Source: Amoebophrya sp. A120 (lineage: Eukaryota; Protista; Dinoflagellata). Taken from it: a stretch of 64,000 nucleotides of DNA. Location of the stretch: the NCBI GenBank assembly GCA_905178155.1, contig CAJINV010000001.1, positions 3,525,675 through 3,589,674 of the forward strand, given 5' to 3'. The notes below the pieces were generated by a model. The model saw only the letters and a list, made by a program, of their open reading frames with translations. It was not told the DNA's origin and did no database searches. The position numbers were made by a program, and so were the translations under genes. Below, piece after piece: positions 1 to 64,000 of the stretch. Numbering within the stretch: the first letter of the stretch is position 1; each line of letters begins with the position of its first letter.

Positions 1-242
1 ATTCCATTCTAGGAGGTTCGGTTTAGTTTTTTCGACAAAACAAAATCAAACTTTTTTTTCGCTGTTTTTTGTCGACCAGCATCGGGTGACCTCGTTTCGG
101 TAGCTGATTACGTATCTCAGCCGAGATTATCCGCGTCGCTGCAGATAGAGCTGCTTTGTTTTGTCTGTTTTCTTTTTCCCGACAGCTCCGGCGTCAGCGG
201 CTAACCGGGAATATCAGGGAGTGGAAAGGAGAGGCTCCGAAC

Positions 243-1078
243 ATGTGGTCTTCCAGGCTATCGCAGTTGATGGAACCTCCGCCGACGGCGTCTCGCGGAC
301 GCGAAAGTGCCGGGCAAAGCCCCTTGTCACCCAACGCCTCTCGCCGTCTGCGGCGAAAGTCAGCACAGGGCGGGGCTACTCCTCGTGCCGGCGGAAGTTC
401 TGCGAGCACCGGGTTAGTTGAGGGGCGACGTAGTGCCGCAGCGTCACCGGAAAATGGAGCCTCCGCGACGGCGGCTCAGAACGTGTCGTCTCTTCGGCAG
501 CAATATGAGCCGGTGTGGACGGCGTTTTCCGAGTATGTGCAGAACTACTTCTCTAGTACTTCGAAGGCACGGCAGGACACTAACGGCGTAGGAGAAAAAT
601 CCCAGGCAGTAACAGGAGAAGGCAACCGGGACTCCAAGGACAAAAACTATGTAGAGGTCGAAACGGAAAGGGAAACCGAAAGCGCAGAAGCACTGCAACG
701 ACGGGTGGCCGAACTTGAAAGTATATATAATGTTCTTTCTCCTTCGTGTTTTCAGGAAGGAATTTAGTATGAGCTGCCAACTTGTTGACATGTATGTATA
801 TGTTCTCACACAAAAGCTGCAAGGTTGTTGAAAGCAAGTAAATCTGACTCGTCTTCTTGCTCAAAAAAGGTGAGGTTGAGTTTCTCGGAGACACAGCCGG
901 CGCGCTGCGGCGCACCATGGACGAAATTCATCGGGAAAAGGAAGAAATTGCGGATATCTGGGCCCGGGTGGACGAACTAATAACTGTGCGGCAGCTGCTG
1001 CCAGACCGGCCGGAATCGCCGCCACCGGACTCTCCGCGTTCGCCATGGTCCTGGGGCGGAGGGGCGAGAGCACCCTAG
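243..1078 (+). CDS. Hypothetical protein with C-terminal coiled coil; 2 exons (243-720, 870-1078)
   Basis: A GT-AG intron at 721-869 joins ORF 156..767 in frame to ORF 857..1078 (…ELE-S-EVEFLGD…). Confidence 0.6.
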
Positions 1079-1615
1079 ATATTGTAGTGGCGTCAAGATG
1101 GAGTGGATGCATCTGTCGGGAGCTCATCAACATGCGAAGAGACTTGAAAATGTGATGGCGTTCTTGGCCTGCTCACAACTTCCTGAATTTCGTGATTGGC
1201 AGTTGCATTTGCAATGATCCTAAGTAACAAGCTCGCCTTGACGTGGCAGATCAAGATCAAATTTAAAAAATTGAGTCATGATGTTCCCTTTTTGTCCTTG
1301 TAAGTTTTATCGGAGGTGAGTGTGATGAACATGAATCGCACCCGCAGCTCCTGTCATGATGGGGTTCGTTTTTCATTTTAGAACGAGCTCTTCTTCTTTG
1401 TTCCTGTTGGTTCGGATCCTAAAAATGTACTTGAGTGAGACCTGATCCTTGTTTCTCTGCGTAAAAAAGTCAGGTTTTTATTTGTCAAAAGGGAACGCTT
1501 GATCTTGATCTCCGTTGGCATTTGTTTTGATGTTTTGGCACGGCCCATTGTTCGGTTTTTCATTTTTTCGTGGCTGAGTTACTACATTTTCCGTCCCGGG
1601 AAGTCCGGATCGAAA

Positions 1616-4600
1616 ATGACGTCTCCCAAGGAAGGACGTAAACTTGTCTCCTCTTCGCCCGCAGAGCGAAACATTACTCCGGTGTGTATGGAGAATGAGC
1701 CGGAATCTGGACACGCAGAGAACCTGGCGGAAACCATCCCCCGTGTGTTCAACACGAATTACCGAAACGAAATGCACGCCATTGAGCGCGCACGCTCCGG
1801 GTTGGGGATCGCAAACTTGAACAGCGTCGCCGCAACTGCAAACTCGTCTTCTCAGACATTGTCTGCCGCTTTCTCCACCGCGGCCCATAGAACAAACCCA
1901 ACGCCGCGCAACATGAAAGTGCCACTCCTCGAGCCCGAGGAGGAGCTGGAGGAAGGCGAGGACGAGGATGGTAATGCGGAAAGCGGTCTTTCCTGGCACG
2001 TGATTCAGAACGAGGAGCCAGACTTTTCGACATATCCCATGCACGAGGAAGGCAGCAGCAGCTACGGAGGATATGCTGTTGTTGACCGGGACCACTTAGA
2101 AAGCCATCAACTCGAAGATAACATTCACGACGACACGTCTGTCTTAAGTCGGACCGTGACCCCGCAAAATCGGAATGGGGACCAGGTTGCCGTCCAGATT
2201 TACGAAGACGGTGACTTTCGTACATCATCTTCTTCAGTATGGACGAACAATCACCCGAGCAGTAGAAATACACGCACTTCATCTGGGCAGCACGATCTGC
2301 AACATCGAACCTGGGGGTCCGCACTTCCGCCGGGAAATATGAACAACTGCATTGTAGGAGTTTATGATGATCGAAATCCAGTGCTGATGCTGGATTACGG
2401 CGGAACTGCAGGGACGACCTCCACAGACGAGATGGACAATCTGATGCAAATGCCGCCTTTTCATTCCTCCGAAGAGTACGAATCTGACACAGGATCGCGC
2501 GATTCCGCCGCACTTAGCGAAGACAATTACTTCGAGGACGAGGACGATTATACGCCGGGCGGCAGTTACAACCCCGGGCAGATGAAGCTGCTGAAAAAGT
2601 CGGATTCCCTCCGGGGCTCGAAGCCTGCGCCGGACGGTGCCGTGGTGCCGGTCAAGATGAAACGGTTCACCCGTTTCGAGTCCATCTTCAAGTTGAGTGT
2701 CTTCTGCGGGTACCACCTGGTCGATTTTGGCACCAACATCTTCATCACGTACGTGTGCTTCGTGTGGTACATGAAAACCCTGGAGCTGATGTGGTTGTTT
2801 TCCTTCATCTGCGGCTGCGTGTGCTTTGTCGCCGCCGGCAGCTTTTGTTTCTACCTCTCGGCGGGCGACAAATTTTGGAATAAGAAAATGAGGGAACAGT
2901 ACCCGTTTCTCTCCTGGTTGGTGCGTTTTTTTGTGCTCGGCTTTGGTCAAGGAATGATTTGCAAGTTGGCGTATAATCGCTACATTCGCCGACAGCACGT
3001 CACCGGGGACATCTCAGCCTCGAGCTCCGACAATCCCTACGAGGTAACCAACTGCGCGGCGCCCGGTTGGCGGCTGCACACGAAGAGCTTCGTCGGACTG
3101 TATGAAAGTATAAGTCTAATATTGATTTTGATGACCACACTCTTTAGAAGAGATAACGCTCCTACGTAGTACTTACACTCAGCTGTTTGCTTGTTCTTGC
3201 AGCGGTGCTATAATGTTGAATCTATATTATATATATTCGCATAGTCCTAAGAAAAGTTATCCTGTCTCCACACGCGTGAAATAAAAATTCCCAGGCACCT
3301 TCTTCGCGGGTCTCGCTGCGTTTATGATTACCCACGATTTGACGGGTACGAGCCTTTTCGGCAACGTAATGGTGTACGACCCGGTCGAGCACAACTGGAT
3401 TCCCCTAAACGGCTCGCTGGGCTGGGTTCACTGTGTGGAGACGGTGGTGCTGTACCTGTCCCTGGCGACCAGCTGTTGGACGCTGGCCCACGTGGCTGCG
3501 GAAATTGATTACCGCGTGTCCGGGTTCGTGAAGGAGCGATTCGACCGCAACTACCTGTTTTCTGTGCTCTGCATCGGGGGCCGGATCGCGGAGGTGGTCT
3601 GCACCGTGATGACGCTGGGGTTCTGTGTGCGGGTGATGAACTGTTGGGTGTGCGGTTCCTTCAACTGGGTGGCCTCGTTCTTCTTCGTGGGCTTCTACTG
3701 GGGCCTCGACGTGACCGCACTGGCGGCCGTATCCCGCAACGAAACCTCCGCGGTCGTCCACTTCCTGGTGGGCTTCATGTACATGAGCGCCGACCTGGGG
3801 CGGTTCGTTGACCACCCGGGGTTCGCCCGACCCGCCCGGACCATGCTCAAGTTTGTGTGCGGCAAGCGCGTGATCTTTCTCCTCGTGTTTTTGCTTCTCG
3901 CGTCCTTCACGTACATCCACCGCACGCCGAGCGGGGTCATCATCGACGAGTGCGTGGACGACCAAGCACCCGGCGTGGAAGGGAGTAGCATCTTCGGCCG
4001 AGTTCGTGTGCAGGAAGAGCGGGTTTCCACGACGAGTCAGGTTTTGCAGCAGGGGGTGGCTGAAGATGTTGATGGGGAAGATAGTACAACTTCTATGACG
4101 GGTACTTTTTCTGGTGCAACTGGAGACCACGATGGCGCCGAAACAAGTAGGACGGATCCGACGCCGACTACAGCAGTGAACGACGGAGCTACATCAGTGC
4201 CCCTCGCTGCTCCCTCCCCCTCGCTAAACATCGAGTCGGAGCGGTTTCTTTGGCTGTTGTGGAGTGACAAGCCGTGGCTGACGAGCATGTATCTGATTGC
4301 ACTCTGCGCACACATTGTGCTCACGTTGATTCAGCTGAACTTGAAGTCCCTGCGGCCGGACCGGCACGACATTTTTCTGCTGACCGCGAGCGGGGATAAG
4401 GATACGTTGAAGGAGGTATTGAACGACACGAGTAAGCTAACCGTCGACGTGAACCACCGCCGTGACAACGGCCACGCCGCGCTGCACGTGGGGGCGCTGT
4501 ACAACCAGAAGGAGTGCCTGCACGTGCTGATTTTGTATGCGGGCGCGAACATTAACCTCCCCAACTTCCGCGGCAAGACGGCGCTGTGCATTGCGGCGGA

Positions 4601-7600
4601 GCAGAATCACCGGCTGAGTGCGGAGTACCTGGTGAAAGCGAAAGCGAACGTGAACCTGCAAGACGTGGACGGGAACACGGCGATGCACTTGGCGACGGCG
4701 AAGGGCCATGTAGAGATGATGCTGTACCTGATTCGCGAGGCGCGCGTGCGGCTCGACATCAGCAACGCCGCAAACCGGTACTGGTACGGGATGCACAGCG
4801 AGGCGACCTCCTGGGATGACAAGTTGTTCGGCGACCGGCGGGGGCAGAACGGCAACTGGCTGGTGAATAACCCGTACCTGAACAGCAGTACCCCAGCAGA
4901 TGAAAATGAAACAGCGGGCATCAACAGCACCTCGGCGGTCGTGCCGGCAGACTACGACTTCGATGCGGAGAAAACCATGGCTTTCGTCGCGCCGGGGGCG
5001 CGGCGCCGCGATGAAAACCGGAACCCCAGTCAGGAACTGGTTATGTTGACCAAGCACCCGGCGCCGGGCGGCGGCGGACCCAGCATTGTTCCCGTGGACT
5101 TGCGGTCGGTTGTGGAGCGGCGGAAGGGCGTGCAGCCGCACCAGCGCGGCGGCGGTGGCCTGGGATTTTGCGCGAGTACGGGGAGTTTGATGAAGCTCCG
5201 GGACAAAAGCATGAGCATTCTCGACTCATTGCGATCTGGTGTGGTGATGCACAACAAGAAGCAGCAGGTTCTGGGGGGCGGCTCCTCGTCTACCTCGTCG
5301 TGTAAAAATCATCGGAGAAATAACTCCGTCGACTCGGAGTCCTCCCGGATGAGCTGCGGGAGCACAAATTCGCGGTATTCGGACCCGACGACGACGACCG
5401 CGGCGGTCGACGGCGCAAGCGCGGACTTTTTCTCCACCACGGTGGAGCAGGAGTGGCGCCGGTCCCGCAGGTTATCCAAGGGCACTTCGCTCGGGAGCGT
5501 GCCGGAGGAGCACGAGCACACGCTGGACCACGGCGGAGCGGTGGTTATTTGCGGAGAGCATATGCATGCTTCCTCCAAAGCCGCAACTCGGGCCTCGCGA
5601 TTCTCGGCGATGCCGAGAATCCAAAGTGGCGAGGCGCTGTGGACACTGGACGATGACGGGAACGGTAGTTGTGCGGTGCTGCCACCACCTCCTGTTATGC
5701 CGCCAGCAGGAAATACCCCGGTTCAACGTCCAGATGTTGAGCAGATCGCTGTGATCTCGCATTCGCCTTCAAAAACACGAAAGCTTGATGTGCAGCCCCA
5801 GCTCGGTAGAAGCGCGGACCGCAGGACCTCGGAAATTATTGCCTCGGAGATCGAAGACGAGGAGAACAACTCTGCATCTCGCGCCTCCACGACTTGGCAT
5901 AATGGACCGAGTTGTAGAATTTTTGAGCCAAAAAGTCAACAGCACATTGTCTTCCAAGCGCGAAAGGTCGCGATTCCGCGGAAGAAGGCGAGCCAAGCCG
6001 CCCTGGCGCGCATAAATAGGTCTTGCTCGACGGAGGACGACGCCACGCCCACGAGCGGCACGAGCAAGTTCGCGCACAGCGGGAATGATGCCGTGTCTAC
6101 TTCTGCTACGGGAGGCGGTGCGGGCTCGCAGATGATTGAGATGGGCACATTTGACGCGGGAGCGCCGGAGCGAACGACATCATCAAGCAGCACCTCGGGA
6201 GAAGTAGCGTTTGTAAGCACGCTGGGTGGAGGACCTGGACCACCACCGCATGAGCATTGTGTAGTCGAGGGCTGTAAAAATGCCTCTCGTCTTCGCGAAC
6301 CCGCAAAGTCGCCATCTCCCGAATTGACACGCATCAGTTCCAGGAGCGACGTGGTTGCCCGTGACAACATGATGTCCGAACTAGACGGCGTCGCTGAGGC
6401 TGGTGTCACTGGTGAAAATGGACTGGACAACCACATGAAGAAAGTATCAGAAGAAAATAGCAAATTCGGCGCCTCGGGTGAACAACCTCTAGTACTGACT
6501 GCGCAGCAGGGTGGACGTGAAGAGGGTGACGACAGCTCGACTGTGCGATCTTTATCGCAGCAGCCCGACACCAGTCCGGTTCTTCCGCTACCAAATTTCC
6601 TGCAGGATGCCGCTAATATCACCCGCGGCCGGTCGAGTCCGTGGCCGGAAAGCGGCGGCAAAAATCTGACCCAAGGTACAACAACGACCAGTTCGATGCA
6701 CAGCCAGACGAAAAGTACCACTGCGCAATCGACGGCAAAGCGTTTTTCGAACACGGGCATCCGTGTGAGCACGCTGTTGGACGGCAGTGTGACGCGGGCC
6801 CGGCCGGTGGAAGTGGCGGGCGGCGCGGCGGCCTCGAGCTACAACTGGGTCGGCGTCGACGCCTGGGGAACCGCGTCCACGGTCGAGGTGGAGCAGCCGG
6901 GGCGCACGATCGGAATCGCTCCGGTTCGGGTGGAGCCGACAATGGACGATCCGTACCCGATGCTGCGGACCACGTTGACCCGAACGCATATGGAAGCGTC
7001 AGGATCGAAATCAACAAAATCGAAATGACTTGTGATGCATAAAATCGATATCAGTTGGAGCCTCAGTTTCCAAGTGGCGCATGACAAATTTTGGCAGCAC
7101 CAAAATCCAGTCTGTCGTGCTGTTTGGGCAAAGAGAACTGCTCCTGTCATGCTACTCTGGCAGCACATCGTCTTCCCCCAAACAGGCTTGCAATCGGTCT
7201 CATTTGCCTCCTCTCCAACACAGGCCATGCGTGCCCTACATTTTATGGATTACAAACTTTTTGATTGTGTCGATTTCGATCCTGACACTCCCATAACGCA
7301 GAAGCACTACGTGAACCCCTACTACAGCAAGGACCCGATCGAGGACAACGTAGTCGCCCACATTATCACATTTGAAAACGTCCCCACCCCATAGTTGTAA
7401 TGCAAATCTGCATGCTGAAAATGTTACGCATGCGGAGCCCAATGAGAAGCATTTTTTAGTCGTGTTTTGGAATTTGTCATGCTCCAATCAGCATGGTATA
7501 CTAGATCTGTAATGCTGCTGAGCTACCTCAACCAGCACTACACTACGAGTCCAAATTTGTCATGCAAAACAGCCAAAGCTTGTGGATTTGTCTAGCCGAT

Positions 7601-10600
7601 TCCCCATCTTGACTATGGTATGGGGACGTTTTTATGCAGGATACACATGCTGCGTCCCTGCGGGCTGTCGAGTCTGATTTTCGCCACCGCGGCCCCGCAC
7701 TTCGTCGGAAAGTCGTTTCTCCGCACCGTCGAGGAGGAGCGGCTCGCTCTGAACCCGGAGCAGAACACCGGCCAGGAGGGCAAGTGGAGTCCCACCTACA
7801 ACAGCGCCAAGCGGGCCGGAACGAACGCGGACCAGCCAGACGAGCTGGAGAGGAGACGGTCCGATCGGTCCGGCTCCGACGGGGGCGGGTCCCGGGACAG
7901 CACCCCAAACGTGTTGCTGAGCACCAGAAATTCCCGCTGCAACAGCGCGGACAGCAAGCAGGACCTTTTTGCATCAAAGTGCAAATACAACCAGGACCCC
8001 GCAAGGGGGTTGATGGAAGGAGCTGGTCAAGAGCTACAAGCAGTAGCGGGCCAAAACGAACTACACACGAAAGGAGCTGGAGCAGGGATGTCCCATCCCC
8101 TGTCGTGCACCAGCATCGATTTCAACGGGGGCACCCAGCGACAAGTGCAGAAAATGCTGCTGCGCCGAAACAGCCGCCCACCGCCGAAGCGCAAGGACCC
8201 GCTCGAAAACGTGGACTGGAACAGGCTGGGGCCCTCGGACTTCAACTGCCTGAAGCTGTTGGGTCAAGGAACGTTTGGATCCGTGATCAAGGTCTGCATG
8301 CGGGACGACCCGCGTGTGAATTTGGCAATGAAGATCATCGTGCAGAAGCAATACAAAGTGCAGAACATCGTCAGTCGCTACTACGCCGAAGAGCACGTTC
8401 TGCGAGCGTTAAAGCACCCGTTCATCGTGTTGCTATACGCCTCCTACTCGACCCCGCTCCATTGGCTTCTGGTATGCACAGCTTATTTTATTTTGTGATT
8501 CTGATTGCGAGCCTCTCTTTCAGGAGGTATGTGAAATGAACTTATTTTTGTCGGAGAGTCCGCGAAAAAAGTCTTATTTTATGTCCCAAATAAAGGTGAT
8601 GGAGTACTGCCCGGGCGGGGACCTGCACGACTGGCTCGTGCAAGAGGGGACGCCGGGCTTGCTGCCAATCCAGGTGCTGAAGGCCGGTACGGAAATCTTA
8701 TTGGCGCTGGAGTACCTGCACGGCAAGGGCATCGTTTTCCGCGACCTGAAATGCGAAAACGTGATCCTGTCTGCCCAGAAAACCTGCCGTCTGACGGATT
8801 TCGGGCTCGCCAAGGAGGACATCGGGGCCACCGACACGGACGGGCTGACCTCGTTCTGTGGCAGCTACGGGTACTGTGCCCCGGAGGTGCTGGCGCTGAA
8901 GGACAAGAACCGTCGCGGCGGCGAAATAAAGTCGCCCAGTAGGAACAAGGCGGACGAATTAGTCCGTGGGTTGACGAACGGAAAGGACAACAGCAAGGAG
9001 AGCAAGAAATACGGTACCGCGGTAGACATCTACTCCCTCGGGGTCGTGCTCTACATGCTCGCCACGGGGGGACACATCACGAAAAAGACCGAAACCAACA
9101 AAAAGCGGTCGCCAAACAGAAATGATAAAGCGGCAGGCACCAGGGTGGTCAACACCCCGCGAGATGGTGAAGCGGGAGCAGACGGCGGTAAGCAGGATAA
9201 AAATCTTGCCAGGGCGGGGAGGGCGGCTGGCGTCGACCTGAAGCGAGATCCGTCGGGAAATCTTGTCGTCGACACCGCCGTCAATTCGACGGCCGCGAGA
9301 AATTTTGCAAAGAAGAGTCTGCCGACGTCTATTCAACAGCGACCGCGTAATTCGAGGGAAAAAGGGAAAGAAGACGGTGCGACAGCGGCTTTATTTCAAC
9401 AACATGCACCTCCGGGAACCAAGAACCCGACACTGACGGACCGACCAGCGGTTCTGGTGGACGAAGGCGCAGATCCGCGGAGATTAGATTTTCGGCCGGG
9501 CGACAGAGTCACGGACGTGCTCGGCATCAAAGAGGCGGGTGGAGGAACAGCAGACAGGACTTCTACTAGCAGGGCGAGAGTCAAAATGTCGGTCGCGAAC
9601 GAAAGAGATCCACGTGCTCTGAGGACTGGACGACAAGAGCAGAGGGTTGCCCCATTTGTGGAGACTACAGAGAACCGATCCCGCAGTTCTTCCAAAGCCA
9701 CGGAGGGGAGTAGTTTGGCCGGCCGCCGAGCTGTTCATAGGAATGCCGCAAATAATCCGAATGCAGTAAAGAAAAAGGACCACCAGCACCACGAGGTTTC
9801 CCTGGGCACGGTGGCCGCGGTGCTTTTCCCCTTCAGTAAGAACTTCAATTTTTTGCACCCCTCGGAATCCAGGGGGGTTCTGGACCTCTCGCAAATCGAG
9901 ACCAAGGAGCAGACCGAGCTGCGGTTTCCCCCGAACTCCCCGGAAGACTTGCACTTAGAGCTGGCCTACATGATGGTAAAAGACAATCCCACCATGCAGC
10001 TGCTGGACGAACTGCAGCGGCTGGAAACCCTGAAAAGACAACAATACGCGGCCAAGAAGGCTCTGAACAATACGAATCCTACCCCGGTACCACGGCCGCT
10101 AGCCACCGACAACACCCTGCGGACCACTGGAGGTGGCGAAGTTGGCGACGGGGCGAAAGAAAAACAGCAAAGCGGAAAAATGAAAAAGATAGTGGCCGCC
10201 GGGGAAAAGGAAATGACGGGAACAAGACCGGACCGGAATTCTACAAGGGACGACGCAGCACGACCACACAGACAGGATCTTCGGCATCGGCAGGTGGGGC
10301 CGCCTCCTCCGGCTGGACATCATACTAAAAACCATGTTCAAGAACGGCATGAAGGGACGAGCCAGCAATCTGTTCATTATAACGGCGGTAGCAATCGGAC
10401 GCGGTGGCAGGGTCCCAGCAAGGAGCAGTTACGGTCCGTGAAGGACACCTACGAGCGGTTTAAGCAGCACCCACATTTGCTGGAGCTCGTCTACACCATG
10501 ACGAATCGAGATCCGCACTTGCGCGGGTCCTGCTCCACCGTACGCTCGTCCAAGTACTTCATGAATGTGGACTTTATGCTCGCCTTGGTGAACAGCGGCC

Positions 10601-11946
10601 GGTACTTCCGGGACATGCAGCGCCGGCGCGAGAAAGTGGAAAATCCGTTCAGGCACCGGAGCGGGAGCGGCACGAGCAGCCAATACCCGAGCAAGAGCGA
10701 GTTATGTGCTGCAGGAGGACAAAATGTTGAGCCTGTGGCGGCTGCGGCCACCACCGCAATTAGTGGGCAGCGCTCGTCCAAAAGTAGGGGAGATCGGAAT
10801 TACTATCTTGCCGGGGCTAGTAGGACATCTGGGCAGGTCGACGCGCGGCTACGGCCTCAATGCGAGCGTGAGGAAACTACAGAAGGAACAACCCGTCCGC
10901 TGCCGGTCGTGCACCCGCGCGAAAATACTAAGCCCGTGCGGCCACGTGACGCTGGAGTTGTTGCAACGTCGTCTATGTCGGGGAGAGTTCTTGCAGGAGG
11001 CGCATCTTCACAAGAGCAGGATGAACCACTTCAAACGAGAGCCGGACCCACAGCAGCTCCCGTGATGCCGCCGCTGCGCGATCTTAGCAGGAAGACGCGT
11101 GGCCAACATCAAGAATGGGGCCAACGACCCCCGCCCCTGAGAGATGAAGAACATCGACAGATGCCGGTGGTGCTATCCAACGAGGCTTTGTCACGGCACG
11201 AGAAGAAATTTCCCGCGCAGCACTTTCACCAGGCGAATAACGGGCAGCAGCAGTTTTTTGGCCACGAAACAAGGGGCTCTTCGCCGGAATCGTCTCGTGT
11301 GGCGGGAGTTGATGTAGCGGCAATGGCACCTCCTCTTCATCTGGGACGAGGCGGAGGACTTACACAGGCTGTTGCGCGCGGAAGAAGCGAAGACAGTGGC
11401 CGAGGAGAGACCACTTATTCTGCTCTCCCGCTTCGCGGAACATCAACAAGCGCGACATCATCTTCCACCGCGATGGTGATGCACAGCCAGAACAGTAGTA
11501 CTGATCGAAGCAGCTCCAGTGCTCGGAAGGAACGGGTAAGAAGAACCGTACCAGACACGACAGCGCAACAAGAAGACTTGGATCGGCACGATCGGAGCAT
11601 CTCCGAGGTGGTGGACCCCAGAAGTTCTTACGCGAAGGGCCGCTTTACGACTAGCACCCGGGCAACAATGTCTTCGCCGCTGGACGATTCGTTTTGCGAG
11701 GTCGGCAGGATAGTAAAACCTGGTCGCAGCACGAACAAGAGCACTTCTAGGTCCAGCATTCCGTCCGCTAGAGAGACAAGGCAGGAGATGCTAAACCCGA
11801 CCGGCGATGTTGATGATCGTGATGAACAAGAAGATTGTTCCTTTTTGCGCCAAATCATGGCGCATCCACGGACCACTCAGCTCGACGGGCAAGAAGACTT
11901 TGCTGTTCTAGGTGCTCGAAATGGATCTCTATCGTCTGCTACATAA
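1616..11946 (+). CDS. About 3140-aa multi-pass membrane (XK-related-like) + ankyrin repeats + AGC-family Ser/Thr kinase; exons 1616-3107, 3295-6988, 7301-7363, 7649-8471, 8596-11946
   Basis: TM helices with XK-like motifs (HLVDFGTN, GLYES, SCWTLA). Ankyrin repeats (GHAALHVGA, GKTALCIAA, GNTAMHLAT). Kinase motifs LGQGTFGSV, AMK, FRDLKCEN, DFG, CGSYGYCAPE, DIYSLG. Two GT-AG introns plus two TIR/TSD introns give one open frame of 9423 nt. Confidence 0.75.
6989..7295. mobile_element. Introner E1: TIR element acting as a non-canonical intron (312 nt removed with one TSD copy)
   Basis: About 57-bp imperfect TIR (tatggaagcgtcaggatcgaaatc… / …gatttcgatcctgacactcccata). Direct repeat ACGCA at 6984-6988 and 7296-7300. 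Contains an in-frame TGA. Removal gives …TR-TQKHYVNP…. Confidence 0.85.
7364..7643. mobile_element. Introner E2: TIR element acting as a non-canonical intron (285 nt removed)
   Basis: TIR tatc…aaaacgtccccaccccatagt / actatggtatggggacgtttt…ggata. Direct repeat CACAT at 7359-7363 and 7644-7648. Removal gives …VVAH-MLRPCG… into the kinase frame. Confidence 0.85.
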
Positions 11947-12612
11947 AAGGAAGCTTGCTCTTCGGTGGTATGTGATGCGTAAACATAAAGAATAAAAAAG
12001 GATCATGATGATCTGCTCTTATGACTGTCGACGGCTTTTGTTTATCAGTGGAGGCCTGCTGCGTGGGTGTTGTTCTGCGGGATCTGTTCAAGAGACTGAA
12101 TGACTCTGGCGACTCGAAGCAAAACAAAATGTGCCCATGTCAGAGGCCCGGGGCCGCGCGCGTGGTGCGTATTGGCAAAGCGATGTTCGATACGATTTTT
12201 GTGCGTTTGCAGCGGCGATATCGCTGCATACTTACGAAAATGAATTTAGATATAAGAAAGGAAAGACCAAAGTGATCCTTTTCCGGTTCAGGTTATGGCT
12301 TCGGGATGAATCTGATAGAATTTCTGCAAATGGTTGTTCGATTGACTGAACAAAAGCGGGCCGGAATTGCAATGTTCTTTTTCATCTCAAATGCAGGAAA
12401 GTAAGTGATCTTAATCTATTTTAACGATACGCATTGTTATTTCTTTGACTGAAAAGAAATGCTAGGCGGTGCTGGTCGCTGTTTGCCCAGGGTGCTGATG
12501 CTCTGCGTATGGGCCGATAGCATTTTTAGCAGAGGCTGGGTTAATTTTCGCAACGCATGCATTCCTCCGCTGTTGGGGAAGTAATGCCTTCCTGTTTGTA
12601 GCAGGTTTCGGC

Positions 12613-15600
12613 ATGGATCTTGTCGACAAGACGCGGAGCAGCTGGGGTACCGTGCTGCAAAGGAGGATGCAACGGACGTCTTTTCTTACTGCACTCGGCG
12701 GTAGTACGTTCTCTCATGTTGGCGAGCAAAAGACGCACATCATCGCTGCACACCGGGGGGACATCTCCGGAGCGATAGACGGTCTGCGCAGTACTTCTAG
12801 CAGCCCGACTTCTTGTTCTGGCGGCGACTGCAAAGCAGCCGAAGGTAGTAGCACGGCACCGACGTTTTTGGCGGTGACTCCCGGCTCACCGAGTAGGCGT
12901 GGTGATACGTCTCCAGGTGTAGAAGTGGGTCTGTCAGCGGCGCATCCACCCAGGAGAAAAGGCGCTTGTCTCGGGCCGCCACGTTTGCCTGTAGATAACA
13001 AAAACCTGAAACAGTTCTTCAAGTCGCTTCCGGGCGCTATCTTGAGTGCTGTTCCAGAGGAGGAAGCGACCACGCCCACTCTACAACCGGATCTGCAAGG
13101 AGGCAAAAGCGCAGTTCGGAGCCCCGAATCTTCCGAGAGTGACGATACTAACAGATGGGAACAAAAGAGGAATCCTCTGCTTGAGCTGCGCTCCAAAAGT
13201 GAGGTGCCAACCGGTTGCAAAGTAGATCAACATCTCGGAAGCCATCAAACGAACCCGCCACACAAAAGTTTTCTTTTGCGCATCGGCGAAAGCGGTACAG
13301 CTGCAGGCGGCCGAGGTGCAATAACGACGTTGGGCGATCTTGGATACTCTGACTTGCAGTCGGAAGCGATTAAGTGGCCATTCCGAGGACACCGAAGCAA
13401 ATCCGGCGCAAATGGACGAAGTGGACAGAGCGGAGAAGACAGCAATAGAACCATGACCGCAGATTATACTGCAACACCGTCTTCTACCAATCCGAAAAGC
13501 ACCAGTGTCGCTAAATCCCTCGGCGAAGGGGCAGAGTCAGGATCCGACTTCAAGGAAGGTGGACCTTGTTCCAGTGACGATGTGTCCCAGTTGGACGACC
13601 ACAAGGGGTTCAAGAAGCAGAGTTCGGGGTGGTTCCGGATCGGATTGCGTCAAGCGCAGGAGCCCGGTAGAAGTACGGGTGGAACTTCATTCCGTCGCCC
13701 CCCAGTGGGCGGAACGAGCAGCAGATTTGGAGTTGTGTCCCGGATTTGCCGCGGAGCGCCGGCGTTCGCACGCATTTATGTGCACTTGCCGCCGGTCCTG
13801 GGGGGAGGACGAGGAGGCGCTTTGGCGACGAACCGGGCGGCCTCAGCTTCGTCTACTTCTTCTGGTGTTAAAGCGCGAGTAGTGTCGTCAGAAGAGGACA
13901 AGAACTACTCGTGTCGGCTGTTGGCGGACAAAGATTGCTCTTGCTGTGCGCAAAACCACGAGCCGGCAACAGCTTGCGTTGGATATAATTATAATCCAGC
14001 TAGTTGTCGTGCTCCAATAAATCACTTTGACGTCGGGAACTGCCGTAGTACCTCCGAGGTCGGAGAGGAGGAAGAGTACAGACTTGCAAGACCCCACGAG
14101 GATAGTTTGAATGGCGGGTCCAACGGTAGTATCGTGGGGCGACCGTCGGATCATGACAAGATGGTGGTTCATCTGGTGGCAGAGGTGTGTCACCGCATGC
14201 TCACTGACCTAGCGGACGAAAAAATGCTGTCCTCGTCGTGCTGCGCGGAGATCTCGGTGTCAGACGCCGCCGCCACACTGTTGCGGGACCTCCTGGTGGG
14301 TGCCAGTGAGGACGCAGTTATGTTTTTGCGACGTGCGGACAACTACCGTGTGTGGCGTGCACGTGAGGTCGGATCTGACAAGGACGTCTCGCCTGCGACG
14401 GAGCGTCTGCTGCTAGACATGCTGCGGAAGCGGTTACAGAACGAGGAGAAGAAGCTGCGGCAGAAGGGGGCAAAAACGCAGAATCCGGCGCCGGCCCCCC
14501 AAGAACTACGAGCGAACCAACATGTTTATCAAGCGTGGGCGACCGAGGCGCAGGTCGAGGAGCTGCTGCAGGCCGCGCAGGACCGGAAGCGCCAGCGCCA
14601 ACTCGAGTCGACGTACAAGGAGGTACAACGGATCACCCGTGTCTTGGAGCGGACGCTCGCTTGCCAGTACGCCGCTGAGACCACAGAACCGCTCAGACCA
14701 CAGGACCTGCAGAGGCATAGCGCAGAGATGAAGCAAGGCCATGGCCTCGTACAAATGCTGAAAGTGCAAGTTGTACACCCTGGTGTCCGGGAAGTACAAA
14801 AAGTACATGCGGACAGCACATCAGCAATATCTTCAATCCGAAGCATGTCGCACCAGCACCAGGACGAGTCGAAGGCGGCACCTCTGCGCCGTATTGACGC
14901 TCCAGTGCCAGTTTGCCTCCAGGATTTGACAAGTGACGAGATAACTGACCAAGCACTCGAGGCCGGTGTTTTTGTCGCATTGGACGGCCGCGTGGTAGAC
15001 ATCAAAACCGCCGAGGGCGACGAGTGTAGTGTTCCGGTGGCTGTCGGCGGTGTTGGGAACGGTGAGTCAGTACATCAAGAACTACTACACGAAGGAGCTA
15101 AGAGCTGTGACGCAGCGAAAGAGGAGAGAGCTGAAATCTTCGAGCTCGACAAGAACAAAAACGACGGGGCCGCCGAGCTCTACCAGCATCCGACCGAGGA
15201 GGAACTGCGGGACGATTGGCTCCCAAACAAGGATGAATATGCTGACGAGGAAGTGCGAATGAACGCAAACGAGGACTTCTGCCTGGAACAGATTCTGAGC
15301 GCGGGAAGCAACGACCTGGGCGGGGACGACTTGTCGAAAGACTCTGTGTCGCAAAAACTTTTTCAAGAACTACAAACGGATAAACTAGACGACGTCTCGA
15401 CGGCCGACCTGCTTTCGAATCCCGCAAGCGAAACCGCGATGGAGGAGCCGCTCCCGGAGGAAACCACGCCCTGCCCCGCGTACGACCCGCAGGCGCCGCC
15501 CCACCCCTTGTGCCAAGCGAAACCGGACGAAGACTTGCTCGAGTGCCTGCAGGGAGAATGGGAGTGCTGCTCCGAAGCGGTGCCGCGGGACCTTGAGCAT

Positions 15601-16353
15601 TTCGCGGAGCGTGCGGCGGCGGGGGCGGGGGTGGGCGTCGGCATGAATGCGAACAAGAACAAATCCGCAAACAGCAAGACTACCCCCTGCGACAAAGCGG
15701 AAGCAAGTTCAAGTAGTGCTTGTTCCAGGTCTGGCAGGAATAAAAAGATGGTTCCCGCTTGCGAAGTCACGTACTTGAAGGCGTTCACTGTGGTTGGTAA
15801 AAAAGTGACCGAGCGCCGGCTACGGGAGGTGGTGTCTTCACGCGAGACGGTGCACACGCGCGAACTGCGACTGGAGCCGGCCCGGCATTGGCTGGGGTTT
15901 GCAATGGAAGGTCGGCCACTGGTAATTTACAAGTTTCCGAATATTTTCGGCGGTGCGGTCTTCGTACGGCGAATCGGACGGACGACGTCGATTTGCTACC
16001 GGCGCAAGCAGGATGCAGCGTTATTTTCGGCGGCAGGCCGGGGTCCAGCTCCGGCCTCGTGCAAGAACGACGCGGCAGCCAGTTTAAAAGAGCCGTGCCT
16101 CCGCCCGGATGCAACGCGGGATAATACTACGGCAGCTTGCACAGAAGTTAATACAGCTAGCCCAGATTGTTCGTTACAGCGACAGGTAAACAAAAATGAA
16201 GTCGAAAAGCCGGTAGCAACTACATCACCGGTCGAAGATAAGGTGAAGGATGCAGCCTTCCCAGAAGGTGTTCTTCCACTGGCAAAGGGAGAGCACTGCA
16301 CATACCAGGGGGCGCCGCAGTTGCCGTCGCCCTTTCCCGTGGGCTTGTCCTGA
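12613..16353 (+). CDS. Hypothetical 1246-aa protein, largely low-complexity with a central helical/coiled-coil segment
   Basis: Long uninterrupted ORF with coding-like GC3 blocks. No family motif recognised. Confidence 0.6.
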   Translation: MDLVDKTRSSWGTVLQRRMQRTSFLTALGGSTFSHVGEQKTHIIAAHRGDISGAIDGLRSTSSSPTSCSGGDCKAAEGSSTAPTFLAVTPGSPSRRGDTSPGVEVGLSAAHPPRRKGACLGPPRLPVDNKNLKQFFKSLPGAILSAVPEEEATTPTLQPDLQGGKSAVRSPESSESDDTNRWEQKRNPLLELRSKSEVPTGCKVDQHLGSHQTNPPHKSFLLRIGESGTAAGGRGAITTLGDLGYSDLQSEAIKWPFRGHRSKSGANGRSGQSGEDSNRTMTADYTATPSSTNPKSTSVAKSLGEGAESGSDFKEGGPCSSDDVSQLDDHKGFKKQSSGWFRIGLRQAQEPGRSTGGTSFRRPPVGGTSSRFGVVSRICRGAPAFARIYVHLPPVLGGGRGGALATNRAASASSTSSGVKARVVSSEEDKNYSCRLLADKDCSCCAQNHEPATACVGYNYNPASCRAPINHFDVGNCRSTSEVGEEEEYRLARPHEDSLNGGSNGSIVGRPSDHDKMVVHLVAEVCHRMLTDLADEKMLSSSCCAEISVSDAAATLLRDLLVGASEDAVMFLRRADNYRVWRAREVGSDKDVSPATERLLLDMLRKRLQNEEKKLRQKGAKTQNPAPAPQELRANQHVYQAWATEAQVEELLQAAQDRKRQRQLESTYKEVQRITRVLERTLACQYAAETTEPLRPQDLQRHSAEMKQGHGLVQMLKVQVVHPGVREVQKVHADSTSAISSIRSMSHQHQDESKAAPLRRIDAPVPVCLQDLTSDEITDQALEAGVFVALDGRVVDIKTAEGDECSVPVAVGGVGNGESVHQELLHEGAKSCDAAKEERAEIFELDKNKNDGAAELYQHPTEEELRDDWLPNKDEYADEEVRMNANEDFCLEQILSAGSNDLGGDDLSKDSVSQKLFQELQTDKLDDVSTADLLSNPASETAMEEPLPEETTPCPAYDPQAPPHPLCQAKPDEDLLECLQGEWECCSEAVPRDLEHFAERAAAGAGVGVGMNANKNKSANSKTTPCDKAEASSSSACSRSGRNKKMVPACEVTYLKAFTVVGKKVTERRLREVVSSRETVHTRELRLEPARHWLGFAMEGRPLVIYKFPNIFGGAVFVRRIGRTTSICYRRKQDAALFSAAGRGPAPASCKNDAAASLKEPCLRPDATRDNTTAACTEVNTASPDCSLQRQVNKNEVEKPVATTSPVEDKVKDAAFPEGVLPLAKGEHCTYQGAPQLPSPFPVGLS

Positions 16354-17080
16354 GGGTAAGGAGCCCTAATACCGTGAGAGCTACGATTCTGTTTTGTCGT
16401 GAAGTAGATTAGATACGCCTCCTAGTTTACCGTTTTAATTTTAAAATTTTTTTCCGAAGGTAAGACAAAGACTCTTCTGGATATCATATTGTCGAGATAC
16501 GTTCTGGCATAGGAGGATTTGCGTGCCTTGCTGTTGAGTCCTCATCAACTCGATCATCTTATCGGAAAAAGGTTTGTATGAAAGGGTACCGAAAATTATT
16601 TTGTAACGTTGCTCCTGCTCCTTTTTCCCGCTTGTATAGTATTGTATCGAATGCGTTAGCGTTGTAGTTTTATACTTCATTATAGCGAGGTCCTCGTTGA
16701 AGATGGGTCCTCGTTGCTGAAGTTGAAATTGATTCTGACTGCATGATATTTTCATGGTGCTCGTCTGGCTACAACATTTGAGTCCTTTTTTGCTTTCAAA
16801 TTCAGTATCGAGTTGTCTGCAAAAAGTAAATCGCCCATTCTCGAAGATTCCAAAAAGAATTTCATGCGTGAGATACACTTTTGTAGGCCCTCACATAATC
16901 ATAAACTTGTTTGGATATCCCTTCCGAGTGGAATTTTTCGATTTTTTTAGACCGAGTTCTCTTTTTTCTCTTTGCTTTACTTGCCGAGATAAAAAATGCT
17001 ACCTGGGGAAACTACCTCTCTCGTGTATCTGAATTATCTGCACGATGCAAGACAGTAGACTAATGGTAGAACTCGACTAC

Positions 17081-17142
17081 GTTGCCCATGGCATGGGCAA
17101 CAAGCATACGAGTAAAGCATGATGCTTTACTCGTATGCTTGT
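17081..17142. repeat. Two abutting perfect palindromes (10-bp and 21-bp arms, 1-nt G spacers)
   Basis: gttgcccatg-g-catgggcaac (17081-17101) and acaagcatacgagtaaagcat-g-atgctttactcgtatgcttgt (17100-17142). Confidence 0.95.
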
Positions 17143-17879
17143 GTCTGCATGAAATGGAAAAAATAGGATTTCTAACTTTGTCTCTACGGATATGAAACTT
17201 TCAGAAATGCAGATTGCTAGGTCACGTTGGTGATCATATCTGTCATTTTCTGATAATGTCGTACTGGATTGCGGCAGAACTGCATCTGGAAGTAGATCAT
17301 CAAGGATACCATGCTCTATACCACCACCGACAAACTTTGACGGTGCGTGTAGATTTCCTGGCGGGGAATCAGAAATGTTGATGTTCAGCCTTAGATTTTG
17401 ATGACCATGAAGAATACAATCGCGAGCGAGGGCTGTTGCAAATCGCCGAGAGACATCATCGTTTCAACATTTTTTGAAAATAAATAGAAGAAGAAACAGG
17501 GTGCTCAGTGTGCAATGATGCGGATGCTTCATTATAGGTTTTGAAGCAGTGATCAATACTCTCTGACAGGAGGATGAATCCTGCCAAAAAAGGCGCGTTT
17601 ACTACAAATGGTTGTTGATATCCCCACACATTGCTGAGCTTACATTAATTTTTTGCTTCCCCTTACGAGACGTCGCATCATCAATAGTCTTGATCCTTTT
17701 GTAAACTACGTGCACGTGCCGCGCACCAGATCAACCACCACCTCTTCATTGTACTTTGTCTGATTTTGATTTTTCGCAATGTGCAGGAACTACGACGGTC
17801 TCAACGACGTGTATTTGCTTCCGCTTGGTACAAGTTCAATTGACAATTGAGTCATCATGATGCGAGGCCTAGTTGCACC

Positions 17880-19403
17880 ATGTTGCGCGTGTGTGGCCTA
17901 TCTGGAGATGACGAAGTTTGCGTGCCGCTCCACCACGTCAGTCACTTAGCCACCGTTGGCGAGCTAAAAGCCTTTCTCGCGGACCGATGGCCGCGGGCTC
18001 CCCCACCGTGCATTATTTTGCTCCAAGGAGTAGATGACGACAATTTTTTCGAAAATGATGAAGGACCCTCACCAGTTGCTGACGGCACGTCGCCGGAGGT
18101 GGCAGAAGCAGAGGTGTCAAGAGTTGTTACATGCGCTCCACGAGGACATGAGATGGAGAAGCAGGATCAACGACAGACGAGGACTCCTGAACATAGTCTG
18201 GGCGGCCCAGAGAATACACCTGGCAAAAACACAGCGGCGTCCAGTACGAAAGCCACTTCATCCAGTACAACAGAGGGTCAAAACTACTACGTCCATGGTG
18301 AGGACGAGAGCGAGGAGGTGGGCGAAACTGCGCTGCGTTTGTTAATCAAGCCCCCGCAGTTTGTGGACAGCGTACCTCCTGCTAGCGACTTTTCCGCGAA
18401 CGCGCCGCCCATGGCTTTTCTGGACGCGGCCTTCAGCACGACCTATTTGGGGCCGGTCGTGTTGGATTGCAACGCGCTCGAGGCGATGGAGGTGTTTCGC
18501 CAGTTCCTGTACTGGTTTCGGGAAGTCGACGACGCCTGCGCTACATCCGTACCGCTGCTGCAGCACGTGGTACAGAATTACGGATCCGAGATGGTCTGCA
18601 TCATAGTGGAACGTCTCCTGCGGCTCAAGGCACACAGAGTGCTCGGGGACTACGTAGAACACGGGACCACGAACAGGGGCGGTGAAGAAGAGACCTTTAT
18701 TTTCAACAGCGCTGCTGCCTCTACGTCTGCTTCCAGGGGCACTACTTCTCCAGCAGCCGCGAGAATAGTAAATGCCTCCTACAACGAAGCAACCGCGTTC
18801 GGAGGTGCGTCGGTGCTCCACCTTCTTCTTCGCGGAATCCTGAAGCCCGTGCCGCTGCTGCCGCCAGATCGGAAGCTTACGAGCCAGCTACTCACCTACC
18901 TCGAAGCACTTCTCATCCGGGTACTGCGCGAGGCCACGCCGGAGTCGCTGAACACGACCGGGAAATTTGCGGACGAAGAGAAAAACTGGACCAGCCAGGT
19001 CTGTGAGCTCTTTGCCAGTGCAATTCTGGGTTTAGAACTCTTAACTCGCCCGGATCTGGAAGTTTCCACTTTGCTGCAAATCGCGCAGAGCCGGGACCGC
19101 TGCTGCACATGCCTTGTGGTCGCCACGGCTAACGGGCATTTAGCGGTGTGCGAAAAGATCGTCGAGAGACTGGGGAAGCATCTGGATCAGAAGTATCTCC
19201 GGGTTCGGTACCCGGTCACGCGGCAGCCGAATGTACTGGGGCAGCTCCGGAAATCCCTCGGCTACGTGTTCGAGTCTTCCGCGCAGTGCGGGGGAAAGAA
19301 CGCAGCGGAGATATGCGTACACAACGTGAGCCGGATGGGGGATCAAGCGGAAGAGTGGCTAGCTCTTTCCGAGCAGCTCAAGCAGCTGGAAAAGAAAGGA
19401 TAA
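17880..19403 (+). CDS. Hypothetical protein; possible N-terminal ubiquitin-like fold and degenerate ankyrin repeats
   Basis: N-terminus MLRVCGLSGDDEVCV…TVGELKAFL. Ankyrin-like segments GASVLHLLL and CLVVATANGHLAVCEKIVE. Confidence 0.55.
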   Translation: MLRVCGLSGDDEVCVPLHHVSHLATVGELKAFLADRWPRAPPPCIILLQGVDDDNFFENDEGPSPVADGTSPEVAEAEVSRVVTCAPRGHEMEKQDQRQTRTPEHSLGGPENTPGKNTAASSTKATSSSTTEGQNYYVHGEDESEEVGETALRLLIKPPQFVDSVPPASDFSANAPPMAFLDAAFSTTYLGPVVLDCNALEAMEVFRQFLYWFREVDDACATSVPLLQHVVQNYGSEMVCIIVERLLRLKAHRVLGDYVEHGTTNRGGEEETFIFNSAAASTSASRGTTSPAAARIVNASYNEATAFGGASVLHLLLRGILKPVPLLPPDRKLTSQLLTYLEALLIRVLREATPESLNTTGKFADEEKNWTSQVCELFASAILGLELLTRPDLEVSTLLQIAQSRDRCCTCLVVATANGHLAVCEKIVERLGKHLDQKYLRVRYPVTRQPNVLGQLRKSLGYVFESSAQCGGKNAAEICVHNVSRMGDQAEEWLALSEQLKQLEKKG

Positions 19404-19940
19404 AAAATCTTCAATGTGTCTGTTGTCGGGACAGTTACGGTAGAAATACAAGCGACGCATGATTATATCAGGTGTATGCGGTACGCATCTTCAAAGCGCA
19501 TCAGATCCTCACAGCCGCGGGCTCGACATGTGTCATCATTTGGAAAAGACGTGTTCGTGAATTGCGATCAAGAAGTAAGTAGAAAGAATAAACTTGCTGA
19601 CGTTCGACAGATCATGCTTAAGTAAGTACTTCTAAGCGACTTAGATCAACAAATAGAGCCTAATTTTGCTGATGCTGAATCAATCTGCAATGCTCACACT
19701 TTGAACACTATGTAATTGCGCAGGCAGTATATGTGTAAAGTTTGACAGAGTCAGAATGCTGTTTTTGTCATAGTAGGCCTAGAAAAGGCTTCTATAGGCA
19801 AAGGGATGAACTGCATCCCTTAGAAGATCTCCTTATGTCATAGAACGTAAAACTTTTTAGATGTAGATCATCAGTATTTCGCTTTAGAGGGTGCAGGACA
19901 TTTTCTGTCTTTGCTACCGGTCTATTAAGGAGAAGAAAAT

Positions 19941-20873
19941 ATGATCACCACTTTCAGTGACGACGAGGACGAGGTCGCCGGGTACCAAGTGGAGAGCCTT
20001 ACGGAAGCGGGCGAAACTACCTTCAGCAAAGGCTACGAGCCGCTGATCCGCAACACGCCCGCTTTCGAGCAGGGTTTTTTCGAGGATGTGTCCGTGCTCC
20101 GGCTGCCGCAAAAGCTGGCCCGCGAAGTCCAGCAACCGGGGGCGCAGCTCGAGTTTTGCGGCGACTACATCCTTCTAAACGGCATCCGGTACCCGTGCGC
20201 CCACCACCAGCTGCCCTACCCGGTGGAAGCGTTCGAGGAGCGGTTTAAGGTGGCTGATGTGCAACACATATCGGTGGTCGATGGGTCCAGACCAATAATA
20301 CCAGGGGAAAATCGTAAAAAGAATAAACCGCCACATAAAAGAACTCAAGCGGGCCGCGAGATGAACAACAGCGCAGATGTGCGCGGAACAGCATCTGGTA
20401 CTACACCTGGAAGACATAAAAATCCTGCAGATGATGAAAACGTCGACCTTGATATCGACGAGGAAGGAAATTATGAACCTCCCGGTACATCAACTAAGCA
20501 GCCGGGAGATCATGCTGACGACATTGACGAGGAGGGGGCACCTCCTACTTTACAGCAGCCCCGACTGCTCGAAAAGGTCCCGGACTGCGTGAGGCCACAG
20601 AGCATGGGTCTCACGAACGTGCGACGACCGAAGAAGAAGCCCTCGGGCTTCACGGACGAACTGTTGCAAGAGGCTTGGGTCGCACTGGAGGAGCTTGCGA
20701 CAGACGGCGACTACTCGTACTGCGAGGACATTGTCGAACTGGACGAGGAGGCGTATTTGGAGCTGCGCCAGAGACACCGTGCGCAAGAATGGTTTCCGCC
20801 TGACGACAGTGCCTTCGGTAGCGGGGCGGATGAGGATGACACCAGTAGCTCCGGCTCCGTTGATTCGGACTGA
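19941..20873 (+). CDS. TAF7 (TAFII55 N-terminal domain)-like protein
   Basis: Motif order VLRLP…NGIRYP…QLPYPVEA…FKVADVQHI…GLTNVRR resembles TAF7 LRLP/LVDLPCIVES/KTADISQM/NVRKRRF. Acidic C-terminus. Confidence 0.5.
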   Translation: MITTFSDDEDEVAGYQVESLTEAGETTFSKGYEPLIRNTPAFEQGFFEDVSVLRLPQKLAREVQQPGAQLEFCGDYILLNGIRYPCAHHQLPYPVEAFEERFKVADVQHISVVDGSRPIIPGENRKKNKPPHKRTQAGREMNNSADVRGTASGTTPGRHKNPADDENVDLDIDEEGNYEPPGTSTKQPGDHADDIDEEGAPPTLQQPRLLEKVPDCVRPQSMGLTNVRRPKKKPSGFTDELLQEAWVALEELATDGDYSYCEDIVELDEEAYLELRQRHRAQEWFPPDDSAFGSGADEDDTSSSGSVDSD

Positions 20874-21116
20874 CCGGAAAATACGAGCAGATGCGATGTC
20901 ATTTTTTCGACGACTTGAGTGTAGTTTAGTTCACACCACGACATCAATAAGGCGACAAGTATCTATTCATATCGGCACCTTGTTTGGGTAGCTTCTAGAA
21001 TAACAACGCACCTACCTCATGCTGGTTGGAATCTTTTCTAAGCACTATCGAATTGTTGTCTCCACAGCAGGTCCTTCTAGTTCTGGGCGACACTTACGAC
21101 TTGATGGTGTCAGCCA

Positions 21117-21168
21117 GATGCGTTAACGACAAATATCTGCACGGCCGATGCGTTAACGAAAAATATCT
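21117..21168. repeat. Direct repeat, 2 copies at 30-bp period (gatgcgttaacgaMaaatatct)
   Basis: Copies at 21117-21138 and 21147-21168 with 1 mismatch. Confidence 0.85.
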
Positions 21169-21783
21169 TCCACCGATCGCGTAGCGATCAAATTTGCGTT
21201 TCCGCTATAGTTCTGACATTATAATTTGAAATACACCAGATCAGGAGGAAGATCGTTTTGTATAAATAGGTTTCATCTGTTCCATTGTGCTACTAACGCT
21301 CGAGTTGATCTACTATCTTGAAATGATGAAGATCTTTGTGTTGCATGGACACGAAATAGCAAGTCGTCGATTCAAAATATCTTTATTGCAGAAACACTCA
21401 AAGATAAACTAAAGAACACGATCTCGTCGTTTCCTCGTCTGTTCTGGAGATAAGACAGTCTTCGATTTGTCATCTGAGCGACAGGTGGGGCTGGCAGAAC
21501 GAACCGAGAAAGCGACTATTTTTTTGTTGTGGCAGTACGAAAACGACAGCGACCACCAACAATAACAAATTAATTAACGAAAATGAATGATGTAGAATCC
21601 ATGAGCCTCTGAACACCTCCAATGAGACCCGTTATGGTAATTGCTTCTGAAAGTATGTTGTGCGCTCTCTCGACTAGAGAGTTCAGAAAAATATAGCCTT
21701 CCCAGCGGGACACGCAGTCGTCTGTGCCGGGACCACGCTAGTGAGTCATCCCTCTACAACGAGACCACCACGACTTCGGCAAC

Positions 21784-24700
21784 ATGGCTCCCAAGAAAGC
21801 ACCACCAGCGAAGGCGAAAGCCGCCGCATCGGCGAAAAGCAAGGCGATGAAAGCAGCTCCGCCCCCGGCACCAGCCATGAAGAAGGCGTCCTCGAGCGCG
21901 AAAGCCAAGGCGAAACCACCTGCGCCAAAGGGCAAGGCAAAAGCAAAGGCCGCATCGTCGAAAAAGGTATTCTTGAGTAGATTCACCGTCATTGATTTTT
22001 TCAAAAGCAGCGAGACCAATCAAAGTGCTGGTCTCCTAACCTACCTCGTCGCATGAAAGGAAAATGGCCTGCAGAATTCAAAAATGTACACTGAAAACTC
22101 GCAGGCACCGGTCGTGGAAGAAGAAGATGAGGAGGACGAGGATGAAGAGGATGACGACGACGAAGATGAAGACGATGACGAGCCTATGGAAGACGCAGAT
22201 CAAGATGAGGACGACGAAGATGAAGATGAGGAGGAAGGTATAATGTTTTCATTCAACATTAATACGCCTGGTTTCGTGAACTAGCAGTGTCTTGTAGTTT
22301 TCTGAAAAGGGCATGACAGAAAAAAAAAGAGCTGTTGTGTTGGGCATTGTGATGCAGTGCGTTCCATTAGAATGAAACGACGAAATGAACACTACAGAAG
22401 ACGACGAGGACGAGGATGATGAAGACGAAGACCCAGAAGCAAAAAGGAGAAAAAAGGACGACGTACGATACGAGTTTTGTTTTCGCAAATTTACTCGTGC
22501 TGTTAGTTTGTTTAGGTATCGAAGATGCGAAACCCACTGTGTCATCCTCAACATCGTTCCATGTTTAACATAGAGAAAATCGTAATCTTAATGAACAGGA
22601 CGCAAAAAGGGAGTATCGCGGGCTTCGAGACAACTTGGACGACCTGGACCTTCTGGGTGAAGACGCGGCAAAAAAGCACGAGGCGGCACAGGCGGAGTTC
22701 GAAGAGTTCGAGCACGACGCGGATGCACTGGTGCAGGGTGCGCAAAAGGCGGGTATCAAACACGGTCACGAGCAAGCCTTCGACGCCAATTTGCTCGGGC
22801 AGTTCGAACAGGATCAGGAAATTCTGGACGTAATTGCGGAAAATCTCGGAGACCAGATACACCTGTATACCATTTATTATTTTACGCTCTTTTTTATAGA
22901 AATTTCGATGCTGTAGTACAATCAAGTGATTTCTATGAATATGTGGTGTGCGTTGTCAACTCCTTGTCGTGTTTCTGCTTCTGCATGACCATCGTCTATC
23001 TTCCGGCATAAGTTTTTTAAATTTTGATTGAAAATAACAACTAACAGGGTGAAGCCGGCTCGTAAGGACGAGGACCAAGAGGAGGAAATCGGGCCCGAAG
23101 AGAAGGGGGATATGGACAAGAACATCACGTATCTCTTCATCGAGCCGACCGAGTTAGAGAGCGGGTTCGCCAAGACGGTCGCTGTTTACGATCAGATCAA
23201 CCGATTTTGGAGGTTCAAGACCGACGCGCAGAGTGTCCGAGAGGTCGAAATGGGACAAGTGCAAGGTGCAAAGATCGTCGAAATGGGCATCGAAGATTAC
23301 AAAGAGGATCTTCGCGACCGGGCCGAGCAGCGTAGGCTGAACCGACGAGGGTCCGACCAAAACCGCGTCCCACGCGTACCCGGTGCACCGAAGGAACCCC
23401 GTGTGAAACGCGCGGACCGGGAGCCCAAAGAACCGCGTGCCCCAAAGAAGGAGGTCGTGATATCGGACGTCGCAGGTATTGTTCATTACACAGACGTCCA
23501 GACCATTTTTGTTTCAATTTGTACCAATCTCAAGGTTTCTGCTGCGTATTGTGCAAGACCATAACGTGTTGGAGCAGAAGGAGTAGACAAGATTTTATGC
23601 AAAGGAGCAAAAACTACCTTCTTGACAAACAAAAACCACAGACGTGTCCGCACTGATGGAAGAACTGAAGATAAATCCTCTGAAATACGGTAAGTTGGAC
23701 GAGAATTTGCAGCAGCAGGTGCTAGCAAGAGACCCCAACATCGAGATCGCATTTAAGCAGAAGGAAATGGAGTCCGGCAGAAGGCAAGCCTTCGAAAAGT
23801 TGCAAGGCAGCAAGATTGGCAGCATGTTCTTGGAGAAGTTCAAAATGTTTCAAGAGCTCGCTTATTTGCGGTCGAAGGACCTCACCGGCAAAAGAGAAGG
23901 AGAGACGCAGTGGTCGGGTCCGGTATCGCCGGATCAGCCCATGACGAAAGAGGGATTCGCAGCAGGAAAGTCGCAGCTCGACGGCGTGAAGGCGGAAGTC
24001 AACCGCATCAAGGTTAGCGTAGCTGCATCCGAGGAGAACAAGGACGACACCGAGGCAATAAACAAAAAGGTGAACGAAAAGATCGCGCAGCTCGATAAAG
24101 AGCGTCAGAGCAAGATAGAAAGTCTCACCAAGAGGCTCACGGCCGCGCAGCAACACGTCAAGATCGATATGCGGCACTGGCGACTGATGAGGCCAGACCC
24201 CGGGTACGATCCGGACAAAAAGGACGACGGCCTCGATCCGGAAAAGAGGGGCAAGACAGGCTTATGAAGATGAAAGACGCACGCTTCCCTTGCTAGAACT
24301 TGCTTGAACTTCCTTCACATAATGGAACGGACCTCCACTCAGTGTCTTTCTTAGTGGTCTTACTACTGTTAAACTGGTCATGACTTGGATAAGGACCAAG
24401 AAACAAAATCGATCCCCCACGTGACTGTTTGTCTCCATGGTGACAGTGCCCTGACACCAGCACATCTTCACACTGCTATAGAGGCGGGCGCAGATCACGA
24501 ACTCTCGCTGGAGTTTATTCGCACTCATCCGCAAGAACTTCATTGCACCTTGTCCTACTAGGAGACAAAAGGCACCAGCCAAAAATGGCAGAAACAGTAT
24601 GTATGCAAAGAAATCTAGCGGGGCGGTTGCGCTTTTCACCAGGATGCAACTGGGAGGACGTGGATGACGAGCCAAACGAGGCGCTGAGAAAAAGGGCAAT

Positions 24701-25535
24701 CAGGCGGCACCAAACCAGACCCCATCCGGAGGAGTTATTCAAGAACCTGTCTCCCGATGAGATGATACACCAGAAGTTGACGTTTATCGGAGTGGAAGCA
24801 AACGCGAGGCGTGTCGCGATGGAGGAGCTCGGGCGCCGGCACAAGCTAGGAAAAGCGATTCGGAGTATAGTTTAGTTTTGTCAACAACCAGTTCATCTTT
24901 TTTGTACTGTCCTCACATTCGCCTTCGCATGAACACTGATGAAAATACAGTGAATTGCACTGATGGATTGCTTGAGCACGAAGATTTCCCTTTTTTGCAC
25001 GACAACAGATAAAGACACGACCGCGACGCACAAAGTTTTTGGGACGCAAATCAAAACCTTTCCGGGGCGCGTGGAGGCACGTGTGGCCCACACGCTGGCC
25101 GGTATGGCCACGGTGTACCCGGAGGAGACTCACGTGGACAACCAGCAGATCGTGCGCTTGGAAGATGACCGGTTCATGGGCCCCACGCTGAAGGCCCGGG
25201 CGACGATGGCGATGCGGTACAACCTGCTGATGGGCGGAAATGTCTCGTACACGGGGAAGGGGCTGGAAGACGTCCGCGTTTTGCAGCCGGTGCTCCCCAT
25301 GGACGAGGCGGGCCGCAGCATGGCGTTCGAAGGAGGCTTAACGGCCGCGGGCGGTTTCACGCAGGCCGTCGCCGATCATGGCGGCTTCACCGAAATGGGG
25401 GGCGGCATGAGTGTGGTGGACGACATGATGGGAGGTGGCGGTGGCATGACCGTGCACGGCATGGACGTGGATCAAGGCGACAGCGACGAGGACGAAGATG
25501 CGAAGGCTAGAAACGAGAAGTTCGCGCTTTACTAA
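21784..25535 (+). CDS. Putative nuclear protein with K/A/P-rich basic N-terminus, long D/E tract and coiled coil; 8 exons (introns 21967-22104, 22238-22397, 22463-22598, 22865-23047, 23476-23641, 24260-24642 GC-AG, 24865-25008)
   Basis: Phase-compatible splice sites join the fragmentary ORFs 21784 to 25535 in frame. Confidence 0.7.
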
Positions 25536-26781
25536 ATAATGGCGAATATGAACCTCGGCTACCGCTGGTGCCACAACCTCCCTGTTAGTCTGCCGGCGGT
25601 GTTGATCACTGATTCTGGCGGTTCGAAATTTATTCCACGCAGTTCTTGAAGTTTTTCTGCGGTGCGACTTTTTCAACTGCTTGTACGTGCGCTTCATCCC
25701 TGCTGTGCCAACCGCGGGGTCCAAAGCTGACAAATCATATCACATGTCCATATGTATCATCGACGAACGAAGAAACAAGAAAAATAAACTTCAAGAACGA
25801 CAACTACTAGATCTACGACATCCGTGTCCGTGAGTCCGCTTGAGGGCGAGCTACTCGTCCCCTGGCGTCCGTCTTTCTTGATCTGCAGCAGGTGTTCATC
25901 GAAAGAGGGATTTTTCTATACAGTGGTGACAGCCAGTGTCGCGGGCACGTGGCGGGCTGCTCCTTTTTATTTTCATCGACATCAAAGCGACTTGAGCTGA
26001 TTGTTGATTTGTCGATCGTCTTCCCGAGCGACTCTGGACTGTGTATATGCTTTCCTCGGAATCTGGCTCAATCAGACTCCGAGCACAATCTGGTTGACAC
26101 TTATTGAGACTGAGTGTCATCATGGATGAAATCGGAGCATGAGGCGTTGGACCGGGAGAATTCACTGAACCAAATCTGAGAGATAACTCCGTGCAGCATT
26201 CGAGCGCTAAAGACTTAAAAGAATTTTGTCGGAACTCGCATTTGCCATTGAGTCGATGGTTTCTTCCCTGCGCGAGTTATTGTTTACCTTCATTCCAGAG
26301 TCGAAGCTGGCGCTGGACGATGACAAGTTTATTTGCGTTGCGTCTAAGTAATGAAAATCAAAATATGGAAATCGAAAACGAAATGGATTTTGATAAAGAA
26401 CAAGATTTTGGAATTGGAACGTAGAATACCAGTAGAATAATTTCACGCACCAGACCAACCGAGATTATAGTGGTTGAAGTAATTGTAGGGAATTTGAATT
26501 ATACATGGCGATCCTCCGCGGTTGTGCTTTGGGCGCCTGCTTCGGCGGGGATGCGTAGCCTACCGCGGTGAACCCCGCAAGTTCCGGAGTGAAGGACTAA
26601 CGCCAACGGGGAGGCTTGACCATCAGAATTTGTACTGCCGACGCTGTGCCAGGCACGAGCCTTGTCACAGCCTCCGAACGTTCGGTTCCTGTACAGCGAA
26701 CCTTTGTAGTGTGAGACGCACTGTTGTTCAAACGACGTCCGTGAGTGGTGTTGGTTGATATCGCAGTGAAGGAGCGCGAAA

Positions 26782-29700
26782 ATGGCGGATCCCACGGAGC
26801 CACCACCGGAGATGATGGACGAGGAGGAGGAGGAAATCCCGCTGTTGAAGCAGGACCACCCGCTGCTGGCGCGCGTGCAGCGCGCTTTGCTCGAGCAGCT
26901 CACCGCACAGAAGGACAGGCTAAGGCTACAGCTCTCCGAAAAGCAAGAAGAGTTGAAAAAGCTCGTGGGCCATCGAGAAAATATCGGTTCCAATTTATTG
27001 TTGTTCGCACACGAAGATTATACCCTTTGAAGCTAGTCAATAACAACAACTCACTGTCATGAGATGCGAAGAGCTAGAACACGCAAGGAAAAAAGAGCGC
27101 TCATGTTTGTACTTATGTTGTCTCGCCGAAAAAACAGGTGTGACCCTCTACCACGCACAGCAGCAACTTGCAAAACTTCAGCTGTCGCAGGAGGAAATCC
27201 AGGATAAGTTCGCCAGCATAGTGCAGTCGAAGGAGGATGAAAACCAGAAACTCGAGACCACCACTAGCGAGTATATAACTTGATATTGATGAAACTGTGC
27301 GGTGTCCAGGTCAAGGTCTTACTTCGTACAGACCACATGCATCGATTCTCAGACCACCATTTTGGAAAAGCTCATGGACTTTCTTAGCTTTTTTCTTGGT
27401 CCATTATCATGTACTTAAAACATCAAACAAAATTTTCTTCCTGTACTCCAGGTACGAAGTAGTAAAGCGAGACGTTGACAAGCAACTGAAGCAAGTGAAC
27501 AAAGCCCAGGACGAACTAAATCAGCTGAACACCACCCTGCGGCAGGTGGAAGAGTACAATGAGCAGATGAAAGGTGAGATTGGCATAACGCGACGCGCGA
27601 CCTACAAAGCAGAAGACGTAATAAAGAAGAAGGAGAAGGTCAAGAAAATGCAGGATGTCGTGATTGACAAGTAAGAAGCCAGTAATTCTCTCAACACTCA
27701 ATGTTCATGTTGTTGATGCAATAGCAAACGCAATTCTGAGAAAGTGGAAATATGAATATCGAGATTTGTTACTGATACTGTAGTACAAGACCGCTGATGT
27801 GATGTGCAAAATCGAAAAACTTTCAGGATGAATCAAGAGATCCGAAAGCTGAACGACAGTAAAGCGGTGTATGAAGCACAAATAGTTGCACAACGTGCGG
27901 AAACTGAAGCGGCAGTGAAGACGATTCAGGAAGCCGCAAAGGAAATTGAAGCGGTCTCATTCGAGAAGCGACAATTGGAGCTTTCATGGCGATCCAGTTT
28001 GATAGGGATACAAAAGCGGGACGAGGCGTATTGATTCATGCATTTTATCCATATGGCGCTGGAATCAAGGAATGTGTATGTCCATGTGCATTGTTGGTAG
28101 AACTACTTCGGTATGCTTGAGCTAGTGCTTCGCCGTCACTTGTTTTAAACACAAAACTGCTGTGCCGTATACAATGCTACAGGGCCCAAGAGGTGATTTC
28201 CGCGACGTCCAAGGTGGAACAGCGGCAGAGCGAAATTCAGAACGAAATCCGCGGCCTGCAGAACAGCATTAGAACCGAGCAAGAGCAAAATGAAAAGCTC
28301 GCAGCGGTGCAAGATCGCAACATGAAGGAAATCCAGTACCTGCAGTCACAAATGACAGTGGTAGAACTGGATGCTCACACAACATTTTTATACCTGGTGA
28401 CCACACGACATTTTTATACAAAATTTCGTCACAGCACCATTAATCTCCAGATGCAACAGTTTGGATTCTTTGATGTCGCATGTACTCCCGATCAAGTCGG
28501 ATTTTTATTCTTGTATGGACCATACAATATCAGGTTCGCGCAGAGCGTGAAAGACTTGCGGGGCACTACAGCATGCTGAAAAAGTCGCTGGATCACGCAC
28601 AAACCGAAACCGCGCATTTCGACACCGCCATAGGGACTTGTCAAAACGAAATCGACATTCTCGAGGGCAAGGTTCAACGGACGTCGAGGCACATATCAGA
28701 CACCTACAACAAAATCGACGCTTTTGTTTCCGACCAAGTCACGAGCAAGAGAAACGAGGCAGCCACACTGAAGAATATCAAAAAGGTACCTGTCATAGAT
28801 GAAGAGACTTCTGAGATCATCGGAGGCGCATTTATTTTTTTACGAGCTGGTTTAGTAGTACAGGTACAGGATTATCTTCTTTTTTCCATCCGGTAGGATA
28901 GGAGCAGAATGTCAAAGTCTTGCAAAAATTATTGTACTGTTTTTCAACAGGTTGCCACTGAAGTGGTGACGAAAGAAGAGGAAGCTGCGAAAACGAAGAA
29001 CGACATCTCGAAGATAAAGATGCAGGTCCTCACAACAAGGTCAAAACTGAGCGGCCTCGCTGCCCGAGTGAAGGAACTAAACTCCGACCTCGACCAGCGA
29101 TCGAAGGTGATCGCTTCTCACGAAAGCGAAATCAAGCAGAGGCATCTGCAAATCGAGAAAAAACAGCTCTTCGTGGACCGGCTTAACCGGGAATACGATG
29201 ACAAGAGGAGTATCGTCTTTGTTTTGTTGTATACTGCTGTCGTTCTTGAAGTAGATGTTGACGTAGAAGTTGCCTTGGTCACACAGTAAGAAAGTAAGAG
29301 TAACTCGTTTGGAAGCTTCGTCGCACCCCTCCTTTCATTCTCCTGGAATTATCGTTTTGGATTTACGATTGAATTTCTATTTCAGGGCGACTGGAGGAGG
29401 AGCTCGGAGAGGCCGTAGAGTCTTCGGGACCACTAGAAGCAAAATGCAAGTCCTTGCGGCGGCAGATAGGAGAAAGATGTAAAACGGATAGCAGAGTTTT
29501 TTCATTTGTTTTTGTTCATAGAAGTCTTGCAGCGTGAGTTGTCCCTGCCTGTCTGTAGTCGTGTTGACCATTGTTCTTTTAGAAATCTAGAAGAAAAATT
29601 CCCAGCGGCCGCCTGTGCGTTCCAGCAGAAGGAATGGCTGAAGAAACAGCACAAGATTTTAGAGGAGCAGGTCACCGCGGATCAAATAAAAGCAACAATC

Positions 29701-31102
29701 GCAGAAATGAAGCATCGGAAAATTATTCTCGAACAGAAGAAGGTATAATGCACAGTGTTTTTTTCTTGCAACAAGAACAATGACAATCATACTTCTTCAG
29801 TGACACCTCGAGTATAGAATGCGTGACACTGCACCGCTACTGACTTGCACTTCAGCGTCAATTACTTACAACATGCTGCCAACGATCACAAGCAATTGAA
29901 AAAAAAAACAGGTTCGCAGCGAAAAAGAGGTGGAGACACAGCTGCAGGAAGTAAAGCACTTGGCTATGAATGTGAAGGAGATCAAGCAGGAGATGGACCG
30001 GATGAATAGCAACATGGCGAGATACGAGGAGCAAGCAGTGAAGCTCGCGAATGACGCCGAGTGCAGCGAGAAGGAGTTCGTTGCCAAGCTGAAGGACATC
30101 GAGGCTGCCTGCACCAAGATGGAGGGGCACATCGAACAGATCAAGGTCGAAAAGAGCGATATGGAAGCGGAAACAATAGAAGCAGAGAAACAGGTACGTG
30201 CACTTCTATTTCGATACAGAATGCACGAAAACGAACGCGTGGTTGCGATTGCTGTATCGGATAAGTGAGTAACTAGAACTACGCCCTATTAACTTTCCGT
30301 GCGGGTAATTTTGGTCATTCAGAAAGTATCAAGTGCCAACAAAACGTCTCGCAGATAATGCTGTGGCAGCGAAAAATCCACTTGGAACAAGAGATGCAGC
30401 AGGCTTTGGATCCGAGTGTCGGTGATCTCGAGACCACGGCGATGAAGAAAGAGATTCATCGGATGCAGCTGCGACTAGAACAGTTGAAGCGGCGACAGGA
30501 GCAAATTATCACAGAAATGGAGCGGACAGTGCACAAGCGCGATGTGATTCAGCTCAAGTAAGGGCAGCTTCATTTAGATTTTCCATTTCAGAATTCTCAC
30601 TCGCGAATAAAGTTGTTGTCGTTTTGTCGAAAGATGAGGAGTAGTGGAAGAACAATCTAATTCCAAATCTCCGCGTTATCCGAGGTATGAGCCAAAGGCG
30701 AAAAAGAGCGGCAAGGTCGACACGAAGCGAGAGGTCGAGAGTCTGAAGCGCGCGTTGAAGACTGCGACGGAGCAGAGGGCCCAGGTGGAAGACGAAATCG
30801 GCAAGAAAGAGAAATTGCTCGAGGAATTGCAAACCACCGTGACGGACGCGCAGCGGGAAGCCTCGAAACTGGAGCACATGACCGTGGACCTGTCGGCCAA
30901 TATCGCGGTTACCAAGGTCGTGTCCGAGATCACGCACGCCAAGCTCGAATCGCACAAGACCCCCGGTCCCGCGGAACCCGCTCCGGAAGACGTCGCGACC
31001 AAGGAAAAACTGGAAAAACTCGTGCAGTCTTTCCGGGAGCGTTATCCTAGCATGGAGCTCTTCCACCCCCAACTTTGGGCCGGGTTCTACGCCACAGCGT
31101 GA
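26782..31102 (+). CDS. CCDC40: Coiled-coil domain-containing protein 40 (axonemal ruler, FAP172); 12 exons
   Basis: Motifs DHPLLARVQRALLEQL, ENIGVTLYHAQQQLAKLQ, ITRRATYKAE, WRSSLIGIQKRD, GPLEAK, MLWQRKIHL, MKKEIHRMQLR. GT-AG introns at 26987-27137, 27271-27451, 27671-27826, 28028-28182, 28361-28533, 28786-28950, 29210-29385, 29479-29605, 29743-29911, 30194-30354 and 30558-30684. Confidence 0.9.
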
Positions 31103-32134
31103 GGGGCAAGGACTGCGGGTGGTGCCTGTCTGATGCAGATGTTTTGAACCTAGCGCCAGTTTACTGGCGCAACGAAAATTAACGAAGGAAACGAATCAAT
31201 AGTCCTCCAACGTTTATATCATTATTCAAAAATAGCTGCACAAGCTAACAAGATCCAATATTTCAATCAAGTAACAGTAGAACTGCTAGTGCTTGAGCAG
31301 TCTACTACCAAAATTCGACATTATTCAGTATAGCGAAAACAAGTACAAACGAGTTCCACATGTTCATTGTGGGAAACATCACCAATTCTTTTCGTTTGAT
31401 TTGACTCATAAGCAGGAGATATGATCGGAAGAAACTATCACTTCCGAGCGACTGCGGTTGGGAAAGACTTGAAAAATCTTTCCCGCGGGTGAGGTCGAGG
31501 ATCCGCGCAGGTCGCCGCAGAAGATTATCCCTGAAAACCTGGTCCTTAATGACGAAAGCTTAAGCTTGTGAAACACTAACACACACTGTAGTTTTGAATG
31601 TAGTTGTGAATGCGATTGTGTCTGTGTCAGCAACAGCACCAAAACGCACTTTGCCTCAAAAGATTGTCGAGAGCTGTTGTCGCTTGCAACGGTGGGACGG
31701 GAAGATTTCCCGCGCTGCCAGCGTCAGAGCTGCGACAGACAGACTTTCACAGGAGGCCTCTTCCAATGTACCAGAAAAAGAACTAAAAAATGCGTTTGGT
31801 ACGATTCAAAAACGATTTGCGAATGGAAAATTCTTTTGTATGAACAAGGCTAGTACAAGAAGAAGTTGAAACAGATATACACATCTGCTACCTCGTTTGC
31901 AGCTTCAAGGCCACTGTGCCTGCTTGTACACCGCTTACGCTGTTCATGCGGTGCTTTTTTCGACGCTGCCTTGGCCTCAACTGATGTTTTGTGGATGTGC
32001 AATTATTTTTCGCCGCCGGGTATACCTCAGAAGATAGAAAACAAAGCAAATGTACACTTCTACATACGGCAGTCAATGCAAAATGTAAGACAACGCCGAC
32101 TACTAACTTGTTCCTGTCCCACGTCGCGTGGGTC

Positions 32135-32515
32135 ATGCTATCGAAAGTTGCGTGGTCGATCAGAGCATGGTCTCGCCTGTCGTCTTTCCTGCGCATCATG
32201 GTGGTCAACACGTGCTTCGTTGTGCGGCGGCAAAATGAAGGATTCTTTGTCCTAGCCAAGCGTGGCCGCAATCCGACCTACTACACGCAGCACCAGCAGC
32301 CGACAAAGCGGCGGGAGTGCGCCCGGACGGAAGCTTGTAAAGCGATACATCCGGAGGAAAACGAGAACTGTTTGGACGAGTGCGTCAGCCCTTTCTGCTT
32401 CGACCAGGTCTACGCCGGTGCGGAGAGACTCGAGCCGGGCGAGGTGGACCCGCTCAAAAGATCGAAGTTCAACCACTGCATTCTAGAACGGGTAAATCAA
32501 AAAATGGAACTGTAG
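32135..32515 (+). CDS. DUF4787-like small Cys-rich protein (start uncertain)
   Basis: C..EAC…NCLDECVSPFCFDQVY…LEPGEVD…RSKFNHC pattern. Confidence 0.7.
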   Translation: MLSKVAWSIRAWSRLSSFLRIMVVNTCFVVRRQNEGFFVLAKRGRNPTYYTQHQQPTKRRECARTEACKAIHPEENENCLDECVSPFCFDQVYAGAERLEPGEVDPLKRSKFNHCILERVNQKMEL

Positions 32516-33474
32516 CGGCCGTGCAGAGATGACCTCTCGCGGTTTTTGTTCGCCGAGAGTCGGACTGTCGAACTACCAATCGCCCGTTGGGCGCTAGAAG
32601 TCCTATAGCCATCGATCCGAAAAGGGGAATGCTAGCTGCTCTGTGGTGCAAACCATTGAAGATGTTGGAGGTGTGATCTTTTTACGTAGAGCAATTTCGC
32701 CTGGGGAATATGAATGCTAGTTAGATTTGACTATCCTTCCATTATGATTTTGTGCAGCGGGTCGAGCAGCGCTCCGCACCTCGTTCTCCTTCGGAGAAAT
32801 AGCATTTTTTTTTCTGATGCATTCATCGATCCCAACCCGCAATCATGTTCGTCTTCGTTGCTGCCGTTGATCCTTTGTGCATTGCCCATCGTGAAAACCA
32901 AGATTAGCTTTGCAGTCTTCTTCGGTTTCGTTCATGATTTAGCCAATATCGTGCATCACGTTTACTTTCGTCTTCGTGTGTGTGTCACCGCATTGCCTTC
33001 GTGCAAAAGTCGTTCTTGCCGCAGAACGCTGCCCATCGGTCGCGAGTATAACGTCCGACATAAAAATCGTAAACTAGTAACATACGATCATTAACTCTGA
33101 TGGATTCTCAAAAACAGTGCAAGTAGAGTAAAATTAGCCTTTTCCTATACGTATCCCGATGTAAACATGAAAGGTACTAAACTCCCCCGTATGTTTTGAC
33201 CCTTCTTCTACCAATTTGAATGTGTCTCGCTCCCAGATCGTGAATGTTTTCAATTACCCCGGTCAGGATCTAATACGTAGACTTTTCTGCTCCAGCACAC
33301 GACGAAAAATTATCTGCAAAATAAAGCGCACGTACAGTATCGACTGGGCGTAGTTGCTAATGGTTGCTGCACCAGCAGTCGTAGAACATCTCAGGGGCGA
33401 TTCGTGAAGGTCTTCATTCTACGGTGGAAGGAAAGCTGTTCTACTCTCGCGGTGAAAGGACCACAAGGGAAGCA

Positions 33475-36400
33475 ATGTGCGGCTTCGCCAGCCGAAGGGT
33501 GCTTGCGCGCGCCCTCTATGCCGCAGTGTTGCACTGGAGCGAGCGCGGGGATTTTGTCTTCGGATTCAACCTCCTGAATAGTCACGGACCGAATAGACGA
33601 AGACCGGAGGAGGGAAATAAAGCTAGCGCCGCGAGGGATAACAATATTCGCGTCGGACAGAAGAGGAGCGCGAGCCTAGGCAGCAAAGATTCGCTCACAA
33701 GTGCTAGTACTGTTAAAGTGAAAGCTACAGATGAAGACGACATACCATCATATTATGCGTCTGGTGAAGCTGCAACAAGTAGCGTCACAGAGGTCGTCGC
33801 AAGAGCTGATGCGGATGAACCCGAACTACGGGCGGGAACCCGTCGGTACACGCCACCCAGGCACGAGGATTTTCAAAATTTTCCGAACTCGGAGGAAGAT
33901 GTCGAAGACGAGGCATTTATCAACTTGTTATCGTCGGACGATGAAATGGAGGCGATTCACGGACGAGATACATCAACACCACCCGACCGCAGCGGCACAA
34001 GCACATGGAAAACAACACTGCTCCCACCTCACGAGGACGAAATCGACAGCAACAATTCTCATGATGCGGACAGCAGCAGGAGCAGCAGGCCGGTCGGAGC
34101 TGCTGCAAAAATAGACCGTGGAGGAGGACGAAGACCAACGACGAGCAGGCACGCACGGTCAACATCTTCCTCGCGTCGACCTAGTGTAGTGCTATTAGAG
34201 ACAGAAGGAAAGATGACCACGTCGACCCAGAGAACAGATGATCTCCCTAATAATCACCAGGATGGAGGAGGACGCACCTCCACGTTGATCACCACGAAGA
34301 CCATGAACGTTCTGTGTATGGCGGTGTTGTTCACCATCCTGCCGTGCTTGGTGTTCATCCTGATCATGTGCGTGGATACGGAGCGCATCTCCGTGAAGGA
34401 GACCGAGAAGCTGTTTGGCACGGTGTGCCCCGGGTTCGAGGCCTTCACCGACAGCACGCAACGGTTCACGTTCGCGGACCAAAACACGCAAACCACCACG
34501 ACGAAGGCCGAGGAGGCGGCACGGCACATCATTTGCTCCGACGCGGACGGCGAGCCCCTGTGCTACGCGCTGGTGAACTTCCAACAGGGTGCCCTGGTCG
34601 CGCTGGTCGAGGATTTCCTGGACGAGTTTGGCGGCGACGGGGCGGACCCGGACGCCATAGACACCGGCATGTTGTTCGACCGAATCGACGCCTACCTGGA
34701 CGAGGGGGTGGGCACCGGGCACGGGCCCGCCGCGCCGGAGATGACGCCGGCGGAAAAAGAGAAGATGAAGAAGACGTTTTTCGGGCGGAAAAACCCGAAG
34801 GGTCGGCAGGGTGCAGCCGCAGCGAAGGACCAGCAAGCCGCGCAGCTCGTCGGCAGCATCCGACGCAGTCTCGACAAGATGGCCGCGGAAGGCAAGAAGA
34901 GCGGCATGCGCGTGGAGAAGTCCGGGGTTCTTCGCTCCGAAAAGAGCGGAGTCATGCATGGCGGGCTCCTGCTTCCGGGGGACCAACAAAGGGGCGGAAG
35001 CAGACATGTGAATTTTGCAAGTAGCAACAAAACGATCAACCAGACCCTGGCGCCAGAAAGAATGAATGCGTCCGCGGCGTCGAAGAACTCGAAAAATAGT
35101 CTTCAGATCAATCCTAACATCCCACCGGGCGCGGGCGGCGGACAAATCTTTCGCATAACGCACGACGAGGATAACGAACGCGCGACCGAGGGTCACTTTG
35201 GTCGCGGGGAGGAAGACGAGGCGGACCCCCTGGCCGCTGACGACCCCCTGGCGGAAGGGGAAGGCGAGTCTACTCGTAGTTTAGCGCTGCTTTCTGGCAT
35301 TGATGAGGACCACGCCAGCGACGGAGAATCTTTCACGAGCGAGATCGAAGAGCTCATTGACGAGGCAGAAGAGCTGCCGATTGCGTTGGCTCTGCAACAG
35401 GAGTTTCAGGGATCTTCACGAGAAGCCACGACCCCTGCGTCCTCGGGCAGAGGTACAACAACTCCCCGGCGGGACCACCGGCGGGCCGAAGGCAGCGCGA
35501 CAAAGACGTATGGGCGAAATTCTACGCAGGAATTTTTACTGTTGTCAGCTTCGGGAGATCCTGCCACGTTCCCGCCGGACGGCCTCACTCCAGCTGCGAG
35601 AGGCGGTGCGCACATGACTGATCTATCCGCAGGCGCCCGCGAACGGGGGAAGGCGAACTTCCGACGCATTGTGCGGAAGCTGATCGCCATTCAGCAGGGC
35701 GATTTTGCGCAGCTTAGTTGGCGTGACGTGGCTCTCCACGGCCGGGGTGCGCTTGGGGAGTCGATTCTGCACATCTGCCTGTTCCTGAACACGCCCGCCC
35801 ACCGCGTGCTGGTGCACTACCTGGTGGTGAAACTCGGACACCGCGTATGCTGGCAACGCGAGTTCCAGGCCACCACCCTGCGGGAAAAGAAGGACGACGA
35901 CCCGAACGACTTAGAATACCGCAAGGGAACCGAGAAGGATGAGCAGGGCCACGCGTCGCCGGAAGATTCCGGCCTCTACGGGTCCCTGCACAAAGGCAAA
36001 CGCGCGGGGAAGCGGAAGCGCCCCCCCGCCCAACCGCGGCCGGAGGGGGAGCAGCTCCCCGGGGCGAACCCGCTGGTGCTGGCGGAGGGCGAAAAATCGG
36101 GCCGGGGAAGACCTCGGATCGAGGAAGGAGCAGCTGAGGACAACAACGAGGCGCAAATTCCGACGCGGGATCTGGCGAGTGGCCAGGATGTGGGGAACGT
36201 GAAAAAGCGTGCCATTGCGTACGTGAGCGCGGCCTACACGGTGCGCGCCTACCGGGGGGAGACCGCGCTGCACATCGCCATCATGAACGACGACCTGCTG
36301 TCGGTCGAGCTGCTGATCGACCACGGGGCGGACCTCACCGCGCAGGTGACCGGGTCGTTTTTCACGGGCCGGCTGTACAGCGGGGCGCTGCCGCTGTCGT

Positions 36401-38643
36401 GCGCCGCGGTGCACGCGAGCACGGAGATGGCGGTGCTGCTGATCGCCCGGAATGCCAACCCGCTGCTGGGGGACGTGTACGGCAACACGTTCCTGCACAT
36501 CGCGGTGCTGCACGGCCGCGAGGACCACTGCCGGTCCTTCCACGAGTTCTTCCCCGACCTGTTTCACCGGTCCATGCGATCGCGCAACGGCTCGGCCCTC
36601 ACGCCGCTGGCGCTCTCCGTGTGCACGGGGCAGGCGTCGCTCTTTTCGGTCTTGTTGGAATTAGACAGTGAAATCGTCTGGTCCTACGGGCCCATGACCT
36701 GCCGAAAAATCCCTCTGCTCGTGCTGGACTCCCTGCTCGCCAAGCAGGTGCCCAACGAGGCAAATTTCGAGGATTTCGAAGAGGTGGACTACAACGAACA
36801 CGACGGCGCCCTCGTCCCCGGCTCCGTGCGGACCACAGCGGCTTCGCAGGCCGTCTCCGCGGCGAAGGGACAAAGGATTGGGGGCGAGGACACGTTAACC
36901 GCTTCGGAGGACGAGCTGGAGGTGAGCTTTTCGCTCTTCAAAAAGAAAAAGAAAAAAACCACCGCCGCGGAACAACAACAAGCCGGCGATGCCAAGAACA
37001 AGGTGAAGGACAACTTCGGAGGCGTGGCGGTTACGACGGCAGCGAAGAGCTTGGCGCCGGTGAAAGACTACGGCGGCAAGGGGAAGCAACGGGACTCCGT
37101 CGTGGAGACGGTTCTGCGGTTCCGGAAAAAGCCCATGCTGTCCGCGTTGGAGATCTTGTCGACACTGCGGCTCTCGTCGCTGTGCGGCACGCCCATCATC
37201 GTCGAGCTGCAGATGGGTAAGTGGGACCAGTACGCGCGGAAGCTGAACTACGCGTACCTGTTTGTGGACCTGATCATTTTATTCCTGCTGGTTCTCAGCC
37301 TGTCCCACGTGGTGCCCGCGGCGGTGTCGCTCTTTACGCTGATCGGGTTCGCCGTGCTCGAGATATCGGTGCAGATGCACTTTCGGGGGTGGAAGAAAAT
37401 GATTCGGTCCTACCCTACCTCCGGGCTCGTAGCCAAGTTCGTGTTCTCCGCGCTGCTGACCGTAGGGTACGTGTTGGAGCTGGTGGGGGGGGATGAGGAG
37501 AACGCGTACAAAGTGTCCACTAGCACCTACTTGTACGCGATTGCGTCCATCATCGGGATGCTCAAGTTTATGGTGTACCTGCGCCCGTTCCGGCTGATCG
37601 GGCCCTTTATTGTGATCATCGAAAAGATTCTGGTACACGACTTCTTGATCTTTATGGTCATCTACCTGGTATTCACGATTGGCTTCCTGGCGTACTTTAT
37701 CGCTGTCATAACGCACGGCGGTCTCACACTCGCCGGAGGCGATAATACCGCGCTTGGGTCGAGAGGATCTGGGTCCACAGGCCAGCACCTTGATTTTTCG
37801 AATGCGAGCAATGGAACTACAGCAGGAACATCAAGCGCGGCCGCGTCAGCACTAGTACAGTTGCAAGTCGATGAGGGGCGCGGAAGAAGAATTTCGGATA
37901 GTAATTTCCCCAGAATACATCCGGCGCCGTTTGACCATCTGTTGGGTGGGGGTGCACCGCATGAAGATCTTCTGGGCACGTCTAGTACATCAGACCCGAC
38001 CACCCCCACACCGTCCGCGCACCCGTCGCTTCCCACCGGCCCGTTTGAGGTGTGGCACTTTCTGTTCGCTGCCAGTCTGGGGGAGCTCAGTGACCAGATT
38101 CACAACGCGGAGTGGCCGATCACCACCTTGATGTTGTACGAGTGTTACGTGTTCCTTTCGGCGTTGCTGGCCATGCCCCTGCTGATTTCTATGATGTCGG
38201 ATACTTACTCCCGTATCCGGGTGGACGCGCGCAACGAGTGGGTGCTCGAGCGGATAAAGACGATCCTGACCGTGGAACGGTCCGCCCTGGCAAACTTCCT
38301 GCCGCTCAGTAAGATGCGGCCCAAGCACCAGGAGCGGACGAACGACCTGGTGTTGAGCAACGGGCGACGGGTGGAGAACTGGGTCCTGCTCATGCAGGAG
38401 TTCAACGACCCGTATGCGAACGCTGCCGGACCGGTGATCGCCGAAGACCCGATCACGCAGCAGCCGATCACGCAACCGCAGACCCAGCAGATTCAGATTC
38501 AAAATGGCCCGGACGCGTTCTCGTCGTTCAATCCGGCTGCCATGTCGATGACGATGAACAGATTCACCAGGGCCTCGACCACCCACGTCGGCGGGGCTCC
38601 TGGAGCCGCGGCGAAGAGCTTCAGAAGCCACAAACTGGTCTGA
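33475..38643 (+). CDS. TRPV-like cation channel with ankyrin repeats (intronless; start uncertain)
   Basis: GESILHIC, YRGETALHIAI, GADLTAQVTGSFF, GALPLSCAA, GNTFLHIAV, LTPLALS. Six-TM region with IGPFIVIIEKILVHDFLIF. S6/TRP box LLISMMSDTY…EWVLERIKTILTVER. Confidence 0.9.
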   Translation: MCGFASRRVLARALYAAVLHWSERGDFVFGFNLLNSHGPNRRRPEEGNKASAARDNNIRVGQKRSASLGSKDSLTSASTVKVKATDEDDIPSYYASGEAATSSVTEVVARADADEPELRAGTRRYTPPRHEDFQNFPNSEEDVEDEAFINLLSSDDEMEAIHGRDTSTPPDRSGTSTWKTTLLPPHEDEIDSNNSHDADSSRSSRPVGAAAKIDRGGGRRPTTSRHARSTSSSRRPSVVLLETEGKMTTSTQRTDDLPNNHQDGGGRTSTLITTKTMNVLCMAVLFTILPCLVFILIMCVDTERISVKETEKLFGTVCPGFEAFTDSTQRFTFADQNTQTTTTKAEEAARHIICSDADGEPLCYALVNFQQGALVALVEDFLDEFGGDGADPDAIDTGMLFDRIDAYLDEGVGTGHGPAAPEMTPAEKEKMKKTFFGRKNPKGRQGAAAAKDQQAAQLVGSIRRSLDKMAAEGKKSGMRVEKSGVLRSEKSGVMHGGLLLPGDQQRGGSRHVNFASSNKTINQTLAPERMNASAASKNSKNSLQINPNIPPGAGGGQIFRITHDEDNERATEGHFGRGEEDEADPLAADDPLAEGEGESTRSLALLSGIDEDHASDGESFTSEIEELIDEAEELPIALALQQEFQGSSREATTPASSGRGTTTPRRDHRRAEGSATKTYGRNSTQEFLLLSASGDPATFPPDGLTPAARGGAHMTDLSAGARERGKANFRRIVRKLIAIQQGDFAQLSWRDVALHGRGALGESILHICLFLNTPAHRVLVHYLVVKLGHRVCWQREFQATTLREKKDDDPNDLEYRKGTEKDEQGHASPEDSGLYGSLHKGKRAGKRKRPPAQPRPEGEQLPGANPLVLAEGEKSGRGRPRIEEGAAEDNNEAQIPTRDLASGQDVGNVKKRAIAYVSAAYTVRAYRGETALHIAIMNDDLLSVELLIDHGADLTAQVTGSFFTGRLYSGALPLSCAAVHASTEMAVLLIARNANPLLGDVYGNTFLHIAVLHGREDHCRSFHEFFPDLFHRSMRSRNGSALTPLALSVCTGQASLFSVLLELDSEIVWSYGPMTCRKIPLLVLDSLLAKQVPNEANFEDFEEVDYNEHDGALVPGSVRTTAASQAVSAAKGQRIGGEDTLTASEDELEVSFSLFKKKKKKTTAAEQQQAGDAKNKVKDNFGGVAVTTAAKSLAPVKDYGGKGKQRDSVVETVLRFRKKPMLSALEILSTLRLSSLCGTPIIVELQMGKWDQYARKLNYAYLFVDLIILFLLVLSLSHVVPAAVSLFTLIGFAVLEISVQMHFRGWKKMIRSYPTSGLVAKFVFSALLTVGYVLELVGGDEENAYKVSTSTYLYAIASIIGMLKFMVYLRPFRLIGPFIVIIEKILVHDFLIFMVIYLVFTIGFLAYFIAVITHGGLTLAGGDNTALGSRGSGSTGQHLDFSNASNGTTAGTSSAAASALVQLQVDEGRGRRISDSNFPRIHPAPFDHLLGGGAPHEDLLGTSSTSDPTTPTPSAHPSLPTGPFEVWHFLFAASLGELSDQIHNAEWPITTLMLYECYVFLSALLAMPLLISMMSDTYSRIRVDARNEWVLERIKTILTVERSALANFLPLSKMRPKHQERTNDLVLSNGRRVENWVLLMQEFNDPYANAAGPVIAEDPITQQPITQPQTQQIQIQNGPDAFSSFNPAAMSMTMNRFTRASTTHVGGAPGAAAKSFRSHKLV

Positions 38644-39431
38644 TAATGCGCCGGTCGGGTGCTCGGAATCACTTATTTTGATGTATGATGATTTATTTTT
38701 TAACATTTACTTTTTCTACACTACAGGTCACTAGCTATTTCTGGAAATTTTTATTTTGCACGGCTACGTGTCGGAGCTTCAGCTTCAGCTTTTCTTTTTA
38801 CGAGGAGCTCCATTTTCTGGTACTGGTTGAGGAAAATAGAGGAGATAAGCGCAACGCTTTTAGCTTTGTTTTTCGCCAAATACCTACTACAGTTTTGAAA
38901 TTTAAAATTTTCTTTTATCTAGTACTAGTTTGTCGGCAGGAGCCGACTGTTACTAGCTTTTTACCCACGCTACTAACTACCATCATGCTAAGCGAAGCGA
39001 AGCTTCTCGCAAGGAGCAGCGTAGCAACAACATTTCTAGACCCTTTCAATTCCATTTATTACGGTTTCCAACATTGCAGCGCCCTCGCATAGGCCGTTCA
39101 AAGACCCAAAGTCTACGGGGTTGAGTGCCTGTTCGGTTCGTATTCGCTCGTCGTCGTCGTCGTCGTTGTCGTCGGGCGTACTTCATCTCCTCGCCCCCTT
39201 GATATTGCCATATCTTGCAGCTTCTTGAGTCTGCTTCGTCTTCGCCAAGGATCCACTCGCCAGAGACGAGAGAGTCGCACGAGCGTGAGTCAGAGTTCGT
39301 TTGCACAAGAGTTCGTAGTTGCCTTGTAACGGGCGGCTGCTCCTTGAATTTTTGATCATCCGCCGACTAGGCAGACCAGGAGCAAATAATTTTCATGTGA
39401 GCGAGGGCGAGCACGCCATGGTGTGAAGACT

Positions 39432-40291
39432 ATGGGCTGGTTTGGTAGCATCTTCGACGTTCTTTCAGGCCCAGCTAATCTTGACGATGGGCGCGACCAC
39501 CATCAGGAGATTACGCGCTCAGGGGCCCCCGAGTTGGCGCACTTGCACCAACAGCAGCTTCCGGGTGCCCGGTCGCGCAACTATCTGGGCAGCCGACGAC
39601 ATCAGCTTTTTTCGCAGGTACAATTGCGCAGTGGCACCAACATCAAGACCTCGTTCGGCACGCAGGACGATTACTACTGGTACTTTTTTCCGGATAAAGA
39701 TCGACAGTCGCTGCTCGAGCGTGTTCCGTTGTTCAGTGAGATTGACAATCTCGGTTTCGTGCCGCAGAAGCTGGACTCCATCGCGCGGCAACAGGGTATG
39801 TTCAGCGATGGCGGAGAGTTCACGACGTGCTTCCGCCGTCCCCTGGCGCAGCGCCGCCCCGGCAAGGGCCAGCCGATGGTATATCCAAGCTTTCGGCAAG
39901 TGCACGCGGCCGGGTTCGAAACGGCTACGGGGAGCAAGTTGGTGCGGTACCTACTGCCGTCCACAACCTATGCAAAGCTTCCCGGTGATCGAGACCGCGC
40001 CATCGGGGCCCGATTTAACCAGGGCACGGCGGATTCGCCGGACTGGATCTGGTGTCTGTGGAACAATATGCATTGCAAAAGTATCGTACTACGTATAAAT
40101 TGCATTACAAATTTTCCCAAGAAAAAAACTCAATTTGTCATGCTATTTCAGGTAGAAATTTGGATTTATCATGCATATCTGCAATTAGTACGAGTGCAAT
40201 ACTTTTGCACAGGATAAGCAAGGTGTACAAGGACGATGTCAAGACCTCAGACTTCATTCGGAAAGACACACCTGGGCTATGGATACTGTAA
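39432..40291 (+). CDS. Hypothetical protein; 2 exons (39432-40066, 40222-40291) split by introner E3
   Basis: Removing the TIR element plus one direct repeat joins …WCLWNK-VYKDDVK…GLWIL*. Confidence 0.6.
40067..40216. mobile_element. Introner E3: short TIR element acting as a non-canonical intron (155 nt removed)
   Basis: TIR tatgcattgcaaaagtatcgtact / agtgcaatacttttgcacaggata. Near-direct repeat AACAA (40062-40066) / AGCAA (40217-40221). Contains ATTTGTCATGC. Confidence 0.8.
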
Positions 40292-41165
40292 CAGTGTTGA
40301 CCGTGTTCACGTGGTGGTACGGCTTTTGCTGTTAATAGCTGCAGACGAGATCGAGAAGAGAGCTCTCATGTTGTCAGGGCCAGATAATGAACATGAACTG
40401 TTGATGTGGACTTGGAATGTTTGCGAGCGAATGAGCCCATTAAAGAGACGGCTGTCCTCGGTGGACAGAAGAGCTTCGACGGAAAAGAGTCATACTTTTT
40501 TGGTGTCCGTGTTTCATGTCAAATGACCCAGGAGAAGATCGAGCTTCATTTGAGTTGATATACTTGTGTTCACCACCAGGATTGGAAAACTTCGGTTCTT
40601 CGTGATCGGTCTAGCAGAAGTAGGAACGTGTACATGATTGGGGAACTAAGAAGTACTGGCTCGACAGGGAAAAAAGTACATCGGTGTCTTTATTTCTGTT
40701 GCAACGAGCAGATTGAAGATTATGATTAAGGTCAAGTTCATGATAGAAGATCGGGCGCTTTGATCGCCGGGCCTGAAACCCGAGCGCACGAATCGCAATC
40801 GCGTAGGTGATGTCGTTGTTGCCTTTCATCTTTTAAGTTGTGTCTTCAAAATCTATCTTCGACCGTTCTAGTACCTGGCTATAATTCTGTGTTTATTTTT
40901 GGCAGGACTTGAAGCAACGGCAACGCCCAAGAGACGTCGTTCCCCTGGTAGCAGATAGGCAATTGACAGTCATTGCAGCTATTGCTATTAGTGCTTGACT
41001 CGCTCGGTATTCAGGAAGGCGAAGGAGAGGTCGCACAACGACATAATAATTCAGTAGATCGAAGATCTCGCGGCTGCATAGCAGGATCGATTTTTACTTT
41101 GCCGAGTGTACAAATACACACACAGGATCGGGTTCTTCTTGAGAAGGTTTCAGATGTTTTCTTAA

Positions 41166-43402
41166 ATGCCCGACAGGGCTTCCATAATGCCCGAGGACGA
41201 AGAGAACAACCCTGTAGTTGTAACTGCATCGGCGGAGCAAGGCGCAGGAGGCCTCTCACAATCGGAAATGGCGGAACAGGTGACCCCGGAGAAGCCCAAA
41301 GACGCAGGAGCCTCGACTTCCGCCCCGCCCGAGGATGCGGACCAAGCGCCGACGCCGCCGCGCCTGTATTGGCTGGATTGGTGCCGCACCCAGAGCGTGT
41401 GGAACGTGGTATGCGGCCATGTGTGGTGGACGATAAGTGACGAGACGGAGTTCGCGCAGAGTCAAAACGAGACGTACCGGTTTGCGGATTTGGGAAACAA
41501 CAAGATTCCGAAGCCCGGCAAGGTGTTGACAAACAAGGTCACCGACCGGGTGTGGAAGAACAACGTGATGTTTAGCAATGTGTATATGACGTACACGAAC
41601 AACGGGAGCGTCGCGCTCACCGAGTCCATGGCCCGCCAGCGCGAAAACAGCAACATGTGGGAGTACGTCGTGGAGCAGGGCACGCTGCACACCATCCCGC
41701 TCTTTTTCCTACTGTCCGGCTACATCAGTGCGGCGGTTTCCGGGTTCAAGGGGCGGAACACAGTCGCTCCGGTCCTGGATCAGTACCTCGACAAAACGCC
41801 GGATAGTACCACAGGAGGAGCAGAATTTCCGAAACTCGAGAAGTACGTGGAAAAGCTGAGTTCGAAGGTGGGCGAAGACGCCTTCCACCACTTTTGCGCC
41901 CGCCGGTTCAAGCGGTTGATACTTCCGTTTATTTTCGGGTCCGTGTGCAGCGTGATCCCCCGGTCTCTGATGCGAGACGAATTCGGGGCGCTCACTGTGA
42001 TCGAGTCAGAAATGTGGTTCTTGTACGCGCTCTGGGGCTTCGCGTGCGCCAACTACGCCTGGGGCCAGTACGCGCACTACTACAAGGCGTTATTCGAAAT
42101 GGACTACGTGAAAGCCGGACAGAGGTGCATACTGGGCGAGGGTACTTGATTTTTGAAACCGCAACGTGAATTTGTTCCATTTTTTTTGCAACACTCTCCA
42201 TGCTGGATCAGAGTTGTTCCAAAGGCTATTTTTGAGAACTTTGATGTTCATAGAGCAGGTGGCTATGGAAAAAGAAATAAAAACCTAATTATGCATTGCA
42301 GTTGCCGCTCCGGCCTCCGATGCTTTCAAAGAGCAGCGTGGAATGGTGCAAAAGTGGTGCTTGATCTACGGCGTCGTGGCGCAGCTGGTGAACTGGGTGA
42401 TTCCGGTGGTCGCAAACGTGGTCTTTAATTCGGACGGCATGAAGACCTGGTGGTGGTTGACGCTGGGCGTCACCTGCCTGATAACCATGGTCCTGCAGTT
42501 CTTTGCGCTCTTCATGCTTTCCGGATCGCAGAAGGGTATGCACCTGCTCGCGACGCAGTGCGTCGTGCTGTTTTCCATCGTGATGTTTATCCCGATGACC
42601 TTCGTGCTGGCGGCACCGCGCCTGAAGGAAGACGCCGAGTCGGACTTTTTGAGCGTGAACATGTGGTTCGTCATGATGCTGTTTGAGATGCTGTACATGT
42701 TCGGCTACTTCCTCGCCCTCTTCCAGTCGCACCTGTCCCACGTGCGGCGAATGCTGCTGCCGAACCACACCTTTGGCGTCGTTATCCTGCTTTTGTCGGC
42801 CATATGGCCGGTCGCCACCTTCTGGGGGGCGCGGTCGGCACGACGGGTCGGGCCGTTTCTGACCTTCTACGACGACCAACAAAGACTCCTTGGACTGCTC
42901 AGGAGCTGGCTCTGGATGGCCGTGCTCGCAGGTAAGTAGTTAATATGCTGGTTAGGTGGAAGGATAAGTTTGTTGCATTGATCTGTTTCGGTTACCATCT
43001 GTGAATGCTTTTTTCCAGTGATTTTAGTCTTTCTTTCGCCGTAGTTCGTTGTGGAATAGTGATATACGCATGGGTCATGTGGTCGTGATTGCGCGGCAAA
43101 TTTAGCGGACCGAAAATATCCAAAACAAAACAAAACGACCAGCCTTCGCCTACTATTTCGCAAACGGGACGGTGACACCTGCGGTCCACAAACACATCAC
43201 GCAGAGTGCAATGGTGGTGTACGTTTTTCACCGGTTCGCTGAGGAGCTGTGGTTGCGGGCCCTGCTGGAAAAGGACAGCAATCGGGACGAGATTGCCGCT
43301 AGCACGATAGTGCTGGTGCTGCTCAGCTGCATGGGGTTATACGCGATCTTACAATCCAATTGGGTCACCCGACTGATGTTCGGATTAACCAAAATCGCCT
43401 AG
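41166..43402 (+). CDS. Acyltransferase-3 (OpgC/OafA-like) multi-pass membrane protein; introns 42142-42301 and 42932-43142
   Basis: LYWLDWCR…CGH, IPLFFLLSGY, RRFKRLILPF, MWFLYALW and VYVFH motifs. Confidence 0.8.
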
Positions 43403-44107
43403 AGGGTTGCATTTCCTGTCTCTCGGTGATTTGCCCCTGGAGAACTGTCTCTACTAAAAACCTGCAAAGGTTTTTACGAGCGTTTTTTACAACATTATGC
43501 GCACTCGTTTTCCACACTACACTACTTATTACAACATTATCGCTTTATTTTGTGGAGAAGTTTGAGTGTCACATCGATAAACAGATAATTTTGCTAGTTC
43601 ATCCTACCCCCGCTCCACAGCGAGCTCCTTGTGTATTAAAGGTAAAGACTCATGATCTCGACGCAGACTCTCATTGTAAAGATGGGTAGACTTCTGCCAA
43701 CCACTTTATGTGACCGCTTGGTCAACATCCCATCTGCCGCACGGATTTCTAAATGACTCCCCATCCTGTATTTGGCTGTACTGTGCTACTGCCCCGCATC
43801 AGACGCAAAAATTGTTCGTGCATCTTCGGGAGGTATTCCCTTATACCCGTGGGCTTTGATGTCCGTGTTCGAGCCGGTGCAAAATGCCATTTGCAGGAGC
43901 TTTCGTTTTGTATAGTAAAGCAAAACAAGGAAAACTTTGATACTCGGCTTTGGATTTCTTTCGTTAGACAGGTTTCTTGGCTCGCTACAGGAAGAGGAGA
44001 CGAGTCAGCGATATTACCAGCATCAATTTTGCCGCGGCCTAGGCGTAAGGCATCGGAGATTGTTTTTTTCCGAAGACAAAACTAACGTGTCTTCAGTCGC
44101 CGAAATT

Positions 44108-47100
44108 ATGGAAAGTCGGCGACGATTGCTTCGGTGCAGCAGCACATTTACCTCGGTCCACATGTGGCAGCTCTCGTGCAGCTTGCGGTTCGTGGGAAAA
44201 AAACTTCGCATCATCTGTACTCTTTCTCACCTCCTGCTCCTCTGTCTGCTGTTTCTTCTCCATGCGGGTGAAGCTGCAGAAGGTAAAAAACCAAGCGCCG
44301 AAATAAAATACGGAAATGTGAAGCAGGTGTACGTGGTGATGAGCAGCCATTTTGACGAGGGGTACACCGATTTTGCCGTGCCGGTTCTGAACCGGTACTT
44401 TCAAGAGTTTTTTCCCGCTGCGGTGAAAACGGTGGAGTTGCTGAAAAAACGACACCCGAAAACGGAACACACTCGCAACCCACCACGGTTGGTCTACACC
44501 TTGGACGGACCTTGGCTCGCTAGCATGTACCTGCAGGACTGTGCCTTTTTGCAGAAAAAGGGCGTCATTCCGGGTTTAAGTTGTCCGACGGAAGCAGAGC
44601 AGTACCAGTTTCGCCAAGCGTTAAAAGACGGCGACATAGCCCTCACGGCTAGTCCCTTCAACGCGCAAGTGGAACATGGGAGCGGTTTTCTGTTCAGGTA
44701 CGGATTAGAGCTCGTGCGGGGCTTGGCCGGTGAAGTCGGAATATCGCGCAGTCGTGGGCGCGTCACTTTCAGTCAGCGCGACGTGCCCTTCACGACCGTT
44801 GCTGCGCTGCCGATACTGCGCGAGTACGGTGTTCGTTTGGTCAGCATCGGCGAGAATATTTTTTCTTCGGTCCCGAAAATTCCGGCGCCAATTTTTCTCT
44901 GGAGAGAAAGGGAGCAGACGAAGAAATTACACGGCGGAGTGAAAGCTGAACAGGCTGGCCAAAAAAAATCCGACACGGACGAGAATGAGCAGGGATTCGT
45001 GACTATTTGGAACCGAAATTATGGGAACTTCGAGCTTCTTCCCTCCGGCAAATGGGAGTTCACGAGCGAGCCCTTCCTTCTGGCTGACACCGCCTTGGTG
45101 ATCGCCTTCAAGAACGATAATCAAGGCCCTTTCAATGCGACCGAAGTGGAGCAAATTTTCGGTGCGTTACAAATCTTCTTCCCGACCGCAGCACGCCTGG
45201 AAAACGGGATCGTTTCGACCAGTTACGACACTTTTGCGGAAAAGATTTGGCCGCGCCGGCACTCGCTTCCCGTAGTTTCGCGAGAAATCGGGGACATCTG
45301 GCTTTATGGCGTGCAAAGTGACTTCTTGAAGTCTGCCAGCACACGAATCGTGATGCGCGAGGCTGAGAAGTTCATTTGCGGGAAGACCTCGCAAACAACT
45401 TCTACAGAAACACAACCAGGTCTAGAATTCGATGACGACGGGGGCGAGGCAAAGTCGAAACACGACACCACGTCCTGTTTTGACCATTTCTATTTCAGTA
45501 AAAGAGTCGCCGACCTGCAAAAAAACGACCCCGCGCTCTGGCATTTCATGCGGCTCTTCATTGGCAGCACCGAGCACACCTGGGGGCTAGCAGGTAACGC
45601 CCGGGTTGAGGCAGCGAACAAAACAAACTTGTGGAGCAATGCGGGTTTTGATAACGACCGGAAAAGCAACAAGACCTCTGTCTTCAACGAAGTGGACGCC
45701 GCCTACCTAGAACAGCGAAACTTGCACTTGTTCTGGCCGTTGCTGCGCATTTTGAAACGGGACGCGCATCCACTGGGGGATATCCTTCTAGAGCGCCTAC
45801 GAGCTGAGCTTGGGCTCTCCCTGGACGAAGATCTTCACGTCGGAAAAGGGGAAAGAACAAAGAGAACCGAAGACGCCAGCCAGCTTGGCGGGCCGTCAGG
45901 GGAACCACGCGCGAAGATGCTGCCGCCCGCAAAGGACATCTTGTTACGCGCGGACCTCAACGCGCATTTTTGGTCAGAAGTCACAGTTTCCACCCAATCT
46001 GGTGAACTACTACCCGCAGCCTTCTCGGTGTTGATTCCAGAAAGCGAATTGTTAGCATCCGGCCACCTCGTACTTCGAAAAAACTTCAAAAAGACTTCAA
46101 AGATGAGTTCAGTGCGAGTTCAATACGAACGCCGACAAAATCCTATATTTATCATAAAGTCACTTGACCTGTTGCAAAATCGAAGAGAGCCAGCGTTTCT
46201 GTCGAAAGTCAGCTGACTTTGCGTGGAGTTTGCAATAACTCAAATGACTTTTTGCGGAATTTGCACCAAAAAAAGTCAATTGACTTTGTGCTAATTTCAA
46301 GAAAAGCCAAATGCCTTTTCCTGAATTCGGCTCATTTCACAGACAGGCAGCAAAAGTTTGAAGAATGTGCCCAATTTTTTTGCAGAAGTCAGTTGACTTT
46401 TCTGGGAATTAGCATAAAGTCAATTGACTTTTTTTGATGCAAATTCCGCACAAAGTCATTTGACCTTGCCTGGAAGTTGTCAAAAGTCAGGCGACCTGTG
46501 CCCTTTTTGAAGTCAACGGATTTGGGCAAATTATTGAACTCGGATTAAACTCGTAATGAGCTCGCTTTTGAACTCGTGCTCCGGTCTTTTTGAAAACTCT
46601 AAAAGTACGAGGTGGTCCCGTGCTAAGAATTGCTGGTCTGTTTTGATTACCACGGCGCGTTGCGCGGGGTGTTTCAACATCGGGCAACATCGACTGGACG
46701 ACAGACAAGTACAGAAGGAAGCAAACAATACGAGCCAAAAATCTGCACGAATTGTCCACCCGAACTTGAGCCGGGGTACAAAATTGGGCAATATGTTTAC
46801 CAAGCGTTGAGTGCGGCAAACATGACACAGTTTGTCGAGGAATTCGGGACCACCGACGCTTTTGATTTCAGCAAGCCCGGGCTAAAGAAGCATCAAGCAA
46901 ATTACACAGAGTACTTGCCGCGCGTGCGGGAAGTGATTGTTTCCATCGACAGAGGCGGGAGGGGTAGCACGAGCAAGGAAGCAGAAGACGAAAGTGGTGA
47001 AGAGGAAAATTATGGGACATCGACCACAAGAAAAAAGAATTCCATCACGCTTGTTTTGGACTGGGCGGTCGACTGCAAGTTGACAATGTCACGACATTGT

Positions 47101-47928
47101 CTCAGAAGCGACGCGCCTCTTCCATTCGAGGAATACGGGGCGCCTCAGCAAGTCGTGACGCGTTTCGCAATTTCAATTCCTGAAAGGTTTGACAAGAAAG
47201 CGGATACGGCTGCGGAAAAAGCGCACATCAAACAAGACACGGCTGCCGAGATTAAGCTGGATGTGCTTCTGCAAGACAAAAGACCGACCCGCCTTCCCGA
47301 GGTTTCCTGGATTCTGTTCTCTGCGGGGGTTCCTACAGTGCAACAACATGGTGCAAGCACATCACGCTGCCGGGGCCGAAAGTTAGGCCGCTACGTGGAC
47401 CTGTGTGAAGGTGGAGCTGACGACAGTACTATTCCAGGCTCTTTTGCTCTTGCAAGTCCGCACCAGCACGGAGTTTACAGCGAAAGGCCAGAGAAACATC
47501 CCGCGATCGTCTGTGAAAGGACGACCGTAGAGCAGGCCGCCAGTTCTGACACGACCTCCGCAAAAGTTAATAGCTACCACGCACTCGGCGTGTCTCCACT
47601 GCACACAACACTTGTAGTGTTGTGGGACAAGAAGAAGGAAACGGCATTACTTCCGCCCGCTTTCCCGACCCCGTATAATCCACCCGAATGCTCGCCACGA
47701 TTCGGCTTTGTCATTCACGACAATTTGTGGAACACAAATTATCCAGCCTGGTACCCGATCGGCGGCCCTTTTCGCGCAGATGAAAAAAGAGACCAAAACC
47801 TCCGCGCATCCTGGCAAATTTCAACGCAAATAATCCACGAGGCGGTCGGGGAAGATGCAGCAGTTCCTGCGGAACGAAAGCTGCTGCCCGACGGTAATAT
47901 GGCGGACACCACGGCGGTCTTTGTGTAA
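44108..47928 (+). CDS. DUF5054 / GH38-N-like putative glycoside hydrolase; 2 exons (44108-46051, 46633-47928) split by foldback introner E5
   Basis: Hydrophobic leader, VMSSHFDEGYTD, QRDVP, DNQGP, EIGDIWLYGVQSD, EHTWG, KRPTRLPE, LWNTNYPAW. Confidence 0.75.
46052..46626. mobile_element. Introner E5: foldback-type element acting as a non-canonical intron (581 nt removed)
   Basis: TIR ttagcatccggccacctcgtactt…ttcaaaaagac / gtctttttgaa…aagtacgaggtggtcccgtgctaa. 6-bp direct repeat GAATTG at 46046-46051 and 46627-46632. Removal gives …SEL-LVCFDYHG…. Confidence 0.88.
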
Positions 47929-48423
47929 GGGATATACTGAGATTAACTTTAACATCGCCAAAAGCATTTCGCGATTTTTCGTTCCATCTACAAATAAAAG
48001 TTTCGTTTCGGACGGATCCTATTATGTTTCCAATGGCGTTGTACAGCATCGAGTTACAGGGTTGCGGACCTACAGGGCATTTTCTCTGCCTTCCAGCGTG
48101 CGTTTGAGTTAGCACGTATCATGGACATTGTTCCCCACTGATTATAGTTCTTGAGTATACGAGTGCAAGATGTTCTTGAGGGACACCAAAACATGTCAGT
48201 GCGGATTTTTAGCTGAGAATGAGTTTTGTGAGAGTTGTCGTTCAAATCTATCTCGTCGGAAAGTAGAGAGAACGACACAAACGGAAAAATAAGCGGGCTT
48301 ACCTCATCAACGTGTCACGTTTCCTTTGTCTATACTAGACTTGCACTCTCAAGCTACTAGAACTTTAACCACTGGCTCCTTACTGCAAGAAGCAAACCAA
48401 AAGTTCAGATCGTGCCTGCAAAA

Positions 48424-49725
48424 ATGTCTTTCTTCAATTGCCGGATTTGCACCGGTTCGCTTTGGGGAGAGCCGATCAAGCAGCCAGAGCCGAAACCGCG
48501 AGCGGATTTGAACAAGGCAGCAAAAAAGCCCGGAAAAGCAAGTATAGGTCGCATGGTGTGACAAAGATTTAGTTTGTTTTTGATGTAGAGTTGGGCATCG
48601 TTTGCACGCAGGCATGAATTGGATCGCCGGTTATGGAGTGTTGCACACAAATGTTCCACATCATTCTTACAGAATTCACAAAACGGGATGCGAACGAGAT
48701 ACAGGCAGATTTGGCGAAATGGATCGACTTCTTGCATCCGCGCGCGCTCTATCAAATGCAAAAATGTCTGGGTCTGGAAGAATGCAAGATTTGTCATGCA
48801 TATTTCTCATGACCCATGATGCCTGTAATGCATGACCTAGCATCGCAGACTTGTAGAGGGCTTCCTGATGCACCTTCCGCATGAGAAATGCCCTGCCCGT
48901 GTAGCACAAACTGCACCCCTCTTGCTGGTCATGTAATACAAATTTTTTTAGATTCCAAAAACAGCATGACAAGTTGCAATCTTCCAGACCCAGACATTTT
49001 TGCATTTGATACGCTCGACTTTTTCCCAGACCAGGAGGCTGTGAAGAAGGTAGGACTGCTGTATAGCAAGTTCGCATGAAGATGAAGCCGTGATAAAAAA
49101 AAAAAATGAATATGATAGACTCTTTATCAAGAATAAATCTTGGTCTTCAAGAAATTGCTGCAACAACTTTCAGGTTTTATCCGAAATCCTGAAGAACATC
49201 GACAAGAAGGATGATCCGATTTTGGGGAGCGACGAAAAATGCGTGATGTGGCACGGCGACTCGACGAAGGTTAACAACGACGGCGAGGAAAGCCAAGCAG
49301 TTGTGCGGATAGTCAAACCCGGTATCATTTTTTTGCGACGAGAGAGAATGAAATTGAATCAATGCAACTTTCATGCGATAGAGGCTTACTGGTTGTGGTT
49401 TGCATGCTGCGTAGCGCACACACTTTCGTCCTTATTTGATTTCCTAGAGCACCAGACCGGCAAGCAAGGTTGTATCAAAAATTCGACAGGTGACACGCTC
49501 GAGAGTGTGACTTTCGTGAACCGCGTGCTGCCCTTCATCTTCGCGGACGACGAGTCGTTTGAGGAGCTGATGCAATTGCCCAAGGAGCCCTTTGCCATGT
49601 GCTGCGGCAACCAGCTCTGCGTGAACATGTCCCACATCTCGTTCCAGAAGCGCCGCAACTCCAAGGTGGCCGAAGAAGCCGGAGAGCAGGGCGAGGGAAC
49701 ATCGTTCACCGCACAGGCGAAGTAG
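48424..49725 (+). CDS. Small protein with His-Me finger / homing-endonuclease Zn-loop-like C-terminus; about 6 exons, 5' structure uncertain
   Basis: DDPILG…CVMWHG…VNRVLPFIF…CCGNQLCVNMSHI. GT-AG introns at 48542-48611, 48630-48704/48708, 49050-49173 and 49322-49489, plus introner E4. Confidence 0.65.
48750..49011. mobile_element. Introner E4: TIR element within a coding gene
   Basis: Near-perfect TIR of about 50 bp (first 31 bp exact: tatcaaatgcaaaaatgtctgggtctggaag). Direct repeat CGCTC at 48745-48749 and 49012-49016. Confidence 0.9.
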
Positions 49726-50562
49726 CTCGGCGAGGTAGTGCAGTTGTAAACCCGGAATTAGTTTTTTGTCATTGCCAGCCAAATAAGTTTTTCTTTTTTC
49801 TGAACTATCTGATTTTTTTGTTTCGCTTTTCTGAGTCTGCCTTTATACGATGGATTCTTTCCGGCTTCGACCGATCCAGGTTGATACACTAAATGAGTTA
49901 AGAATTACAGTGCCTCCAGTTTCCTAGAACTTAAAATTATTTTCTCGATGAAGTCGGCCACTTACTGTGTGTCAGTAGTCGCTTGACAGCTGTGCCTTCT
50001 TTTGCAGAGCCGCAACAGGCTTCCTTTTGTATTTGATTCTTGTGACAGCGGAGGCGGACATCAAGTTAGACTTAGAGCATCGCTATTTCAATATTTTGTA
50101 CTTTTGCGACGTCTATACCTTTTTGCAAAGTATTAGATATGACATCTGACGAGCAGAGCGAAATCGTTTCTGGCGCGCGATTCTCTTGCGAATAGTTTTC
50201 AGAGCTGCTTTCTTGTAGGGAATTGATACTAAATCGCTCGATTTATTTCCAGGGTTGAAATAAAAAACACTGAGCCGGAACTTAAGAACTTCTTCGGGCA
50301 CATAATAGTCCGATATTTTGAGAGCTTCTTTTGAAACCAAAAAACATCAATGTCACTGATCTCCGCGGGAATTGCCGGCCTTTGTGTTGTTCGTCTGTAG
50401 TTTGTTATAGGTCGCAAAGAACCACGACTGTGGTCTCAGGCGTAAGGACAGCAGGTTTCATCAAGACGAGAGCGAAAGACAACTCAAGGCGGTGGTATAC
50501 TGTGCAGATGATATGCAGTTAGTGCTAGAGATGGTACCTCTACCGTGCAACAAGGACGTGAT

Positions 50563-52134
50563 ATGGCATTCAAGACACCCGGCGTTCTAGCTGCATCTTC
50601 GTCGCTGTTCATCAATGCCTATCTCGACCGACAGCGACCCCGCGATGGTGTCTGGAGCTTCTCGAACGGCCCAGAGCGACGGCGCATCAAGAGCCGTGCT
50701 TTGGTTGTGTGCGAACAGCGGCAGAAACAGATGGACTCGTCCTGGCGCAAGCAGGATTCCGGACTCGAGCCGAAGCCGCGCGTCCTGTTCCTCGTACGTG
50801 CGGTTTGTCCAACCCACGCACAATTGCGACGCATGCTTCAATGGCGCCAAGATTGCAAGACATGTACTGCACTAGATGTTGACTTTGTGTGCAGCGTTGA
50901 TGTCACGCACAACCGGTTGTTTCGTGCGGCGCGAGCGGAGCGCTTGCGCGAGGATCCGATACAAGCAGAGTACTACAGACCAAAGCAAGCCGCGGCAGGC
51001 GGGTCAGGAAGTGAAAAACCAGCAGAAACTGCAAGTGATGTGAAAAAGCAGAATGGCGAGGAGAAGCCTCCTGTCGTGCTTCCTCCTCAGCATCAACTGC
51101 AGGGATTTCCCCATCAAGAAATCGCAAAAACCACAAAAGATCAAGAGGAAAAAAGTGGTCAAGACTCCGAAGACGAAGATCGAGATTTCACTACCGACAT
51201 TCTTCCGAGCCACGCGCAGCTGCGGTGTGTGTTAGGGAAAGATTTGCACGAGTACAACTGTATCGACATCGAATTTGGGACCTCGTACGGCCACGGCTGG
51301 ACTGAGATGCGCCGGCACATTCACGGGTTTCAGGGCACGGTTCCAGGACGCCGAGGCTGCTGTTCCTGGGCCTGGGGCATGCACAACGAGTGCGTCCTAG
51401 ACGCGATTAGGTGGCGGGTGGGGGAGAAGGGCCGTGCGGGGAAGCTGGGTGGGGCGGTTCTGCCTGTTGCGCACCTCAGGGATTTAGCATCACCACGGAC
51501 CTCCAACACGCAAGCTAAGTCTACCGCTAATCCTGGTACACGACCAGTGGAAGGTCTTTCGTTCCAAGAAGCAGCTACCAAACGCAGCACCACCGATCTG
51601 TCCGAAGCAGTACTCACGTATTACGACCAGATTTGGCTCTTCGAGGAGGACGTTGGCTGGTCGGGCGAAAACGTCGTGCGGGACTTGATTGAAAAGTACT
51701 ACGAAGACCCATCGGATTTGCTCACCGCGTGGTACGAATACTACGAAGAGCAGACGCCGCCAAAGTGGTGCTGGCGCACCTCCCGGACCGCCGCGTTCAC
51801 GCGCCGCACGGACGGTCTCCACCGCGGCCGGGCCTCGTCCTGCGAGCACGTGCAGCGCTTCAGCAAACGCTTTCTGCAGGAACTGGCGGAGTGGGCGGCC
51901 GCCGGGGCCGTCGCGTGGAGCGAGATGAGTACGCCCACGGTGTGTCTGGCGGGCATGGAAAGGAAAGAGAAACCGCTGCTGTGTGGTCTCTTCGGGCACG
52001 ACACCGTTGGAGAGGTTTTCAGCTGGGACGGGCGGTTGTCCGAAGCCGCCTGGAAAAACGTGGTCGAACGCGACGCGAAAAAGGGCTCCGGGTATGATGG
52101 CAAGGGGAAAATGTACCACGCGCTGAAGTGGTGA
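50563..52134 (+). CDS. DUF3405-like / glycosyltransferase-like hypothetical protein
   Basis: YDQIWLFEEDVGWSG, VQRFSKRFL, SEMSTPTVC and terminal MYHALKW. Confidence 0.55.
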   Translation: MAFKTPGVLAASSSLFINAYLDRQRPRDGVWSFSNGPERRRIKSRALVVCEQRQKQMDSSWRKQDSGLEPKPRVLFLVRAVCPTHAQLRRMLQWRQDCKTCTALDVDFVCSVDVTHNRLFRAARAERLREDPIQAEYYRPKQAAAGGSGSEKPAETASDVKKQNGEEKPPVVLPPQHQLQGFPHQEIAKTTKDQEEKSGQDSEDEDRDFTTDILPSHAQLRCVLGKDLHEYNCIDIEFGTSYGHGWTEMRRHIHGFQGTVPGRRGCCSWAWGMHNECVLDAIRWRVGEKGRAGKLGGAVLPVAHLRDLASPRTSNTQAKSTANPGTRPVEGLSFQEAATKRSTTDLSEAVLTYYDQIWLFEEDVGWSGENVVRDLIEKYYEDPSDLLTAWYEYYEEQTPPKWCWRTSRTAAFTRRTDGLHRGRASSCEHVQRFSKRFLQELAEWAAAGAVAWSEMSTPTVCLAGMERKEKPLLCGLFGHDTVGEVFSWDGRLSEAAWKNVVERDAKKGSGYDGKGKMYHALKW

Positions 52135-52418
52135 AAAAAACGACAACGTGCTAATGCGAAAGTGAAATATGCGCGCATAAAAAGTTGACAACCGGGATGC
52201 GATATTTATCACGGTTGTAAAAGAGCAACTCTGAGTAGTTTTCGCCTGAGGGGCAGTTACTAACTTCCTTGTCGGTCTTCACCAAACTGGACGAACCTTT
52301 GTTGCCACAAAATGGCGGTTTGTGTTGATTTGTTGTTGGAAGCGAAGTAGTTGGTCGAGACGCAGCTCGTTTATTAAATGCTGAGCGCGGATTTTCGTGT
52401 ACGACTAAAAGAAAAAGA

Positions 52419-54713
52419 ATGTCTAAGTCATCTTCTGTCTCCTCCCACAAGATGCAGGGGTTCCAGCCAAACGAGCGCGCAGCGGCTTCGCCGACGCCGC
52501 GAACGCAGTCGAACAGCGGCAACGACGGTCGACAGCTCAATGCGGGGGATTCGTCAGTGGCGGACCCGTCAGGTAAAACCGGATCCGTGTTTCTTTTGCC
52601 GAATGCACAGAGAACGCACTCCTCGCGTGGGGCATTGCACCGGCTAAATGAGAAAGGCATGACTAAATGCGCATGATCAACAAATACTACCAGGGTGTTC
52701 CAGTGGCAGTGAGCAAAGCGGGACATTGGAGTGCCCGGAAGAAAAACAGCATATGCGGTCGTTTTTGGCGCGCGCTTTACCACCGCAAACAAGTCGTGTA
52801 GACGTTGGCACGCTCGCAGCCCCCTCCGGTAAATTGATTCGGTGAGAAGCCCCGTTTTTGTTTGGGGACAGATGCTCATGTATGGATGTCGGTCCTCGTC
52901 AGGGGAATGTTTATTTCCCTTTTGGACGACCACGCACCACCCAAAACAGGTATCGTCGCTAGCACAGAGGACATTGACGCAACGCTTGCGAAAACAGTTA
53001 AAGCAGCCAAAAGCGCGGCCCAAACGGTAAAGGCGTTCGCGAGCAAGAAAGTAGAGCCCGAAAAAATTCACTGGGACGAACTGTCTGGCGAAATTGATCT
53101 CTCTGTCATTCCTTCCGCGAAAGACGGGACATTACCAGTGCAACTGCTAAAAATCGATCGCGCCACGAGTTCTGCCTCGTCCTCTTCAAATTCGAGTGCG
53201 ATCACGAGGCAGGTCGCTGCCGGCGGCCTGTCCCTCCCTTCCGTCGGAGACGACTTGATGCTGAGTGAGCGAGACAGCACTCGTAGAAGCTCGGCTCCTT
53301 CAGCTGACGCCGAGAAAGCAAACACGACGAGAGGCTCCCGGCAAACAAGCAGCAGTGCGGCTCGCGTTGTTTCATCAAACGGGGATGCTATGTACTCCGT
53401 ACACAGTTTCGCTTCCTTTGCCTCGGAGCAGCCAGGGCCGACGCTCAAGGAACAAACCGCGAGAATGAGGTTGCGACACGCGACCGCGTCAGCGGTGCGG
53501 AGCGCGGAGGAGGAATTAGGCAAAATCGGTCGACCAAGTACGAGCAAAACCGCAACAGACATTCCGCCGGGCAGCAGCAGAAACGATGAGCCAGCGAGTA
53601 GCAGTACAAAAGAATTATCATCCGACTGTTTCGTTGAGTACGGCGGGACGACAAGAAGTGCAGCTTCCCCGAGCCGCGATGCACTGCTGTGCCGCACCTC
53701 ATCTTACGACCTGGGCCTCAACAACAGTTACGAGAACAATTTTAGCACGGCCGGCTCGCTGTCACCGTTTCGGCGGGGCTTGTTATTCGAGACGCAGACC
53801 CCCACGCCCGACAGAGAAATCCAGGACGCCCAAGGACGGCTCGGCGGCGTGGCGTGCGGTTTGCGGGCCACCGCGCGGGCGTTGAGTTGGGACAGCATGT
53901 CGGACCACACCTACGTTTCGAGCTCCACGGACGTGTCCCCAGTTTTAACGGAAAATTCGCCAAACAAGCGGTCGACAATCCACACGCAGAACCCCCTGGA
54001 CGAAGCCCGACCCGTTCCCCTCAACCGAAACATGCGCCGAATTCACGCCGCGAACACGATCTCCGGCGACGTAGTGGCAGTCGCGCGGGGCAAGCACGAC
54101 GGCCGTTGTAGTTTGCCGAACGGGACGGCGGCGGCGATCCCGTTGCGGGCCTTGCTTTCGCCGCGCCACCGTGCGCAGTTTGGGCCAGATGACTTCACGG
54201 AAACAACAGGAGAGCTGTTGGGCGACCAGAAAAGTATCTTAGCTGTTTGCGATCGGAGTGTTAAAGAGGAAATGTGTTTCTAGTTCGTTTGCCGAAACAG
54301 GCCGAGATGAAGATGCCCCCGTCTCGTGTCGAATTTCGATTTCAACTATGTTTAGGAAGAAGTTTCAGTTTCGGTTTGAAATCTTTTACCGTGTTCGCAT
54401 GCGCAAGAAAAAAAAAACGCAAAAAAAAAAAAAAACAGAAGCAGCGGAGGGCGTCGCACTTCTGCGACAACTGAAGAGCGGCCTCGGCAGCGGCACGGTG
54501 GGGCGGTGGGAGCCGCAACCTGTGGCGCCGATTGACGAACAAAGACAAATGCGATTTCGGCGCCACGTGAAAGACGACGGCTCTAGGGATCGTGTGCGTT
54601 CCCCGAGCAGAGACTCAAAATCAGGATCGGTTTCCATCTCTCTGTCATCCTGCTCAGGAAACTCCTCATCTGCAAAAGGTGAAAAGCAAGGACCGAAAAA
54701 TGTTTCAGTGTAG
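52419..54713 (+). CDS. Ser-rich hypothetical protein; introns 52573-52871 and 54234-54438
   Basis: Phase-compatible GT-AG junctions join ORFs 52419, 52862 and 54258. Confidence 0.5.
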
Positions 54714-55404
54714 TTTTTCTTGTGTTTCAGCCTGTATTCATAGAGATAGTTTCAGCCGCAGGACTGCCTGGACAAGCAGAAGAACTTGAGTGACGAGCTA
54801 GTGAAGAAGAGTGAATGCATGATTATCTGTTTCCATTTCAATCTGTGCTGTCACGCATGCAGTTATGACTCAAAAAAAGAATAGTGGTTTCACAGAACTC
54901 GACGAATGCAGCCTTCTCCACCTGTGTTGTACGAAAAACTTGTACTTGAAGTCAAAGCGAATAAAAGGAGTGTATAGATAGTTTCAGTCAGTTGACTGAC
55001 TACAATGTGTAAGATCTCGCAGAGAGTTTTCTTTACCATCGGAGGAACCCCAACATTGTCCAGTAAGGACGAGCGCAGGAATCCATTATTGTTTCTACCA
55101 GGCCGCTTGTCATCAAGATCAAGCGATAGCGACTTGAATCGCTTTCTCGGTCTCCTCTAGTTTGCCGCGACAAATTGACCATGACACTAGCATCGGGATC
55201 GGTTTCGTGGATGACGTGCCACTAGTAAGATCTTCGCAGGCTCTGGCTCAGTAGAAACTATCGTCGGGGATCCGTAAGAGCATCCGGCATGGTCAATCCA
55301 GGGCTTGGTTCTCTAGAAGTCGGGTGAGCATGTATGGCCGATCTTCTGTGCAGCAGGCTTGCGCTTAGATACAGCTTGCCAGATCGAGCTATAAACATTT
55401 CTTC

Positions 55405-57795
55405 TCCACCGCAAGACAGTACGCGCGCGCTTCTGTTTCGACATACTTACAGACGAGTACGTCGATGACGCGGGCGCCGAAGCAGCAGGCCAACCAGAAC
55501 CGGGGGCGGAGCGCCGCTTCCCCCCGCTGCCCTACCGCCAGGTCACCCAAGGGCGCCTCCTTGGCATCCATTTTGACGAGGACGGGTGCTTCGCAGACCA
55601 CTGCGACAAACTGGTGGACAAGAGCACAAAGCGCCTCGCACTCATAAAAAGGAGGTACCGGCACAAAGCCGACACCGTGACACTGCGCGCACTATACCTC
55701 GGGCTTGTGGGTTCCCTCGTTCGGTTCACGCTCTCGGTGTTGGGGCCCTACCTCCCCGAGCAGGCGATGAAGCGGCTTGACACGCGCATCCTACATAAGG
55801 GCGCGCGACTCATCACGGGGGCCCTACAACACACCCGGATAGAGGTCCTCCTCGCTTCCGCGTGCCTGTTCAACGCGCACACCCTGGCAACCATCGAGGT
55901 CGCGCTCTGGTTCGATAGGTTCGCGCGCGAAGGCCAAGCCCTCCCGGCCACCACGGCATTACAAAGTGGCATCGCAGCAGAAGCAGGCGCGCCTGGGGCG
56001 CGTGGGTCCGCGCCGTGGCGGTGCAACACCCTGCCATCCCGCACAGACGTTGTCGAGGCGCTCAGCCGCTTCCCCAGCCTGCCACAAACACTAGGTGGCA
56101 ACTTCGTCCTGCGGTATGTGATCCACACCGGCACCCGTGCAACCCGGGTGGAAGGGCGCCCCCTGTGGGAATACAACGCTATCGACTTACGCGAAACCAA
56201 GCGCGCCACCTGGGCCGGGAGACGCGCGGGTGACCAAGCCCACCGGGTTTTGGAGGCCATCGGCGTGAGCAACACCCACCGAGAATCCTACAGCCCGCGA
56301 CCTCGCCTCTCCCGCGAGATCAGGTGGGAAATCAACCCGGGCGAGAGCTACCCGACAAGGGATGCAAACACAGCGCCTGCGAACGAGCGATGGGCGGCGC
56401 CGTTCGATGAGGACGCGACCCAACCGGACGCGGCCTGGCAGAACGACCGCTTCCGCCAAGAGCTTGAGCAGGGGGCGGCTGTGTCCTTCTGTGATGGCTC
56501 CCTCGTGGGGGCGGTCATAGATGGGGACCGCCGCAGGCACGGCCGCATCCTCGGGGGCTCGGTTCTATTCGCGCAAAACGCTCTACAGGCTGTGGAAATA
56601 CATCTGTATGGCATCGGGCCATCCGCGTATCCCGGGGAAACAGGGGGAGCCCAGGTAGGGGCACAGCAGTTGGCGGGCGTCCACGCCACCCGTGCGAGGC
56701 TGGTGGGTGACTGCAGGGGGTGGATGACCGCGGCGGCGAGTGGAAACCGGCTCGAACCCCAACTGTGCACGGTCCTCACCGCCCTGGACCGCATCCCCGC
56801 AGCCGAAGCACTCGTCACCCACGTATACGCCCATACGGGCGTCGCGGGCAACGAATTCATAGATACGTTGTTGGGACTCGTGGCCCCGGCCGCCCGGCGA
56901 GTGGACATGCGGGAACTCCCGTCCCTCCCCGTCCCCCACGCAGCGGTGAAGCAGCTCCTCCTGCGGGAAATAGAAGCACAAGAAGAGGTAGGGATCCTGT
57001 CCCTGGGGCTAACCAGAAGCATCAGTGGGCGAGACTGGGCGGCCAGACAATGGTCGCGCGACTTCGTCTGGGGCGTCACCAAATATCTCCGTGGCGCGCG
57101 GCTGGTTCAACGCCTCTGGCTGTCCACGGTCAGTGGAAGTCAGAGTAGATCCTTCGGCAACGAGTTGCACTGCGACTACTGCGGGACCCCGTTGACACCG
57201 GGCCACATACTCGAAGAATGCGAGGCGCTGGAAAGCTGGAGACAGTACGTCCGGGACACCGGCCCTACACATCAACCAACAGGAATCGGCGACCGGATCA
57301 CGCAGATGGGGAGACTGTGCGCAGCGGTGCTCCCCCTCACATCAGAGCGCGCATGGCCCCACGGCTGGCAAGAGCGCCCTGACTACAGATCCATGACCGA
57401 ACTGGGCACCCACAATGCCCACGAATAAACGGCCCGCTAGGGCGTGCAACGCCGCGTCCGCGGCGCGAGCGCTTATGTTCCGTACAATGAAACCAACCTA
57501 CACTAACGGCGCGCGAGGGGGCTCAGTGGTGTTCCGCACACACGTGGTTGGCACTGAGTCTGAGCCGTGAGACCGTGGGAAGGTAAACGGGACACCGGGG
57601 CACACCCCCGCCCCACCGGAGAGATCTTGTGAGAGACTGAGAGTGTGGAACCGCACTACAGCGGCGACAAATCCAAAGATCCCGCGAGATCCCACATCAC
57701 AGCACCACCGCAAGATCTTGCAACCTTCCGCTCTCGTACATTCGTTGTGGTCACCTCGGGCACAAACCCCAGTAGGGCTTCGATAATAATAATAA
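55405..57795 (+). mobile_element. 5'-truncated non-LTR retrotransposon (LINE with RNase H; I/Ingi-like architecture)
   Basis: 15-bp TSD TATAAACATTTCTTC at 55390-55404 and 57796-57810. (TAA)n 3' tail. Frame open from the 5' junction to 57428. Confidence 0.92.
55407..57428 (+). pseudogene. Truncated LINE ORF2: RT thumb, RNase H and C-terminal CCHC finger
   Basis: RLLGIHFD…FADHC (RT C-terminus). FCDGS, GE, GDC and HVYAHTGVAGNEFID (RNase H). CDYC…HILEEC. The endonuclease and RT core are absent. Confidence 0.85.
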
Positions 57796-57921
57796 TATAA
57801 ACATTTCTTCACCCAGACCCAAATAAGTATCTGTAAACGCTGTTCTTTCATTCCGTATTCCACTCTATGGCAATTTTTGAAAATAATTCGCCGCGCGCAC
57901 GACAACTGTAAAGCAGAAAAT

Positions 57922-58896
57922 ATGGGCAACGGTTCTTCTAGCAGCACTGCAGCACCAGTAGCTCCGGCACGCCAGGGCGGAAGTGCGAGCGATCCAGGTT
58001 TCAAGTTTTTGATTTGTGGGATTGAGAATGCACTGGCAGTGGCGACGCGCGACGTGATCGGGGATCTTGGAAACAATCACTCTAATGATGAACATGAATT
58101 TTTTTCGACGCGGCAGTTTTCCCATAGTCTCATGGGCATTTTAGAGGGAATCTTTTCCTGGCCTCCAGCAGATGAACATCAAGCAGCGTTGTCCACCGGC
58201 GCTGAGGCTAAACCTCGGCTGACTCTGCATTTTTTTTCCGTGTGTGGTGGGGCGAAAATCTACCCGCTGTGGCAGCACTGTCACATGGACGAGCCGGCCG
58301 ACGGGCTTCTGTACATCTACCCGGGCGGCCACGCAGGGACGCGGTGCTCAAAGTACAGCTGGTTTACGAAACCGGAAAAGAGGGAACAAGAGCCGCTCAT
58401 GACACACCCCGTGAAGTACCTGCGCTACCATCTCGGCGAACAGGTGCGCGATGGCGGGAATCCCGACTCGCAGGTAGTAAGCCTCCTACGTGAGGACGTC
58501 AAGGGGAGGACGTCTGCCGAGACGACAGAGGAGCAAAAGGACTACAACGACAGGATACGAACGATGCCGGTTTTGCTTTACGTCGAGCTCAGCAGGGCCG
58601 TATTAGTGGAAATGGCCCTTCGAGAACATGAGGAGGAACAACCAAGCCGTGATGCAGCAGCGAAAGTGCAGCCCGAAGCAGATCAGCAAGAGGTGCTGCT
58701 AGATAAACTTGCCCAGGCTGAGGCGGCTCGCATCGCAACGGAAAATGGGCTTCAGGAGATTGTGGCATCTAGCGGGCGAGCGTGGGTTCTCATGCCACTG
58801 GTTTTAGAAGACCCCGGGCGCAATTACAAAGCGAGTGCGCAGATAAAGACTGGGATTGACTGGCTCGTGAAGACGGCTGAAACAAGAAGAAGATAG
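57922..58896 (+). CDS. Highly divergent Arf/Arl-like protein (probable pseudo-GTPase)
   Basis: MGN myristoylation-type start, FKFLICGIENA, FFSVCGGAKIYPLWQH…DGLLYIY, MPVLL, RAW…GIDWLVK. Confidence 0.65.
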   Translation: MGNGSSSSTAAPVAPARQGGSASDPGFKFLICGIENALAVATRDVIGDLGNNHSNDEHEFFSTRQFSHSLMGILEGIFSWPPADEHQAALSTGAEAKPRLTLHFFSVCGGAKIYPLWQHCHMDEPADGLLYIYPGGHAGTRCSKYSWFTKPEKREQEPLMTHPVKYLRYHLGEQVRDGGNPDSQVVSLLREDVKGRTSAETTEEQKDYNDRIRTMPVLLYVELSRAVLVEMALREHEEEQPSRDAAAKVQPEADQQEVLLDKLAQAEAARIATENGLQEIVASSGRAWVLMPLVLEDPGRNYKASAQIKTGIDWLVKTAETRRR

Positions 58897-59191
58897 TGAC
58901 GCAGTGGATGAACATGCAGGCGCGGTATCAGAAATCACTGGCATTACTTTACGAATTTTATCCGCTTCGGCGCTTTGGCTTTTGCTGTTCGTGCGCGCCA
59001 TCAAGCACACCCATCATGTGTTGGCCACTTAGAGCGTACGTGTTGATGTCACTTTTTTACTTTTCTACGCAATCACAGCCTCATCGGTAACCTAGTGTAT
59101 GCATACAACTGCATCGGTTTTATGTTTCACTTCACACTACCGAGCCAAAAAGAAAAGGTCGTAATGGAAAAGATTGGAAAGTCAGAATTCA

Positions 59192-59442
59192 TCGGTCTCG
59201 TGCATCAGCCAAAATCACGGTCTCGGTTTCGTGCAACAAAGACGTACTTACATTTTACCGTCTGCACATGCAGCGTGCTCGGTTCCGTGCACGGACTGTT
59301 TCCGGTCCTGAAAATGTCGGTTTCGTGCAGTGTAACGAACGTCCTCTTACCCTTTTCGTTCAACCTCGAAAAATCGCGTTCTCGGTGTAGACAATCGTAC
59401 AAAGATAGAAGTGGGAGCAAGGGATCTGCTTTCGGTTTCGCG
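59192..59442 (+). repeat. Cluster of TCGGTTTCGTGCA-like 13-mers
   Basis: Copies at 59192, 59223, 59279 and 59317, with a partial copy at 59432. Confidence 0.75.
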
Positions 59443-59764
59443 TCGTGTGTGACATTCGTAGCAGTTAAAACTGCTTGTTGGTGTAGGAAAGGACCGCTAT
59501 GGTGCCACACATTGGTTTGCTTGCCTTATGAATGCCCCAGGACCTCATTTTGATTTTTCTACTTCATCCATGACGATATTTCACATTTTTACACCAAGAA
59601 ATCTTTTTTTATCCCGTCGGGCTCGGGTGGGCCGCTAAGAACGACCAGATGCATAGAACCGGAAGAACGATCGTCTTAGCTTCATCACTAGTGTTACCCA
59701 CCCGCCCGCCTAATCCTTTCTCATACATTTTCCTCGAATTTTGTTTCTTCTTTTTGCATTGAAA

Positions 59765-62700
59765 ATGCCGCCTAGTATGTTGGATGTTCGTTTAACCATA
59801 AAGGTCTTCCTACTGGCCGTGGTAGGACAGCTTGGAGTTGTAGTGACGAGCAGCGAACCCGGACCTACAACTTTCAGGGTGCAGAGCGCGAGCCATCATG
59901 ACGGCGCAACTCACCCCGACCCGCGGCAGGGCACACTCGGGTCCCTGGGTGCAACGATGCAGACCCACGACGCGCCTTTCAACGTATGCTTTGGCTTTTT
60001 TGGATTCTTTCAGTTATAATTTTCGCCATCGCAGCTTTTCCAGTGGGGCGTTTGATTACAACTCGATTTTGAAAGTGATTATGGCGAGGGCGACTCTATT
60101 CGTTTTCATGAAATCTAACGAACTATTTATTTGAACCTGAAAACCAACCAACCACAGATGCACTTCGACGCTCCGGGTTTTCTGGCTCTGTACTTCTGGA
60201 CCGGGCTTCTCTTCGTCATCACGCTGGTGTACCGCCTCGTCATGTGGGGCGCGTGCCGCCGGGACATGGTGCGCGAGCGCGTTTCAGAGAACCAACGAGA
60301 GAACCTGCTCAAGCAGGGCTACCAGGACGTCAAGGGGGGCGTGTACGGAACACTTGCGACCACGTACGCGGCCACTTTTGCCAAGGTATCCGAAGAGGTG
60401 ATTGACCACGGGGGCCGGAGCGGCATCGTGCGTAAGCAAGTAGTCTACCAGTTCGGCTACGGCTACACGTTTTTCGGGTCCGTGCTGTACTTTTTCTACA
60501 TGCTGTGGCTCTGCGCCGTTTCTGCTACGTTGTTGCTGTGCCTGCTCACCGTCAGCATACCCGACCACTTTCTCTGGTTCGCAAACGGCTTCTTCAACCT
60601 GTCGCTGTGTCCGGAATCGGTTTGGGACAACATGGACAGGAGAGCGTACAATATTGATACCTTTGTTGTTTGGCTTTTTCTTTTGTCTGTGATAAACAAC
60701 TTTTCCAACACCATTACCATCGTTTGAAACTCTATCTTTTCTTTGAAGAAGTAAAAAAAGAGGTTTGCGCCGTGGTATTCTATCCGTTTCATCAAATACT
60801 TTACCTCAGGCAAAACTGCTCCCTCGGGATGACGGACGACGCCTACATGAAGGCCAACCTTGGCGGCGTCTTCCTGATCTTCTTCGTGATTTCCTTCTTC
60901 ATGTGGTTGCTTTACCTGAAGAACAGCAACGCGATCTTCAACTTTTTCATGCGGCAGATGTCGCTCCGCGAGGCCGAGTACGTCTCGATCGAGGAGCGCA
61001 TCGTGGAACAGTCGCAAGACGACGCGCGCTACGAGAACGAAATCAGCCGCACGGTCGTGGACAACGTGCAAGTCATGGTCGAGGACATCAACGGCATTAC
61101 CTACCGTTATTTCGTCTTCCAGTCCACGCGTCTGACCTACGACCACACCGCGAAAATCTTCGCTGCGCCCCGCAACGAGGTGGTGGACCGGAACACGCTG
61201 AACGCCCTGCATCTGTACAAGCAGGAACCTCTAACCGTCGATGCTGTGTCGGTGGATATTCTGCTGCGCGGGAAGAACAAGATCGACGTGCGGGTCCCGA
61301 GCTTCTTCTGGTTTGCGGCGCAGGAGCTGGGGAACGCGGTGAACCTGTGGCAGATTTTCCAAGCCGTCACGCTCGCGTTCTTCTGGCAGGTGGCCGCGGG
61401 CGCCGTGCTGTTCTTCGTGTTCCTCATCCAGCTCTACCTCGCCGCCATGGCGCGGAAGCGCGTGATGCAGAACGTGGAGCAGACGGCGCGGATCCAGGGG
61501 ATTCGGTTGCTCGTTTACCGGGACGAGCGCCGGGACAAGTACCTGGAATTTGGAAAACCCGTGGACATGTCGCGGATGGATTTGAACCGCCGCGCGAACC
61601 AACGGGACACGCGGCACCCGACCTTGTCGAAGATTGTCGAGGCGGACGACGAGGAGTCCGAGTCCGAGGGCAGCTCCATGTCCGACGGACACATGCTGCA
61701 GTCCAGCGGGGGCCACAAGAGCGACAACACGTTCACATACATCGCCGACATGAAGGTATTAAGACCTACTTTGCCGTTTTCTAAAGTTGTGGATTTTGAT
61801 TAAGACCTTAGGTTAGGAGTTTCAGTTTGTGTTTAAGCGCTTTGTTTCATTCTCTATCATTCAAACACAACTTCTCAGAATGGGAACGCGCAGGCCAAGG
61901 ACGCGCCAAAGGATGCGGACGGGGCTCTTGCTTTCAAGCGGCTGAATGCGGGCACTGGCGCACTTGCCGCGGCCCGAACGGGGACCAGCACTCCGTCGAC
62001 CTCTGCCGGCCCCTCGCGCGACAACTCCGACAGCAATAGTGAGGAGGGCGACCGCGGGCTGCAAACGCTGAGCGGCATCCAGTCCCTGAACGCGCGCTCC
62101 AAGCTCCGGAACGGTACGTTCCGCAGCGTGCACTCGGCGGAGCTGGTCCCGGGTGACCTGATCGAGATCCCGGAGGGGGTCGTGATCCCCTGCGACTGCG
62201 TGTTGCTCGAGGGCCACGCGCTGGTGAACGAGGCGGATCTGACCGGTGAGCCGATGCCGGTGACCAAATACCCGATCGAGCGCCGCGGGCGCGCCGCCAA
62301 CGAGGACCGGCTGGACGTGGTCGCGCACGGCAAGAAGCACTACCTGCACTGCGGAACGACGGTGCTCCAGTCCCTCGGTTCGCAGCGCAGCAAGCGCAAC
62401 CTGAAGGCCATCGGGCTCGTCGTGCAGACCGGTACGGCGACCATGAAGGGCAACATGATCCGGCGCATTCTGTACCCGAGTCCCGTGTACTACCGGTTCA
62501 CCGACCAGCTCGGGCCGTTCGTGTTCACCATGGTCTTTCTGCTGCAGCTCGGCTCGACGATCCCCTTGCTGGTGTACGGCGCGAACGACGGGCGGGGCTT
62601 CTTCCAGATCCTCGTGATGGCCTGCTTCGAGGCGATCTCGCTGTCCACGCAGGTCGCGAGCCCGCTGATGCTGCTCGGGCTCACCCAAGCGCAGCAGAGC

Positions 62701-64000
62701 GCTGCGGACCGGCTCAAGAACTCCCCCTCGACCACACAGACGCTCTCCCCCGAGCGCATGATCATGGCCGGGGAGATCAAGGTGCAGTGCCTGGACAAGA
62801 CGGGCACGATCACGGAAGAGGGCCTGCAGCTCCACGGCATCCGGCCGGTAACCGCAGGGCTGCAACCGTCCTCCTTTCCGGCCGCCCCTCCAGCGAGTGG
62901 GATGAACACTTTTCTCGAGGACTCGAACCCCAGCAGCCAAACGCAAACCACCCCGCCGATCAGCCAGGGGGCCAACTCGCACTCGTCCTCCGGGTCCTTC
63001 TCGGACAGCAACTCTGGCGGCGAGGGGTCCGCGGACGCGCGAACCACCGCGTCCAGTACGAACAAGGCCAACGCGCGCGCCGCGAACAAGATCTTTGAGA
63101 AGAAGTTCGAACCGCTGAACCGCACGTTGGCGGAGAGTCTCCACGGCCCGACCGTGAAGTTTGGCCCCCTGGTGTCCGTGCGCGACACCCCGGACCAGCC
63201 GATGGACAAGGCGAACCTGTTGGAGGTCGCAATGGCCACCTGCCACACCGTGACGAAGGTGGACGGAAATCTGTACGGGAACTCCGTGGAGCGCGAGATG
63301 GTGCGGGTGCTGAACGTGGACTTCGCCGCCCGGATCGGCGAGGGCGTGGAGTACTTCCGGCCGAAGCGCCACCCCGGCGGCGGCGAGTTGCTGTTCAAGA
63401 CCGTGCGGCAGTTCGAGTTTGACCAGGGCACGCAGATGCAGTCGGTCGTCGTGGACATGCGCGGCGAAAACGCCCGCGCGCGCGGCGCGCGGAACTCCCG
63501 CTCCAACGACAGTGCCTCCTTCCGGTCCGGAACCTCCTCCGACGCCTCCGTGCACAGTCACCGCAGCAGTTTGTCCACGGGTTTGTCCTCCTCCCTGTCC
63601 GGTACGGGGTACGGCCGCTCCTCGCCCCAGCACTCGCACGTGCTCTTTTCCAAGGGCAGCTTCGACGCGATCTCGAAGCGGTGCCTGCCGCACACACTTC
63701 CGGTGGACGCGGAGCAGCTGACGAAGTCCCTTGCGGTCGAGGGGTACTACGTGATTGCCATCGCGTACCGCCCGGTCGACGAGTCCTCGCAGAACAAAGC
63801 GAACGGGCAGAAGGTCGTGCGGTGGCACACCAGCTCGCGGGTGGATCTCGAAACGGACATGATCTTTCTCGGGCTGATCTATTTCCTGAACGAGCTCAAG
63901 TCCGACAGCGCGGCCGCGATCGCCGAGCTGCGCCACGGCAACGTCGACCCGGTGATGCTGACGGGAGACAACCTGTGGACCGGCATCCACGTGGCGGAGA
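59765..64000 (+). CDS. P5-type (P5B/ATP13A-like) ATPase, runs off the window; introns 59984-60157, 60646-60809 and 61756-61878
   Basis: ELVPGDLI, IPCDCVLL, VNEADLTGEPMPVTK, CLDKTGTITEEGL, KGSFDAI, FLGLIYFLNELK, VMLTGDN. Confidence 0.9.

What the first reader, a model, noticed from the sequence alone, without database searches (positions are those of the whole stretch)
6989..49011. Four TAT…ATA introners with unrelated TIRs share a hidden repeated internal motif ATTTGT(C/A)ATGC
Seen: E1 (6989-7295), E2 (7364-7643), E3 (40067-40216) and E4 (48750-49011) all start TAT, end ATA and have 5-bp TSDs. In all four a G follows the right TSD. Their TIRs do not align beyond the termini. Each carries several copies of an 11-mer. 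Exact ATTTGTCATGC lies at 7472, 7555, 40133 and 48789, and on the minus strand at 7079. Variants lie at 7028, 7393, 7505, 7586, 40102(-), 40164, 48879(-) and 48964(-). By eye I found no exact copy outside these elements; chance expectation is well under one per window. Known: IR/DR-bounded non-canonical introns are described in Amoebophrya (Farhat et al. 2021); I do not recall an internal motif uniting TIR-divergent families. Inference: occurrence on both strands suggests a DNA-binding site for a shared, unidentified transposase. The TIRs may then be constrained mainly as RNA stems that define the splice ends.
Basis: partly seen in the sequence, partly recalled or inferred. Interest (0 to 1): 0.9.

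Follow-up and report, generated by a model that had tools for sequence, protein, structure and literature searches.

The report
Spaced DNA signature in jumping introns
Many unrelated-looking families of mobile introns in a parasitic marine alga-relative share one short, strongly conserved DNA word set out in pairs about three helix turns apart, which is likely the docking signal for the still-unknown protein that moves them.

Summary
The motif is real and more general than reported. E1, E2 and E4 are TAT…ATA, 5-bp-TSD introners spliced out precisely in RNA contigs. The host is close to Amoebophrya A120, where such elements are already described. In another assembly, a motif-blind finder gave 76 elements not matching my search pattern; 69 carry ATTTGTMATGC with ≤1 mismatch, in 14 of 16 sequence clusters. 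New here: the refined motif (RAYYTGTVATGC) comes in same-strand pairs 31–33 bp apart (12 of 14 clusters, null 1.7). Its core is conserved as strongly as the TIRs and works in either orientation to the host gene. A precisely spliced 6-bp-TSD element (E5) lacks it but has its own 31-bp-paired motif. Three reader claims fail: G after the TSD is no rule (22 of 90), E2–E4 TIRs share the published TAT-N7-AAA consensus, and TIRs show no RNA-stem signature. E3's TSD is imperfect. Best reading: internal binding sites needed for mobilisation, probably of one unidentified integrase-like transposase (0.55). No transposase was found, and I found no report of the motif.

The parts
6989..7295 (.). E1: 307-bp TAT…ATA introner, 37-bp TIR, TSD ACGCA (6984-6988 / 7296-7300), in the ankyrin-plus-kinase gene
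   Evidence: RNA contig joint 6982->7295 skips 312 = 307+5 (one contig); Pfam; open frame after excision
7364..7643 (.). E2: 280-bp introner, TSD CACAT (7359-7363 / 7644-7648)
   Evidence: joint 7358->7644 skips 285 = 280+5 (one contig)
40067..40216 (.). E3: 150-bp introner, imperfect TSD AACAA/AGCAA; splicing suggested, not shown
   Evidence: an X3 contig leaves the genome at 40063 and its last 138 nt are not displayed
48750..49011 (.). E4: 262-bp introner, 38-bp TIR, TSD CGCTC; member of the largest cluster
   Evidence: joint 48744->49012 skips 267 = 262+5 in X3, X5, X6 (one sample), not in X1; cluster of 57
7028..7038 (+). E1 motif site, 39 bp from left end, pointing inward
7079..7089 (-). 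E1 exact motif
7110..7152 (+). E1 degenerate site pair 7110-7120 and 7142-7152, 32 bp apart (31 bp after 7079)
7247..7257 (-). E1 motif site, 38 bp from right end, pointing inward
7393..7403 (+). E2 first site, 29 bp from left end
7472..7515 (+). E2 site pair 7472 and 7505, 33 bp apart
7555..7596 (+). E2 site pair 7555 and 7586, 31 bp apart
40102..40174 (.). E3 sites 40102(-), 40133(+), 40164(+), 31 and 31 bp apart
48789..48850 (.). E4 sites 48789(+), 48821(+) (32 bp apart) and 48840(-)
48879..48974 (-). E4 sites 48879, 48933 and 48964 (last two 31 bp apart; last one 37 bp from right end)
46052..46626 (.). E5 (control, other class): 575-bp TTA…TAA element, 6-bp TSD GAATTG, no ATTTGTMATGC within 2 mismatches; nine copies of its own palindromic motif AAAGTCANNTGACTTT spaced 49,31,36,31,82,31,36,31
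   Evidence: spliced precisely: one X3 contig joins 46045 to 46627, skipping 581 = 575+6 (table 8)

Best explanation
E1–E4 are short non-coding TAT…ATA transposons with 5-bp target duplications that sit in genes as introns (precise removal from RNA shown for E1, E2 and E4), and their shared internal word RAYYTGTVATGC is likely a DNA binding site for the protein that mobilises them, most likely one unidentified integrase-like transposase. Shown: precise excision of element plus one TSD copy without GT–AG; one motif across many TIR clusters; pairs 31–33 bp apart; motif cores conserved like TIRs; insertion in both orientations. Inferred: pairs three helical turns apart, with first inward sites near 29–31, 37–42 or 52 bp from the end, put several protein subunits on one face of the DNA next to the end. 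The TIR is two-part: invariant TAT at the cut, a free spacer at positions 4–8, and an A-tract plus family-specific inner arm. Copies with intact arrays are copied onward, while copies at rest decay. Splicing is inferred to use the end-to-end hairpin and not the motif.
For: Motif in 69 of 76 motif-blind elements, 14 of 16 clusters. 31–33-bp same-strand pairs in 12 of 14 cluster representatives, null mean 1.7 and max 8 in 20,000; 82 of 169 adjacent same-strand spacings. Spacers are only 0.35 identical between clusters, while cores are 0.89–0.97 conserved vs 0.67–0.83 for other internal columns (pattern-free elements, CpG columns removed). E2-family copies lie 9 sense / 7 antisense, and 10 elements carry only antisense sites. 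E5 is spliced precisely without the motif and has its own motif with 31-bp pairs, as expected if each transposon class has its own site. No motif excess in the rest of the window: 9 hits vs 7–17 in shuffles. Signs of decay at rest: elements with a mismatched TSD have lower motif scores (22.9 vs 29.9, n = 12 vs 63, p = 0.04). Of 8 read-table variants falling in window sites, 6 show other copies closer to the motif (read by hand). Exact 5-bp TSD in 75 of 95 elements found without a TSD filter, none of 4 or 6 bp. A120 family 38 (808 bp, TA/TA ends, 5-bp TSD, Copia-like homology) is published as Ginger-like (PMC12130899).
Against: No binding was tested. No transposase or integrase domain was found in 91 ORFs from the loci, and no long element was seen. 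PMC7789003 found no putative transposase in A120. At least five GT…AG-looking introns without TIRs keep a 31–33-bp pair (L025, L030, L034 selected by the pattern; L057, L065 not), which neutral decay explains poorly. Nearly every ancestor of a copy was also an intron, so host-level selection cannot be separated from transposition-level selection. The singleton-versus-shared allele test is confounded by saturation. Outward-pointing sites show no helical phase. Clusters probably share ancestry, so they are not independent.
Confidence: 0.55

Rival explanations
1. A host DNA-binding protein recognises the paired sites. It either acts as an accessory factor for transposition or marks the DNA so that the transcript is spliced at non-canonical ends.
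For: Strand independence fits any DNA binder. Motif pairs persist in TIR-less, canonical-looking introns. No A120 transposase was found in PMC7789003, and U1 snRNA was not detected there. A host factor, HMGB1, assists Sleeping Beauty at inner sites (PMC5224488 passages). The 31-bp spacing recurs in E5 with another motif.
Against: E5 is spliced precisely without this motif. The window's other DNA, which includes RNA-supported GT–AG introns, has no excess. Spliced window copies carry private motif damage. A class-specific motif fits element-encoded specificity better.
Confidence: 0.3
2. The motif is an RNA signal (branch-point-like or protein-binding) that lets the spliceosome handle these introns.
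For: It lies in spliced introns that lack GT–AG (only 9 of 90 can be read GT/GC..AG in any register). Sites are slightly more often sense (275 vs 228).
Against: 10 elements carry only antisense copies, and the E2 family inserts 9/7 in both directions (gene strand inferred from codon usage, splicing of those copies not shown). E5 lacks it. No Rfam match in the window.
Confidence: 0.07
3. The motif is only a relic of common descent from an ancestral 31-bp tandem repeat, with no present function.
For: Clusters show internal likeness (E1–E3 81 nt; cross-family HMM hits). E5 has a repeat-like interior.
Against: Cores stay at about 0.9 conservation while neighbouring columns fall to 0.67–0.83 and spacers to 0.35 between clusters.
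Confidence: 0.05

Closest known systems
Amoebophrya A120 introner elements (PMC7789003; PMC12130899)
   Same: TAT + 7 nt + A-run IR ends, 3–5-nt DRs, non-canonical splice ends. Published family lengths of 278, 305, 149, 209, 321 and about 107 bp resemble my clusters (matched by length only). The host kinase is 99.6% identical to an A120 protein.
   Different: No internal motif or spacing rule in the passages and tables I saw. The papers treat the families as separate (1,954 and 58 families) and mostly of unknown superfamily.
A120 family 38, 'Ginger'-like (PMC12130899 dataset sd07)
   Same: TA/TA termini and 5-bp TSD.
   Different: 808 bp with ORFs of Copia-like homology.
IS3EU / GingerRoot (PMC10045372, PMC6839031)
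   Same: TA..TA termini, TIRs, no base-specific target.
   Different: TSD is usually 6 bp there and 5 bp here. GingerRoot TIRs are 100–150 bp. No transposase here to compare.
Sleeping Beauty IR/DR, and subterminal-site transposons generally (hAT, CACTA, Mu, Tn7: recalled, no call)
   Same: Extra transposase sites inside the ends (PMC5224488 passages).
   Different: In SB the inner site repeats the terminal site. Here the motif is not a copy of the TIR, is spread through the whole element in both orientations, and has a fixed 31–33-bp pairing. The TGTCATGC hit in that paper is only a primer.
Euglenid and Fritillaria non-conventional TIR introns (PMC11282704 passages)
   Same: MITE-like introns with TIR and TSD-like repeats, non-canonical ends.
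   Different: Euglenid ones are described as held by a conserved RNA structure; here arms show no wobble or compensation signal.

Membership tests
A120-type introner element | IR starts TAT, 7 variable nt, then ≥3 A | tested here: met
   E2–E4 and most of 272 arms (A at positions 11–13 in 238–249 of 272); E1's family lacks the A-run
A120-type introner element | 3–5-nt direct repeats at the junction | tested here: met
   5 bp exact in E1, E2, E4, one mismatch in E3; 75 of 95 in a TSD-free search
A120-type introner element | Spliced with non-canonical ends | tested here: met
   E1, E2 and E4 in contigs of one RNA-like sample; E3 only suggested
A120-type introner element | Repeated in the genome | tested here: met
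   Clusters of 57, 25, 17 and 6 hold E4, E3, E2 and E1; other flanks and very high summed depth in X1
MITE (non-autonomous TIR transposon) | Short, TIR, TSD, no transposase ORF | tested here: met
   75–457 bp; no transposase domain in 91 ORFs of the loci
MITE (non-autonomous TIR transposon) | Cognate autonomous partner sharing the ends | tested here: inconclusive
   None in 124 kb plus the window; no genome held
IS3EU/GingerRoot | TA..TA termini | tested here: met
IS3EU/GingerRoot | 6-bp TSD (usual) | tested here: not met
   0 of 95 with an exact 6-bp TSD
IS3EU/GingerRoot | Integrase-related DDE transposase | not testable with these tools
   No autonomous copy in hand
Ginger1/Ginger2 | TG..CA termini | tested here: not met
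   Ends are TAT..ATA in 267 of 272 arms, TAC in 5; the finder required TA[TC]; Ginger ends
Subterminal transposase-binding array | Repeated short site, inside the ends, conserved with the TIRs | tested here: met
Subterminal transposase-binding array | Bound by the transposase and needed for transposition | not testable with these tools
   Needs biochemistry
Canonical U2 intron | GT/GC..AG ends | tested here: not met
   No such register at the E1, E2 and E4 joints; 9 of 90 others could be read so

The most novel reading that the evidence does not exclude
The paired motif is a DNA-level intron mark: a host protein binds the helically phased array on either strand and licenses removal of introns that have no splice-site consensus in a lineage where U1 snRNA was not found. 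The mark outlives the TIRs as introners turn into ordinary GT–AG introns.
Probability: 0.15. Interest if true: 0.92.

Novelty: new variant of a known kind. Interest (0 to 1): 0.64.

Why it matters
How tens of thousands of Amoebophrya introners move and are spliced is stated as open: PMC7789003 reports 1,954 A120 families, no family-specific IR motifs and no A120 transposase. One conserved, spaced site unites at least 14 clusters into a single class. It gives a bait for pull-down, a signature for finding the autonomous element, and a marker for old introners that have become canonical introns. It also separates the mobility signal from the splicing signal, because E5 splices without it.

Tried and rejected
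No own genome and no genome handles for the loci, so no genome-wide scan was possible. X11, a raw RNA run with the same species label, laid 0 reads: no test. Viral scans gave 2, 0 and 22 loci and the prokaryote scan 1 locus; the 2 were one hairpin locus, and the finder found no element in L001, L002 or L130–L152. Of 127 metagenome hits, 61 were from other records and were not used; those I read were a 38-bp satellite or an unrelated repeat, and the finder called one motif-free element among them (L066). G-after-TSD rule rejected. A weak excess of G at the fifth TSD base (37 of 90 vs 29%, p = 0.01 uncorrected) was not pursued. Sense-versus-antisense folding is uninformative (56 of 111). The singleton/shared allele test is confounded. 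Boundaries of the TIR-less introns could not be fixed by frame tests. Rfam: no match. Earlier findings: none. Cluster 16 (75 bp, low complexity) was counted in the 76 and the 16 but dropped from then on. Rbfox, Sm-site and ApiAP2 resemblances are recalled, not tested.
Full report
Observation. All four elements are at the stated coordinates with TAT…ATA ends. ATTTGTMATGC with ≤1 mismatch occurs 14 times in the window, 11 times inside the 999 bp of E1–E4; all 6 exact copies are inside, against 1.81 expected. Three details need correcting. E3's TSD is AACAA/AGCAA. Only E1's arms are unrelated to the others (1–4 of 12 at positions 4–15); E2, E3 and E4 share 4–8 of 12. The G after the TSD is a four-element coincidence: 22 of 109 other exact-TSD elements have it, and 22 of 90 in gene orientation.

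Host and splicing. The neighbouring kinase matches an Amoebophrya sp. A120 protein at 154 of 154 and 1116 of 1121 residues. Contigs of run X3 (RNA by guess, but they skip GT–AG introns at 720→870 and 3107→3295) join 6982→7295 and 7358→7644, removing 312 and 285 nt, that is element plus one TSD; one contig each. E4 is removed likewise (48744→49012, 267 nt) in X3, X5 and X6, which are one sample, and not in X1. No register of these joints gives GT..AG. Excision restores open frames. For E3 an X3 contig leaves the genome at 40063 and its last 138 nt are not displayed, so splicing is suggested only. Summed X1 depth is about 52,000 over E3 and 320,000 over E4 against about 45 elsewhere; the tool warns this is no copy number.

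Independent test set. No genome was held. A finder using only TA[TC]…[AG]TA ends, arm complementarity and a 5-nt repeat called 132 elements, and none on one local shuffle. 76 of them do not match the search pattern; 69 of the 76 carry the motif at ≤1 mismatch and 36 exactly (shuffled fraction 0.003). They fall into 17 clusters, four of which hold E1–E4, and the motif occurs in 14 of the 16 clusters with pattern-free members. Without a TSD filter, 75 of 95 elements have an exact 5-bp duplication and none has 4 or 6 bp. Limits: one assembly, neighbourhoods chosen through a motif-bearing element, and clusters probably related.

Architecture. A matrix trained on pattern-free elements gives RAYYTGTVATGC(W), with 333 hits against 4 in shuffles. 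In E1–E4 the sites are often 31–33 bp apart. In pattern-free elements 82 of 169 adjacent same-strand spacings are 31–33 bp, and 12 of 14 cluster representatives have such a pair, against a null mean of 1.7 and a maximum of 8 in 20,000 draws. Spacers are 0.35 identical between clusters and 0.54 within. Inward-pointing sites near the ends cluster at about 29–33, 36–42 and 52–60 bp (period 10–10.5, Rayleigh p about 0.003, 22 non-independent points); outward ones show no phase. With pattern-matching elements and CpG columns removed, core columns are 0.89–0.97 conserved, TIR columns 0.88–0.92 and other internal columns 0.67–0.83, in five of five clusters tested. Sites were called on the cluster majority, which favours conserved columns somewhat.

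DNA or RNA. Gene strand was inferred by codon usage for 111 of 131 elements; 28 of 29 multi-call segments agree, and the other validation was on training exons. Sites lie 275 sense and 228 antisense. The E2 family, whose sites are nearly all on one strand, lies 9 sense and 7 antisense, and 10 elements have only antisense sites. Arm mismatches are 86 G·U-type and 95 A·C-type; they reach 22–60% at positions 4–8 but 0–6% at 1–3 and 11–13. An arm is only 0–6 points closer to its own partner than to another copy's, significant in 2 of 5 clusters for the inner arm. So the arms are held as sequence, although a hairpin is predicted in 109 of 111. A natural control sits in the window. E5 (46052–46626, TTA…TAA, 6-bp TSD) is spliced precisely and has no copy within 2 mismatches. 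It holds all 9 window matches to another motif, spaced 49, 31, 36, 31, 82, 31, 36 and 31 bp.

Against the simple reading. The rest of the window has no excess (9 hits vs 7–17), but the masked remainder of the loci has 55 against 7–20. Some are missed or decayed elements. At least five are pairs 31–33 bp apart in introns that look GT…AG by eye and have no TIR: L025, L030 and L034 (selected by the pattern) and L057 and L065 (not selected); none is RNA-verified. They may be old introners turned canonical, and they keep the host-factor reading alive. In the other direction, elements with a mismatched TSD have weaker arrays (p = 0.04, n = 12 vs 63). Of 61 variable positions in the truncated read tables, 8 fall in sites: by hand, 6 show other copies closer to the motif, 1 is at the free position and 1 is away. 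No transposase or integrase domain appeared in 91 of 95 ORFs of ≥150 aa from the 43 larger loci, 4 duplicates left out.

Mechanism. Most likely (0.55) the motif is an internal binding site for one shared mobiliser, arranged so that subunits bind one face of the helix near a two-part end. TA ends and a 5-bp TSD point to an integrase-like DDE enzyme, as published for A120 family 38; that link is inferred. A host binder (0.30), an RNA signal (0.07) and a relic (0.05) are the rivals.

Literature seen. PMC7789003: sections 10, 11, 12, 16 and 32, term passages, supplement part 3 and search passages; figures, including logos S19 and S25, not seen. PMC12130899: passages; motif string absent from 12 of 14 supplements searched; 56 of 58 A120 rows read, which hold no sequences. 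PMC9860276: one cut supplement searched, appendix unreadable. PMC10045372, PMC6839031, PMC5224488 and PMC11282704: passages. The 2023 Current Biology dinoflagellate introner paper is not held. Searches showed no report of this motif; the 17 exact-string hits are on unrelated subjects by title. Subscription papers, theses and unseen figures may hold it.

Verdict. The elements are known. The shared, spaced, conserved and strand-independent motif is real and appears undescribed. It is a new variant of a known kind (internal binding arrays of TIR transposons) that makes an open question testable. Interest 0.64.

Noticed in passing
window 46052-46626: E5: foldback-like TTA…TAA element with 6-bp TSD, precisely spliced, with its own palindromic 16-mer in 31-bp pairs. 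Its TTA start recalls the A25-type ends in PMC7789003, and both motifs contain GTCA.
   Followed up: partly
L025 952/984, L030 1501/1533, L034 1255/1286, L057 407/440, L065 2397/2430: Canonical-looking introns without TIRs that keep a motif pair 31–33 bp apart; possibly introners converted to GT–AG introns. L095 244-373 shows a decayed TAT…ATA arm pair behind a GT start.
   Followed up: partly
window 40062-40221: E3 is open in frame when unspliced (261 aa vs 234 aa spliced). Its TSD mismatch creates an AG just after the element, and the RNA contig end at 40063 implies the left copy's base is kept, which narrows the splice register.
   Followed up: partly
window 55389-57811: GC-rich insert with a 677-aa stop-free frame (no Pfam hit), an (AAT)n tail and a roughly 14-bp flanking duplication; looks like a 5'-truncated non-LTR retroelement.
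   Followed up: partly
window 3285-11943: Precise removal of E1 and E2 joins the ankyrin frame to the kinase frame, whereas the matching A120 protein starts at 8013; the public model may be split.
   Followed up: partly
window 48749-49011 and 40179-40216 (X1 contigs): Several X1 contigs join E4's left part just after its first motif to E3's right arm (table 5c), suggesting shared or swapped modules between families. Arm heads such as TATGCATTG also recur across clusters.
   Followed up: no
JACKZZ01 loci, 90 oriented insertions: The last TSD base is G in 37 of 90 (background 29%), which would give a GT-like donor one base before the element; p = 0.01 uncorrected.
   Followed up: partly
window 48424-49722: E4's host gene has Cys/His-rich stretches recalling a His-Cys box (recalled; no Pfam hit for the last exon).
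   Followed up: no

Follow-up and report, generated by a model that had tools for sequence, protein, structure and literature searches.

The window, a 64,000-nt stretch of the genome of the marine parasite Amoebophrya sp. A120, contains on its forward strand a gene interrupted by two elements, E1 and E2, each with terminal inverted repeats and a short direct repeat at its borders. The features of this gene are:

3285-6988, + strand: upstream coding exon, a stop-free frame with its first ATG at 3324
6984-6988 and 7296-7300, + strand: upstream and downstream copies of the E1 target-site duplication, ACGCA
6989-7295, no strand assigned: element E1, 307 nt, TATGG...CCATA, removed with 5 more nt (312) in RNA-like contigs
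7301-7363, + strand: 63-nt exon of 21 codons, its borders slidable within the duplications
7359-7363 and 7644-7648, + strand: upstream and downstream copies of the E2 target-site duplication, CACAT
7364-7643, no strand assigned: element E2, 280 nt, TATC...GATA, of the TAT-N7-AAAA type and from a high-copy family, removed with 5 more nt (285)
7649-8471, + strand: exon with a linker and the kinase N-lobe, containing the ATG (8013) from which the public model P0001 begins
8472-8595, + strand: predicted GT-AG intron in the kinase domain, with the same join in P0001 and no contig joint there
8596-11946, + strand: last exon, kinase C-lobe and a long tail, with the stop TAA at 11944-11946

The arms of E1 match at 86% over 37 nt and can be extended to 57 nt at 82%; its direct repeat is in fact 6 nt long (AACGCA from 6983) and overlaps the last arm base. 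The arm core of E2 (7375-7395/7612-7632) is 21 nt at 90%. TAT...ATA elements with a 5-bp duplication and an arm score of at least 22 occur three times in the 64-kb window and in none of 20 block shuffles. An Rfam search of 6900-7750, covering self-splicing intron and snRNA families, gave no match at E <= 1. Both elements contain in-frame stops, one in E1 (7026) and five in E2 (7392, 7398, 7416, 7443 and 7593), and taking out 312 nt and 285 nt, lengths divisible by three, along with the GT-AG intron at 8472-8595, leaves a single open frame from 3285 to 11946. An earlier reading of this DNA from its letters only (the sequence-only reading) had described these stops, this restored frame and the lack of a GT-AG register within the duplications, and all three hold: GT-AG borders are found in none of 7 registers for E1 or 6 for E2, one of the latter (7362-7646) being AT..AC. 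Neither element has the GT/GC-AG borders of U2-type introns, and neither shows a U12-type RTATCCTT donor at its start or a UCCUUAAC branch site. The same reading took the nearest canonical option, 7350-7639, to be out of frame, which at 290 nt it is. In-frame GT-AG introns spanning E1, the 63-nt exon and E2 can be drawn on paper (for example, 6974-7639 and 6998-7639). Because of these alternatives, non-canonical excision is not forced by the sequence alone; the contig joints do force it.

Contigs of runs X3 (depth 5.1) and X5 (3.1) carry the joints 6982>7295 and 7358>7644, exact skips of 312 and 285 nt, with 64 letters between them that match the 63-nt exon. The two junctions proposed for checking, ACGCA|GAAGCAC and CACAT|GCTGCG, are thereby present at the predicted sites, and precise excision from RNA twice within the gene is borne out. 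The joint evidence consists of assembled contigs, one per run, from a single sample. We infer RNA status for X3 and X6 from intron skipping, as both skip 6/6 GT-AG introns at 21964-25009, and for X5 from nothing but the sample it shares with another RNA-like run; the depth of X6 at the gene is too low to test the E1 and E2 joints. Elsewhere in the window are three other elements, one of which is also skipped:

24263-24646, no strand assigned: E5, an older element built in the same way, in another gene, with a TAT start, an ATG end and a duplication that has decayed (AGGCT/CAACT); RNA-like contigs skip 389 nt
40067-40216, no strand assigned: E4, 150 nt, duplication AACAA/AGCAA
48750-49011, no strand assigned: E3, 262 nt, with almost perfect arms and the duplication CGCTC

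The same skips could come from excision at the DNA level or from an element-free allele or strain, the contigs then representing empty sites. Precise loss of an element plus one duplication would mimic an empty allele, and X1, the DNA-like run, derives from a different sample than X3 and X5. Against this, X1 shows neither joint at a depth of 42, and its pieces 7269-7399 and 7605-26300 run across element borders, the latter piece being a single contig that is unspliced across the six GT-AG introns and has 0 differences. The X3 and X5 pieces of the gene likewise have 0 differences from the window sequence, and the same runs skip E1, E2 and E5, three separate elements. We regard empty sites as extremely improbable. 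Six other joints inside the elements (7016>7268, 7094>7176, 7295>7375, 7296>13890, 7413>7581 and 7483>7601) were rejected as splicing: their sides are short, no repeat accompanies them, and four of them also occur in DNA-like X1; they are taken as other element copies. Three raw RNA runs gave 0 (X11), 173 (X12) and 73 (X13) reads, solely on element fragments with other flanks, and the gene is absent from all three. RNA-like contigs end at 12080-12129, and no contig covers 4404-4704, a stretch of ankyrin repeats.

The joined frame links two halves that the public annotation separates. The upstream exon encodes hydrophobic segments (aa 91-109, 190-208 and 331-349), ankyrin repeats (aa 400-490) and then a long low-complexity linker. 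The kinase half is 100% identical over 1269 aa to P0001, a protein of Amoebophrya sp. A120 whose public model is kinase-only, starts downstream of E2 and leaves out the membrane-ankyrin half. Reverse transcriptase is known to switch templates where a hairpin separates two short direct repeats, the arrangement present here. The joints might on that account be artefacts and the ankyrin and kinase halves separate genes, as the annotated start of P0001 at ATG 8013, the lack of ankyrin repeats in the 13 best non-self kinase matches and the confinement of the joints to contigs of one sample would suggest. Yet depth in X3 is as even along the joined path as in its flanks (5.2, 5.1 and 4.97), and there is neither a 3'-end rise in depth nor a contig end near 7028, where a separate upstream transcript had been envisaged to stop. 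E5 also speaks against switching: its skip equals the element plus 5 nt, with only 2 repeat bases left. The dinoflagellate relatives P0015, P0021 and P0026 have the same membrane-ankyrin-kinase order, and ankyrin repeats occur in 96 of the 120 kinase relatives listed, so that the link proposed in the sequence-only reading is upheld by frame, depth and relatives together. We hold an artefact to be very improbable. A profile of the N-terminal regions of the 11 top kinase matches found the upstream exon weakly (E = 0.016 among 201 sequences), one built from 34 longer matches did not match it, and homologue searches with the junction-flanking regions returned no ortholog of the junction region. 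The gene would be transcribed as one membrane-ankyrin-kinase mRNA of ~2,630 codons, and P0001 probably corresponds to the second half of the encoded protein. This result corrects the public gene model locally.

E1 and E2 belong to a class that has been described in this organism, which the sequence-only reading missed. According to Farhat 2021 (PMC7789003), >60% of the introns are non-canonical, and the inverted repeats of A120 introns carry the motif TAT, seven nucleotides and at least three A. The likeness to these A120/A25 introners (PMC7789003) extends to the organism, terminal inverted repeats, direct repeats of 5 bp spanning the borders, multiple copies apparently without a transposase, co-oriented genes and a length near the 240-nt A120 mean. 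The motif (TAT + 7 nt + AAA) is found in E2, E3, E4, E5 and the family logo, E2 having it exactly in the 3' arm and with the run one base later in the 5' arm, whereas E1 starts with TAT but has no A run at 11-13, and its arms measure 37-57 nt against the published 8-20. RNA-supported non-GT-AG borders, inverted repeats, direct repeats (3-5 nt) and repetition, by which that paper recognizes introners, are all present, the RNA support here being contigs and not the three reads used there. The phenomenon is already known, because the host is A120 and the ends match the published motif, and E1 and E2 are not a discovery, because their class is published for the same organism; nothing makes them different in kind from published A120 introners. 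We conclude, with a probability of about 93% that they are real introns of that class, that E1 and E2 are non-autonomous, MITE-like copies of DNA transposons with terminal inverted repeats, presumably inserted by a TIR transposase. The text of Farhat 2021 leaves the position of the borders unknown and gives neither orientation independence nor register, either of which may be shown in its figures S19-S25. What is added here is the gene-model correction, the exact and unbiased duplications of 160/240 elements, the 25:25 orientation and the evidence from E5 that the upstream copy is kept.

A transposon origin, as proposed in the sequence-only reading, is supported, and the elements are multicopy. 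In X1, contig depth summed over the elements is 31761, against 42, and the copies have other flanks. Full-length relatives occur in contigs of assembly JACKZZ01, at 74-89% identity to E1 and 67-86% to E2. Exact 5-bp duplications flank 160 of 240 related elements, the longest of which is 1384 nt, while 6-bp duplications flank 0/240; 5-bp direct repeats are found at 6/6 E1-family copies. A pattern scan of metagenomes yielded at least 132 loci, with long flanks for 80/132, and 19 matches outside JACKZZ01 (18 metagenome, 1 viral) were removed before every count. Three of these 19 had nearby inverted repeats and proved unrelated, belonging to an AT-rich repeat or, by its motif, to a putative RAYT-like gene. 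Retention would break the frame for 117/117 oriented elements, and duplication mismatches fall preferentially on the third base of codons in the joined frame (21/55 vs 17/95, p = 0.011), both of which again argue against template-switching artefacts. Mismatches are flat along the duplication (9, 5, 6, 7 and 7), and counts by direction of mutation are 18 vs 13. The bases of the duplication are flat in gene orientation: GT-AG is possible in 8/117 in sense and 10/117 in antisense, and AT-AC in 4/117. A register ending in AG is available in 64/117 in sense and 44/117 in antisense (p = 0.013), an excess that is not read as a signal because coding strands here carry 1.3x more AG than CT. The main family is oriented 25:25, and both orientations occur inside one locus at L016, L050 and L058. 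This orientation independence says that the excision signal is symmetric, which fits a stem.

Two machineries may be considered for this excision. U2, U4, U5 and U6 and 83/89 spliceosomal proteins have been found in A120, and U1 was not found (PMC7789003). We give an even chance to an altered, U1-less major spliceosome that would excise E1 and E2 with the element ends as landmarks. With its 5' cut a single base upstream of TAT, the intron would begin N-TAT and so resemble the host's GTAT/GTAC donors with the G relaxed; GTAT or GTAC opens 7/7 ordinary introns examined. Branching would take place at the invariant A in the terminal ATA, and distance would fix the 3' cut, which would lie four bases inside the downstream duplication copy, with no need for AG. 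Both arms would carry both signals, and the element would therefore work in either orientation. The hairpin would help by bringing the ends together and would not be read base by base. E5 is spliced although its arms are only 16/30 identical, and the landmarks are therefore loose. Its skip retains positions 1-3 of the upstream duplication copy, which means that the cut lies no earlier than position 3, and the predicted frame of L079 (1859-2138) would acquire a stop if position 4 did not come from the upstream copy; RNA data are compatible with a cut after position 4 and with one after position 5. Elements with diverged duplication copies, such as E5, let existing RNA-seq reveal the register. 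A relaxed G-TAT donor might favour G at duplication position 5, where G stands at 35% and is not enriched over the ~32% of the flanks. The third arm base varies in 9/181 elements on the 5' arm (1 doubtful) and in 0/181 on the 3' arm (p = 0.004), an asymmetry found post hoc at 1 of 25 positions tested (corrected p ~0.1), with strand calls upheld for the 10 variant loci rechecked. The A at -3, invariant in these elements, does no more than hint at a branch point. Its neighbours form no yUnAy consensus, and a branch point would lie unusually near the 3' end, at 7 nt.

The other machinery, favoured in the sequence-only reading, would be free of the spliceosome: a protein-only, euglenid-like nuclease-ligase that recognizes the ends, makes its cuts a set distance away from the terminal RNA stem, joins the exons and frees the intron as a circle or linear molecule. 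Strong terminal stems (fold z = -6.95 for E1 and -3.46 for E2), equal use of both orientations, a duplication without sequence bias and the U1 that was not found in A120 (PMC7789003) are in keeping with it. So are euglenid nonconventional introns, which have terminal inverted repeats, repeats resembling target-site duplications, and circles without lariats (PMC11282704). Guidance by the stem, the hypothetical part of the earlier claim, finds no such backing in the arms: the transcribed orientation has no surplus of G-U-compatible mismatches (149 vs 139, p = 0.6; 55 vs 57 per element), a test whose power the young copies limit, and sense and antisense folding do not differ (n = 179). At arm position 3, pair-breaking changes occur 5 times and wobble-preserving changes 0 times, which tells against pure pairing, and one contig that skips six ordinary introns also skips E5, whose stem is weak. 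We consider a nuclease-ligase possible but on the doubtful side. The asymmetry between the 5' and 3' arms offers a cheap genome-wide test of a modified spliceosome against a stem-cutting enzyme.

The euglenid introns share non-canonical borders, a terminal-repeat stem, duplication-like repeats and a MITE-like origin, and they differ in having CAG/CTG inside the stem and pyrimidine|purine borders and in belonging to an unrelated lineage (PMC11282704); the elements here do not carry the CAG/CTG end motif. Fritillaria borealis likewise has MITE-derived non-GT-AG introns, handled there by a modified major spliceosome (PMC11282704, PMC13326754), which provides a precedent for the spliceosome proposed in A120. 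It prefers AG-AC and AG-AT borders, keeps U1 and has a duplicated U2AF, whereas in A120 no dinucleotides are preferred and U1 was not found. Introners in general are DNA transposons with terminal inverted repeats and target duplications turned introns, A120 being named as rich in them (PMC9860276, PMC12130899); in those families GT, GC or GA donors and AG acceptors are carried by the element or co-opted, from it or from the duplication, while the duplication here is without such bias.

A diverged minor (U12-type) spliceosome is quite improbable. It would explain the N-TATCCT start of the main family (TATCCT opens the 5' arm in 83/181 elements), which is near the U12 donor RTATCCTTT (PMC2846911), and the AT..AC register of E2; U12 acceptors are variable, and Physarum has transposon-derived U12 introns with short inverted repeats (PMC11282704). 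But E1, E2, E3, E4 and E5 do not start TATCCT, and TATCCT is no more frequent on the 5' arm only (33) than on the 3' arm only (21) at a significant level (p = 0.13). Nor do the 3' ends carry a UCCUUAAC branch site, AT-AC borders are open to only the 4/117 elements counted above, and no U11, U12, U4atac or U6atac was found in the account of Farhat 2021 (PMC7789003).

The altered spliceosome might be generalized, in a rather unlikely form, to a splicing code of A120 introners without fixed border dinucleotides, in which each strand of the element offers N|TA as donor and the A of the terminal ATA as branch point, and the 3' cut falls four bases into a random duplication. If true, an element would be a perfect intron from birth wherever it inserted and whichever way round, the register of some 30,000 introns would be fixed, and their invasion would be explained.

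Two TAT...ATA inserts in the kinase gene, E1 and E2, belong to a class already known, in this organism too. Elements of this build with a 5-bp target-site duplication number three in the window, compared with none in each of 20 shuffles. E1 to E5, the last an older copy, are as follows:

TAT elements of the window
E1, 6989-7295: arms (terminal inverted repeats) of 37 nt, 86% identity; flanking repeat ACGCA
E2, 7364-7643: arm core of 21 nt, 90% identity; flanking repeat CACAT
E3, 48750-49011: same build; taking out E3 and one duplication leaves a locally open frame
E4, 40067-40216: same build
E5, 24263-24646: older TAT element; duplication decayed to AGGCT/CAACT

Within the coding region 6984-7648, GC content is lower in E1 (0.46) and E2 (0.43) than in the surrounding coding sequence, and the inserts carry one and five in-frame stops, respectively. 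None of the seven border registers of E1 or the six of E2 gives GT-AG; one E2 register gives AT..AC. Removal of 312 and 285 nt, plus the GT-AG intron 8472-8595, yields a single frame from 3285 to a stop at 11944. The sequence-only reading had asserted both the lack of a GT-AG register and the restored frame, and the sequence confirms them. In-frame GT-AG introns spanning the whole E1-E2 block also exist on paper, so RNA evidence was required.

That evidence comes from runs X3 and X5, each with a single contig over the joints (depth 5.1 and 3.1); both runs are from one sample whose RNA nature is presumed. The E1 joint (6982>7295) skips 312 nt with six ambiguous letters and the E2 joint (7358>7644) skips 285 nt with five; the 64-letter side matches the joint-to-joint distance, consistent with a single contig bearing both. 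Across 6400-26300, X3 and X6 behave as RNA, because six GT-AG introns at 21964-25009 are skipped and coverage between genes is low. X1 behaves as DNA, since one contig reads through all six introns with no differences at a flat depth of 42, neither joint is present and its pieces cross the element borders. X6 is too thin at E1 and E2, and raw RNA runs X11, X12 and X13 lack the gene. The predicted removal of E1 and E2 is real and RNA-supported at contig level.

X3 depth is 5.2 upstream of the joints, 5.1 across them and 4.97 after them, rising to 13.4 over the last exon, and contigs stop at about 12100, the profile of one 3'-biased transcript; RNA-like coverage of the gene has a gap at 4404-4704. 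A transcript end near 7028, which would have separated the ankyrin and kinase halves, was not seen in X3 depth or contig ends. In the upstream frame, Pfam assigns residues 400-490 to ankyrin repeats; it locates the kinase domain at 8247-8471 and from 8596 onward. The kinase half is the public protein P0001 (CAD7923726.1, labelled Amoebophrya sp. A120; 1269 residues identical), which has the 8472-8595 intron as predicted and starts at ATG 8013, downstream of E2. Ankyrin repeats occur in 96 of 120 kinase relatives among the matches listed but are absent from the 13 best non-self matches; relatives P0015, P0021 and P0026 show hydrophobic segments, ankyrins and kinase in the order of the joined model. 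Transcript depth and the relatives' domain order therefore make the proposed ankyrin-kinase link likely, and likewise that P0001 (8013-11946 only) is cut short by some 1,360 N-terminal codons. A second ankyrin protein is encoded at 33385-38640.

Farhat et al. (2021, PMC7789003) describe these elements across the whole A120 genome and report that over 60% of A120 introns are non-canonical, 29,850 of them repeated, with inverted repeats, 3-5-nt direct repeats and the motif TAT + 7 + AAA; its authors did not find U1 and minor snRNAs and left the intron border position undetermined. E1 and E2 share all the defining features tested from that account, save that E1 lacks the A run. Later work (Gozashti 2022, 2025; 2024 review PMC11282704) classes A120 elements as introners and sets them alongside the introns of euglenids and Fritillaria.

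The X1 element bin reaches a summed depth of 31761 versus 42, and X1 contigs run from element ends into other flanks. Searching metagenomes with the E2-arm pattern gave at least 132 loci, 114 of them from JACKZZ01 contigs, where full-length relatives of E1 to E4 are present. The JACKZZ01 loci hold 240 TAT...ATA elements (9 in a shuffle; median length 279), with exact 5-bp duplications in 160, 4-bp in 2 and 6-bp in none, and an arm logo of TAT, seven looser bases and A4-5. The internal motif TTGTCATG occurs in 182/240 and in E1-E4. The internal motif TTTGTCATGC is common to otherwise unlike elements (7079-7088, 7473-7482, 7556-7565, 40134-40143 and 48790-48799; 15 matches versus 5.4 expected, the core in 182/240 relatives) and is possibly a transposase-binding site. 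Host strand was assigned with a codon model trained on the window (multi-element loci were concordant in 35/36 cases in one analysis and 31/35 in another). Retention would break the frame in 117/117 confidently coding cases, and mismatches between duplication copies fall preferentially at third codon positions (21/55 versus 17/95, p = 0.011); we infer that JACKZZ01 elements are spliced. This metagenome assembly (for example, loci L003, L058 and L079) contains a eukaryote dense in these introner families, whose genome might serve as a second one in which to look for empty sites and polymorphism.

A literature search on this system yielded no paper resolving how A120 introns are excised; decayed duplications and arm asymmetry offer cheap tests of it. 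The duplication is not the cut signal, because its bases are flat across 117 elements oriented in coding sense and a GT-AG register exists in 8/117 in sense versus 10/117 in antisense. An oriented internal signal is excluded because both orientations are equally common (25:25 in the largest family; both within each of L016, L050 and L058). In X3 and X6 the E5 skip is 389 nt (element + 5) and keeps upstream duplication bases 1-3, and L079 avoids a stop, in the predicted frame, only with the upstream base at duplication position 4, which places the 5' cut at TAT or one base earlier. The E5 intron (24261-24651) is a third non-canonical intron; its host gene is well expressed and has six ordinary introns besides.

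The main rival is excision by a stem-cutting enzyme, in line with the stem-guided removal first proposed. Mismatches at arm positions 4-25 are wobble-compatible in 149 cases versus 139, and sense and antisense elements fold alike, so selection on an RNA stem is not visible. An element finder that ignores the last three bases at each end returned 181 elements, against 1 in a shuffle. Among the 181, the base at arm position 3 varies in nine 5' arms (one doubtful) and in no 3' arm, a post hoc asymmetry at the sole position of 25 with p < 0.01 (about p = 0.1 corrected); the earlier finder gave two further 5'-arm variants. The ordinary introns examined begin GTAT or GTAC (7/7). Taken together, these results point to N|TA(Y) as the likely donor and to a fixed A close to the 3' end. 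The simplest hypothesis, to which we give about even odds, is that N|TA(Y) would serve as a relaxed spliceosomal donor and the fixed A as branch point, with the acceptor position set by distance.

Two long ORFs are separated by nested inverted repeats at 46047-46631, with arms of 29, 21 and 78 nt and ends other than TAT...ATA; these may represent a different type of element or one insertion inside another. TAT...ATA elements with different arm sequences and 4-bp flanking repeats, in metagenome loci L045 (826-1898) and L021 (1815-2489), are perhaps separate families. A chance match unrelated to E1/E2, L044 (3-kb contig), has a 426-residue ORF at 1300-2610 that by eye looks like a candidate virus-type capsid gene. 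The window also encodes a P-type ATPase (61837-63999), and AT-rich intergenic DNA at 17100-17142 forms a hairpin of 21 perfectly paired bp around a 1-nt loop. Almost all long ORFs of the window lie on the + strand, as in the blocks of co-oriented genes known from Amoebophrya.

Follow-up and report, generated by a model that had tools for sequence, protein, structure and literature searches.

The putative hydrolase locus and its element

The window analysed here is a 64-kb stretch of the genome of the marine parasite Amoebophrya sp. A120, and all positions are counted within it. Its forward strand carries a putative glycoside hydrolase gene in two exons, separated by an element with the termini TTAGCA…TGCTAA that lies between two copies of GAATTG, as the original prediction had proposed for this 575-bp element and its target-site duplication (TSD):

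44108..46051, plus strand: exon 1 of a putative GH38-like/DUF5054 glycoside hydrolase, 648 codons from the first Met
46046..46051, unstranded: left TSD copy GAATTG, 6 bp, exact
46052..46626, plus strand: element bounded by terminal inverted repeats (TIRs), 575 bp, non-autonomous, 40.5% GC, longest stop-free frame 89 codons
46627..46632, unstranded: right TSD copy GAATTG, 6 bp, exact
46633..47928, plus strand: exon 2, 431 codons and a stop, with the rest of the DUF5054 region and a conserved C-terminal motif

The public gene model P0001 (GSA120T00012727001, Amoebophrya sp. A120) matches both exons at 100%. It maps to 45353-46054 and 46627-47925 and removes exactly 581 nt, that is, the element together with one TSD copy. 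The model starts at Met 45353 and leaves out about 415 upstream open codons (44108-45352) which are clearly homologous and contain a hydrophobic N-terminal stretch and four of five GH38-like motifs. Transcript coverage therefore looks partial, and the true protein probably has about 1,080 amino acids. The gene has its relatives among bacterial GH38-like/DUF5054 proteins (E-values as low as 6e-21); its best matches are apparently bacterial members of this group at 28-29% identity, with one green-algal match, and from these similarities a horizontal origin is possible. Among the 6 and 10 matches listed, there was no orthologue from A25 or another dinoflagellate that could represent the empty site. 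The exon join aligns gap-free to all three homologues aligned (three of the five first matches) and falls at residue 403 of the homologue P0003, inside the DUF5054 match of that protein (265-529). Exon 1 has five family motifs and exon 2 has two, all of them intact, and the 3237 coding bases contain neither a stop nor a frameshift. The 54-codon read-through into the element, used as a protein query, gave no match, which is weak evidence.

Anatomy of the element

The two TIRs are complementary at 20 of 24 positions, with a longest perfect run of 14, and enclose two layers of repeats, the outer of which had escaped the original prediction: five GA(G/C)TTCAA-type repeats per end, spaced by 11 bp and directed inward. 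The 6-bp TSD is read from a single copy of the element, and the same letters are also compatible with a TSD of 4 or 5 bp and asymmetric ends. The internal features are as follows:

46052..46075, unstranded: left TIR, 20/24 complementary to the right TIR
46071..46126, plus strand: five left subterminal repeats of the GA(G/C)TTCAA type, 11-12-bp spacing, pointing inward
46156..46318, unstranded: left array of dyad modules, AAAGTCANNTGACTTT, at 46156, 46205, 46236, 46272 and 46303 (spacing 49, 31, 36, 31)
46318..46385, unstranded: central spacer, 68 nt, weakly self-complementary
46385..46524, unstranded: right array of dyad modules at 46385, 46416, 46452 and 46483 (spacing 31, 36, 31), with a degenerate module at 46509
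46531..46597, minus strand: five right subterminal repeats in 11-bp phase, with one phase position missing
46603..46626, unstranded: right TIR, pairing with the left TIR

The left subterminal repeats are clearly periodic (lag-11 self-match of 0.53, reached by 0 of 2000 shuffles), and the periodicity of the right ones, taken alone, is not significant, being reached by 12.6% of shuffles. For the inner layer, eight palindromic modules had been reported. Nine match AAAGTCANNTGACTTT with at most 3 mismatches, the one at 46303 having been missed, and a tenth, degenerate one is present at 46509; three of the nine match the consensus exactly. All nine lie within the element, the remaining 63 kb of the window being free of them, and shuffled versions of the element yield at most one. 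The full series of spacings is 49, 31, 36, 31, 82, 31, 36, 31. The best modules (46156-46498) consist of two TTGACY boxes back to back, which we take to be W-boxes of the kind bound by WRKY fingers; the modules presumably resemble paired W-boxes, and the element ends a bacterial CIRCE operator. The GTCA/TGAC core occurs 16 times in the element for 3.4 expected. As had been noted, the motif ATTTGTCATGC is lacking from the element; it is present at five other sites of the window.

The description of the element as a near-palindrome with arms reaching almost to the centre was right for its core and too generous for the remainder. The core arms (46240-46317 and 46386-46463, 68 nt apart) are complementary at 70 of 78 positions, and the left half aligned to the reversed right half matches in 199 of 313 columns with a score of 141, against -19 for the best of 300 shuffles; outside the core arms the palindrome is loose. 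The predicted RNA fold, a check proposed at the outset, is very stable (-246.9 kcal/mol, z of -13.5 on 20 shuffles). With an offset of about 180, the halves also match in direct orientation, in 115 of 179 columns. A separate idea, that the element is a dimer of a shorter MITE, was rejected: its centre is weakly like the right subterminal region (14/17, reached by 3% of shuffles, in one of several comparisons). Finally, none of 11 Rfam matches reached the gathering threshold, and those below it were generic hairpin (microRNA precursor) models.

Splice-site options at the junction

Seven removal lengths were tried (offsets -4 to +3 relative to 581 nt), of which only 0 and +3 bring the 711-codon and 430-codon frames together. 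Among the 581-nt removals, 11 reproduce P0001, with starts from 46046 to 46056, and none of these is GT-AG or GC-AG. The exact removal can be read as GT…TT or AA…AG, and both the GT and the AG arise because the TSD starts and ends with G beside an element of the T…A type. The 577-nt GT-AG removal meets a stop after 5 codons, as anticipated. The statement that frame-preserving removal can never be read as GT…AG is correct for the exact 581-nt removal only: two GC…AG options (46044-46627 and 46062-46627) and more distant GT…AG options (e.g., 46002-46627 and 46107-46627) keep the frame, and P0001 uses none of them.

These neighboring sites could allow an ordinary spliceosome to remove the element, with the AG at 46626-46627 as acceptor and either a GC (46044 or 46062) or a GT (46002 or 46107) as donor. 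With each of the four donors the reading frame runs on unbroken to the gene's end, GC-AG borders are reported for 1% of A120 introns (PMC7789003), and alignment to homologues cannot by itself resolve a junction difference of one codon. P0001, however, results only when the removal lies at the TSD or immediately beside it, and the four other elements of the window described below have no GT…AG, two of them restoring a long frame when taken out together with one TSD copy. Canonical splicing thus appears very improbable here. Intron borders in the A120 models were taken from BLAT-aligned transcripts since the canonical tools had failed (PMC7789003), and a non-canonical join in P0001 therefore implies a transcript. 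The element is very likely a true non-canonical intron, as far as splicing can be judged from one public gene model. The proposal that a transposon-derived element is tolerated here as an intron agrees with the removal of the element and one TSD copy in P0001 and with the intact motifs of the host.

The same transcript could have another origin, in which the gene was inactivated by the insertion and what looks like a junction is a jump of reverse transcriptase over the hairpin, from one GAATTG copy to the other. A very stable hairpin between exact direct repeats is a place where the enzyme can skip, false introns limited to cDNA are documented (PMC8240250), the public model is truncated at its 5' end and the hydrolase is probably dispensable, by our own reasoning. 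A dead gene is nevertheless difficult to reconcile with 3237 bases free of stops and frameshifts and with seven intact family motifs. The core arms differ by 10%; if this reflects about 5% drift per arm, 6.5 stops would be expected in the coding sequence (P of none 0.0015); at 2% drift the P of no stop is 0.07, and both values assume that the arms began identical. In addition, inserts of this kind number in the tens of thousands in A120 genes, and so many must really be removed in vivo. We therefore regard an artifact of reverse transcription as improbable and retain the reading of a true intron.

The original prediction had gone further and argued from the element for a definition of splice sites by structure instead of sequence. 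This receives no support from the strand test: over the arms of the five elements of the window, mismatches comprise 8 G-U and 8 A-C, giving no sense-strand G-U bias in what is a small test, and both strands fold alike (-242.8 and -237.3). There is thus no sign of selection on an RNA hairpin, and for structure-based splicing the element brings no fresh evidence. Moreover, knock-ins in Euglena showed that a sequence signature is required even where the ends are paired (PMC12501133), and since those ends carry a sequence code, structure and sequence are not exclusive.

Relation to the other elements of the window

Four further TIR elements of the window start with TAT, end with ATA and carry the motif TTTGTCATGC:

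6989-7295: TAT element with TTTGTCATGC
7364-7643: TAT element with TTTGTCATGC
40067-40216: TAT element with TTTGTCATGC
48750-49011: TAT element with TTTGTCATGC

Three are flanked by an exact 5-bp TSD and one by copies that match at 4 of 5 positions. The first two lie in an ankyrin-plus-kinase reading frame, which they break at sites separated by 63 coding bases, and their removal with one TSD copy each yields one long frame; for those at 40067-40216 and 48750-49011, removal gave no such clear long frame. No slide position gives GT…AG in any of the five elements of the window. Elsewhere in the window, a perfect 21-bp inverted repeat with a 1-nt loop is present in AT-rich DNA at 17100-17142.

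It had been suggested that the 575-bp element belongs to a second, independent transposon family. As a family separate from the TAT introners it is plausible within the window, on the one copy seen: one element with TTA ends and a 6-bp TSD stands against four with TAT ends and 5-bp TSDs. Independence is another matter, because no second copy was found and both types end in T…A. In a self-search of the 64-kb window, neither a second copy of the element nor any similarity to the TAT elements was found. The element could instead be a common A120 introner that was locally expanded or rearranged, or a chance inverted duplication, with the modules as by-products. Consistent with this are its single occurrence in 64 kb, the T…A ends and the GTCA/TGAC core shared by both types (1 to 5 occurrences in the TAT elements), the match of its halves both directly and inverted, and the frequency of palindromic families in A120. 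On the other side, its termini, TSD length and internal motifs differ from those of all four TAT elements, TTTGTCATGC being absent, and phased subterminal repeats at both ends together with an exact flanking duplication are hard to obtain by chance. Such an origin is accordingly unlikely.

The patterns of the element were also sought outside Amoebophrya. The TIR pattern had no match in viral contigs or in prokaryote genomes, and the module-pair pattern had none in viral contigs. In metagenome contigs the module-pair pattern matched nine loci, by the modules only and not by the element ends. Four of the nine represent one locus, L001:1379-1633 (the same as L005, L008 and L009), a 255-bp palindrome in microsatellite-rich, eukaryote-like DNA. 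The arms of this palindrome measure 73 nt (95%), and it contains five modules of the AAGTCAATTGACTT type, spaced mostly by 31 bp; its ends are unrelated to those of the element and there is no TSD at the arm ends. Because only modules match, and because this palindrome lacks a TSD, we treated the metagenome loci as convergent, and their 31-bp period is weak evidence since the search pattern forced a spacing of 29-37 bp. Dyad arrays of the form AAAGTCA-NN-TGACTTT with 32-35-bp spacing were seen in unrelated contigs (L002:97-217, L004:1497-1552 and L006:678-763), and their sequences suggest a recurrent protein-binding dyad.

Proposed mechanism

Taken together, these observations make it probable that a MITE-like insertion in the coding sequence of a putative glycoside hydrolase is removed from the pre-mRNA with one TSD copy. 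The element would be a non-autonomous, MITE-like DNA transposon that duplicated 6 bp of its target when it inserted. A DDE transposase supplied in trans would have carried out this first step, which we hold with high confidence, and the T…A ends and the 6-bp stagger would suggest an integrase-like enzyme. The 11-bp subterminal repeats, which are helically phased, and perhaps the central dyads, are candidate binding sites of the transposase, as may be expected from the biology of hAT, CACTA and Mutator elements, in which subterminal sites play this role; by this analogy the subterminal repeats would be at least as good candidates as the dyads. No transposase was seen in the window, among the 39 proteins and ORFs scanned in Pfam. 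A WRKY domain match is found in the row of the A120 family fam18 (Gozashti 2025, PMC12130899), and a WRKY-like finger in the missing transposase is a candidate lead.

In the second step, which we think only slightly less probable than the first, the element would be excised in vivo at the RNA level. Elimination at the DNA level, as in ciliates, was rejected by reasoning, as Amoebophrya is not known to have a germline/soma split. For the third step, given RNA-level excision, we lean modestly towards a mechanism in which pairing of the terminal repeats joins the TSD copies and replaces recognition of the 5' splice site, within a spliceosome without detected U1 snRNA whose U2, U4, U5 and U6 would do the chemistry. 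The alternative is a non-spliceosomal route of cutting and ligation, as proposed for euglenids; the spliceosome lacking U1 is somewhat favored because A120 keeps U2, U4, U5, U6 and snRNP proteins. For the central dyad array, the likely origin is an internal duplication of a unit of about 180 bp followed by homogenization of the arms, a duplication being possible because the halves also match directly, and the array is probably not needed for splicing.

A bolder version of this scenario is rather doubtful: that the element represents an undescribed lineage, with TT…AA ends, a 6-bp TSD, 11-bp-phased sites and ten dyads spaced by 31 or 36 bp, unrelated to the TAT introners and yet excised just as exactly. 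If true, a general anti-transposon splicing route would heal every hairpin that is formed by terminal repeats and flanked by direct repeats, regardless of family, length or ends, and this element would be the substrate of choice in tests to identify the splicing machinery.

Comparison with known systems

The genome of A120 is already known for 65% of non-canonical introns and for 29,850 introners in 1,954 families (Farhat 2021, PMC7789003). The same article describes inverted and direct repeats in these introners, proposes that a hairpin joins the exon ends, and reports that neither U1 nor a transposase was detected. The element most likely belongs among these non-canonical, TIR-bounded introners of Farhat 2021 and Gozashti 2025. 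With those described by Farhat in A120 and A25 it shares the genome, the non-canonical ends, terminal inverted repeats (8-20 nt in that study, 20/24 here), a predicted hairpin, a direct repeat over the exon borders, the lack of an internal transposase and its status as an intron in a published model. Its 6-nt GAATTG is above the 3-5 nt typical of A120 direct repeats and within the 3-8 nt surveyed, but the reported A120 motifs start with TAT instead of TTA; the element is also longer than the introner mean of 240 nt, and a two-tier repeat array is not among the features described in the part of that article covered here. A25 introners have TTA followed by two purines, whereas the element has TTA followed by G and C at both ends.

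More recently, 58 TIR-DNA introner families were tabulated for A120 (Gozashti 2025, PMC12130899), three of them labelled palindromic and most having about half non-canonical ends. By our own count, 16 more have an inverted repeat over about 90% or more of a member, and in our reading of the columns two of the 58 have a 6-bp automated TSD call. No TIR element of about 575 bp stands in any of the 58 A120 rows of supplementary file 8, and the table gives no sequences, so that the element cannot be assigned to one of these families; the module and TIR sequences had no match in the supplements searched (all but file 14, over the first 400 characters per cell). The Ginger-like fam38 has a 5-bp TSD and TA/TA ends, against 6 bp and TT/AA here, and the Mutator family fam65 differs in both its 8-9-bp TSD and its GG/CC ends. 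In fam2, 2611 of the 9716 copies start with GT and 2616 end with AG (27% each), close to what is expected for a T…A element in random TSDs, which suggests for this tabulated family that many "half-canonical" ends are TSD accidents.

Outside Amoebophrya, IS3EU/GingerRoot elements (Kojima, PMC10045372) share the 6-bp TSD (here in one copy) and T…A ends, and their integrase-like enzyme fits the homology reported for fam38, but their ends are TA..TA, sometimes TG..CA, and not TT..AA. The nonconventional introns of euglenids (PMC11282704, PMC12501133) are alike in that TIR pairing joins the ends, in their TSD-like junction repeats and in a likely MITE origin; they have a CAG/CTG code at fixed spacing, absent from the ends of the element, and leave the transcript as circles. 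The ends of the element thus depart from the A120 TAT, A25, IS3EU/GingerRoot and Mutator patterns.

Foldback-type elements (Drosophila FB, Arabidopsis FARE) have long modular inverted arms made of tandem repeats, and comprise Mutator-related ones, with TSDs of about 9 bp, and P-related ones, whose TSDs have 7 bp. Our element has such arms and a TSD of 6 bp, and "foldback" describes its shape, not its membership. No prior description of the module motif was found in the literature searches, the part of PMC12787238 covered here holding nothing on these introns, and the motif logos of Farhat (figures S19-S25) may already show the family.

Palindromic A120 families and the idea of hairpin-guided splicing are thus already published (Farhat 2021, Gozashti 2025), and the novelty here is limited to the TTA ends, the 6-bp TSD and the two-tier repeat anatomy. 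Taken alone, the element is one more intron of a published class. It bears on how some 40,000 Amoebophrya introns without GT-AG ends are removed, and on their transposase, and answers neither question. With canonical GT or GC and AG options right beside the TSD junction, it offers a natural competition test. It is a useful outlier, whose different ends, TSD length and two clear repeat motifs can serve to retrieve its family and any autonomous partner from the A120 assembly.
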